Source: Seison nebaliae (lineage: Eukaryota). Taken from it: 64,000 bases of DNA. Shown in pieces: positions 1-64,000 of the stretch (position 1 is the first letter of the stretch; the number at the start of each line of letters is the position of its first letter). Below the pieces are notes generated by a model. The model worked only from the letters and a program-made list of their open reading frames with translations, had not been told where the DNA came from and searched no databases. The position numbers and the translations under genes are program-made. The stretch spans positions 1 through 64,000 of the forward strand of contig JALJEE010002126.1 in assembly GCA_023231475.1 (NCBI GenBank), written 5' to 3'.

Positions 1-3000
1 ATGTAGATAGAATGTACGTACAAATTCAGACGACCAATGTATAGGAATTTCGCGAAACACTTGTTTTTCAAATTCCAGACTTCAAAATTTTTGTACGTAA
101 AAAATACATTTTGTTCGTGTTCGTTTCCCCAGCACTAATGTATATATGTTAGTTGCATATTATTTAAGCTTCTTTTGTTTTGCTCGTCTTTGGGAAATTG
201 CTGTACATAAACTCTTCTCATTATTATCAATAATACAGAATACAGTTATAACGAAAAATAAAGTAGGAAAATTATGATTATCAATAAACAACGATAACTT
301 TTATCTGCTTAATGTGTTAGAAGAAAAACGTATACATTTAAATAGCTTTCCTAAAGCTCTTTCGAAGTATAAGAATTATTCTCATAATTTTCCAATAATG
401 AGCATAGATAATTAACCTTTAATTCTTTCTTTCATTTTAATGAGATCGTAAATAATTTGACTGTCCAAAAAAATTAGTAAATTTAATTAACGTTTCAAAA
501 TTTCAAACTAATTAATTAGTATACTGTATGTATTGAAGTAAACATTGAATATGACATATGTATTATATGTAATCAAACCGCTAAAATTGATAAAGGCCGA
601 AAACCGGTTTTTTTGGATTATCTGTAAAAAAAAATTGTTTTAGAAACGCTTTCCCCCTTATTTCCTCCCTAACGAAAATACGGTGACTTTTATGGTCTCG
701 CCATCTTCTTATCCACGGACTCTCTTAACATGTCCTAACACATGGAAATCATTACTTTCCCTCGATCTAGCATATAACCGAACGGTACATATGTTACTGG
801 AATGTGGCAAGTCTTTCAATAGAGCATTTATGTTCTATGTTAGTGGTGAAATCTTTGCCACTTCTCTAAGTGGAACGATACTAGAGAATACTTGATTCTG
901 TTGCTACTTCTAAACTTGTCATACCGTCTTTTTTTCAGTGTGAAAAATATGTTTCACCGCTAATTTTTTTTTGTGAATATTTTGGATTAACAACCCCAAA
1001 TTCCATAAATGACTTCCGAAATCTACTATCAAATTTTAACATATTATCTCATGTGCCTGATTTGTTACGTTCAAGAATAGATCAGATCAAATCATTTATT
1101 TCCGATGATTCAACTAGTGAGTTATCCTATTTTCTTCTTTATTTGCTCCGTGGGGATTTGGTGTTATAAATTAAGGAAAAAAATAATAAACTACCTACGT
1201 AAAATTTTAAGAAAATTTAATGAAATTTTCCGCATTTTCTCCAGAAGTAACAAAACAATGTTCATAATATCTGAGGGAAAGAACGAAAATTTTCGTTTTT
1301 CTTCACAAAAGTTGAAACATAATCACCATATCATAATTTTTAATCTCATGCAAAAAAGGTATATAAATGCGTTAGACAGAAATGAATAAAATAATCAGTA
1401 AAAGTTATCATTATAAATGTAAGACCGTCTTATTTATGGTAGTTATTATAAGACCATAATTTTACATAAGCATTCTCATCCTTTAACATAAGAAATTGTT
1501 GTCTGAAGGAAAGTTAGCAGAAAGAAATAAAACTTAGAATTCATTAAATGACTGCTGCAATAATCACCATCTGATTTAGAGAAGCTTTAAGGAAAATCAT
1601 AAAAATTTAGAATTCGGATTACGCAGTTATATATCATTATATACCAATAATATAGTCGATTCGAACAAATGAATAATCACACATCTCTTATTTTTCATAC
1701 AAATAAACAATTTCGAACTTTATTTATTTATCATTACAGTTTATTACGTATAAGTGTTATACCCAAAATTAGAACAGATACAAAGAACAATGAATAAGGG
1801 GTGCATTGGTATTTTATGGTATTGGGAAAGCAGAGTATTTCTAGCCTTTACAAAATGAAATTAGTCGTTTATAGTAAATTATAAGTAAAACGGACTCTCA
1901 TCACGGCAAGTCGTAGTTGCCTTAATCTATTGTAATTAAGTTAGTTTCTCAGAAATAAACATGCGCAATAAGTCATTAATACCTTTCTCTCACGCTGTAA
2001 AATAACATATATAAACATATAAATCCCATATTTTCTTCGCTTATCAATTCTTACATTGGGTTTTTTGTTTTTCTATAATTTTTTTTTAAGAATAATTAAA
2101 TTATATTCTTTGGTTCCATCAGTTTGTTGTTCAATTTAATGATTATATGTTTTCCAAACGTCTCATGTCAATCCATTCCTTTCATCCAATTGTCTCATCT
2201 AGACGTTATTTTTTACAAAGAATGAATTGATTCATTTCCTCAATGAAAATGGATATGTTTCACATTCCTTTGGATTAATGCATATTTACATAATTAAATT
2301 ATAATCTCTATAATAAACTCATTTTCGTACATAATGAAACTGGTTAATAACTAGGTAATTTACGGGGATCGCCGACAATAACTTGCTCTTCCTAACTAAA
2401 TTCGAATTTAACATATAAGTTTAAAGATATCTAATATTATCATAGTTAATATGCTTTGACAATTTTAATGTGTTTACTTTTTCTCCTTTTCAACAACATG
2501 CCAATGACACCTTCCATGTTCACTGATTATTATCAGCAAGAATTAGTGCTTAAGCAATACGCTTTGATACATTTCAATTAAAGATAATATTCTCTTATCA
2601 ATCTGTTTTATCTAACCCATATCTACAAAGATACATTATGTATAATATCCACTAATATTTTGGAGAAATGAACGAAATGTATTTGGTATCATAAGATAAA
2701 TATGGTCATTCTTCTTCATAGGTTGACTACTCGAAACTTTCGATTTAGATTTGGACTAATTTCCATTTTTCAACTAACCAACAATACCACTGTAATTACT
2801 TTCTGAGAAACGATTCTCTAAAAACTTCTAAGGATATCGTGTAACTAACGAATCTATAAAATTTCGTCACTCTAAAATATTTACTAAAAATCGGTTACTA
2901 CATCGTCTATGTTAGTATATTTCAATAGGTTATCCTAAAAAAATTTAGAAACTAAATTTAATCAATTTTTGACTAAATGGAGAATTCCTCTCAAATTTAG

Positions 3001-3128
3001 TTAGATTTCGGATTCGTCACCTTCTTTATTTATAGTATATTATTTTTTATGTTATATACTTATAATAAAGTCTTTATTATATGCCAGTGAATTTTTTATT
3101 ATTAATTATTAAATTATTATCAAAAATG

Positions 3129-3467
3129 TTTTTCTACTTTTTCTTCTTTATCAAGATGAGAATTTTAGATAAATAATTATAATAATTTTATGTTATTTCG
3201 GTAATTTATTATTATTATTATTTATTATCAAAATTCCCGTCGGGATAAATTAGAAAAAATATTTAAAAAATTCCGGTTCTCACCAACGTTGATCAAGTGG
3301 TGCAAGTCGATAAGAGTTTCTTGATTAATTGGAGAGGACGTGATCGGATCGTAGGAAAAAATAAAGTCCTTAAAATCGGGAAGGAGAATATCTCGTGGTA
3401 AATACTATGAGAAAAGATTGAGTGAACGTGGAAAGCATTAGTATACAATTGTAAGTAGTAAAAGAAG
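3129..3467 (+). repeat. ~340-bp dispersed repeat, copy 1 (inverted relative to 10410-10735); probably DNA-transposon derived
   Basis: Reverse-complement match to 10410-10735, including exact runs GATCAAGTGGTGCAAGTCGATAAGA (25 nt) and TATGAGAAAAGATTGAGTGAACGTGGAAAGCATTAGTATA (40 nt), with scattered substitutions and indels elsewhere. Confidence 0.9.
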
Positions 3468-3629
3468 TGAGAGGATTCGAAACTGAAATTTTCAATCAAT
3501 TTTCGAAGTATTATGAACATTTCGTCACTTATTTATTAAAAACTTTTGGACCAAAAGTTTTGGTACATGGTTTACTATTTACAAATGAATCATGTTTAAT
3601 TTTTTTCCTTCTTTTCTTGTATATCTTCT

Positions 3630-3940
3630 TTCGCCCAAGAAAGTGTGTTTAACACACACTGGGTAATATTCCACATCAAGGGTGGAAATATCGGTTTGTT
3701 TATAATTCCAATATACATTTAGTTGAAATAATCAAGTATTACATTAGTTTCCAAGAATTCTGTTATTCTTTAAAAACATCTTCCACTGGAATAAAAGATA
3801 AAAACATAACTTTTTTGATTTCAAAACTAAAATCTTTATTTCATAATATATTTAGTATAATATTTAGTTTTCATGAGTATCCACTGTATCGTCTGTAAGA
3901 TCACTGATACATAGAATTATCATCATTTGATCAGATCTCC
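3630..3940 (-). mobile_element. Degenerate Mutator-like (MULE) transposase fragment
   Basis: Minus-strand translation FEIKKVMFLSFIPVEDVF, then after a frameshift LDYFN*MYIGIINKPIFPPLMWNITQCVLN. This matches the recalled animal MULE C-terminal pattern (..LAFLP..DV..; DYF..YIG..P.FPP..WN). Stops and frameshifts are present. Confidence 0.6.
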
Positions 3941-6900
3941 AATAAACAGTGTGTTTTATTTTTATCACTAATATTTATTATATTTTTTCTGTCATAATGG
4001 GTGTTATTTTTTTTATTTTTATTTATTATATATTATATTATTTATTTATTTTATTAGTCTCCTATATTGAGTAAGTAAAATTTTGAAAGGTTGAATGAAG
4101 AATCGACTCATATACAAAAATGTGTTCTTAAATAAGTGACGAAATGCTCGAGATCTAAATAAGGTGACAATTTTACCTCAATTATAATACATCAAATTTA
4201 GCTTCTATATTTTTTCAGAGTGACAACATCACCAAAATTTTCTAAAATTGATGACTTAGAGACCGTTTTACGTGTGACGAAACCGCCAGTTTTTCCATAG
4301 GAATTCGAAGACCATGCACAAAAGTAAGTAAGAGCTGTATGCGAATTATAAACATAATTCCGGTCTTCGAATTATCGATTTTATGTTATGAAATAAGCTG
4401 TTAATAGCTTATATTCTAAGTTGCCGGGAAATTTCCTGGGAATAATCATATGTCATATTTGTGTGCGACCATTAATCTTATATCATTCGAATAAGAGAAA
4501 ACAAGAAGAAGATACGAGTTTTTAATCTTCCAATATAATTCTTCGAAAATAATACTTATTTCTTAAATTATTCAATTATTGATAATTAATTCCAATATGT
4601 GAAATTAATCCAATAAATAGTCGAGATGTACATAAGATTCATATCAACGTGAGTGAGATAAAATGAATAATATAAAGTGGAAAGATGAGGATCATTTTAA
4701 TTAAATATAACGTAAGCAATCTTCAATTATTTCCATAGCACCAATTTGGAAATTAGAATTGATTTGTAATCGAAATTCATTATCATTTCTGTGATTACAA
4801 TCAATTGAATATCAATTTACATTTTATCTGATAAATTGCACACATTTCTTCGTTATAATCTAAAGTCCAAAGTTATTTCATTTCCATGAAAATTTTTCTC
4901 ACAGGAATTACGCTCCATAAGTTTGAGCAGGAAATTTTCAACGAAAAGAGTTATGGAACATATGAAAGATTATATACTGAATAGAAATATGATAAAAAAA
5001 ACAAAAATATGAAACGTTAAAAGTACGAACAATAATTCGAACAATCGAAGTCATTAAATTGCAATAATTTGACTGAACAGTTAAACTTGTTAAATAACAA
5101 TAATTTGTTATTGATATGAGTGTTAAACCATATCGTTTACGAAATGTAAAATTAGGAAAATTCTTATGTAATTAAAGTCAAATGCACTCGACAAGTCAGG
5201 AGTTCCTGTAACAACTTTCAAAAAATAAACAAATAAACATAATTCATCAAGTGGTTTTGAAGGAGAAATTTCATTACAAATTATCCAGGTTTTCACCTGA
5301 GGAGAAACACGATAATACTCAATAATATTACTACATATATTACTCTATCAATTTCAAGCGGCTAAATTTCTTATTCTTCACCTGCACAATTAACCAAGAG
5401 TTATTCTTGAAATTAATATGTTTTTAGTAATTTCTTTTTCTTAAATGGCCTGGAGAAGAGATTGAGATAAAACTGATCGTTTCTAATGAAATAATTCTTA
5501 CGATTTTCATTCGTTTCTTCTTGTCGAACAAGGTTTGTCCAATGTCTCATTTAAAAGCATTCTTTCTTATTTCAAAATTTTTCTTATTAAAAAGTTCTAT
5601 TTGAGAAAAGAAATAAGTGAAGGAAAGTTATGATGGACTATTTGTCGAAATGAAAGAGAACGAAGTAAGAATATTTTGTATTCTGAAAAACATTTACCGA
5701 TTTAACAATGACATTGGTGAGCAATACTATAAAAAGCTTCTTCTTAGGTGTACGTTCGTGATCCTGTTTAGGAAAAATGTATACGAAGATTGAAAAGAGG
5801 GGGATAAATTGATATTTCTTATGAATGATCTTAAATTGACACGGAAATCTTAAGGGTTTTATGAAAAGGAAACTTTATTTCTTTATTTCGATTTTACCAT
5901 TCTATACGTTATGGTCAAGGAGAAATAACGAATGAAACAAGAATAAAGTTAGAATGAAAAGTTGAAAGTCATCAACATAAATGTAATGTATTATGAAAAA
6001 TAAACGCCTAGATTCATCGAAAGTGTACTGTTATTAATCAGGTTTTATTGAAACATTTGAACATATTTAAAAAAATTTATGGAATATTAATAATACGGAA
6101 AACGAAAAAAGTTCCAAAAGGTGATAATATAATAATTATAGAAGTATGACCTATATTATAATGGTTGTTTAACGCAAAATGTCCTTATAATTGGACAGAT
6201 TCAGTTGTTATGTGAATTCAATGCAATTGTCATCAGTCTTCTAATGTCCACTTCTAGCCAGTTCCAGAGGAACGATACATTGTTGGACGATTTGATAGCG
6301 ATAAAACCATTTATGCCATAGTTTTTATTACGTTGTTCCTAATACGATATTTCGTTTTGTTTAACGAATACGATGTTTTACTTACAATATATTTCAAATT
6401 AAATGTTTTTCTTAAACTTCATCAATACACCTGAATTACAATAAATGCTTGAGAAAATGCAATTTCTCTTAATCAGATATTCCCTTCCAGAATCACATCA
6501 GAATGCAGTATTTAATTCTGACAAAATTACGTTTAAATTGCTCGAAAGAATAATTGTAGAATATGAAGGTATGTCACTCTACTAATCTCAATGTCAAACT
6601 AGGTACGTATACCTAATTAGAGTACAGAACATATTTATTCAATCATAATACGGATATTTTATTTCCTCGACAATTTTCAATTTTCGGAATATTCACTTTT
6701 AGAAACCTAAAAATTTTTTGGTTTATATTTGCATTATCTATTATATTTTCAGTTCTCATTTTCTTCCCACCATTTGTAAGTTAAATTTCGTCATTCTACC
6801 TACTTGTCTAGTCTTCATAAAACGCATATATGAGTTTCACTGTGTAACCTATTCAATTCAGTTTCTCCTAATATCATAAAGAATATTCTAATCTATTATC

Positions 6901-9900
6901 CGTCCGATGTATCTAATGAATTTACCTTGTGTAAGTAATGTCTAACAACGAAATGACTTGTTGAAAACATACAGTTTGTATGCAATGCGCTTTATATAAA
7001 TTAATTAGCTCAATATCTCACAATAAATCGTTTATCATGAAAATTGAGCAATTGATTATAGGAATTCCTCACCAATTAAGTTTAATGTATGCCTACTTCT
7101 CCTTTGTTTTATATGCCTTAATATGATAATAAAACTTCTCTTTTTCGTTTAGAGGAAATCTTCATACAATCGTCATAATATAGGCGAAAAATAATTCCAT
7201 TAATTAAATTAATTGTCGGACAATTATATCATATAAAAAGACGAAAGTTCACATACCTTGGATTAGTTTCGACTAATAATTTTCCTCCACGACATTTCTC
7301 TCATCACTCTCATCATCGTCAACTTTTTCAGTTTTCGAGAATGAAAGTTGAAATGTCCTATTGCAATAGAGTCCATGGTAAACTTGACAAACAAGGAATT
7401 TAACTCGATATGATATTTAAACATATTTTGTTAATATTATGTTCTTATGAAAAATTAGACAGTTGTCCACATCATCACTTTGTCACCCTTTAATTTATAA
7501 AAAAGGACATTTTGTCTGTCTCTTTCGTTCATTTCGGTGCCACCTAAAGTTCTAATTTTCTTGGACCATCCTTTTCAACAGAATTTTTTATTTTGTCAGT
7601 CTTCTTCAAATTTGGCGATATAAGATTATATCTCATTTATAGAATGCAATTTAGATAGATGAGAATGAAAATAATATTTTCGTAAGAAAACTTTCTCCAT
7701 TATGTCATAATATATGGTAAGTTACATAGATACATATGGAGGTTGGAGGAGATAGTTGAATCCCTAAATTAGTAAAGTAAGGTAAATGATATAAGTAACT
7801 TAAAATGATACAATGGTTACATGTCATACTAACAGGATATATTAGGTTCAATGGTTTAAATGAATAGTTATGAGAAAATGAGAAAACTGTAAGTAAAAAC
7901 ATTGAATAATTTAGGAATGAATAATTCACAGCCCAATAATTCATTTGTCGATTTGTCGAATAGCATAAATAAACTGCGACTTTTTTGAATTGGTTTCAAC
8001 CATTCTAACTTTTCAACTTCTCAATATAAAAAACAACTTATACTAGGTAACGACCTGGCACTTCATATTTGCCTTTCAGGAAGTTGAAATATTATACTTC
8101 TCAAAGAATGAATAATCTAAGTTGACTCAAATTAATCCTAAAGACCAGAGGCCAATTAAGTTTTCGATAAAGTTTACGCTCATTAAATGGTTTATGTGCA
8201 TAAGAAGAATTCGTAACTAAAACTTAAATTCCGATAATAAACATAATATTTCCTTCAACAATTTCTCTCTAAAACTTATCCACATCAAACGAGGACAATT
8301 AATTGGATTGAATATAAGAAAATGAATTAAGAATATTAAATCATTGTAGATTAATCATATTCAACAACCTTTAAAGAGTGCCCATGTTAACTTATAATGA
8401 CAGTATATATAATACAGTATTGTAACCCGTATATTTCGTTGAACTAACTCCATTTTAAAAAATTGGAAAGAATTAAAGATCCAGTCAAGGATGTAATAAT
8501 TACAGGAGAAAAACGGTCTATCAACATAATTGATTGCCATTCCGTAAATTGAACATAGAAATTAATCAGCAATATTTCCATAATAAGAGGAACCGAGTTT
8601 CGATGAGAAGAAGCTTCTCACATATTTCTTTCATTTTTTCCAAACGAAATCTGCTAGTGAAAGAGAAGATCCTTGAACATTATTGGCGATGATAAAAGGA
8701 GAAAATTAATCCAAATAAATGGACGATGGGGAAAGTTGAAGAGAATCGTTATCTGTGTTTGACTTATGAAGAATTTGTAGAAAAATTAAGCGAAGGTAAT
8801 TGGTTTGAAATAACCAAACACAATTAGAAAGAAACTAATTCATTCGGAAGATGTTCGCTTGATAATCTTTCATTAGCACAATAAACTTCTTGTAGGATTT
8901 GGAGGACTTTCACTTTGGTATACTAGTGACCACTCGAGTAGCGAGTAAAAGAGAATATAGCACTCATATGCCAGAATGAGTTGATAAGAATAATAGAAAA
9001 TATTCCTGCAATACTTTTTGATTTTTATCTAATTTCTTATTTGTAAATTGAGTCGAAGGAAGAAAAGAAAATCGGGATGTTATTCCTGGATATTGTTAAA
9101 CATTTTAATCAAAGCTCTTCCTTTCCCATTTTATATGTTGGTCTCCTAATGTCGAGTTCATAGTATGGAATTAGGACTAAAATTTTTATTCGAAATCTAT
9201 CTATACTAGACAAGTTTAAACCTCCCACAATTATATTTATGAGGATTCCTTATAAAATTTCCGTCATCTATCAGGAAACAATTTAGACTTATTTCTTTTA
9301 ATTATTGATGATACGTTTTTTGATATCAATGATTAATGTTCGATTTGTAATTCATTTATGAACATCTAATAAATTATGATTTATTTATTCTAAAGACATC
9401 TTTCCCATTATTCCATTCCTAATGAAAGATTACTTTCTAACGAACAGAGGCCTCTCTTCAGGATGTTCATAGGGGAAAATCGAGCATCAGTAAATTATCC
9501 ATCGGACAAATGATCTGTGTGAATAATGTTCAAAGAACCGATAGGCACTGATATGAGTAGTTTAATTTTCCTCGACATTATCTCAAATATGATCCTTCCT
9601 TTATTAACCAAAAATTCCTGAAATAAATCGTATTCTAAAATGCACAATACCGATCTTGTAACATTATTTCTTACGGCTTAAGATATATGAGTGGAAGTTT
9701 AATTTATTTTAAATTTTGTGCAATTCCGTCATCCATAATTTTCTTATTGAAAATTTTTCGATTTCGACTCCTTACAAATGCTCACTTGAACTGATGCTGT
9801 AGTTTAAACTAATTTGGCCAATTTGTCAACCTTTTAACAACCTTCTCTTCAGCAATTGTTCAAAATAAATTGAAGTTTTTTTCATCAGTCAAAGTTATAT

Positions 9901-10409
9901 ATATTACAAACTAGAGGAAATTCGACTAGCGGTAAAAACTCTGACAGTATATGAGATATTTCGGAAAAGAGAAACAATATTAACCATCCATTTGATCTAA
10001 CGTTTAAAGTAGGAAAAATGTTTGGAAGTCTTTTTTTCTAATCGCTTAAGTTGAAGTTTATGGGGGTACTTAATTGATGTCATACAGATCAATTTATTTT
10101 AAATTCTTATAACTTCTGTGATATTTCTCTAACAACATTGTAATGAAAAATAGTTTTTTAAATGAGAATGTTCCAATACATTTAGTCTAAGTATTCCAAC
10201 ACTTATTCTTTGTATAAAATTGTATAGGAATTTACCTATCACTATAAAAATATTTTTCGATGACGAAGTGCCCAAATATTAAAAATTTTTTTATTAACCA
10301 GCGACGAAATGACTAAAATGAGTCCAAAAGGAGGATGAAGTCAAAATATCTGATAGTATTAGTACAATTATAAGAGTAATAAATCAACCAAATTTGTTTA
10401 ATTCTTTCA

Positions 10410-10735
10410 ACTTCTTTTACTCCTTATACTAATGCTTTCCACGTTCACTCAATCTTTTCTCATACTATTTACGATTTACCATGAAATATTCTCCTTCCCG
10501 ATTTTAAGGACTTCATTTTTTCCTATGACCCGAGATCACATCTTCTCCAATTAATCAAGAAAGTCTTATCGACTTGCACCACTTGATCGACGTTGCTGAG
10601 AACCGAAATTCTTTTAATATTTTTTCTCATTTATCCCGACGGGAATTTTGATAATAAGTCACCGAAATAACATAAAATTATAATACATTATTTATTTAAA
10701 ATTCCCATCTTGATAAAGAAGAAAAAGTAGAAAAA
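10410..10735 (-). repeat. ~330-bp dispersed repeat, copy 2 (inverted copy of 3129-3467)
   Basis: Direct reverse-complement alignment to 3129-3467. Confidence 0.9.
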
Positions 10736-12599
10736 AAAAATTTATGAGAAGAAAAAATGAAAATGAGTGACAAAACGACCATTTCTAAGGTGGCGGGATA
10801 ACCAATTTTAAATTAAAAAAATGATTGGAGACGAAATCATTGCCTATCTTATTTTATCCGAGATCTTTTCCGTCCGTTCTTAGACGATGGAACAGTATGA
10901 GATCAGTTATGTGATAGTGATATTATTCCAATAATATATCATTACTATAGAAGAAAAATGGTGACATGAACATGTCTAGAAATTAATGTCAAACAATTGC
11001 CTGACACAATTATTAATAAGTAAAAATAATGAGAATAATATGGCACTTTATGGAATCTGTAAATAAGTCTATATATTAAAAGATGAGGAAACTGCTCATT
11101 AAACAAGATCGGTGAAGTTACGACTAATTAATAAGATTAATGAAAAATATCTTATATATCGTCCTTTTAAATTTATTTCTAATACGATTTCTTTTAAATT
11201 TACTCCGTGAGAAGTTGCTGGGGAAAAAATTAAAAAATAATTCATTTACCATTTCGATAATCAATTCAAATCTATTAACTGATAGTAATTCTGGGGGAAT
11301 TGGAATGATTAATGAAAAGTCTGAAAATCGACGAAGGAATCATTGAAATAGTTAAGTCAAATGATTTATGGACGAGACGTAGATGTTGTAAGAATAAAAA
11401 TATTCTAATGATCAAATCGACTTGTTAGAAGATTGTTCTTCGAAAATTTATAGTCCATATTTAATCATAAGAAAATTGGTAATTTGTGGGAAATTGATGG
11501 AAATACCTTAATGACCAAAAATAAGAATATTATTATCGAAGGGAAGAGTAGACATGATTTTGGAGATTTGTTTTCACAAATTTCTTCTATGATGACTAAA
11601 ATGAATTTGTCAGGTTGGATGATTAGTATTGGGCAACTGTCGCAATAAATCTGAAAGAATTTTAGGAAGACTGAACTCTCGAGAATATTCTTCGGAAGAA
11701 AAAAGAAACTACATTTATTAGCAAACTACGTCAACGACTATAAAAGTTCCATCATCAGTCGATCAATGGAACTACCGTCGAGTTAAACACTATAAATAAA
11801 TTATTAGTTTTGTCCATAATTATTAATGAGATTGAAATTATATGATGGTATTACCTCCGAAAAACGAATCGGGTATCCGCCTTATCTAAACATATTCTAA
11901 TAATTCAGAGCAATGTTCAATTTAATGATATTTATCAAATCGAAATTCTTCCCTCCAACAATTGTCTCAACTTTGTTTTTTTTCTGCATAATCATCATTT
12001 ACTCATTATGGGGTTGACGATTCTAAGGTATTCTCCAAAATCTGTGAAAAAGCGATTTTATTCTTTTCTTTTCTTTTCTTTCCATTTCATATTCATTCGG
12101 AAATGAATAATTCATTCCATTTCTCTTTAAATTGCAACAAAACGGTTCAAACGAAACATCTTCTATCTTCACATTTGACAATTTGCTCCTCATAAAACTT
12201 CTGAAAATTTAATTAAATGTTTCATTTATTTTCCAAATTAAAACTATAATATTTAATAAATATTATTTATTCTCTTTTAATTGAGTATTCAGAAGTGGAA
12301 AAAATTCAGATTATATATAAATATAAAATTAAAATTTGAAACATTTCACAAAACTCTGATAAAAGTCATTCTTATTTTATTTCTTCTTTCCAACAATTTT
12401 CCTACAATTTCTATTTATTACTGTGTTTATTAATAACTGATTAATTATTAAATTTAAACTATTATCACATGAGAGTAGATTGAACAATTTACTAAAGAAG
12501 ATGAAAAATAGTTAAAATTTTTCATTTCTTGCGTTAATAAAATTACTCGAAATACAAATTTATTCTATTCTCACTATTCTATTGTCAGTAAGAGATATC

Positions 12600-12885
12600 A
12601 TAAACGTTGTATACTTTCCTCTCTCTCTCTCGATCGGTTACCATCAGGTCTTGTACGTCGTGTTCATTTTCCTCGATGATTTTATTAGATGAATTGTTGC
12701 TTCTCGATTATCTTGTCTTGTTATCTTTGACGAACTTATTCTTCTTCGATGAATCCGATGAATTCCACACGTTCACATTGTTCACATTGTTCATTGAACA
12801 AGCGAACTCACAAAATTTAAAAATAATCAAAAGGAAATTATCTATTATAGAATACGTAACATTCTTTCTCGCCACAAGTAATAAC
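12600..12885 (-). pseudogene. Possible decayed zf-3CxxC (RTP/ZAR1-like) zinc-binding protein remnant
   Basis: One minus frame reads ITCGEKEC...FDY...VRLFNEQCEQCE...TRPDGN with several in-frame stops and host-gene-like composition; the family assignment rests on motif recall only. Confidence 0.3.
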
Positions 12886-13090
12886 TATTAAATTTAAAAT
12901 GTTAAATAAATTTCAAAATTTTCAATGTCTCAATAAATTATTTTTTTTGCCTTTTCTGTTCGATGTGAGATGCAGATTTATCTGTAATTGGAAAATGCAA
13001 AAAATATGTGACGTATTTATAATGAATGGGAAGAATGGGAAATGAAATGAATTAGATAAATTAGATAATAATTGTATTTGACTAGGTATT

Positions 13091-13932
13091 ATGAATGATC
13101 GAACAAGAGGCCGAATTTTGTTGAAAGTCGGATTTCTTGGCAATTCCGGGTGAGTATCCCTAAGAGATCATTCTTTAAACAGTTTCATTTCGTTCGATTA
13201 TTCAGAGTTGGAAAAACGGCGATTATCAATCAATTTGTTTTTGGAAGATTTTTAGGTAATTGGCCTCCTACAGTAAATGTCGATTGTTGTGAAGTTACAA
13301 AGATTATAAATGGATTTGAAGTCTTTTTGGAGGTTAGTCTTGTAACGATTTGTTTTAATGATGAATTATTGAATACTCGATGAAGTTATGGGATACAGCG
13401 GGAATGGAAAGATTTTCGAGCTTGATCCGTAATTATCTGCGCTTGATGAACTGGTGTATTCTGGTATGTGATTTGAATGATTGGTATTCTGTAACGGTTT
13501 TCCAATGAATTTGTAGAGTTGAATATAAAAAAATTTCTTCGTTTAAAACAGCAATTACAGGCTTGGAAAGATTTTTTTGAAGATTCTTGTACAAATGCGT
13601 CCTATCAATTTGTAGTTCTGGCGAATAAACATGATAACGTAGTGAATCGGGTTAAGAATAATTTTTTTACCTATTTCAATAAATCTTGTCTTCAGGAAAC
13701 AGTGACTGCAAATCGAACTATACTACAAAAATGGTGTCGAAGTAATGCTATCGTACTATTTGAAACTAGTGCGAAAGAAAACTTTAACATTGATACAGCT
13801 TTCACGTATCTCATGAAAGAATCATGTTCTGACAAAAGGTTATGTCACAAAAAACAAGGTAAACAAACTGGCCGACAATGTTTATTCTGTCGATTGGGGC
13901 TTCAAGATGAATCGGGCGGTTGTTGTAAATGA
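13091..13932 (+). CDS. Divergent Rab7-like small GTPase, 5 exons (13091-13149, 13206-13332, 13386-13496, 13552-13650, 13696-13932), 210 aa
   Basis: GNSGVGKT P-loop, WDTAGMERF, ANKHD, ETSAK and C-terminal GGCCK prenylation motif; the four intron positions match Rab7 at 38498 (exons 2 and 3 are 127 and 111 nt in both). Confidence 0.85.
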
Positions 13933-14177
13933 ATCTTCCAAATTTATCCGTTTTTTTTTCTGTCTCTCTTAAATATACTCTTATACTATACTAAATAGCA
14001 GTTCTTTATTTTCCGTTTTGCCTTGCTTATTTGATCTCTGTCAATTATTATTGTTGAATTTGAAGATCAAATTCTGTTGGCAACTTCCAATTCTGCCAAT
14101 TTTGAAGATCAAAAGTATATTGTGAGATGCCAACCACACTTGTTTATTCGATAATACCCACAGATCTCTTTTTCATC

Positions 14178-14288
14178 CATTTATTATGTCTGTTTATCAT
14201 TTATTTATTATCTGTTTATTATTACCTGTTGTTTCATCTATTTATCATCTGTTTATTATTTATTTATCATCTGTTTATTATATATTTA
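14178..14288. repeat. Low-complexity minisatellite, ~21-nt unit (TTTATCATCTGTTTATTATTT-like)
   Basis: About 5 imperfect tandem copies of the tctgtttatYat core. Confidence 0.6.
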
Positions 14289-15041
14289 TGATATAATATT
14301 AGGCTAATGGTGATGGTAAGTGATGGGAGAAAGAGTCAAAGGAAAAGTAGAATATGATAATTATCTACATTTCAAAATGTGATTATTCGTTGTCGATTTA
14401 ATTCATTTACTTTCCTTTGATTATTACAATGAATTATAATTTCTTTTATTATTATTTTACAATTTTTTAAGGTTGAGAACTTGAATCGAATAAATTCATT
14501 TTTCTTCTGTTCAGTAAGAAATAAATTTAAATAGATAAATAAAAGTTTTCTGTGTAATATTTATATATTTATGTAATAGGAAAATGGTGGAATAATTGAA
14601 TGTTCATTGAAAAGAAAGTGAGTTGAAAGAAATGGAATATAGTTAATGAGGAATGTGATAGATTTAAAATGATGGTAAGGATGGCAGTGATGATGATGGG
14701 AGATAAATGTGTTTTTCATGTGTCACTATCAAACATGTGGGATTTCCTCGTTTCATACAATTTAGAAATGGAAGCTGTTTAGATGTTTATTATGTTTCAT
14801 TTATTTTGAGATTAAATTCATTTTGAAAATCGTCATAATAAATTGTCGTAGATTATTCTCTAGTTAACCGGAAGGGTAGGAGGAATTTCTTCTATTAAAA
14901 CAAAAATATTGAAGAAACAATTTGAGGATTGATTAATTCGATTTTGTGAGAAGTGGATCAGTGAATTGTATTTGTAAATTTGAAAAGTGATTCCTTCCCT
15001 CATTCATTGATGTCGATGAGGACGAGTGAAATATCTCATCG

Positions 15042-17559
15042 ATGTCCTTTCAACAATCACCCGACAAATATTCTCATAATGATGATAATGATGGGAATTT
15101 GTTGATTGATACGATAATTGAGGAAGAGGAGAAGAAGATGCGTCAAAGGAAAATTACTCCAAAAGATGATTATCGTCTAAGTGATGAGGAAGAAGTGATG
15201 GAGAAGAATTCGATTGAAAAGAATGAAAATTTCAATTTTACTCCTCATTCCACCACAACGGATGAAGTTTTCCATCAGCTAAATAAACAAGGTCAGCCGC
15301 TTCGACATCATCATCAATTTCAATTAAATAAAATTTTAACAAACAATTCCACATCGACAAATAATAATGAAATTATTATTGATAAAGAAGAGGAGACAGA
15401 GAAGGGAAGATTGTTGTCCGACTCAATCAACCAGAAAGAGGAAAGAGACTTCTTACATAATCTGCGAAGTGATATTCTTAAAGAGAAGAATGATGAAGAA
15501 TTGACAATTAATAAACATGATAATGAGAAGTGTGGAAAGTTGATCGAATTGGAAGAGGAGGAAGAGGGTGAACAACATGAAGTCTTACAAGAGATGGCAA
15601 TTCGAAAGAAATTGAATGAGAGAACTTACATTCCATCAAAAACTGGAATTTTCTCTCAAACTAATAAAGAAATTGGATCGAATGAATTATTAAGAAAGCA
15701 CCATCATGATAATAACATTAATAACGACGATGCTGATGATGATGATGATAATGATTTAAGTGAATTAATTACATCAACTAATCGAACTAAACCATTTGGA
15801 AGTTGGATGAGAAATAAATTTAGAACAGTCATCGGTCAAAGAAAATATGAAGCAATTCCATTGAATGATATTGATGATAATCGAGAGAATATTCATTTAA
15901 GTCATCGTAATTACGACAAGAGAAATGGCCAATCTAATCATTTATTATTAAATGTTAACGATAATGATGACGACGATGACGATGATGAAATTGTGTTGAT
16001 GAATCGTCTCAACTCCTCTTCTACAATTCACAACAATCTTAAAATGACAACAACAACATCAACGACGAATGAAGAGTCATCGAACGCAAATCGATCGACC
16101 GAACGTTTATTTGACGATCCTGAACGTGAGACAAATGAACGATGGTATTCGAGCGCATTACAAGTTTTCATACCGTTCATCATCGCCGGATTAGGTACCG
16201 TTGGTGCTGGTATCGCATTAGATAATTATCAACATCGTCGAATTTTCACTGAAGTGAGTGAAGTTTTCATTTTGGTGCCAGCACTATTGGGATTAAAAGG
16301 TAATCTAGAAATGACTTTAGCTTCCCGATTGTCGACACAAGCCAATCTTGGACGAATGTCAAATCGGAGCGATTGTATCTCTATCATTTATGGGAATATG
16401 TTCTTGACACAATGTCAAGCATTAGTCATCGGATTATTAGCAGCTATTGTTGCCATCTTTCTCGGATGGTTACGTGATCATCAATTTTCGTTTGCTCATT
16501 CACTTCTCCTCATGTCATCGTCGGCAGTAACAGCTTTATTTGCTGCCATCATTCTAGGGAGTATTATGTGTGGAATTATTTATATTTCTTATCGATTGAA
16601 ATTAAATCCTGATAATATCGCCACACCAATTGCAGCATCATTAGGCGATCTCATCACTTTGACAATTCTCACATTAGTAGCATCAACATTTTATAATATT
16701 CTCTCTCCTCGAAGTAAATTTGAAATGATTTCAAATTCAACACTCTCTCTCAACAATCTTACTGATGTCATGAAAGACGTCGATGTACGTCATGTAACGT
16801 CATCAACGACTACTGGTCTCATTGTCTGTTCTTTATCTGTTATTCTTTCAATTTTCTTCATTCCTTTATGGGCATATCTCTCTTATCGGAATAAATATGT
16901 ACAACGCGTTTTATTTGATGGTTGGACACCGGTTCTTTCCGCTATGGTCATCTCTAGTTTAGGCGGTTTAATTCTTGATACGGCCGTCTCTAAATTTCAT
17001 GGTATCGCCGTTTTCCAACCAGTCATCAATGGAGTTGGAGGAAATTTAGCTGCTGTTCAAGCGTCACGTCTCTCCACTAAACTACATCACGAAGCGACTC
17101 ATCAATCAAACGGGGAAACTGTTCAACCGAAAACTAACGTTTGTGTTAATCCTTTCAAATTTTTCTTCTTCAAAAGTTTCATTATTTTTTCTAATAATTA
17201 ATTAAATTATTTCTAATTTTTCAGATGAAGAATCGAAAATGGCTCGACTACTTTTAGCGATGGTAATTCCTGGTCATTTGATTTTCGTCTATCTAATAGC
17301 TTATGTCAAGGCTGGACACACGAGCATTACATTCAAATTTATTTTAACTTATATTTCAGCCGCGCTCATTCAAGTCATTGTACTTCTCTTCTTAGCGCAT
17401 TGCATCGTTTACCTCGTCTGGAATCGTGGTGGTGATCCTGATAATGTTTCCATTCCATATTTGACGGCATTCGGAGATCTAATCGGCACTAGTTTATTAT
17501 CTCTCACATTTCTCATTCTTTTCAGTATCGGTGATGCTGATTATGATGTTGGAGATTAA
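15042..17559 (+). CDS. SLC41A: SLC41 (MgtE-like) Mg2+ transporter, 2 exons (intron 17176-17224), 822 aa with a long low-complexity N-terminus
   Basis: Signature motifs VPALLGLKGNLEMTLASRLSTQAN, NPDNIATPIAASLGDLITL, PVINGVGGNLAAVQASRLST and DPDNVSIPYLTAFGDLIGT. Confidence 0.95.
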
Positions 17560-18169
17560 TTTTCATTCAATCATTTATTAACGAGAAATCTCATTCAATT
17601 TCTTTATCATCAGCAAATCTCATAAAATTCGTCTTTGTTATTTATCTACAGAATTGTATTTTTCTCCTTTCTTTTATTTCTTATTCGAAAAATTTTATTC
17701 GCAATTTTAGGAAAGTTTATCGTAATAAGATATCATCAAACTATCATCATTTATTTATTTTCTTCTAAACGTCCCTTTCCCTCGAGGATAAGCAATCTTT
17801 AATTTATTCATCTAAATAAAAATTTTATTGATCTGTTAATTATGAACAAGAACAAGAACAAATAATAATCAAAACATAGATCGAAGAATCATAAGGAAAA
17901 AAATAGAAATAATTTTTTTTTGCATTTCAAATAATTCTTTCCTCCTGGTAATTATTCTCGTCTGTTCTGATGACATTGATTCATAATAATTATGTAATAG
18001 ACGATTAATGATACGTGTAAAGTAGTTAGAAGTTAGTGGCAAGAAGACGGATCACATATATTTAGGTTCGAAGAGAATAACATTTCCGACTAGTCAACAT
18101 TATTTTATTTCCTGTCAGTTAACATTTAAAAAAAAAAAACAATAAGAATTATTCAAAATAAAACTGGTC

Positions 18170-20124
18170 ATGAATTGTGGAATGATTTTCAATTTGAAAA
18201 TTTTCATTCTTCTTTTTCACATATTCTGCTGGTTGGATTGCGCGAAAAATAAAACATCATCGATCAGTATTCGTCGATCGAAATTTGGAAATTCGTTGAA
18301 GAAGATATTGACGAGTGCGACGGAGAACTCCTTGAGATTAGTGGACGGAGTGACTGAATATGAAGGGAATGTGGAAGTTAAATTGTGAAAGTTTTGAAAA
18401 AATGTTTCATTAGATTCCATCTCCAGATATTCCATGATAGTGAATGGCGTTATATTTGTGATGATAATTGGTCGTTCGTTGAAGCGCGAGTAGTTTGTCG
18501 ACATTTGGGATTTGTGGATGCTTTAGCTGCCACCGAATATAATCAATTTAAGAGTGGAGATTCGAGTTCGTTTCACTAAATAATCACATCCTAATTCCTC
18601 TCATTCTAATTCCATCTCTCAGACATCTATTGGTTAGATAATGTGTTATGTAATGGTTATGAACCGTCATTGAATGAATGTCAACATGCTGAATGGGGAA
18701 AGCACGACTGTCAATATAACGAGATGGCGGGTGTTATTTGTAATCCGAAGAAGAGTAGTACAATATTTAATCGAACAGATGAGAAATATGTGGATATCGA
18801 ACAATTGAATAAAGTTTCATTAAATTTCTGTTTTATATTTATCATCAAATCTTTTAAAATTTTATCATAATCATCATAATACAAACCGTTTTTATTAGAT
18901 GCCGTTCGATCAATTGAGTGAGTTATATATTTATGGAGGAACGACAAAGAATGAAGGAGCAGTTCACATCAAATTGAAAAAGAAGGAGAAGGAAATCGCT
19001 CTCATCTGTTCGGATGGATGGTCAATGAAAGAAGCACAAGTCACTTGCAGATCATTAGGAATCGGTTATGGATATTATGCAGTGGTTGTTCGGCCTTTTC
19101 TTTCTCCTTTATTTAAAATAGATATTTAAAAATTTTTCTAATAGACTCAATCATATAACGTACAAACATATCATATGAGTGTGAGTGGTGTTGAATGTAC
19201 AGGATATGAGAAACATTTGAAAGAATGTAAAATCGATAAAGAGATGCATTGTAGTGGGACACATATGATCGCCGGAGTGATTTGTGCGAAAGGTTTCTTC
19301 TATTCAATATTTTCATATAAAATTATACAATTCTCCTTATTTTCAGTATTACCCGATCTAGTACCAGATTTAGAAGTCTTCCGCAAATCTGTACAAATCG
19401 AAGATAAACATATGTATTATCTACAATGTGCGATGGAAGAGAATTGTCTGGCACCAACGGCATATGAAATTCAATTGAGATCGAAAAGTTGAAAATGTTT
19501 CTTTATCTCATTTGAAATCTCCTTCCTAATAGATTGGCATCATCGCAAAAGACGATTATTGAGATTCTCAGGAAGTGTTTGGAATCGAGGAACGTCCAGT
19601 TTCCGTCCATTGGCAGCGAAGAGCGATTGGGAATGGCATAAATGTCATATGTTAATCAATTGTTTTTACTTCAATTTTAAATTTGTTTATTTACTAAAAT
19701 AATTATTGTCTTCAACTAAACATTGGAGATTAGGCATTGGCATAGTATGAATGTATTCGCTGCGTACGATATCATTTATCGAGGAAAAACGATTGCTTTG
19801 GGACACAAAGCATCCTTCTGTTTAGAAGACACGAAATGTGCGAGTGGTGTCGAACGGAGATTCGCATGTGCTAATGGTGGCGATCAAGGAATCGCCATTA
19901 ATTGCACGGACATTTATTTGTATGATATCGATTGTCAATGGATCGATATTACTGATATTCCATCAGGAACGTTCCAATTACGAATGAGAATAAATCCTGA
20001 ATGGAAAGTTGCCGAATTGGATTATAGTAACAATGGAATAATTTGTACAATTCATTATAAGAAATCGATGCAAACTGGATATAAATTAATGCCGAAGAAT
20101 TGCACATACATTCCACTACCGTAA
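18170..20124 (+). CDS. LOXL: Lysyl oxidase-like protein (signal peptide, 2 SRCR domains, LOX catalytic domain), 8 exons, 507 aa
   Basis: SRCR motifs ICDDNW and ICSDGWS; LPDLVPD; LQCAMEENCL; Cu site WHKCHMHWHSM; LTQ residues in HKASFCLED and DIYLYDIDCQWIDITD. Introns 18377-18426, 18566-18622, 18814-18898, 19088-19144, 19293-19346, 19488-19532, 19651-19733. Confidence 0.93.
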
Positions 20125-20370
20125 CGATGGAATTAAAACCATAAGACATTTTCTCATTCTTTCATTCCACTTGATTATTTCTCAGATTAGTATTCGAAAT
20201 AATTTCCACTGGTTCTTTTCCTAAAATTTTTTATGTAAATTGATAGACAACGAACGAATTGAGAGAGATGTGATTGATATTTGGACGATATTTTAATTTA
20301 TTTTCATCATTTTGGCGGAATATGGAAACGTCAAAAATAAAATAACTTAAATAATTTTCCTTTTTTAAAA

Positions 20371-21873
20371 TTAGGAGGCTAATCGACATTGTTCACAATG
20401 TACCATCTGCTCCTGGAATCTTTCAATTTGGAAGCAAGTGTAACTTACATCATATTTCTGAGAAATTATATTTTCGCATTCTCTCAATAATTCCTCGTCA
20501 CTTTTCATATCGTCTTCATCTGATGATGAATTGAATGAGATTAATTCGTAAAAGTAAAGCTAAACCTCGAGCTACATGTGCAGAAATTGCATGACGATCC
20601 ATCGTCAATGACCAGATAGAGAGTGAGTGTACATGACGCACTTGAGGAATGTCCTTCAATAATTTCAGTACATCATCATAAGAGATCTCTAATGGACATC
20701 CTTCCATTAGAACTCGGATGATATCTTTGAGGATTTTTAATGTCGTTATAAGAACCAAAACAGAAAATATGTAGGTCGTAATTGGATCGATAATTTTAAG
20801 TGACGGCTAAAAAATGGGATACATTAATTAGAAGATAAAAAATAATTTTCAAAACTTTATAATAGATGATTAATGCGGCGATGAATACTCCTACACTTTG
20901 AATGACATCCCCAATCAAATGGATAGTCGCCGCTCGAATATTGATATTCTCCTCAACTTGGTTGTCATAATACTCTGAATTACTATCCATAATCACTTTG
21001 GAATCCTCTAATAAATTTTCATCGTTTCTCGTTCCATATCGATTGACAGACGTAAACGTTTCATTATCTAACATTCTTTCCATTTTACCCTTTTTCTCTT
21101 GTTGATATGAGACGGAATAAGCAGAAGCATAATTCATGTTGAGTGAAACTTCTAATGGATTGGCTGTGATTAATGGATTTCTTTCGGAATGTGATCGATG
21201 GAAAGATTGAATTCTTCTCCTATTAGCCACCTCGGCATTTTGGTATGGTTGTTTCGTCTTTTTCTTTGGTTTCTTTTTCCGACTATTCGGACAACACCAC
21301 CAGAAACAATTGAATAACTCGTAATTCAATACGACCATCATTCTAAGAAATGAAAATTTGAAAATTAATTGGAGAGATCACGAAGAACATGATATTGGAA
21401 GCGATGGCAAATCCTGATGTAATAATCATTATATCTGCTTCAATCTCGAATTCTTGATTGATAATTCTCATCGTTGCCAAATAAACGAGAACTCCGGTTA
21501 TTATCCAAATTAGAAAAATACTAAAAAGTGCTCCAATCACCTCTATCGTCAAAGTAGATGAAAAGAGATCGAACGAAATAGATAATAAACCTGTACGATA
21601 ATAACCGAAATTTATCTTTTTTGTTGCTTTCTTCTCACCGTATATAATGGCAACTATTGAAATAATATATCCTAAAACGTCTGTTCCTAAATGTGCAGCA
21701 TCTGTCATTACGGCGACACTATTTGATATTGTTCCACCCACCACCTCGATCGTCATTAATGCCAGACATACAAGGAGAACAATAAATAAACGACGTTTAG
21801 ATTTGGAACGTGAATAATCATCTTCATCATTGATATCATGGCAATGTGGCATCACTGTGTCCGACTGATCCAT
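20371..21873 (-). CDS. SLC30A: Cation diffusion facilitator zinc transporter (ZnT2/3/4/8-like, SLC30), 5 exons, ~437 aa
   Basis: SVAVMTDAAHLGTD, FGYYRTEVIGA, NINIRAATIHLIGDVIQSVGV, IDPITT, VLMEGCP, VHSLSIWSLT. Introns 21543-21590, 21343-21388, 20807-20855, 20520-20565; the start codon is uncertain. Confidence 0.92.
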
Positions 21874-22529
21874 TTCAATCAATAATGCAATTAGTTCAAG
21901 AACCGAATAAGAATGTTTATATTTTTTTTTAAATAAACGTCTAACAATTGAGGAAGAGAATTTGAAGAATTCACATTTATGAGATCACTCGTCTATTTAC
22001 TTAATATTTCGTCTACTAATGGAATTTAGACTTATCCGTCAAAACAAGAAAATGTTTGTCTGAATGAATCAACTTAGGAAATGTAACCCGATTTCATGAA
22101 CCATTGAGATACAAAGACAAACAATGAAACATTGATGAATTCCTTTGACGCTTTCATGAATTAGAAATAAGATTTATTCGATTGATAATTATCTTTAATT
22201 TTTCAAATTTTATTATGAGAAATTTACTTTAATTTACTTAAATTGAATTATGGAAAACGGTCAAATTGGAATTTATGTAAAATTCTTTCATCCATTACGG
22301 GTAAATTGTAATTGAGAAGAATTGGAATATAATTTTAAAATATTGCTTTTTTTTTGGTTGGGTAAAAAAGTGGAACAAATTGAAAAACGAAATAAGATAA
22401 TTAAGAAGGAATATAAATGAATGAATGGAATTGGAAGAGAGAATGTTCTTTTCCTTAACGAAAAATTAAAATTAATTTTTGTTTATTTCACTTTTTCTTT
22501 CTTTCTATTATTAGCACGAACAAGAAGAG

Positions 22530-23927
22530 ATGCGTGAATGCTTATCGATTCATGTGGGACAATGTGGAGTGCAAGTGGGAAACGCATGTTGGGAACTATA
22601 TTGTATGGAACATGGAATTCAACCTGACGGTACTATGAATGAAAATGAGAAGACAGTCGATTCTTCTTTTAGCACATTCTTTTCAGAAACGGCTCAACGC
22701 AAATATGTTCCCAGATCATTGATCGTCGATTTGGAAGCGACAGTTATCGACGAGATTCGAAACGGCACATATCGTCAACTATTCAATCCGAGTTATCTTC
22801 TCAATTCGATTGATGATGCTGCTAATAACTTCGCTCGCGGTCACTATACGAACGGAAAGGACATGCTGCCCAGTAGTATGGAACGATTACGACGTTTACA
22901 CGAACAAGCTGATAATTGTTGTGGTTCGTTTCTATTCCATTCGTTCGGTGGTGGTACCGGTTCCGGCTTTTCAGCACTTTTACTCCAAAATCTGAAAGAA
23001 TTATATCCAAAAGAAGCGAATGTTCAACTTTCAGTTTATCCATCTCCCACTGTCTCAACGGCCGTCGTGGAACCATATAACGCCGTCTTGAATACTCATT
23101 CGACGATCGAACATGCCGATTGTGCGTTTTCGGTAGATAATGAAGCAATTTACAGAATTTGTCGAAAAGAACTCCAAACTAAACGTCCCACTTTTACCAA
23201 CATAAATCGTATTTTAGCTCAAGTTGTCAGTTGTATCACTGCTCCTTTAAGATTCGATGGGTCGAACAATGTCGACTTAAACGAATTCCAAACTAATCTT
23301 GTTCCATATGCACGTATCCATTTCCCTCTAGTCTGTTATGCGCCATGCGTCTCTAGCGAATATGCACAACACGAAACTTTGACCACGTCACAAATCACCA
23401 AATTCTGTTTTTCCAATGATAATCAGATGTTAGCATGTGATCCGTTAGAAGGACGATATATGGCTTGTTGTCTTCTCTATCGCGGTGACGTCTCCCCAAA
23501 AGATGTCAATCAAGTCATCAACCAAATAAAGAATCAACGAAATATCCGTTTCGTGGATTGGTGTCCAACTGGTTTCAAAATCGGTTTAAATTATCAGCCA
23601 CCAACCGCCATTCCTGGTGGCGATCTAGCGAAAGTTCAACGAGCTGTTTGTATGTTGGCAAATTCGACGTCGGTAGGTGAATCGTGGAAACGAATTGATT
23701 CAAAATTCGATTTAATGTATCAAAGACGTGCATATATCCATTGGTATATTGGCGAGGGAATGGAGGAAGGCGAATTCAATGAAGCCAGAGAAGACTTAGC
23801 AGCATTGGAACGTGATTATGAAGAAGTAGCGAAAGATACGGTAGCGGAGAATACATCCAAACGAAAAAAGGAAGAAGAAGATGAATTACAAGATGAATTA
23901 GGTCTCATGGGAAGAGAAGAGGATTAG
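22530..23927 (+). CDS. TUBA: Divergent alpha-tubulin, intronless CDS, 465 aa
   Basis: MREC start, [61 protein letters not shown]. Confidence 0.95.
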
Positions 23928-23986
23928 TCAAATCGAATTTTATTTCAAAACATTTTTAAAAAATCTCACAATAATAATCGTTCAGT

Positions 23987-26900
23987 CTAATGAATTAAAA
24001 TATTTTCTCTCTCATAATTCGACAAAGTATATGGTAAATTGATGTTGATGAAATGCTCTTCCAACAAATCCATGAATCGATGCAACGTATCGATATAACT
24101 CGATTGAATCTGATGGAATTGTTGATGGATTATATAGAAATTGATCATTTCTCTCAATTGGCAAATGATATTGTTCGGATATTGAGATAGCCACGTGCCA
24201 ATACCCAACGTGAACACCAACAAATCTTTATTATCTCCATTCTTATTCGATCGATTAATGAAAACATCTGAATGGAACGATAAGGAAAAAATTCATAAAA
24301 ATAATTCCGTTTAAACGAAAATGAATGTAACTTGAATTTTTATGATGGATATATGATTTTAAATGTAACGTAATGATTGAGAAGGCGATAGAAGAAATAT
24401 GTGGAATGTATCCTAATCGAGCATAGATGGTTGTGAGGACATTCGTCTCTCCAATGTTGTCCAAATAATCTCCAATCTCAACAGCAATCGCATTGTCGTT
24501 GTAGAAGAGTTGTTGCTTATTCATTAACTTTTCTTTCCCATTGACCGATATCTCTGACTTCTCCAACATTTCCATTATCATCGATCTAAAAAAATTTCCA
24601 TCAAAAAATAAAGTTTAATGGAAATGAAACTTATTGAAATTTTTTATCGTTCGAGTGATATTCGGATTAGATGTTACGGCAACTTTCCTTAACTGATGGG
24701 CGAATTGTAAACGAATCAATTGAACTTGTCCGATATGTGTGAGATGTTGGAGGATGTCGAAGAGAATTAATCGGAAATTTATATGAAGAATTTGTAGTGA
24801 TTTATTAATTTTCTCTTGACATTCGTCGATCACGTCGAATTTAATCGATATCATATCCACATTTTTCAACGTGGGTAATATTGGATGGAAAGTATTTGAG
24901 AATTTCGAACGGATCACACACTTCTCACATCGATTGAGTGCTTCAATGAAATTCTTTGCGAAATTCATTTTGTTCTTGTCGACAACTTTCTGTTGATTTA
25001 ATTGAACACTGTGAGGATTGGACGATTGAATCGAATCGTCATTCAATTGTAAATAATCGCTTAATATAGCGGCAATATGACGAAGTTGGAAAGTGCATTT
25101 CCTTCCTAAAATATCATCTAACGATCGTATACCGAAGGAAGAAATGGCGGAATGTAATTGATCGAAATGTTTCGAAATACAAGAACGATCCTTCAACTTC
25201 AAATTATACCAGGCGTTCTGTTGAGGTAGATAGACGTTGAATTTGGGATTGGTACATGAAATCAATTCATTCAACAACTTATCTAAACATGTATCATCCG
25301 AATCAGAAGTTGATGGAATTGGTAGTCCGATTTTCTGATATGAACTGATGTCCAATGAATTGTTGATAACAGAAGATGAATATTTCCTGAACGATTGTTC
25401 CCCTAAGAATGAGAGAAGTTTGGAGAATTCATCATTGAATAATTGAAGACCACTAATATTGATATAATCTTGGACGTATTCGAATACTTGACGAACGGCA
25501 TTAATTTCCGTAGATAATTCAACGAGAACCATCGAATTTAATTGATATGATTTCTTCGGAAATTTAATTAATCGATTTAAAATTTCATATAAACGCAATA
25601 ATAATTCTTTACGAATACCATCCTCTAATAATTTCTTCGGATCTAATTGTTCCACTCCGACCACCGTACTTTTCATGTTGAGAATTCCTTCAGTTAACAA
25701 AGAAATTCGATTGGTCTCTTGAGAGATTTTCTGTCGAACAATTAATTGAGAATAATTATCGATATGTTCCTTCTCCAATCTCGTCGGTAATTCGATCATG
25801 GACTTCAGTGATAAATTGATGATCATTTTGAGACGATCGAAAATCTTTCCTGGAATTATTTGAAGAATCTCCTTCACTAATTTCACTAATTCGTTTGTGT
25901 AGTGATTGGAGACACTCCAAAGATCGGGACTATTCGATTGACAGATACGGACGAGTGGCTGATCTAATGCGATGGATAATTTGAGGAATAAAGCTCGTAA
26001 TTTTATGACGAAAGTTGTATCGGTGGCGATCGATTGTTGTAGAGAAGTGACATATTTCTCCATTAATCGCCAAGCATATGACATATCAGCGACACATTGA
26101 AGATGAACGATCGAATCTTCTTTCAAATTCAACAAACGACTCATTTTCTTTAATTGATGTCGAGTGTCTTCAAGAAATTGTTTCACTTGTAAATTCGTTT
26201 CTAAATCATGATACGACATCACTTCATCTAATGCATCGATCAATGCGGAAATATTTCGTCCAGTTACCGTTCGATTAATTCGAGAAAGTTGGTGGATTCG
26301 TTCAGACATCTTACGGAACCACTGCTCCAAATGTGCATTCGGCGCAATTCGAGTAAGTGCTTTCTTACCTGAAAACACATCTGCCAATTCCACCAGTCTT
26401 TCCTCACATTCCTTCTGAAGATGTTCCCATTCGTTTGACGATTTGGTGAGAAGACGATTAAATAATTCACCAAACCGATTCTCTAATTCGGCTGTGTTTA
26501 ATAAGAATTCTAATAATTTATTGGGATTTGAAAATTGTCCAATTTTCATGAGACTTTCACGAATTATTCGACATTTCTTATTATTCTCCATGAGACATGT
26601 CGAAGGATTTGTATGGAGAATAATCCATCGGATCGTTACATTACAGTCACGTAACAATCGAATTATTTGTGACGGTTTATTCAATGCCACTTCCTCATTC
26701 ATTACTCCTTCTTTCAAATATTGTTTTATTGAAACTGATAATTCATTCAATTTATCATGTTGTTCTTTTGATTTCAATTCAATACTATTCATATCAATAT
26801 TACGATTCAATGCTGAATAAGCAGCACGGAAATCATGCCACAAATCAAAGAGATTTATGGTCAATCCCATAAAAAGAGAGATCGTCCAATTTCCCAAGAA

Positions 26901-28311
26901 GAATCGTGTCACGATTTGATTCATCTCTTGAGTTTTATCATGTAAATAAGTCGAACTGAAGAAAAGAATCGCTACTAAAAGTACCGATTGACTAGCTAAA
27001 GCAGTCGATCGATATAAAGCCTCGGGATATTTCCCCAAATTATTATAAAGGTCATCCGTTTGTAATCGGCCAACAAGTAAGGATATTAATCGTTTTTTTA
27101 TTGGTAATCGTCTAAAAATAGAATTTTAAAGGAAATTTAAATTTAAATGAAATTCTGAAATTAACTGAAAATATGCTTCAGGATAACGATGAGGTTTCTT
27201 CACATATTTCCCCATTTCCGAATAGCCTGTACTTCTCAACAATTTCATTACCTCATCCAAATTAGAAGTTAGATTCCGTTTCTGAGAACTATAACGGAAA
27301 TAAGCGACGATCAATCTCTCACGGACAATTCCATCAATTCTCCAATCACACACCAGGAGAATGATCCCATAATAAGCAACCGCTTCAATGAACAGTTGCT
27401 TCGCATTATTGTCCAGTAGTAATGATTCCAACGTATATTGAATATGGAGACCATTCTCCACATCTTCAACAAATCTTCGAAATCATTACAAAATTAATTT
27501 TAAGGAAAAGAAGATGAACTGAGTCAAATCTCTGTAATATTTATAAATACTTTCAAACACTTCGTAAAATCTTACAAGTAATGTAGAATATTCTTGACGT
27601 AATTCATCATCTTTCTTTTGTAATTCCTTCAACGATTAAATGAAACAAAACGTTTAATCAAAAATCCCATTTTTAACATTAAAAAATCTTTTTTAAAATC
27701 GCAATTTTAAATTTACTAATTTCAATAAATCGTTTTTCAATCAAATTCTTTAAAAGAAAATTTCAAAATTCGCAAAATAAAATAATCTGTTTTTTTCTAT
27801 TTTTTTTTCTGGATTTAAATCTGATTTATGTCCAGAACACTCTTTTTAATTCATTTAAATTTATTTGTCTAAATTTAATTATTTTTCTAATTGGGAAAAA
27901 ACTGGAAATTTTACAGAAGAATTCCCAAAATTATCCTGCAATTCTAATACTGTAATTTTTTATTTTTCGTAATAGATATTTCAATTTTTTGTAGCCGAAC
28001 GTCAAATAAGAGCATATGAGCAGAAAGAGCAGAAAGAAAGAAAAGAGACAAACTGCACTTTTCCACAAAGTATCATCGAAAAGAACTTTTCGTTTCTCTT
28101 CGAAATAAGTGAAATCGATTATGAGATCTCGATAATATTGCCGTACAGATTCGTCGTTGTTGGGAGAGAAATGTTTAAACGGTTTTGGAATATGTTCCGA
28201 CAATCGTAACAATTCCGTTATGATGGCATTAGCCCTTGCCACTAATTTGACAAGAATCTGACAACAAATATTATCTTGGAAGGAATGAGTCTGATCATTC
28301 ATGTTATCCAT
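23987..28311 (-). CDS. WASHC5: Strumpellin (WASH complex subunit 5), 6 exons, ~1230 aa
   Basis: NAIITELLRLSEHIP, GIVRERLIVAYFRYS, YPEAYF, RSTALASQ, KLRALFLKL, DPKKLLEDGIRKEL, EYVQDYINISGL. Introns 27627-28053, 27475-27519, 27112-27165, 24586-24630, 24268-24331; the start is one of 28317/28311/28302. Confidence 0.93.
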
Positions 28312-28441
28312 TATCATCCAATCGATTCGAACTATCAAATTAGAATTGTATACGTTTTCTAGAACAAACAAATTTTATGAGAAAATAAATCGACAATATA
28401 TTTTCTGCTTCGTCATTTATTCTCCCTCTTCCCATTAACAA

Positions 28442-28639
28442 ATCACTCCACATATAACGTCATGAAAATGATCAGATGATCATTTATCACGTGAGATAAA
28501 TGTTGAGCTATAGATCAAACAATTATGGCACTTCCAATTCGATTATTTGGTATTGGGAAAGTATTTGGTAATTATTTTACATCATTATAAAAAGATCGAA
28601 TCAATGGAATGAAGTTATTTTTAAGGTTTATGGGGTGAT
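28442..28639. promoter_or_regulatory. Cluster of three SREBP-type elements in the divergent WASHC5/SC5D promoter
   Basis: ATCACTCCAC (28442-28451), E-box ATCACGTGA (28486-28494) and ATGGGGTGAT, which is ATCACCCCAT on the minus strand (28630-28639); all lie upstream of a sterol-pathway gene. Confidence 0.55.
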
Positions 28640-29173
28640 ATTATCGACATTTAAATAGAATAAAATTGAAAAAGAAAACTATTCGTTCTTCTCTTCTCTA
28701 ATATTGGAGATTCCATGAAAATATCATAAACTTCCATTTTGACGAGAGAAAGATAATTGACTTACGTTACATCATAATTAATAAATTATCGATTGATTTT
28801 AGATCGTTATAGAAAATTTTTTTTTTTTTTTTCTCAGAAATTTTTGATGGAAAATTTTTTAAAATTTTTTGATACAAATAAATTTCTCTGCAACATTTTC
28901 TTGAGAAAAATGAAGTTTCTGGAAAATATTTCAATTTTTGTTTTCTTGGAGAATTTTATGTAAAAAATTTTTCGATTCGACTATCGTCCTAAATTGTCAT
29001 GTGGTAATTTCCCACTGGGAAAATAAAGGAAAATAAAAAAATTTAATTTCGATTTGAATTTGTTCATTTCTTTCATTTCTCACCAGAAGTTCAATCAGAC
29101 TCTGAATGTAAAATCTCGTTTTCAACTGAAACGATTGTCATTTGGGGGGAAAGACGTGTAAAAAGTTTAAGAG

Positions 29174-30019
29174 ATGGATATCGTTCTAAATTATTGTGAC
29201 GAGTATTTTTTTACTCCGTTCGTTTATCCAACAACCATCGAACCGGATATATGGTATCGACAATTAATTTCTCTATTTGTCATAACGACGATTGGTGGAT
29301 ATATTCTCTATTTTCTGGCTGCGACAGTCAGTTATCTCTTCATTTTCGACCATCGATTAATGAGACATCCGAAATATTTGAAAAATCAAATAAAAATGGA
29401 AATCAGTGAAGCATCTTACTCCTTATTCCAAATGAGTTTTCTTACCATCATCATGTTTTTCGCTGAAGTACGAAATTATTCATATTTGTTCGACGATTGT
29501 TCTCAATTTGGTATTGGCAAATGGATCATTCCCATCAATATCATCACATTCATCTTATTTACTGATTGTCTTATTTATTGGATCCATCGAGCATTACATC
29601 ATCGTTTACTTTATACAAGATTACATAAACTTCATCATAAATGGAAAGTGCCAACACCATATGCATCTCATGCTTTCCATCCTCTCGATGGTTTCTCCCA
29701 ATCATTACCTTATCATATATATCCCTTCGTCTTTCCACTCCACAAATGGACATATTTGGGTCTATTCGTATTCGTTAATATCTGGACGGTTTCCATTCAT
29801 GACGGAGATTTTCGCGTTCCTAGTTTACTTCGACCGTTCATTAACGGTGCTGCTCATCATATGGATCATCATCTTTTCTACAATTACAATTATGGACAAT
29901 TCTTCACCTTCTGGGACAAGATCGGTTCATCCATAAAAAATCCATCAGCATTCGAAGATGACGGCCCACTCGATCAGATTATTCGTTTAGAGAACGAACA
30001 ATCAAAGAAAACAGAATGA
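29174..30019 (+). CDS. SC5D: Lathosterol oxidase / sterol C5-desaturase, intronless, 281 aa
   Basis: His boxes YWIHRALH, HKLHHKW and HHMDHH; ASHAFHPLDGF; NYGQFFTFWDKI. Confidence 0.95.
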   Translation: MDIVLNYCDEYFFTPFVYPTTIEPDIWYRQLISLFVITTIGGYILYFLAATVSYLFIFDHRLMRHPKYLKNQIKMEISEASYSLFQMSFLTIIMFFAEVRNYSYLFDDCSQFGIGKWIIPINIITFILFTDCLIYWIHRALHHRLLYTRLHKLHHKWKVPTPYASHAFHPLDGFSQSLPYHIYPFVFPLHKWTYLGLFVFVNIWTVSIHDGDFRVPSLLRPFINGAAHHMDHHLFYNYNYGQFFTFWDKIGSSIKNPSAFEDDGPLDQIIRLENEQSKKTE

Positions 30020-30369
30020 GAAACATATTTCATTTTATTCATTCTAAATGATGTCATTTTATATATTATCTTTCCCATTTTGTGAATTCGACATGACACG
30101 TCAAATGGATATGGATTAGAAAGACAGATTGAAAATGGAGTTTGTGAGAAACAACACAAATTACAAAGAAACTCAATTAGTCAAATCTCTTCTGTTCTTT
30201 TTCATTTCCATTCAACAAATTCTGATGTTCTCTCTTCATTATCTCTCTCCCACTTTCACTTGAATGTTTTTCATACAAAATAAAATTATTTTAAATTTCT
30301 TTTCTTCTTCTCCATTCGAACTGTTAAGCTGAAAAAGTTTTTTTTCAATAAATCTCACAATATTTGTCA

Positions 30370-32479
30370 ATGACTAAAAACCGTTTTACGACAATTGAAA
30401 ATGATGATAATTCTATCCAAAATAAAACTCCTCCAATTCATTCTAGAAAATTACAAGAATTGACTTCACTTATAAAATCAGATAATTCGATTATATTTGT
30501 TCACGGACCCATCGGCACATGTAAATCGACATCAGTTCGATATATTTTGAAAAAGTTGACATTGAAAACCATCGACGTTATCACTAATTCAGATTTGATT
30601 TATGAACGTTCCACACGTATCTCACACATTTATGCAACAATTAATTATTGGACCAATCAGGAAAACTACTCGGAAGACGTCGCATTGATCATTGACGATG
30701 ATTTTAATGATTTATCACAGAATCATCTCGTCAAATTGGAGAATATATTCGAGTTAAATTTCTCTCATTTCTCTTCATTTTTAAATTATTCCTGTTAGAT
30801 ATTGGAAGGGAAAGAAGAGCAAAATGAAAAAAATCCTCATTTTAGTCCATTGTGGAGAAATGGATCAATTTCATCAATTTCATAGTTTACTCCAAAAATT
30901 CGATATTGAAATGATTCACTTCAATCCAATTAATCGAACACGAATGAATCATTTTCTTCAAAATCTATTCGAAAACTCTTTATCTATCGATCATTCCAAT
31001 GCCAATCAATATCTCGCTAAATCTCTTCTGGATATATCGAACGGAGATATCAGATTTATTGTGAATCAATTTCATTTTTGGTCTCTCACTCATTCAACCC
31101 AAATCACTTCCTCCTATCTCTCTACTCTAAAGTTAATTTTTTAATGAATCTTCTCATTTAATTTTTATTTCACAAATTGAAACTTTTTTCAATCTGTTTT
31201 TCTTATTTTGAATTTTTTTATTTAAATTGTTTCAATTTAAAAATTCTAAACAATTTTTTAGAATGCATTTTTTTTGTAATTTTTTTTAAATATTAAAAAA
31301 ATAATTCTCTGCAGTTTTTTTTCTCACTTGGAATTTTCTGAAATTTTTTTTATCACTTGAAATTGTCCGAAATTTTTTTTTTCACTTGAAATTCTCTGAA
31401 ATTTTTTTTCTCACTTGAAATTTTCTGAAATTTTTTTTTTCACTTGAAATTCTTTGAAATTTTTTTTTTCACTTGAAATTCTCTGAAATTTTTGTTTCAC
31501 TTGAAATTCTCTGAAATTTTTTTTTTCATTTGAAATTCTCTGAAATTTTTATCCTTTTTATTTTATTATAAGTGTACATCGGTGTAGGGTAATTGACCGA
31601 TGAAAAAAAGAAAATCACGACACTGGTCGTTAGAAATAAGTTTTTCATTTGTGAACTTGCCTGAAATATTTTTTCGTTTCCAAATTTCCTGAATTTTTTT
31701 CCTAATTAAATTTTTTTTTAATTTTTTCTCCTTAAAGTTTTATGCAAAGAAATCATGATTTCGAATTATTTCACCATTGTGGAACGTTGTTACACGCAAC
31801 AAGAGAACAAATTGGTTCAAACAAGACTGTTCAGAAAAGAAAATTAAAACGAAGTTCATCACACAATGCCCCGTCATCGAAGGAAAAAAGACCGAAACTG
31901 ATTAATCCGATATCAGTTTTGATAAATTTATTTATTTATAAATATCATTCAATTCAATTGTAGATGGTAATGCCGAAGTTTGATGACCATCAAAATAACT
32001 GGAGAGCAATAAGTATAATATTTAAGAATTATGTCAAATTTTTCCAATCACTAAAATCGATATCGATTATTTCGGCGTGTATATCAAAATGTGATGAGAG
32101 AATGAGACGATTGTTTTTGGACGGAAATTTCGATCATCGTCATTTCTACGAGTTGAGTTTGTGTTTAGCGAATGAACGATATTTGGACAGAAAGCCGATC
32201 GGATTCGAACCGATCACATCAGATCAAGAGTTCGATATCATCCAAACGAAAATCGATCGAAACGAAAAATTGTGTGAAAAATTTCCAGGTTTGTTTATTT
32301 TTATCGAGACTGATATTTTTGTATGAGATTTAGCGAAGTATGTACGTCGGAAAGAAGAACTGAATGATTTCTATTCGTTTTATATTTGTCGTGTGGACGA
32401 AAGTGGTGGGAAACATGATGAGATTAAAGAGATTCGAGCAAATAAATTTATGAATAATTCTGATATAGAATTTGATTGA
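30370..32479 (+). CDS. RAD17: Rad17/Rad24-like checkpoint clamp-loader subunit (divergent AAA+), 5 exons, 454 aa
   Basis: IHSRKLQEL, Walker A-like GPIGTCKST, IHFNPI, SNGDIRFIVNQFHF, RNHDFELFHHCGTLLHATR (Rad17 RD..LF..LGKILY.KR motif). Introns 30753-30798, 31132-31737, 31916-31963, 32289-32333. Confidence 0.7.
31324..31550. repeat. Intronic minisatellite, 8 x ~29 nt (TCACTTGAAATTCTCTGAAATTTTTTTTT)
   Basis: Unit starts at about 31324, 31353, 31382, 31411, 31440, 31469, 31497 and 31526, inside Rad17-like intron 2. Confidence 0.95.
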
Positions 32480-32590
32480 GATTTTAAATAAATTTAAATT
32501 AAATTAAATTTTTTTTTTGGAAGAATTGAAAATAAGCTGATTTTCTAGATAAATTTAAATTTAAAATTAAAATCTCATTGTGTACAACCA

Positions 32591-32917
32591 ATGGTTCTTT
32601 ATCAAATTTTTGTATTTGTTCCCGAAGAACAATGTGAGAAAGTGGAGAAGGCGATGTTCGGTGCTGGCGGTGGGCACTTGGGGAATTATGAGATGTGTTG
32701 TTGGAAGACGAAGGGAATTGGACAATTCAAACCACTCGAACGAAGTCAACCAACAATTGGTGAAGTGAACAAACTAATAAAAGTGGACGAGACGAGAATG
32801 GAGATGATATGTGTGCAAGATAAATTGAAATTTGTCATTGATGCAATGAAGGAGGCACATCCATATGAAGTACCAGCTTATGGTATTATTAGATTGGAGG
32901 AGGATCCGTTGCTTTGA
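32591..32917 (+). CDS. Stand-alone YqfO/NIF3 PII-like (CutA/GlnB-fold) domain protein, bacterial-type, intronless, 108 aa
   Basis: VFVPEE...AMFGAGGGHLGNYEMCCW...GIGQFKPLERSQPTIG...AMKEAHPYEVPAY matches the recalled ~100-aa bacterial YqfO-family pattern (AGAG.IG.Y..C; GQF.P; HPYE.PAY). Confidence 0.85.
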   Translation: MVLYQIFVFVPEEQCEKVEKAMFGAGGGHLGNYEMCCWKTKGIGQFKPLERSQPTIGEVNKLIKVDETRMEMICVQDKLKFVIDAMKEAHPYEVPAYGIIRLEEDPLL

Positions 32918-33901
32918 ATCGTCTCGATTGAGTGGAGTGAAGTGAGAAAATAATTCGAATTTTTCTCACTTAATTGAGTGAGTGACAAGAAGAGTGGCGA
33001 TTTACATGCTTCATTAAATATGAGTTGGGACGAAGTGAAATGAATAAATAATAGAGGAAATTCTCAATCTCATCCTCAATTCGTTACGTAGAAGTGATCT
33101 ATATAAACGAGTGTTCTCTATCCAATAGACTTCTCACAGACTCTTCTCACGTTTTATTAAGTTGATTGAATCATCCGATTTTTGAAGAACATGTCATCAT
33201 CATCATTATTATTATTATCATCATAATATTCTGACGATTCCTATGTAGAGATGATGTTGATGGTCTCCTTCCTATACGCATATACACGCATTCTTCTCTA
33301 GCATCTTCAATCATTCATTTTATTAACTGGTTCATTAATCATTGATCATGAAATTTAATAAAAAGATCATCTAAATTAATTTTTTAGTTTTTCAAAAAAG
33401 TTCGAGCTTTTTTGCTGACGTTGTTCATGGTCAACAAAATAATGTCAAGACATAATAAATCTGATGGAGGACTGGTATAAATACGTTGTGTTTATTATTC
33501 TTATTCTCATTCACCTTTCCTCATTCTAAATGAAAAATCCATTTCCATCCAATTCTCGAAATTTCTTATGACCATGTCTCTGTTGTTATGGCAACATCGT
33601 TAAACATTCTAATTATCCTCTCTAATCATCTAATTTGTTAACTGACTGTAATTGTTAATAATATGTCACTTTTCTTGAAAATTTTCTTTTACGAACTAGA
33701 AAGAATTTCTTGTGATTTTACGAATTAGAGACAATTTCTTGTGATTTTAGCAAATTGTAAAAATTGCTAAACTTTTAATTTTAAGCGTTTATTCCTCATT
33801 GAAGAATCTGACGTATTAATTCCGTTTGCTGGACTGAATAAATCAGAAATTATTATCTTATTATAAAATTAATTGTAAAAGAAGTTGGAAAGGTGAAAAG
33901 A

Positions 33902-36900
33902 ATGTTAGCACGAAGTCATTTAATACGCACATTGAATAATCGTTCGTTGTTGCGTCATTTATCGATCAGTCTCCAAGATTATGGTGTTATTGGAATTCGT
34001 CGTGAAGATCAAAGTGTTTGGGAGAGACGTGCACCATTGTCACCTGATCAAGTGCGAACATTAGTGAAGAAAGGAGTGAGAGTGATTGTACAACCGTCAA
34101 ATCGACGAGCATATCCGATGGTGGCTTACGAGAAAGCTGGTGCAGAAATTCGAGAAGATATGGACGAAGCGAATTTGATAATTGGAGTGAAACAAGTTCC
34201 CATAGACAGTCTCATCAGTAATAAAGTATATGCTTTCTTCTCTCATACGATCAAAGCTCAAGAAGCAAATATGGATTTGTTGGATGAATTATTAAATCGT
34301 AACATTATGATGTGTGATTATGAGAAGATGTGTTATCCAGACGGACAAAGAGCAGTGGCATTTGGTCAATATGCAGGAATTGCAGGAATGATCAACATTC
34401 TTCATGGTCTTGGTTTACGTTTATTAGCTCTTGGAAATCATACACCTTTTATGCACGTCGGTCTCGCTCATAATTATCGTACGACAGAAATGGCTTGTCA
34501 AGCGATTCGTGACGCCGGTTATGGAATCTCTTTAGGTAATATGCCTCGATCTATTGGACCACTTATTTTCATTTTCACGGGAACTGGAAATGTCTCTCAA
34601 GGAGCACAACAAGTCTTTCGAGAATTACCAAATGAAGAGATTGACGTGAAAGATTTAAAGAAATTCGCTGAACATGGAGCAACTAATAAAATTTATTATT
34701 GTGTCGTATCACGAGAAGATCATTATGAACATAAAACAACTAGAACTTTTGACCCAGAAGATTTCGATAACAATCCAACTAACTACATTTCTACTTTTTC
34801 TCAAAAGATTGCACCATATGCCAGTGTGATTATTAACGGAATTTATTGGGATGCCACATCTCCAAAACTCTTATCAACGAATGATCTGAAAAGATTATTG
34901 AAAAGTTCCAACAATTCACAAATTGAACATTCAGTCGGATGTCCCATTCTACCACATCGACTTCTCGCCATTTGTGACATATCAGCTGATCCTGGTGGAT
35001 CTATCGAATTTATGACTGAATGTACCACTATCGATAAACCATTCTCTATGTATGATATTAATGGTGATTGTAATCATTCAGATCAATTCGGTGGAAGTGG
35101 CGTACTTGTTTGTTCTATCGACAACATGCCAACTCAATTACCGATGGAAGCCACCGAATTCTTTGGTGGTCGATTACTTCCACATATCTTCGAAATGGTT
35201 TCTCATTTTTTTTTCATCTTTTCATATTATTTATTTGTTTAGTTGAAATGTTTACCTAACACTCAATTCGACAATCAAAACATCGATCCAATTGTCAAAA
35301 ATGTTATTTTTTTTCTTCTTCATTTTCTTCTTTTAATTCTCTTCTTCCTTTCTAGGCCATCATTACTGCCAATAAAAAATTGACACCATCATTCGAATAT
35401 ATTTCTGATTTGAGGAAAGAGAACGAAATGAAGAAGAATGTTCTTCTATTAGGAGCGGGATTCGTCTCATCACCAGTTGTCGATTATCTGTGTGAAATGA
35501 GCAATGTTTCCATCCGAATTGGTTTATATATTTTTTTAAAATTTTCTTAAATTAGAAAATATTCGGAAAAAAATATATTCCATTTTTATACTCCAATATT
35601 TTTATTAATTCAAAAATTTTTTCCGTTTCAGGATCTCAAATTGCGAAAGATAATGCAGTACTTTGTGATAAATATCCGAACACGTCGTCATTCGTTTTCA
35701 ACCGGAATAAAGACGATGAATTGTTAGAGAAGGAGATCTCTCATTCATCGTTGGTCATCAGGTTCGACGATTTTCCATATTTGATTATTTGAAGAAATTG
35801 TTTCAGTTTACTTCCAGCATTTATGCATCCGAAAGTGGCAAAGATGTGTTTGGCTAATAATAAGAATATGGTAACGGCGAGTTATATCTCACCCGAAATG
35901 AAATCATTCGATGCCGAGTTAGTTCTTCGAATATTAAATATGGAATTAAATATCCAATTAAATTTAGAGCAAAAGAGAAAAATGTAGTTTTGATGAATGA
36001 AGTTGGTGTAGATCCAGGAATTGATCATATGTTATTAATGAACGCTTTCGATCAATTGAAGAAAGAAGGAAAGAAAATAAAGAAAGTGATTTCTTATTGT
36101 GGTGGATTACCTTCACCTGATTCGATTGGTGATAGTCCACTTGGATATAAATTCAGTTGGAGTCCACGTGGAGCACTTCTCAATTGTATTGGTGAAGCGA
36201 AATATTTGTTAGATGGTAAAGAAATAAAAATAGAAAAAGGAGGAGATTTGATGAGAAATGGAGCGAAGAAAGTGGAAGCGATCGATTCATTAATTGGATT
36301 TAATTTGGAAGTATATCCAAATCGTAATTCCATCGACTACAAAGATAAATATGGATTAGAAGGAATCGACACATTAATTCGAGGAACATATCGATATAAA
36401 GGATATAGTGAACGAATTGTAAATTTGATTGAAATTGGATTAATTTCAGAAAATACTCATAAATCATTCGATAATGAATGGATGAGTTGGAAGGAATTGA
36501 TTGCACTTCTCATCCATCTTCCCAAATCGTCGACTGTCGATGAAATTAAAAGAAAATTGGAAAAAATTCTTTCACAGAAAATGAAGGGTGTCAATATCAT
36601 CGAATCGTTAGGATTGTTGGATGAGAAGAAAGAAGTGAAATGTAGTCCAGATGAACCAATGATCGATGTTCTATCGAAACATTTGGCAGAAAGATTGAAA
36701 ATGGAAGAAGATGATCGAGATATCATCATCATGAGACATGAAATTACCACATCCGATGATCAAACGGAAATCATCGATTTCGTCTGTTATGGTGACGAAA
36801 AGAAGATGACAAGTGGACCATGTCCATCATCCAAACCATTTCGATTGAGATATTCATATTCGGCTATGGCGAAAACTGTCGGCCTACCCACTGCCATTGC

Positions 36901-37042
36901 AGCAAGAATGATCTTGGAGAAACATATCACTAAACCAGGTGTACATGCCCCCTTATCCTCCGATATTTACGGACCGATGTTGCGATATTTGAAGGAGGCG
37001 GGATTGCGATGGACTGAACGAGTCGTCCAAACTCCCAAATAA
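33902..37042 (+). CDS. AASS: Alpha-aminoadipic semialdehyde synthase (LKR/SDH bifunctional, mitochondrial), 6 exons, 945 aa
   Basis: WERRAPLSP, FFSHTIKAQEAN, AICDISADPGGSIEF, SIDNMPTQLP, LLLGAGFVS, NEVGVDPGIDHM, YKFSWSPRG, AMAKTVGLPTAIA. Introns 35198-35242, 35303-35355, 35522-35631, 35762-35806, 35918-35967. Confidence 0.96.
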
Positions 37043-37599
37043 TATTTCTCTTCTGAAAAACAAATCGAACAATTTTTTTATTTTTGTTATTTCCCTCAAT
37101 TCTTTGTTAAGTTCTCCACTTTTTAGTTCGAAATTAAAAAGATTACAAATAAATTATTAATTATTCCATTTAATTATCTCCATTAAATTAATGGAGAAAA
37201 TTGTGTTTCTTTCAAACCAATTCATTCAAAACTAATAAATTGGTCATTTATTCAACTCTCGAATAAAATTTAGAAAATTGTCAGTTGAAAAAATATAAAA
37301 TAATTTCTTATAATTTCTACTATTTTAGAAGCCTCAATTTCTATTGATTAGATGGAAAGCTATATATTTGAATTGATGATAAAGTGCATATGAGAAATAT
37401 GTGAAAAATTTGGGTGGAAGTGACTCATGTTAAAGTTACGAAAATAATAAAATTGTTTATTCAATAAAACAATAGAGACATATATATATATGAAGATTTG
37501 TGTAATAAAGGACATAGGGTGGAATTATTTTATTTGATTTGTTGAAGAAGAGAAATTAATGTTAATTCGCATTAATTCCATTGAGAAAATAAATAAGTA

Positions 37600-37612
37600 G
37601 TCACATGACGTA
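37600..37612. promoter_or_regulatory. M-box/CLEAR-type E-box (GTCACATGAC) overlapping a CRE-like TGACGTAA
   Basis: Exact MiT/TFE-type motif about 300 nt upstream of the PPC-Rab7 pair; function is inferred only. Confidence 0.35.
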
Positions 37613-37909
37613 AATGGAAATGAATGAAAGAGATGAAGATAAGAATGATGTCTTTATACACCATCATTTTCCATTTGAAAATAATGAGATAAATGTTCTT
37701 ATAAAAGTATTTCTTTCGAAATCTAGAAAGAAATCTAGTAAGGAGAAAAGCTTCTAATTATTTCAGTTGGAAGAATGGAAAGCCGTTTAATAATAATTCT
37801 CATCTCCTGACTAAATTAAAGGAAAGTTGAAGTTTATTTTACCCACAAAATTTCATTTTCCTACTCCGAATGAGAAGAATATAAAATAAATTTTAAAATA
37901 TTATTAAAA

Positions 37910-38392
37910 ATGTTTTCCGCCAACCAAATCCTCAAATTGAACCACGGCGATATTCGGCCATTCCTCCTCCGACTAAAGCCAGGAACAAATGTTTTGGACA
38001 GTATCGAAGAGTTCATGAAATGCGAACGAGCAGTTTGTGCAAGTATTGTGACGGTGGTGGGCAGTGTGAGTAATATTGTGCTCAGGTTCGCTGGTAATCG
38101 TTCGGACGGTATGACAATTCACCGTTTCGGTAATGATGAGAAAAATGAAACTTATGAGGTTATAGCGATGTCTGGTTTCTTCACTCCGAGATCTGATCCC
38201 AAATGTCATATCCATTGCTCCATCAGCGACAAAAATGGGAAAATGGTGGGCGGACATGTGATGGCTGATATGATTGTACACACGACGCTTGAGATCGAGT
38301 TGCATCTGATGTCTGATATCTATAACATAAAACGGGAGTATTGTCCCATGAGTACGTTCAACGAAATGACATTTAAACAAAACAATTCGTGA
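37910..38392 (+). CDS. PPC (DUF296) domain protein, intronless, 160 aa
   Basis: LRLKPG, VVGSV...LRFA, YEVIAMSG, HIHCSISDKNGKMVGGHV and VHTTLEI match DUF296/PPC with HxH...GGH metal ligands. Confidence 0.88.
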   Translation: MFSANQILKLNHGDIRPFLLRLKPGTNVLDSIEEFMKCERAVCASIVTVVGSVSNIVLRFAGNRSDGMTIHRFGNDEKNETYEVIAMSGFFTPRSDPKCHIHCSISDKNGKMVGGHVMADMIVHTTLEIELHLMSDIYNIKREYCPMSTFNEMTFKQNNS

Positions 38393-38497
38393 GTCGACTC
38401 TTTCTAATTTATAAACTTTTTTCTTTCTTAATTTTATTATAGAATTTTTTTTATACTCAAATAATTAAAACTATTCACAGATTAAACATCGTCAACC

Positions 38498-39299
38498 ATG
38501 AGTACGTCAAGGAAGAAACTTTTGTTGAAAATTGTCATTCTCGGAGATTCTGGGTTCGTTTTCTCAAATTGTTTCATTAAATTTTTCTTTTAGAGTTGGC
38601 AAAACATCGTTAATGAATCAGTATGTACACAAACGATTCACTAATCAATATAAAGCAACAATTGGTGCAGATTTCCTAACGAAAGAAGTAATGATCGATG
38701 GTCGATTAGTTACTATGCAAGTTAATTTTCATCATTTTCTTCCAATATAATCACTAAATCAACCAGATTTGGGACACAGCCGGCCAAGAACGTTTTCAAA
38801 GTTTGGGTGTGGCTTTTTATCGAGGGGCAGATTGTTGTGTACTAGTGTACGACATGACGAATCCAACTTCGTTTCGAGTTAAATTTTCCTCTTTTCAATT
38901 CCTTTCAATCTCTCCTAGTCTTTAGATACTTGGCGGGATGAATTTCTGGTGCAGGCAAATCCGAGAGAACCGGAAAAATTTCCGTTTGTCTTAATTGGAA
39001 ATAAATTGGATTTGGATAATCGATCTGTTTATTTCTCATTTTATAAATCATCTCTTATCTAATTTCTATCATAGGTTGCTCCAAGGAAAGCACATGAATG
39101 GTGCAGATCGAAGAACTCCGTTCCTTATTTCGAGACGAGTGCTAAAGAGACAACCAACGTCGATCAGGCATTTTTAGATATTGCCAAAAGTGCATTGACA
39201 AGAGACGGAGAGGACCCGAACACTCAGAATACGGAAATTGTTATACCAGGACGAGAACTCCATCCAAAACCAGAACCAAATGGATGTAAAAATTGTTAA
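38498..39299 (+). CDS. RAB7: Ras-related protein Rab7, 5 exons, 208 aa
   Basis: [71 protein letters not shown]; ends GCKNC*. Introns 38554-38593, 38721-38766, 38878-38918, 39027-39074. Confidence 0.97.
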
Positions 39300-39335
39300 A
39301 CATGAGTATTTTGGTAGTTGAGAAAGCCAATCAAT

Positions 39336-39339
<4 letters not shown>

Positions 39340-39385
<46 letters not shown>

Positions 39386-39395
39386 ACACACACAC
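39340..39395. repeat. Compound (CT)n(CA)n microsatellite in the Rab7 3' UTR
   Basis: Direct reading of the sequence. Confidence 0.9.
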
Positions 39396-39964
39396 GAACA
39401 CAATTATTATAAAAAAAGAGGAAATGTGCCAAAGATAAAATAATCAAAAAAATGGTATAAAAAAAAAAGAAGACAAACCTTTTTTTAAATACTTTCTCTA
39501 TTTTATATTAATTACAGTCACATTATGATCAATTGATATGTTTATGCAGGAGACAACACATATCCTGTTGTAAATGCGTCTAACATTTATTATATTAAAT
39601 TTATTTGCATGTACTTCATTTTTGTCTCTCTCTATTTTTTTTTAAAGCAAATACTTTTTCAGAAGGAGAATATAATTCAAATTATTTCATTCCAATTTCA
39701 ATTCTGTAATAATTCCTTCTTCTTCCTCCTTACTCTTTTCACTCATACACATCTTGCACGTTCTTTCAATTCTTTTATCTATTCTATTACATCCAACGGA
39801 ATTATTGATAAGAAAAATTAAATCTATATTACGTAAGATTTCTTATTTAAAAAGTTTGAGAAAGCAAATTTGAAATTAAGTTTGAAAAAAAGATATTGAG
39901 TTGGAATTAGTATTGAAGTATTGAATATAAAAAATCAATCTGTTAATATTTCATCTTAGAAATC

Positions 39965-40280
39965 ATCATCAGTTTCTCTAAAGAAACTACATGAATGTTG
40001 GAAATCGAAGAATTCCATTCTTTTTTTCGAGAAGAGTGCCAAAGAGAGAACAAACGTCGATCTCAAGTGTTTTTAGATATCGTAAAAATGCATTGACAAA
40101 ATAGGGAAACGAATCGAACAATCAGAACGCAGACTAATATACTTATGAATATCACTTCGAAACCAGATTCAAATGGATATTGCAATTGTTAAAGATGAAT
40201 ATTTTGGCAGTTGAGAAAACTAATTGATTATTTCTCCCCCTCGTTCATGCACATACATGAACACGATTATTATAAAAAAG
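39965..40280 (+). pseudogene. Decayed tandem duplicate of the Rab7 last exon plus proximal 3' UTR
   Basis: Colinear with 39068-39420 (e.g. ttcgagaagagtgccaaagag vs ttcgagacgagtgctaaagag; aattgttaaagatgaatattttggcagttgagaaa vs aattgttaaacatgagtattttggtagttgagaaa); acceptor TAG changed to TCA, frameshifts and premature TAG. Confidence 0.88.
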
Positions 40281-40791
40281 TTTTTATTGTTAAAAAATGA
40301 AAATAGTTTTGAAAAATGTTTTATAGTAATAAAGTTGAATTAATTTTGAAAGTAGAAGGAGATAGGTATGATTAGGTATTAGGTATTAAGAAATGAGAAA
40401 ATGTCTAGACGTGTGACAAGTGAGAGAATTGAGAAATAGATAGAAAGAAAAGTGTAAAAGAGGAAATTTAAAATTAAAAAAAGAAGCTTGAGAACAGGAA
40501 GAAATTCGAAAAATGTTGGTGATGGAAATGATTTGAAGTTCATTCGTTGTGACAAGTAGAAGGGAATTTTAATTTTTTTTTCCAAATTAAAATAAACTTT
40601 TATTCAATTCATATCTCGTTTGTTTGGGATTTATATTCTGTATATTATAAGTGGATAATTTCGTTTATTTTCTTCCAACCTCTTACGACAGTACTCTCAT
40701 TCGAATTCTCAAATAATTTCTCCTTTCTCTTTTTAAGTGAATAGAAACTTGTCTTTTGATTCACTTATTGTGTGTCTATTGGAATTGTAGG

Positions 40792-42945
40792 ATGCCGTCG
40801 GCAAAAATCAAGAATGAGAAGACGAATGTGGAGGAAGAGACTTGTCAATATTCGAAGGACTTGCTCACTCTCTGTGACATTGGGGAGAATATTCGAATCA
40901 TCGAAAAGAGTTTGATGTCCAAAGACGTCCGTCAAGTCAAGAAAGCATTACAGAATTGGCATTTGATACGAAGTCGATTGAATTTCAACGTTCTCTCCAC
41001 TTTATTGAAGAAAATTTTCAATTCTTACAACGTCGATGAATTAGCGATATTGGAGAAGTTTCTCGATAATATTCGTGAGAAATTAACTGATGTTCAAATG
41101 GAGAATGATATTACGATGATTGATGAAGAAATGAAAGAGGAAGTGAAAAATGAGGAGAAAGAAGAGAAGAAAGAAGAGAATGAGAAGAAGAAAGAAGAGA
41201 ATGAGAAAAATGATGTGAAAAAAATAAAGTATGCAAAAGATTGGAATCCAATGATCTATTTGTCGAGTGGACGTCCATCGTCGAATAAGAACACGAATAT
41301 TTCCACTCCCCTTCCTTTTAATAGTTCATTACCACCGATTAATATGTCTGCACTTGGAACTGTTGGTGGTGGAGGAGCGGCAACATTATCATTGGAAAAT
41401 ACAGTCGCTTTATCAAAAGAGACTCGAATGTACATTTATTTGTTAGTTCAAATTTTCTCGTTTGATCACGAGAATGAAGATCAGGTTGGAGAAATGATTT
41501 CCTCGAAATATTTCAAACATCATTTCTTCCAAATATTTTAGGCGATGCAAATCTGTGAGAAATTGTTGGAGGAAGTTTGTTATGAGAATCGTCGATCGAT
41601 GGATTCATTAGCAGCGAAATTATATTATTATTTCTCGTTAATGAAAGAGCGATCGACTCTTGATGAATATCGGAAACTTCGAGTGTTCTCTTTTTCTAAT
41701 TTTTCATTAAATTATTTAAATTTATTTTTAATTTATTTATAGTTTTCTCTTATCTCGATATAAGATCGCTGCTCTTCATAACGACGCCGAGAGTTGTGTC
41801 GTATTGATCAATTTGATTTTGAGGAATTATCTTCGTTTCCATCAATTCGGACAAGCGAATAAATTTCGAACGAAAATTGAATTTAATGAACGTGTCGATA
41901 ATAACGAGACGGCAAGATATTATTATTATATTGGTTCATTTCACATTTCCAACACATTTTCTCTATTTGATGTTTAGGTCGAATTAATGCCATCAATTTG
42001 GAGTATACGGAAGCACATATGAATCTCATGGTAGCGTTAAGAAAAGCTCCACAATATAAAGCAATCGGATTCAAACAGAATGTTCTTTTTTCTCTTTAAT
42101 TTTCATCAATTCTCATTTTATGTGATAGGCGCAAAAATTGTGCACAGTCATCGAATTGTTGTTGGGAGATATTCCGGATCGAAGTGTCTTTCGAATTAAA
42201 GAATTTCGTCGATGTCTCTATCCATATTTTTTGTTAGTGCAAAGTTTGCGAATTGGTGATTTGCGAAGTTTCTCCAAAGTTATTCATGATCGACGAAAGA
42301 ATTTCATTCAAGATGATACCATGAATTTAGTTATCAGGTCAATTCATATTTCCATTTTTTTCTTCTTCATATTCTCTTTCTCTTTCTCTTTTACATAGAT
42401 TGAGACATAATGTGATTAAGGCTGGAGTGAATCGTATTTGTAATTCATATTCTCGAATAAAATTATCAGATATGGCGAGAAAATTACAATTAGATTCGAT
42501 CGAAGACACTGAATATGTGACATCGAAAGCCATTCGAGATGGTGTGATAGCCAATGCTTGTATCGATCATGAAGATGCACAATTCGTCTCGTTAACCAAC
42601 ACGAATATCTATCAGAGTACATTGGAACCGATGGATTCATTCGCTCGACGTATCGATTATTGTATGAAACTTCATCAATTATCTGTTCAAGCGATGAAAT
42701 ATTCGAATGCAGCAAAGAAATTGAGACGTGCTCGAGAAGAAGAAGAAAGACGAAGAAAAGAAGAAGAACGAGACGCAAGAGAACGACGTCGTAAGAAGAA
42801 TACAAGTTCGAAAGATGATAAAAAAAAAGATTCCGGTTTGGATGATATCGAATCAACCATCGAACGAGTTCTCAACGGCGACGATGATGATGACGACGAT
42901 TTCGATTCAGATGACGACGACGATGACGATGATCTCCCATTCTAA
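40792..42945 (+). CDS. PSMD3: 26S proteasome lid subunit Rpn3, 6 exons, 628 aa
   Basis: [86 protein letters not shown]. Introns 41485-41541, 41685-41742, 41934-41977, 42082-42128, 42338-42398. Confidence 0.95.
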
Positions 42946-43598
42946 TATTGAACATGAAATCTTTCCGATAATAACAACAATAACAACAATAACAAAACTA
43001 AAAATAAAAAAATATGATTGATAATTGAAATTTGAGAGAAGAAATGAAAAAAAAAACGTTTTCAGTTTGATTTTGTGGAAAAACTTTGAAATTATTCTTT
43101 TCAGAATCTATCCTTTCTTATTATCATTATGATGGTGCACATTGTTCGAATGATTAGCATCATATTATACAACATTTAATTATACTTCTTTTTCTATTAA
43201 AAGATTTTATCTGTTTTTCTTTTTTTTTTTCGATTTTCATTTTTTTTTCGTGTTAAAAAATTTGTTAACATTTCTGTACAAATTTCTTCCTTTTCTTTCG
43301 ACATTTCTCATAATTATTTCTCTTTTTAAACTCACATATAAGAGTAACAATTATAGAGTAATTTCTCTTCTCCTTTTTTATTTTATAGCAAAAAAAAAAA
43401 AATAAGTTTCATATCCGAACGAAACGACTAATTGTTTTGGAAATTTTGTTAATTTTTTTTTAAAAAAATTTTGATAAATTTTTTCAGAGAAATTTTAAAA
43501 TTATTTTTACGAGAAATTCCATTTTCTCAATTTGATTATAAGAAATTCTTGTTTTTTAGGACAACCATCCCACCTACCACTATACTAGTTAGACGGGA

Positions 43599-45815
43599 AT
43601 GAGTGATGTGAAGGAGAACCGATATGTGAGATTGTTGAAGGATTTCGGACGGAATTTCTCTTCTCATATTTTCATTTGGTCCGTCGGTTTTTTCGAATAT
43701 TCTTCCGTTTGGATTATAGTCTATTCGGCAATGGTGATTTGGAGACGTGAATATCAAAAAAAAAGAGCAAGACGACGTCAATTAGCTATAAATATTGGAG
43801 AGGATGAAAATGAGACGATTTTGGCGAGAATCGACGAATTACCAGCATGGGTCTTCTTTCCGGATGTAGAACGTGCAGAATGGTTAAATGAAATGATCAA
43901 ACAAATGTGGCCGTTTATTGTAGTATATGGGAAGAAAGTGATTTTGGAAACGGTTCAACCAATCCTCCAATCGAACACAGCGAAGTCTATTCATTTCACT
44001 CATATTGATTTGGGTGATATGCCACCAAGAATTGGAGGAATAAAAATATATCGTGAGAATACTCGACGAAATGAAATCATCTTAGATATGGAAGTAATGT
44101 TTGCATCAGATTCACGATTCCAATTAACTTTAGGACATATGAATGTGGGTGTGAATAATTTGCATGTTAGTGGGCAGATTCGGTGCATTCTATCTCCACT
44201 CATCTCTCGAATCCCAATGTTTGGTGCTATAAAATTATTTTTTCTTGAAAATCCAATCATCGATTATGACTTGACGAAATGTGCCTCAATATTCGATGTA
44301 CCAGGAATTGGAGATATGATAAGAAATATGGTAGTGAATACCATTTCTTCTTTATTCGTTCTCCCTAATCGTTTCATTTATCCAATAATCGAAGATGTTG
44401 ATATAAATGAATTGAAATTCTCATTAATTGATGGAATTATTCGTATCGATATAATCGAAGGAAGTGATTTACCAGAAACAGATATTTTATTAAGTCGACA
44501 TACTGACGCATTTTGTGTGATGAATATCGGTCAACAAGAATTTCAAACGAAAGTTATTAAAAGTAGTTTAAATCCGAAATGGAATGAGACATTCTTCGCT
44601 ATCGTCGATGATATGAATGGTCAAGTGATCAATATTGATATATTAGATAAAGATTTCGATAAAAATGAAGATATTGGAAATTGTCAAATTGATGTTCGAC
44701 GTTTAGCATCTGAAAAGATTATTGATTCATGGTATACGTTAGAATTCGCTAGATCTGGTCGATTACACATTCGAACGATTTGGTGTGATCTCCTCACCAT
44801 CATTCCTCATCCCACCATCAATTATCCATATTCATCAATTCTGATGGTTTTCGTTGATTCATGTGAATCGTTACCGATGACGAAGAAGAATGGTCATCGA
44901 TATGAACCATGTATTTTCTGTTCAATGACGATGGGTGGGAAGAATGAAACGACGAATGTTGTGATGAATACGACAAATCCGAAATTTGAAAAGAATTTCC
45001 AATTTTTGGTAGAGAATGCGGAAGCGGAACAATTACATATTGATATTATAGAGACGAAAGGAGATAAGAAACAATTTGGTTTTATTGATATTGCATTGAT
45101 GGATATAATCCGTTGTGATGAAATGAAATTAGAACGATCATTTCCAATAAATACAAATCGTGGATCGATGAAAGATGGAAAGATTCATCTCAAAATGATA
45201 TTGAGAGGAATTCAACAAACGAATATTGTTCGATTAAATAGTTTCAATAATGACACCATTTCTTCCAATCAATCTCTCATTGATGATAAATTGATAATTG
45301 ATGAATTAGATGAAAATATGAAAAGATCATTATCATTAGAAGAGAAATCGACAATTGTTGAGAAGAAATCATCGATGGATGAAGAACGTTCGAAAATTGA
45401 TGAAATTATCAATAATCCAAATGGAGTAGTTAATTTCTCTATGTATTATGCTGCGGCTAGTAACAGATTTATTGTTCGTATTCATGAATGTCGAAATTTA
45501 CCATTTGCTCATGACGATGACGAAGAATTGCCTGATGCATTTATCAAAATATATTTACAACCTGGAAAGGAATATAGTGATAGGAAATGTACGAAAATTC
45601 ATCAGGATAATATCTCACCCAAATTCAACGAAATGTTCGAATGGAATCTCTCTCTCGAACAATTGTCCAACAAGAGAGTTGTGATGAGTGTCAGAAATGA
45701 GAAATCCATTTTCTCCACACAGAAAAAGGTGTTGGGAGTAATGGAAGAGTCTCTCTTCAAATTCCGAACTCAATTGACATACGATAATTTATGGAGACGA
45801 TTAGAGAATGAATAA
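43599..45815 (+). CDS. ESYT: Extended synaptotagmin (membrane hairpin, SMP domain, 3 C2 domains), intronless CDS, 738 aa
   Basis: ELPAWVFFPDVERAEWLNEMIKQMWP, DLGDMPPRIGGIK, VLPNRF, LNPKWNE, and a terminal C2 domain (LPDAFIKIYLQP...SPKFNEMFEW). Confidence 0.93.
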   Translation: MSDVKENRYVRLLKDFGRNFSSHIFIWSVGFFEYSSVWIIVYSAMVIWRREYQKKRARRRQLAINIGEDENETILARIDELPAWVFFPDVERAEWLNEMIKQMWPFIVVYGKKVILETVQPILQSNTAKSIHFTHIDLGDMPPRIGGIKIYRENTRRNEIILDMEVMFASDSRFQLTLGHMNVGVNNLHVSGQIRCILSPLISRIPMFGAIKLFFLENPIIDYDLTKCASIFDVPGIGDMIRNMVVNTISSLFVLPNRFIYPIIEDVDINELKFSLIDGIIRIDIIEGSDLPETDILLSRHTDAFCVMNIGQQEFQTKVIKSSLNPKWNETFFAIVDDMNGQVINIDILDKDFDKNEDIGNCQIDVRRLASEKIIDSWYTLEFARSGRLHIRTIWCDLLTIIPHPTINYPYSSILMVFVDSCESLPMTKKNGHRYEPCIFCSMTMGGKNETTNVVMNTTNPKFEKNFQFLVENAEAEQLHIDIIETKGDKKQFGFIDIALMDIIRCDEMKLERSFPINTNRGSMKDGKIHLKMILRGIQQTNIVRLNSFNNDTISSNQSLIDDKLIIDELDENMKRSLSLEEKSTIVEKKSSMDEERSKIDEIINNPNGVVNFSMYYAAASNRFIVRIHECRNLPFAHDDDEELPDAFIKIYLQPGKEYSDRKCTKIHQDNISPKFNEMFEWNLSLEQLSNKRVVMSVRNEKSIFSTQKKVLGVMEESLFKFRTQLTYDNLWRRLENE

Positions 45816-46243
45816 GTAGATTCATTTTTATCTCCTCTCGTCGCTCCTTCTTATTGTTGAAAGAAAGAAAAATGAAGAATAAAAAAATTGAATAAAAATT
45901 TTATGAAAAACAAAAAAAAAAAAGAATGATTTTCTTAAAGTTTATTGAACATGAACATTTTATGTGATGAAAATGGGGAGGAGACTTTCTCGGGAAAATT
46001 TCGTTAAACTTCTCCAATTTTCACAAATTGGTTGAACGGTTAAGATGATTAAATGTATTTCCATCATCATTATCCTTTCGCTCACGAATTATTTCTCTTC
46101 ATCAGACGTGAATAATATGGAAAATGATCGATCCATTCATCCATCTCTCTAATTCCACTTCATTCATCAACAAAGAAGAAATATTTTGAAGAAGTTTCTT
46201 ATTCGAATGAATTAAAAGAAAAGACTTTGAATTATCTGATAAG

Positions 46244-47602
46244 ATGATAATGAATCTCATTTCCATCTTCATCCTTCATCACATTACAAGCATGACATCA
46301 GCTTTCCGCCGTTTTAATGCCAACAATTATTTATTTAATCGAATCCCATCCACATCATCCATCAACTCGATAGGTTCGATCTTCTCTCAAAATAAAATTA
46401 AAGAAATTTTTTATCTTCGGCAGATTGTGGAGAGTCGGCCATTCTTAACGAGAGGAAAGGACGCGTCCTATTTGGAATCGATTCGATTCCTCATTCCTTT
46501 CCTTGGATTGTACAAATTCGCAGTCTCATCCGAACTCCCCAACAATCGTTTATGATCACCGTTTGTGGTGGTACATTAATCGATAATCAACATATTCTTA
46601 CAGCAGCACATTGTGTGGAGAAGTCCTTCAATTTCTTAATAAAACTTTAATTATGCAATTCATTTATAGATTAACATAAAACTATTAATATGATCGTACT
46701 TAATTAGAATTGACTAATTAGATATTTTACTAATTCTCAATATATTATTTTATTTTAAATTTTCACTTTTCTAATCCTAATTCTTTCCGTACCATTTGAC
46801 GACTAAACGTGTCGATGTGAATTAGGAAAGGAAGATAACTAAATATTTCATATCAATTCATCTCTAGACATCCAATTTATGAGGTGGAACCGATTGATAT
46901 CCTTTTAGGTTCCCATTATTCCAATAATATTCACTATCGACAACAATCTAAAAATATCGTTTATCGGCGTATTCTAGCAATTTATAAAGTTTGCTCATAT
47001 AAACTTTCTCCATTTTCAAATTTTTTCATCTCCTTTTCAGTTTCCTCTGTGGCATATTGAAAATAACATCGAACATGATATCGCAATTATTCGAATAGGA
47101 AGAATAAGAAATTTTAATGATATCGTCCGACCAATTTGTATTCCGAATACAATCCGATTCCGATTAAATGAGTCAGTAGTAGCAGCTGGATGGGGTTTTA
47201 CTCGTTCTCCATCCATCATGCTCAAAACTTATAAACGATATGGTATGAATAGTTTGATGAAACCAATCGCTTTACAACGCATATCTCTACCAATCCGCAA
47301 ATGGAGCATGTGCAAACAATTACCACTTCATTCTACTCATATATGTGCAGGTACAATCAATTCATCTGTATGTTCCGTTTAGTTCAATTTTCTTTCTTCA
47401 ATTTCATCAATTTTATTATCAAACCATCAATTAGGGTGACAGTGGTGGACCACTAATGAAATATGATGTATCCATCAAAAAATGGATTCTCATCGGTGTC
47501 GTTTCCAATGGAGATCCCACTTGTTCCAAACCAAGTTTATTCATTAATGTCTCCATGTATTATTGGTGGATCGGATTGATTAATGAATACGACACTTCAT
47601 GA
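46244..47602 (+). CDS. Secreted S1A serine protease (chymotrypsin/elastase-like pocket), 5 exons, 317 aa; mostly missed by the ORF track
   Basis: Activation site R|VLFG, FPWIV, CGGTLI, LTAAHC, HDIAII, PICIP, AGWG, VCSGDSGGPL. Introns 46374-46423, 46623-46867, 46989-47040, 47377-47434. Confidence 0.92.
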
Positions 47603-49278
47603 CTAATAATCATGATGACGAATGATAACTAATCATCAAGACTTGGAGACTCATCAAATTCTTTCATGACATTAATTATAAACAAATGTAGATTTGTTCT
47701 TAAATTTTATTTTATTTCAATTCATCTTTAATAATATAATTTTATAATAAAATATAAATTTAATTTATAAGAAATTTATAAGTGTAGATGTTCAAAAACG
47801 TGAAACGTTCGAATGTTTAACAAAATTTCCTAAATAAATTCTGTCTTACAATACAATTGTTAATGAATATTCAAATTTAAAAAAAATTGATCCTTATAAT
47901 AATAATATATAATTATATAATATAAAAAAAGAAAATAATAATAATTGTTATTCATAAATCATAATAAGAGTCATCGTTAATCTATCAAACACAAATGAAT
48001 TAATTATATTATAATAATATTGTATGTTAATGAAGAAGAAACATTCTCCAATACACAAATTTAGGCAGTTGTTCTCCTTCTCGAGAAAACTTCTTCCTCT
48101 TATCGACTTCACTAACAATTTGACATAATTAATCCATATAACACATACAATTATATTTAACCCATCGGCGACTATATGAAGGTAGTCATTAAACCGATGA
48201 CGTAATATAATATGATAAATGTTTAATCATTCTCCGAAGGAGATGAGAGAGGAGAGGAGGGGAGAGGAGACACGTCATTAATAAACAGTTAAATAATATT
48301 TGAATAAATTAAAGGAAATTATCATTGAACATTCCATGACATAATTAAATGTATGAGAAATTCATATGTCTCATATACGTATAATGGGGAATGAGAATGT
48401 CCTGACTATTGACGAAAACAATTTGAGATGAAGCTGGAAATTTGAAGGAAAATTTTCCGGTCTATGGAGAAAGTGAGTGGTGGAAGACGTGGGAAAAAAG
48501 AGACAAAATATATCATCATCCATAAATGTCAATTGATTATTGTTAGAAATACATATATGTTTGGTTTCTTCTCCGAATATTGTTTATTTGATAAGTAGAA
48601 ATGAATGAGTCCTTTTTATTTTTCTATTTTTCTTTCACCGTTTGGACGTTGCGATGGAAGAATTTTCGCTCACTTTCAATTAACATCTTGTGCTGTGTCT
48701 CCTCTCCTTTCTATCGATTCTCTTCGAATATCGATTATTAATGTCATGTTTCCTCGTCCTCTTATGTCTCTTGTCCAATTCCCTAGTTCACTTAATAGAA
48801 AATCTTTATTTTTAAAGTTACCCAACTCAAATTACATTGTCGAATAATCAATAATTCTTTTCTTTCCCTTCATTTTTCTTTAACATGTTCCAATCGCTCT
48901 CCGGAGAAACATATCGAGAGTTAATTTTTAATAATTGCCCAATTTTAGAGCGGAAAAGTGGAAAGCTTTCATTAACATGTTTCATTTTTATCCTCTACAT
49001 CTCTTTCTCTACACCCAAAATTGTTTTTTGGGAGGAAAATTTCAAAATTTTACTTTTCTTTTCATTTTCGTTTCATTCAATCCATTCACATTGTAGTGTG
49101 ACTGTTCCACATAAATAACACGAGAGAAGTGTACGAAAGAGCTAATTTATTTTTTTTTCTTTCAAACTCAAACAGAAAATTTGTTGAATTCTTACCAAAT
49201 TCAATTTTATTTTTCGATTTTCATTTGTTTCTATTTGTGAAGCGAGTCCTATTCTTACCTTTATCTGGGATTCGTACA

Positions 49279-50408
49279 ATGAAGTCGTTGTGTTTCCTAC
49301 TCGCTCTAATTCTATTCTCCTCCATCGTCTATGGCGAGGACGTGAAGGATGGTTGTATGGATCGTTGTCCCGAAGAGAACGAGGGATGTCGAATGGGTTG
49401 CATTAACTTGCGAACGGAAAACTTGAACAAAGAGTCCAATTCCCTTCTGAAGATCAGTAACTGTGTTGAAATCTGTCGAAAGAATTTCGAAGGAAAGAAT
49501 ATGGAAGAATGTAGTAAATCATGTCACTTCGTCGAACCATCGACTGATGATGTTTCGGAGAAAGAGAAAATTGTTCCCGAGAAAAAAATCGTTAATAATT
49601 TTTTCATTAATTAATTTTAATTAATCTTTAAATTTAATTTGAAATGAAGATTCAAACGGAGAAATTAACAATTTCCTCATTCCCTTTCAAACTCATCAAT
49701 TCTTTATTGTCTGGAAATATCGAAGATACGATCGAGAGTCAATTAAACGAAGGAATGAAGAATATGGATATGATGATGAAAGAGAGTCCTCATCACATGA
49801 TGATGGGTCCACATCATATGATGTTCGCTAATATGCATCATATACCACGACATATGATGATTATGGTTAATGGTCGTCGAATTCCTCCTATGTCTGAAGA
49901 GAAACCGAAAATTATTGATTTGACTGCTCATCGTCAACCATTGGTACCGTTCCATCATTCATTCAAAACGAGAGAAATGGAACCTCGTCATTATCATGAA
50001 CGTTTCGCCAGTTCTATCCATAATGCTTTCTATCATTTCTGGAATTGTATGACTCAACGAATTTCGATTCCACGTTGGATCGCTCTCTCTACTCTCGGAC
50101 TTGTCATGTGTGTCTTCATTTGGGCTTTCTGTGGATTATGGGTCGTCTCACGTCATATTCGACGTCGAATTGCATTCCATCGTGAAATGGAGAATCGAGT
50201 CGCTCTCCAACGTTCAGTACAAACGATGAATAAGACCATCGATTTAGATATGCCAAAATTTGACAAATTACCCGAATATCAAGATGCAGTGAAAAATGGA
50301 GAAGATGAAGAAATAATTTCCAATGAGACATCTGATGTTTCCATGGAAACTGAACCGACAAACATCAATGACAATGACGAAACTAACGAACTTATCAACA
50401 AAGTTTAA
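49279..50408 (+). CDS. TMEM59: TMEM59/BSMAP-family type I membrane protein, 2 exons (intron 49591-49649), 356 aa
   Basis: Signal peptide; four CxxxC motifs (CMDRC, CRMGC, CVEIC, CSKSC); the juxtamembrane/TM segment FWNCMTQRISIPRWIALSTLGLVMCVFIWAFC resembles TMEM59L. Confidence 0.7.
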
Positions 50409-51599
50409 ATAGTTTCTTACAAAGTTCATGAATGTTGTTCGTCGATAGATATCGAATGAAAATAGATTTCCTAATAGATTTCTTTCTTAGTTCAATCTCT
50501 TCCAGATATACTTCTCCCTCCTTCATTTCCGTTCATTGTGAGGTCAATTGTCAGTCGATTGTTATCAGTTAACTGGAATAAGATAAATGAGATATGATTC
50601 TAATACGATATCTATAAACTTTAATTCTTCGATACTATCAACAAAATATTTCAAATCAAAAAAAAAAATATTAAATTCTTCTTCAATTTTTCTTTGTGGA
50701 ATTTTCTTTTCATTCTAATTTTGTTGTAGCAACAATTCTATTCCGTATTCAGAAAATTTTTGAATTTTTTCATTTTATTTTTCAAGTTTTTTTTTTCAAA
50801 TTTTCTCGAAAATTTGAAACTCGTAAAATTCTTCTGAAATATCTTCAAAATATTTTTTTTTTCGAAACCATTCTCCCCAATATATTCTCCCACTTTTTTT
50901 TCCTTCACGTTTTCATTTCCCAACATTTTCCATCATATCTCCATGATTTCCATTTTATTCAATTTTTTCGGACATGTACACATATCTTGTGTGCCCAACA
51001 GAAGCTGAGTCTCTCGTCTATAGTTTTTCGAAGTTGCGTAGAGTAAATGCATCAAAAATTCAATGAAATCCGCTCATCTACTACGCTTTCCAAATAGACA
51101 AATTTCATTTTTGATCGATACGAAATTATTTCAAATTTCGAAATCGAACCGGAGAAAATCAGATTTTGAAGTTTTTTTTAAACAATTTTCTTTCGAAATG
51201 CGAATTGTTCTCTCGAAACATTTCATCATCGATCGATCGTGTGGCTGTGGCTGGAAATGGTCCCTCTTCTAATCTCAATTGATTTAGACATATAATGAAT
51301 TTTTATTCTCTTTTATTTTAACGACGAAAAGTGTTGATTATATTCCACACAATTCCTTCGTTTAGATCCCATTCATTATAATCTCATTCTATTTTATTTT
51401 TCTTTTTGGTAAATTATATATTTATTTTAAAAACATCTTTCCAATTACCAATTAATGGCTAACGGAACGTGTGTTCATTTTATACGGGAAAAGAATATGA
51501 TGAATATTTACATGAGCAACTTGTTAGAAGGCTGTTGTTGTTGGGAAAGCTTAAAATTCGAATTTAATAAAACGTGAAAACTTTTTTTGTGGATATAAA

Positions 51600-51900
51600 C
51601 ATATTGGTTGAATTTATGATATAAATCCATCGCATGTAGTTGATTAATAATGTTTAGTGATTAAGTTTGATTTGACAATGTTAGTAAGTCGTTTAGTTAT
51701 GCACTAATTAATTCACAGTAAAAAAATAATAAGGAAGCATGTGGAAGAGGGAGGATTAATTTCATAATTTTTGAAATTGAAAGCTCAATAATTGATGTTT
51801 AGTTTATCTGATCCATGTAATTTAGTAGGATAAGTCGCGTTATCTTCCAGTCTCGGTTGATAATTTTTGTTATTGCAGATTGAGTTAAGATTAGTGTGAT
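51600..51900 (-). mobile_element. Degenerate non-LTR retrotransposon (LINE) reverse transcriptase fragment
   Basis: Minus-strand fragments in the expected order: ITLILTQSAITKIINRDWKITRLILL, NY*AF, ISKIMKLIL and AMDLYHKFN (cf. LIFN.S...P..WK; NYRPIS; SKI.EKII; DLSKAFD); strand skew extends over ~51.3-52.5 kb. Confidence 0.45.
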
Positions 51901-52990
51901 GAAAGTTAGGTGGATTAGTTAGATACAAAATTGTTCGGATGTGAAAGTTACGGAGGAGGTATGGAAGAAAGTATTATGTTAGAGTTAGAAAATATGAGTC
52001 TATAAGCAGACTAGACGAAACTATGAAGTTTAGGAAAAGAAATTGTAAGAAAACAGTTTTGTCGAGCCCTACAAACTTCTGAACGGTCGTATTCTCATGA
52101 AGTCTTTCCACGTTTACAATGCTATTTAGATAGTAGTAGTCCTATGAATTGGAATACATCAATGTTGCTAAGGTGGTATGAATTAGATTTATTTGTAGAT
52201 TGATGAAACTATCGATTTTTATCATCATTCCTCAATCAAACTCAATTAAGTAAGTTCCAGTAGAGAATGTTGTTAATTTCCATTGTTGTCATAATAAATG
52301 AAGAGCAGTTTAATTCGTTTATTAAGAGTCTAGGCATGATAAGTTATCAAATTGGCAGTCTGATGATTTTCCAATTTTTCCGTAGCCACTCACCAAAAAT
52401 TGGCGTTTTAAGAGAATTAGTAAATTAAACTTTAAGCCACACTTATCAGATAAGGTAGCAAAGTAAGATATGGATAGTTGCAGATTCTTTTCAAAATTTC
52501 AAATAAACTCATCATCCCACATTAGCATTTATGTTGAAGTCCAATTACTTTTTCCTAACATTTCTATGAAATTCCTCGTTTTTTAATTCCGAGACGAAAG
52601 AATTAAATATTCATTTTCTTTTATTTCATTTAAACATAGAGGCAGACAGAACGAAACAAAGTTTTTTAAAAGAAGAAACTTTTTTTTAAAGAAATTTCTC
52701 TTCTTTTTTTAAAAGAAGACAACTCTAAAAATTTCTATTCTTCACAAGAATCGTCTTTTCGTATAAATCGGTTAAACTCATCAATCTTTCTTCTCTTAAT
52801 CTCATAAATCTCAGTTCTGCTAACAATTCTAAGATTACGTCATTTCAGACGAATTGTGAAGGAGGATGGAAATATTTGGCGAGCAGCAACATTTCTTCCG
52901 TTCACTCACTTCACTCGATATCGATTGGAAATTTTGAGTTTTTTTTCTTATCAACGACGAGAAAGGAAAGAGAAGAAGTGAGAGGAAGAG

Positions 52991-52994
<4 letters not shown>

Positions 52995-53021
<27 letters not shown>
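52995..53021. repeat. (AG)n microsatellite upstream of the ELM2-SANT gene
   Basis: Direct reading of the sequence. Confidence 0.9.
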
Positions 53022-53025
<4 letters not shown>

Positions 53026-53210
53026 AAGAAAGATATTTATGAGTGAAATATACGAGAAATAGAGAGATAAATATTGTTGTAAAGAAGAGGAAGAAGTGAA
53101 TAGTTGGAGGAATTTCCATTCCGAACTGAATCGATTGGAGAATTATCTTGAAAATAATTTTGAATTTTATGAATTGATAAATATCAAATCGATCGAACTT
53201 CTTCTCAGAC

Positions 53211-56177
53211 ATGTCATCGTCAGCATTTGTACCGATGAATTTCGTTTGTGATCAATTGATCAATGCGTTGGAGAATGATCTCTCTAACAATATTTCATGG
53301 GATGATGAGACGATTGATCTTGATGCCGTTTTGAATGAAGTTGATGATTTGGTGACTGAGAAACGATCTTTCTTGACACGAGAAGAAACTCGTAAACTCT
53401 CCAAACTTCATTTTGATGATTCGATTTTTATGGAGAGCAAACCGAAATTACACGTAAGATTTACGGAGAAACGGAAAAAAGTGGAAGTGGAAGACGATGA
53501 TGATTATTTTAATGAGAACGATTTACCATCAAAAGAGTACGATTATGAGAAATATCGATATGAGAGAATGAAAAAGAAGAAGAATAAGAAGAGATTTAGT
53601 AAAAGTAAAAAAGCTGAATCGACTTGGACTGAATCGAAATTATTCGATTTCGAACGAGACGATGCTAATGAAGAAGATGAAGACGCTCGAGTTTCCATCG
53701 GACCCGAATATCAGGTGGATGTGGAAGAATGGACAATTGACGAAGAAACTAATGATGAATTAAGGAAATTGTGTGTTGATCGTGAAGATGATTGTTTATG
53801 GAATAATCGATTATATGAAGAGACATGTGACACAATTTTACCAGATCATCAATCTGATAAATTGAATGAATTCCGCACAAACATTTCTACGAGACTCATT
53901 TCTGATGAGAACGAATTGGAAATTATTGAAAATTATTCAAATAAATTACTCAATTCATCACTAAATGCTCAATTAGTGAATTCAACGCCGATAATTAGCG
54001 ATTTCGAAAACCGTCCACCCAGATATGAAAACGGTTTATTATCCGACGATGAATTGATTGAGGAGAAGATTTTGAATGGGAAAGACATGCGATTGAATGA
54101 GACGATGATTAAATATTCCTCATTGATCTGTTTGAGTAAAGAGGACATGTTATTCTTCCTTCAAATATTCGATTATGACGAAACGGATTTTTATGAATTT
54201 TTGAAACGATTTCATGAAATCGAACGATTAACAATTGATCGACATCAAACAATTTCATTGTTAACTGATGATTGGAGTTATGATAGTCAGGAATTGTTCG
54301 AATTAGCTTATGCGACATATGAGAAAGATTTCGAACAAATTGCAACATTATTTCCAGATAAATCATTTCAATCCGTCGTTCGAATGTATTATTCGAGAGA
54401 TTTGAAATATGAATATGTCTCCGAAATGGATATTCGTGCAATCGATGTACGTTGTAAAACGTTATTAGAATTCTTATTGAATCCATTTCAACACGTACCA
54501 ACATCATTGAGAGGAATGAAATTATTATCTCATGCTCTTCATTTATATCGATCAGTCATTATGGAATATCGGAAGGAACATGAAGAGAAATTTATTAATG
54601 AAAAACATGGTCGTTATAATCATGGGAGACGACATGTTCTCAAACATCATCGTGATAAAAAACAAAGAATTCTCTCAGATAATTTAAATCGAGATAGATG
54701 TAATACCGAATTAGATATTCAACGAATTTTGGAAGATGATGAAAATAAATTTGAAATTGATGAAATTCCTGAATCATTGAAAATTGATGAGAATGTAGAA
54801 AGACATTTGAATGAGACTCTGAAAGAGATGGAAGATAATACGGATTATTCACATCTCATTAAAAACCGTCATCAACGGAAACCGGGAAAATTTAAAAGTT
54901 TCTTAAAATATGTTCGATCGTCGAAACGATCGATTTTGGTGGAGAAGTTTTATGAGAAAATACGAAATCAAAAATTTATTTATTTCAATCACTTTTATCT
55001 CCAATCTCAACAAATCATTTCGATGGCACTCATTTTCTTCAGTTTCTTCTATTGTCTCGAAAACGATTGGAAGGAGATTATGGGACAAATTCAGAGTTTT
55101 CTCGAACCAGAATTCCTTCATAGTTTCCGTTCGGGGAAAGATTTGAACGAAGTTTTCTTATTATTTGATGGAATTCTCGGACTGTATCATAATAAATGGA
55201 AATCATTGAAAAATTGTAAATTCTCAATGAATTACATTTCGATGATTCATCTCTATTATATTTTCAATTCGACCGATTTCCAATTATTGATGTATTCGAC
55301 GATATTTCATCCGTTGAAACATTTGAATAGATTTCGAGCGAATTTTATCAAATTCAACAAAAAATCAAAATCTACATCAAATTTATCTTTATCGACGATT
55401 AGTTCGATGACGAATGAACAATCGATACCATCGTCATCCTCATCGTTGTGTGTATCGTCTCCATCGTCACCATCGTCATCGGGAAAGCTGGTGAATAATC
55501 AGGAATTGTTTGTTGATCATCGAGTTCAATTGTTTCATCGTTCTCATAATAATAAGAATTTAAATTTCATGTTAAGTGAATGGCGAATTCAATTGTTGAT
55601 GTTAATACGACGGAAAGCGGTGACAGATAAAAATTTTCAATATCTCCTCAAATGGAAATTGTCGACATTGAAATTGATGAAAGTTTATTGGCAGAAATTA
55701 ATAGGAGTCAACGAGAGAATTACTCATAAATTGAACGAACGTTATATGAATGAAGATCAATTTTTTCTTCTCTATTATCAATATTATCCACTCTTTTATT
55801 GTTATCAATCAGACGAGGAAGTTTTTATCACTCTAATCCAAAATGTTCTTCAATCGGATTTGGATGAAATGAAAGAAGTTCATTCATCCTCTCAAATGGA
55901 CAAGAATGAATATCCTCATTTATATTTCTTATTGATTGTTGAAGGATTGATTATGTGGAATGAAATATTTTCATCGTCATATTTCTCTATGAATGTCACG
56001 AAGAAATATCATCATATTAATCAAAAGAATCATCAAAATATTTTATCAATTCCTGATAGTAATTCAGATAATTATTCGGAAATCGATTTTGAAAATCTTT
56101 CAAAAAATAAAGAAAAAAATGACGAACATAATATTGATGAAATTCTCAATCTTTATCGTGACAATAATAATATTAAT

Positions 56178-56233
<56 letters not shown>

Positions 56234-59200
56234 TTGTGGAGGGAATTTCGAGAGATCAGTGAATGAATTGAAACAAGAAATTCGTCAATTGCGCAAAGAT
56301 GTTCAGAAGGAGATCGATGCAAATATTTCATTCGCTAACAAAGATCTGATTAGTCGGAAGGAATTGGAGGAATACAAAATGGAGAAAAATGGACAGATAA
56401 TCAATAATGGAATGATTAATGGAATCATCAAAATGGAACCAGAGGAAGTGAAAGTAGAAGATGAAGAATGGACGTTATTGACGTTACATGATATCGTTCG
56501 AAGTATCGGGAAAGAATTTCTCTGCGAATCATTCCAATTGTTTCTAGTGACGAGAAAGGATTATGTTAACGGTAAATATCCGGGTGAATTAGAAACTATC
56601 AAATTCAATTTAATGACGTCATTAGAATCGTCGGATTTTATCAACGCACCCATTACACTCAATTGTCAACAATTCACACAAATCACTCGACAATATGAAC
56701 AATCTGTTACACGCGATATGGAACATCTTTTCTTCTTCAACAACGACGAGGAATGGGAACAACGATTTGTTGAGATCAGTCAACAAATCGATAATTTATC
56801 GAAATATGTGGAAATGATGAATGGTGATGAAGAGAATAAAGAGAATGGGAAATCTGATAATAATAATGGAAATATTTTGGGAGGGATTAAAATGAAAGAA
56901 AATGATAAGAAGAAATTGATGGAATTGAGTGTTGAAGGAATAACAGATATGATAAAAATGAGTGACAACAATTACATGAGAAAGACACCAGAACAAATGG
57001 ATTATATTCAATCAGAAATTATGAAAATTGATTTTAAATTACAAACAATTTCCTCTCAACTCGAATTCAGACGTCAAATGCCTAATGAGAATTATGGCGA
57101 TCGAATTCGTCGTTATATTCAAACGAAGAAGAAAAAATCGAAAATTTCTACGTCTTTCTCTTCACATTCCTCTTGTTTCTCGTCATGTGAATCGATTCTT
57201 CCACATTTCTCTGATTCCACTATCTACTCAACTAGTGATGGAGCATTCGATGATTATGAGAGTGATACTGAATTTTTTCAACGACGACGACAAACTGATT
57301 CATCCGATAATGATTCATCTAAAGACGATGAAGATGAACATGAAAATGATGAAGAGAATGAGAATGAAGACGAAGAAATTGATGATGATGATTCCAGATT
57401 TGATGGTGGTGAAGCAGATGATGAAGAAGAAGAAGATGTATCAAAAGAGAACTTAGAGAAAGATGATGATGATGATAATGATAATGATGATGATGATGAT
57501 AGATGGTTTACAAGTAATAATCGAAATGGACGGAAACGACGAATTTCTGATACGGATTTGAATGGAAAACCGAATTTCTTTTTAGAAAAGAAATTGAAAG
57601 AAAATGAAGAAAAGATGGAAGAGGAGGGAGAAGATGGAGATGAAACGATAAAATCTCTTGATGATAATGATGATGATAATATATCGGAAGAAACAGTTTT
57701 GAAAAAGAAGAAAATCCGACCAGAATATCCAGATGAAACGAAAGAATTTGAAGAGTTGAAAGAACAATTAGTTTCATATCATCTCGATCAACAAGATCGT
57801 CGACAACCAAGTTTAACGGAGAAAGACATTAATTTATTACTTCAATCGTCATTTTTATCAATTCCATTTGAATATGATTCGTTGAAATCGAATAAATTAT
57901 CTGAAGATAAATCGGATGAGAATAAATCGATTGAATTGAATGAATCATCTCTAACTGTGAAATCATCAGAATTATCATTTCCATTCGGATTTTTAGAAGG
58001 AATCGATTCGAGTGGTCGTCGTGAAGATTTGGAGAAATTAGTAAAAAATTTTGATTATAAAAAAAATGAGTTTGGTGAATTATCTGATACGGATACTGTG
58101 TCAGATGGATCTGATACAGCAAATAATATTTCATTATCTCTCATTGAACAAAGTTCATTGAACGAACCATTTGAAACATTATTTATGAGTCATTTGAATG
58201 GAAAACGATTTTATTCGGATCAGAAAATTTTAGAATATTTATTAAGTCATCATAATGTTCCTCATGAGATTGGAACGACAACAACCGCCACAGTCACCAC
58301 TTCATCATTAGACGTTTCACTTGAGATGGCGAAAGATTATCAAAATTTATTATTATCAGAAAAAGGTTTTGATGAATTTCCATCAAACAGTTTATTTGAT
58401 GATGATTCAATAGATGAGGAAATGCCACCATCATTATTGACATTAGAACAATTTGAACAATTGTTCAATATTTCCAATAACATTAATAATAACAACAATG
58501 TAATTGATGAGGAGACGGTAATGAATATTTTGAATAATTTGACGGAATATGATATGAATGTTCTTTATGATATTTTGCCAATGGAGAATATTATGAATTT
58601 ATTTAATGGAAATGATGATAATGATGATGATGATAATGATAATGATGATGATGGGGGAATAAACGAGAAAAGTATTCGTGAAAAAGAATGTTTACAACTT
58701 CTTCCGACTGATTTGAAATTTGGATCAAGATCGAGACGAATGTGTCCAGGAAAGACGAAAGCTAATATTCTTCAACCATTACGTGAAATTCATGGATCTG
58801 CTTCCATTTTCGATCGTTATCTTTTCGAACATTCTAAACGTGTATTTGATGAAGCAGCAGCAGCAGATGTAACAGAAGATGAAATGATGATTGATTTTGA
58901 AGAAGAGAAAGAATTATTTGAAGATAAAGAAGTGAATGAATCGATTGCGAAGAAATTATGTCAGATATGTAAACGACCCGTCCCAATTATTTATCATCCA
59001 GTTTCTTTCATTCGAAGTGTAGTTCATAAACGAGCGAAATCCATTTCTAATATTCCAATCAATGATAATAATCGATTTAATACTCGACCACAACGAACGA
59101 GACGTCCAATAATTCCACATACACCCACTGAACCGATTAGAACATCGACACGTCCAAAACGACGACGACGACGACGTCAAAAACGACGACAACAACAACA

Positions 59201-62200
59201 ACAAATCATTCCTAATAGAAAGACGACGAGAACGAGAAGAAAAGGATTTTTGAAAAAAGGGAAAAATTCAACAAAGAATAGAACCGTCGCCTCTACCAGA
59301 TCACAATCTGAAATGACAAATAGAAGGAAAGTGAATGAATTGTCATTGAAAAGACGGCGTTTAAATTCTTATTCAAAAAACACTTCAGAAGATGATGAAT
59401 CAATAGAGAAAGAAGAAGCGAAAGGAAGAAATCGTAAACGACGGAAATCGACGGAAGAGAAAGGGATGAAGAAACGACAACAAATCGGAAGAAGAGTCAG
59501 AAGACAATTGGACTCGCCTCAATCAACAATCTGGTCACCAAAAATTAATGAAGATGAAGAAGAATATTCAGAAGGTAAAATTAAAGAACCATCACGACGG
59601 AATATGAGATTGGTGAATAAAGACGATCGACCAATACGACGGAATTCTAATCGAAGATCACGTTGGAATTTGAAAACGATAAATGATGAAGAGAATCGAT
59701 GTCGATTACGTCCACGATCAACTCGACAAGTTTGTTATTCGGAGACATTTAATGAAAAAGATTCTGATTCAGAAATCGATTATCGGAATGTGGATCAATT
59801 GGACGGTTATGCGACATTAGGTCGACAACGACGACGTAAAAATTATAGACGTGTAGGACAAAAATTATCATCATCGAAAAATCAATCGAAAGAGGAATGG
59901 ACTGAAGAGAAAAAAGTGAGATTGAAAGGAGGAAAGAAGAAATTCTCTCAATTCGAAAAATCTTTGGCACTTGGTGCGAAAAAAGAAGAATTGGATGATC
60001 CGAATATTTATCTTCGATGTATTCGAAGTCGATCATTAATACCAAGTGGTGCTAGTATTGGTACTGCTCAATTATTGAATAATTCGAAAATGGTAGAATC
60101 GTTTAATGTCCGTTATATGGAATCGATTAGAGGATCACGTGATTTTGATGGATATTATGAGAGACAATGTCATTTGATTCATCAAATATTCCCATTTGAA
60201 AGAGAAGGAATTATTTTAAAAAAGAGATTGAAAGAATATTGTGATGAAGAGAAGAAGAGAGATAAATTCAATAAAATCTTCCTCTTTCCAATTCGACAAT
60301 TTAATAAGAAATTAAATAAATCAACGAATAAATCGATGAAAAGATCTATTGATGATATTATTTTGAATTATCAATATGAATTGAAATTATCTTCATGTCA
60401 ATTACCGAAACATTTATTCAATTGTATCGATGAATCGATTTTGTTATCAGATGATGATATGGAAGTGAAAGTGAAAACAGATAATCGAAAAGTTGATAAA
60501 AGAAAGAAATCTTTCATCAAACCAGAAGAAGATGATTCGAGATCATTCCTTCTTATGGACGTTCCATTTGATCGAAAAAAAAATAATTTACCATTCATTC
60601 AAGTCAATGAGAAAGAGAAGAATTTGGAATTAATTGGTCATTTCACTCATACGAATTCGAAAGAATTAGATAAAACTCTTTATTACAAATCGGTTTTAAT
60701 GGAAAAAAAATTGATGGAATTGCCAATTAAACACCATCGACAATATCGAACAAATGAATTGTTTTATAATTCTGATGATCAATTGAAGAATGAGAAGAAA
60801 AAGGTGCAGGAACGACGGAGACGATTCAAAGAATTTCTGATTGAAAATAAGAAATTTTTAGAAGAGAATTCTAAAAAGAAAAATTTGGAAATATCGTTGG
60901 ATATGAAGATGAATGAGGAGATGAATTTACCCATAAATGGAAAAATTGAAGAAAATCAAAAAATGGAAAAGAGAAAGAAGAAGAAGATGGAAATGAAGAA
61001 TTCATTCCAATTGAAAAGTGGAAAATATGAAATTCGTCGACGATTCCAATTGAAACAACGAGATAGTGAAGAAGAGAAGAGAAGAAAGAAAAGAATAATG
61101 AAGAATAAATTAGAGAAAAAGAAAGAATTATTTGAGGAGAAGAAGAAGATGATGATGATAATGAATGAAGATTATGTTCCCTGTCAACCAACAGATTTCC
61201 GTTCATTCGAACTTGATCTATTTGGAAGAGATATGAAAATAAATCGAAATTTATTTCAATTACCATCATCATCGAAAGATGAAGGAAATGATGATAATAA
61301 GAATGAAATTAAAGATTCATTTTATGACGTAGTTCCATTCAACAAAGAATTCATCTTAAGAAAATGGAAAGATGAAGATTTGGGAGGTAAACAAAAAAAA
61401 TTACCGGTAGAATTGACGATATGGAAAGAAGAATTGGAAAAAATGAATAAAAGGAAAATGAAGAAGAAGAAGAAGATGGATAAAAGAGAATGGAAATCAC
61501 AAATCACACATCAAGATCTAAATAAGATGATGGGACTGAATCGTAGAGAATATGATGAAGTCACTCAATTCGAAATGACACCATATCAAGGATTGATTTG
61601 TCATCGATGTCTAACGAAAAAGAGAAATTGGAGAACCGTCAACAAATTAATGGAATGTCGTTCTCGTTCGAATGATGAGAAGGAGAATGAGGAATTGATG
61701 GATAAGATGAATATGGAATCAGACGATTTTAATGATATTGGACATGAATGGGTGAAATTGTGTAAACCGTCACGATGGGAGAAATTGCCAGTATCGTTTA
61801 GTACAAATTTTTTTTTTTTTTTTTTAAAATTTCCATTTTTTCTTTTAGAGAAATGAATAAATCAGAATATGATTCTAATCGTGATGTGATGATGGTGGAT
61901 TTGGATGATGATTGGTTACCATCTTATCAAATAGAAGTAGAAAATTTCCGTCATTATCGACGACCATTTCCCACAACAACAATCCCGTCGATCGACGTTG
62001 ATAAATCAAAAACGTTTTTTTTTTTTAATTTTTTTTTTTCAAATTAATTAACTTTTGTTTTGTTGAAGAATTGTGACGAGGGAATTACCATATAGTCGAT
62101 TTATTAGAGAGAGTTATCAAAAGAATTTCTCCTGTCTGTTGTATCAGCAGAAGTTGGTGGAAGATATTCGACGAGATTATTTATCGAAATTTCTTCATGA

Positions 62201-63493
62201 CATTCTCATAAGTGCAATGGAAGATGATGGAGATGATGATATCGGTATCGATGATGAAAATTTGAATGAAGGAATGGTGAATGATGCATTGAGAGCTGAC
62301 CCCAAATTAATGAATGTTCTTTTAACCAATGACATGTTATGTGCATATTCACCTGATCGAATGGAAGAGACGAAAAGAAGAATGAATGCTCAACATTTCA
62401 AGAGATTCTCAGAGAATTTCATTGATCGATCGATGATGTATGAGGGATCGAATATTTCCGGATTGGTTATATACAAATTTTATAATATTAATTATTATTA
62501 TATATTTATCTTTTTTTCCAATAGATTCAAACGATTCGCGATCATCCAAATCGTAAACGATTTTGGTCGACGATTGATATTATTTTCGATATTTTCTCTC
62601 TTCAAATGCATGGAATGGATGAAGAAGCATTTACTCATATCAACAAATATTCCGATGAAGATTTAGTGGATGAGGAAAGAATGATTTATAATAAGGAATT
62701 ACCATATTATCCATCATACGACGAATCGGATATTGACGATAATTTTTATGATTATCAAATTAGAAATCAGTCATTAGACACTGATTTCGGTGATGATCTT
62801 GATGACGATTTAGATGACGATATAGATAATGATGATGATATGTCCAATGAGAATTCTTATTTCAATCGAATGAAAGGAAGAGAATATCTGATGGAAAATG
62901 GACTCAATTCAAATAAAACGACAACTCGTTTAATGGAAGAAGAATATTCGGATAATTCTGATAATTTTAATTGTCGTCGATCTACTCGATCCACAACAAC
63001 AACAACAACAACAACAACAACGATGATAGAAGATGAAGAAGAAGAAGAAGAAGAAGAAAATGATGATGATGATGAAGAAGAAGAAGAAGAAGAAGAAGAA
63101 GAAGAAGAAGAAGAAGAAGAAGAAGAAAGAATAATTGAAAATCTATCAAACAATTTCAATGAGGACGATGATGCTGAAGAATATTTCCAGAATGAGATAA
63201 TTGGAAATGATGTGGAGAACAGTGAACGATTATCTAATGATGATTTAATGAATGGAATAGAGAATGATGAAGATGATGATGGTCATACAAGTGATGGTAG
63301 TGATTCGGAGAATGATTCAGAGAAGAGTATCGATTCACTTAATACAACGAATACTCAATCATCAGTCAAATCATTGACACGAGAAGAATTGGAAGAACTG
63401 AAAAGAAATCGATTCGTCAAATTCATGAATTCGTGTCCACTCCGCAAATTCATCTTCCAACTCATCCAACAAACCTTAATGGATGACGAATAA
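53211..63493 (+). CDS. Giant ELM2-SANT (CoREST/RCOR-like) nuclear protein, 4 exons (introns 61796-61848, 62014-62068, 62466-62524), ~3371 aa
   Basis: ELM2 start RVSIGPEYQVDV; SANT DDWSYDSQELFELAYATYEKDFEQIATLFPDKSFQSVVRMYY; coiled segment VNELKQEIRQLRKDVQKE; 8.6-kb open first exon; the spliced model totals 10116 nt in frame. Confidence 0.7.
56182..56231 (+). repeat. Coding (AAT)n repeat giving poly-Asn
   Basis: Pure AAT run in frame inside the 53211 ORF. Confidence 0.9.
62993..63127 (+). repeat. Coding (ACA)n, (GAT)n and (GAA)n repeats giving poly-Thr/Asp/Glu
   Basis: Direct reading, last exon of the ELM2-SANT gene. Confidence 0.9.
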
Positions 63494-64000
63494 TAAATAT
63501 GAGAAAGTCATTAGGAAATCACATACAACATATTCAGTCTCATAATGAAATAATTGTTTCGGAGTGAACTGACTCATTGGAATTGACTTCTTCATCTCTC
63601 AGCTCCTCTTCTAGTCTCTAACAATTATCGGTCACTATGAAATCTGTGTTGTCAACTTAACTATTTATTATTATTATCATCATTTCTTTCTTCTAATCCT
63701 TCACAATTTTCTCAAACTAATTTATTTTAATTGAAAATACTAAATGAAAGAAAACATTATTACTCCTATCAATACCATTCTCTAAAACTTTCAATTAATA
63801 AAATGTTATTCTCATCACCACCATCATCATTATCATCATTATTCTCCAACTTGTCACTTCATGCACTTGTCTCCCAGATGAAATAATTTCATCATCATCT
63901 TGATGATTCATTCAAATTAAATGTGGACGTTTGAAGAGAGAGACAGATAGAAAGAGAGTAGAGAGAAAGAAAAGATATTGATCATTTCATATCGATCGTC

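Follow-up and report, generated by a model that had tools for sequence, protein, structure and literature searches.

In animals, 5′ splice sites are regarded as fixed near GURAG because a single U1 has to fit thousands of introns. The locus described here belongs to the marine rotifer Seison nebaliae (Seisonidea), as identified from public proteins with 100% identity, and raises the question of whether the donors of an animal lineage can depart from this signal at intron position +3, and which part of the splicing machinery would then read them. An earlier note had reported that 44 of 47 introns at this locus begin with GTT and none with GTA. Literature searches found no report of GTT donors for Seison, and two supplements of the Seison genome paper gave no match to splicing terms. 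The present analysis covers one window, the whole 64-kb stretch of DNA, at the level of sequence only; gene models were rebuilt by hand from three-frame translations, and their coordinates were fixed by script.

Donor and acceptor signals

The window holds 12 modelled genes, two of them on the minus strand, with 47 GT-AG introns of 40–606 nt (median 52) and a density of ~1.4 introns per kb of coding sequence (Table 1). Intron retention breaks the ORF in 44 of the 47, and by their GT-AG ends (47/47) and the restoration of the ORF the modelled introns can be assigned to the U2 type. Their donor triplets are GTT (44), GTC (2) and GTG (1), with no GTA, and the rebuilt models thus reproduce the counts and the exceptional sites of the earlier note exactly, as well as its count of GTT donors with +5G (11/44). 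The 95% interval for the share of +3T is 0.82–0.99. GTT exceeds every background tested, as the probability of at least 44/47 is 5e-11 against the T content of introns (0.49), 2e-8 against the GTT fraction among intron-internal GT (0.57), and 1e-15 against the whole-window background (0.38). GTA is missing despite A making up 31% of intron bases (P 3e-8), and +3C occurs in 2/46 versus 9.9 expected from the base composition of introns (P 0.001). The +3 purine of the U2-type GURAGU signal is found in only 1/47. The dominance of GTT is therefore confirmed at the sequence level.

Table 1. Modelled genes and donor sites in the 64-kb window (coordinates are window positions)
Feature	Position	Strand	Donors or introns	Remarks
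Divergent Rab-family gene	13091..13932	+	13150-13205 (GTG); 13333-13385, 13497-13551, 13651-13695 (GTT)	4 introns
Sole purine +3 donor	13150..13157	+	CGG/GTGAGTAT	
MgtE/SLC41-type transporter gene	15042..17559	+	17176-17224 (GTT)	
Lysyl oxidase-like gene (LOXL)	18170..20124	+	18377, 18566, 18814, 19088, 19293, 19488, 19651 (GTT)	7/7 junctions donor-blind; agrees with P0121
SLC30/ZnT zinc transporter gene	20371..21873	-	21590, 21388, 20855, 20565 (GTT)	
WASHC5 (strumpellin) gene	23987..28317	-	28053, 27519, 27165, 24630, 24331 (GTT)	
AAA-ATPase-like gene	30370..32479	+	30753, 31132, 31916, 32289 (GTT)	Presumptive label 'RAD17-like'; weak Pfam matches only; introns frame-based only
AASS gene	33902..37042	+	35198, 35303, 35522, 35762, 35918 (GTT)	5/5 donor-blind; identical to P0001
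Rab7-type gene	38498..39299	+	38554, 38721, 38878, 39027 (GTT)	
PSMD3-type gene	40792..42945	+	41485, 41685, 41934, 42082 (GTT); 42338 (GTC)	Taken by us to be PSMD3 from its sequence, homologues being unnamed; 5/5 donor-blind; identical to P0323
Trypsin-family protease gene	46244..47602	+	46374, 46989, 47377 (GTT); 46623 (GTC)	GTC intron of 245 nt, less certain
Gene without Pfam match in exon 1	49279..50408	+	49591-49649 (GTT)	Frame-based only
Large gene, 3371 aa, without Pfam match in exon 1	53211..63493	+	61796, 62014, 62466 (GTT)	Frame-based only

Outside +3, the donors retain exon-side signals in the canonical register, with −2A in 25 (16 expected) and −1G in 17 (8.8 expected). Position +4 comprises A 16, T 18, C 11 and G 2, without a purine excess over background. 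+5G is enriched (12/47 overall, P 5e-5 versus intron background) and +5T is depleted (10/47, P 1e-4). +6T, at 25/47, is not above background, +6G occurs in 7/47 (P 0.04), and A is scarce at +7 (P 0.02). Altogether 27 distinct donor hexamers are present among the 47 introns, and GTTTGT accounts for 2/47. The acceptors are TAG (27), CAG (14) and AAG (6) preceded by T-rich sequence, in keeping with the pyrimidine-rich YAG of U2-type introns; no branch-point consensus stood out among the modelled introns. U12-type donors follow a rigid RTATCCTT, and an assignment of these introns to that class was rejected on the lack of +3A and the diversity of the hexamers.

Reliability of the junctions

Donor-blind alignment to non-Seison homologues recovered all 22 junctions tested, comprising 21 GTT and one GTC (P 7e-5 vs 0.57), and imposing GTA or GTG donors cost 200–290 score units per gene. 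The junctions are consistent with all four public proteins compared, namely P0001 (AASS), P0121 (LOXL), P0203 (WASHC5) and P0323 (PSMD3); the AASS and PSMD3 models are identical to theirs, and those of LOXL and WASHC5 are identical except for the start Met. Moreover, exons 2 and 3 of the Rab7-type gene cover Pfam Ras 10–51 and 52–87 contiguously, and the first SLC30/ZnT intron, which is 48 nt long and stop-free, corresponds to a 16-residue gap against ZnT8.

A few sites are ambiguous. In the divergent Rab-like gene, GTA sites that keep the frame lie at 13491 (in place of donor 13497) and 13639 (in place of donor 13651) and win at gap penalties of 3 and 8, respectively, so the claim that no donor is GTA holds for the models (0/47) but not for every possible placement. 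The GTC donor 46623 could give way to GTG slightly upstream, paired with a different acceptor. Searches of the PDB fixed neither junctions 3 and 4 of the Rab-like gene nor junction 4 of the protease. Near the modelled donors lie 36 in-frame decoy GTs, eight of them GTA, and GTT would still account for 36/47 if all unanchored ambiguous junctions were scored as purine. Four further introns called by the aligner, two in the long exon of WASHC5 and two in low-complexity inserts of PSMD3 (GTC, GTG, GTG, GTC), were rejected and dropped before counting, as they are read through in P0203/P0323. A scan of the modelled exons for hidden in-frame introns gave 1316 candidates. One of these, at 56158 (GTG..GAG) in the large ORF, scores like a typical real intron, and the others score at most 6.3, the lower tail of real introns.

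Comparison with bdelloid-like introns

Bdelloid-like loci with 70 introns, which are not independent of each other, served as the control from related rotifers; loci L003 and L008 were left out as near-duplicates of L001 and L007. One GTT donor called in a bdelloid locus (L002, residue 551) is likely a misplacement and was kept among the 70 but not in the 18-position count. These introns are equally short and 46% T, yet begin with GTA in 60/70 (86%). Composition does not explain the GTT donors, because bdelloid-like introns of equal size and T content use GTA, which supports a lineage-specific and non-compositional shift at +3. In WASHC5, four of the five Seison intron positions, the first four, are common to the bdelloid-like loci in position and phase. 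At these four positions the bdelloid-like donors are GTA in 19/19 and the Seison donors are GTT, and old donors therefore appear to have been converted in place. An origin of the Seison introns by recent introner gain was rejected on these shared WASHC5 positions and phases.

The two groups also differ downstream. A is found at +4 in 16/47 Seison donors versus 45/70 bdelloid-like donors (P 0.002), and the odds ratio between −1G and +5G is 3.5 in Seison (P 0.09) versus 0.04 among the non-independent bdelloid-like introns. On the other hand, weak +5 and +6 positions are common to the bdelloid-like donors (+5G 26/70). The Seison-specific changes, as read from these alignments, are +3A to U and the loss of both the +4A preference and the −1G/+5G trade-off. 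The proposal that positions +4 to +6 had relaxed is accordingly upheld at +4; at +5 the enrichment of G and depletion of T speak against it, and the weakness of +5/+6 is shared with bdelloids.

Candidate mechanisms

It is very unlikely that the machinery is unchanged and that T-rich drift, a local window effect or GTT-biased gene models produced the pattern, and this reading appears largely refuted. The 49% T of the introns, the decoy GTs and the two ambiguous Rab-like junctions would favor it. However, it is opposed by the donor-blind recovery and the cost of forced donors, by the 36/47 GTT that remain with unanchored ambiguous junctions scored as purine, by the GTA of similarly T-rich bdelloid-like introns, and by the spread of the pattern over 12 unrelated genes on both strands. 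A change in the splicing machinery is likely the most economical inference, because +3A at these sites would strengthen the binding of an unaltered U1; the canonical U1 duplex over the 44 GTT sites has −4.0 kcal/mol with +3A versus −2.3 as they are. GTA is absent even though canonical U1 binds it better, and an unchanged U1 thus gives no reason to exclude A. The earlier suggestion of altered machinery is supported to this extent. An Rfam search of the 64-kb window gave no snRNA matches, and a scan of the window for U1/U6/U5-like core motifs found no U1 and no full U6 match.

The likeliest mechanism, to which we give an even chance, is a predicted U-to-A change at U1 position 6, opposite +3 (ACUAAC for ACUUAC). 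Cleavage of GU-AG introns would remain with the major spliceosome, and U1 would pair weakly through −1/−2, GU, +3U and sometimes +5G. Short-intron definition across T-rich, G-poor introns of 40–60 nt would aid recognition, and U6 would take +3U as a G44-U wobble, as in Entamoeba with an unchanged ACAGA box. Ancestral donors would have been switched from GTA to GTT site by site and not replaced. The specificity of +3 for U with depletion of C is better accounted for by an A partner than by G44 of U6, since G44 would pair with C equally well or better. The persisting −2A and −1G signals of the exon side, the amoebal precedents described below and the apparent conversion in place at WASHC5 also speak for a changed U1. 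Among the 47, the lone GTG donor 13150 comes closest to the canonical U1 5′ end when +3 is set aside (9.5/10; runner-up 8, mean 5.3), as expected, in this one case, if only the +3 partner had changed and purines needed full compensation. In contrast, the A6 U1 would not discriminate against +3A (−3.05 for the sites as they stand, −3.12 once +3 is replaced by A, all energies being small), the +4 purine and +6U expected with ACUAAC are not above background, and the fit of the +4 to +8 tail to the normal U1 register reaches only z 1.1.

A possible but doubtful alternative to the changed U1 retains standard snRNAs and has +3U set by proteins or modification (U1C, LUC7, PRP8, SNRNP27K, or loss of U6 m6A); with no greater probability, U1 pairing would be near-dispensable for very short introns and +3U would be stabilized by the U6 G44-U wobble. 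The lost +4A preference and −1G/+5G trade-off agree with it, as these features are tied to U6 m6A, SNRNP27K and LUC7 in the available text of PMC11347140 and PMC11732430, and +3 purines are described in the accessible literature as interacting weakly with U6 G44. Moreover, Seison is without ~36% of BUSCO Metazoa genes (PMC8351084). However, pairing with G44 should also favor +3C, which is depleted, and in the portions of the literature available, donors move to +4U and AG//GU when U6 m6A is lost, whereas +4U in Seison is below background (18/47) and AG// is found in 9/47. An unlikely further reading places standard U1 in a bulged (+2/+3) or +1-shifted register, with +3U pairing U1 A7 as at rare human sites; such registers are demonstrated in human cells in the available part of PMC4856993. 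In its favor, the +4 to +9 tail gives z 3.2 in the +1 register versus z 1.1 in the normal one (+4 to +8 for the latter), with purine bias at +5 and the +6G and +7A deviations noted above. The register test does not discriminate, because the bdelloid-like GTA control reaches z 3.9 in the +1 register; the shifted core +6G+7T is found in 2/47, +4 is without purine enrichment, and this register gives no reason for the exclusion of GTA, which standard U1 binds better.

It is quite improbable, slightly more so than a shifted register, that U6 itself changed, with A for G44 in the ACAGA box or another substitution pairing directly with +3U. This would account equally well for a U-specific +3, and an ACAAA variant scores 3.11 on Seison donors versus 2.68 for ACAGA. 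Against this, the ACAGA box is strongly conserved and adjoins the catalytic core. Entamoeba, in the accessible text of its source, gained +3U with ACAGA intact. Duplex energies and the register test gave no separation among the mechanisms.

Known systems with altered donors

The published examples of donor/U1 co-evolution are amoebae; the following is limited to the available text of 10.1101/2022.06.08.495308. Entamoeba has GUUUGU donors with a co-evolved U1 (AACAAAC), while its U6 carries the normal ACAGA; the U1 of Mastigamoeba has ACGUAC. Thecamonas, Micromonas, 69 Saccharomycotina and Giardia have atypical donors with standard U1, the commoner outcome, which would count against a changed U1 in Seison and favor proteins or modification. 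Seison resembles Entamoeba in near-universal +3U in GT-AG introns, and the likeness suggests that U6 ACAGA need not change. Entamoeba is, however, a protist poor in introns whose donor hexamer is rigid (88–90% GUUUGU), whereas Seison is an intron-rich animal fixed at +3 alone, with +4 at background, GTTTGT rare, and a U1 change that is predicted.

Metazoan donors fall into two classes, one NN//GURAG and the other AG//GUNNN, in the parts of PMC11732430 and PMC11347140 available. Seison shares their GT-AG ends, −2A/−1G enrichment and residual +5G, but GURAG is found in 1/47, AG// in 9/47 and neither in 37/47, without the −1G/+5G trade-off; bdelloid-like donors fit neither class in 47/70, yet keep GTA and the trade-off. 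Atypical human GUU donors are likewise +3U sites used by the major spliceosome. All validated non-canonical human registers together make up ~1–2% of sites and need a downstream shifted core (PMC4856993, available text), which Seison donors mostly lack. Fritillaria borealis is also an animal in whose lineage the spliceosome came to fit changed splice signals, through snRNA methylation with changed m6A and U2AF paralogues, according to the accessible part of PMC13326754, and this route likewise would count against a changed U1 in Seison. Its new intron class escapes GT/AG, whereas Seison keeps GT-AG ends and altered ancestral introns at +3.

Implications

The balance tips slightly towards Seison having retuned its major spliceosome genome-wide, with essentially all ancestral introns converted from GUA to GUU and +4 freed. 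The reader of GUU would be a U1 whose 5′ end has changed, or else a newly gained protein contact, U1 pairing having been given up for the most part. The genome-wide rule implied by the earlier note is seen here in 12 unrelated genes, spread over the two strands of one 64-kb window. If true, this would be the first donor/U1 co-evolution in a metazoan, reached via site-by-site conversion in an intron-rich genome. One published model, as far as the available text goes, needs prior massive intron loss (10.1101/2022.06.08.495308); in Seison, +3 seems to have switched across old introns while the genome was intron-rich, and at these positions relatives still have the ancestral state. Seison would thus let one test directly how splicing machinery and its substrate sites get across a compatibility valley, and which of U1, U6 and proteins reads +3. 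Moreover, gene prediction tuned to other animals may overlook genes in Seison, and the reported gene loss is possibly inflated.

Donor usage in the window

The seisonid rotifer Seison nebaliae lives as an epizoite, and PMC8351084 gives its compact genome as 44 Mb with 32% GC. All Seison counts come from this one 64-kb window, in which gene models were built from three-frame translations and then fixed by script. The window holds 12 spliced and five intronless genes; two of the spliced ones we take to be RAD17-like and PSMD3. The spliced genes contain 47 introns, all GT-AG, with a median length of 52 nt, and retention breaks the frame for 44 of the 47; the donor motif of U12-type introns is RTATCCTT. 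Donors are GTT in 44 introns, GTC in two, GTG in one, and GTA in none, which reproduces exactly the counts of the earlier note. The +3T lies above intron T content (P 5e-11) and above the GTT share among intronic GT (P 2e-8) and window GT (P 1e-15). Base counts (n=47) are A25 at -2; A19, G17, T7, and C4 at -1; T18, A16, C11, and G2 at +4; A19, G12, T10, and C6 at +5; and T25, A12, G7, and C3 at +6.

A purpose-written spliced aligner, whose sole demand was GT or GC...AG ends, was applied to four genes using profiles of non-Seison homologues. Blind to the donor, it recovered the junctions of AASS (5/5), LOXL (7/7), WASHC5 (5/5), and PSMD3 (5/5), and 21 of these 22 donors are GTT and one is GTC. 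Restricting the alignment to GTA/GTG donors lowers the score from 2309 to 2030 for AASS, 941 to 649 for LOXL, 1955 to 1752 for WASHC5, and 646 to 417 for PSMD3. Exon queries found 100%-identical public S. nebaliae proteins for AASS (P0001), lysyl oxidase-like (P0121), and WASHC5 (P0203), and the same 22 junctions match, at the protein-annotation level, these proteins and public PSMD3 (P0323). Four further aligner gaps within exons, starting with GTC, GTG, GTG, and GTC, were left out, as these stretches are translated in the public proteins.

The stop-free first intron of ZnT is placed at its GTT by a 16-residue gap relative to ZnT8. In Rab7, removing intron 2 brings matches to Pfam Ras 10-51 and 52-87 directly together. 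Counting against the GTT reading are 36 in-frame decoy GTs near donors, including eight GTA. In a divergent Rab-like gene, the modelled donors are all preferred at gap penalty 5, and the GTA alternatives at 13491 and 13639 are preferred at penalties 3 and 8, respectively. Even if every unanchored ambiguous junction is scored as non-GTT, GTT still accounts for 36/47. As far as sequence can tell, the GTT pattern is real and robust, except that the absence of GTA is in doubt at two or three junctions.

Other features of the window

Two gene pairs are separated by just 105-111 nt, and several gene starts have an acceptor-like YAG close upstream; together with the strand bias, these may reflect operons with spliced-leader trans-splicing. 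The PCC gene and the 108-aa ORF, which presumably resembles a short bacterial NIF3/YqfO-type protein, are both candidates for horizontal transfer. The inverted repeats are possibly a decayed terminal-inverted-repeat element.

Coordinates of donors, acceptors, and other features
Feature	Position	Observation
GTG donor	13150	
GTC donors	42338, 46623	
Rab-like donors, modelled	13497, 13651	
Rab-like GTA alternatives	13491, 13639	
AAG acceptors	13385, 27627, 27475, 31737, 49649, 62068	6/47 Seison introns vs 4/70 in bdelloid-like loci
Tandem array	31300-31550	~30-nt T-rich units within 606-nt intron
Gene strand	13091-63493	15/17 on + strand, P 0.002
PCC gene (Plants and Prokaryotes Conserved, PF03479)	37910-38392	Intronless; immediately upstream of Rab7
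108-aa ORF	32591-32917	Intronless; no Pfam match
Inverted repeats, ~330-nt	3114-3445, 10425-10750	86-98% in segments; 7 kb between, without long ORFs
Rab7 last exon and 3' UTR, degenerate second copy	39950-40280	About 870-900 nt downstream
8.6-kb coding exon (2861 aa)	53211-61795	Undivided; no Pfam match
In-frame GTG..GAG segment	56158	In 8.6-kb exon; composition intron-like

Comparison with bdelloid-like WASHC5 loci

Nine metagenome loci were retrieved with an alignment built from two named WASHC5 proteins of bdelloids. Their identity to those two proteins is 67-91%, as against 42-59% for other lophotrochozoans and 32-39% for Seison, and they are classed as bdelloid-like by similarity alone. 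Seven were counted after removal of two near-duplicates, using the same aligner as for the Seison genes. Their 70 introns, which belong to a single gene and are non-independent across loci, comprise 60 GTA, nine GTT, and one GTC, with a median of 55 nt and 46% T. By intron position, +3 is mostly A at 16/18 and mostly T at 2/18 (P 2e-10 vs Seison). Since these introns are similarly short and T-rich but mainly GTA, neither intron size nor a high T content explains the Seison pattern. Moreover, of the five WASHC5 introns in Seison, four share residue and phase with bdelloid-like introns, whose donors there are GTA in 19/19, which indicates that the Seison GTT donors are old introns altered in place rather than new gains. 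WASHC5 has 17-18 introns in the bdelloid-like loci and five in Seison, which points either to heavy intron loss in Seison or to intron gain among bdelloids. Many donors of the bdelloid-like loci are a bare GTAAAA following -1G.

The earlier claim that +4 to +6 are relaxed holds in part. At +4, the A preference is lost (16/47 vs 45/70 in bdelloid-like donors, P 0.002). At +5, Seison donors keep information, with G in 12/47 against a background of 6.8% (P 5e-5) and a shortage of T (P 1e-4). Weak +5/+6 probably predates Seison, because bdelloid-like donors are weak there too (+5 A39, G26; n=70). Rescue by +5G among GTT donors occurs in 7/9 bdelloid-like and 11/44 Seison sites. The -1G/+5G odds ratio is 3.5 in Seison (P 0.09) and 0.04 in bdelloid-like donors, a trade-off that reflects two metazoan donor classes according to PMC11732430. 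The Seison-specific changes are +3U, loss of +4A, and the lost -1G/+5G trade-off.

Candidate mechanisms

Setting +3 to A at the 44 GTT sites changes the standard U1 duplex energy from -2.3 to -4.0 kcal/mol. Because standard U1 pairs better with +3A, and GTA is found at 0/47 even though A makes up 31% of intron bases, the data imply a changed reader. A change in the Seison splicing machinery, as proposed in the earlier note, is therefore likely, and the note's interpretation is half supported; the note left the responsible part unassigned among U1, U6, and proteins. A substitution of A for U at position 6 of U1, the partner of +3U, is the predicted mechanism and stands at about an even chance. 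It is favoured because GTA is absent, +3 is U-specific, and the sole purine donor fits standard U1 elsewhere: all ten of its other positions match (score 9.5/10 vs mean 5.3), which suggests that the rest of the U1 5' end is intact. U rather than pyrimidine in general is used, as +3C occurs in 2/46 against 9.9 expected (P 0.001), a scarcity that suits an A partner better than U6 G44. In Entamoeba, a comparable change has altered U1 opposite +3 and +4 and left U6 as it was (Roy and Bowser, 10.1101/2022.06.08.495308).

Against the U1 change, the A6 variant duplex carries no penalty for +3A (-3.05 for real sites vs -3.12), and neither +4 purine nor +6U is enriched (n=47). Most lineages with odd donors also keep standard U1 (Roy and Bowser). 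A protein or modification change is conceivable but rather unlikely. A bulged or shifted U1 register is improbable: Seison donor tails reach z 3.2, but the bdelloid-like GTA control also scores (z 3.9), and +6G+7T occurs in 2/47. A U6 change is slightly more doubtful still, and drift or artefact, with the GTA decoys on its side and the donor-blind junctions against it, is the least probable.

A full-text search covering few subscription papers found no published report of the GTT donor pattern for Seison, Pomphorhynchus, Adineta/Brachionus, or rotifers. The Seison case would belong to an already known type, the co-evolution of donors and U1, of which no animal example seems to have been reported.
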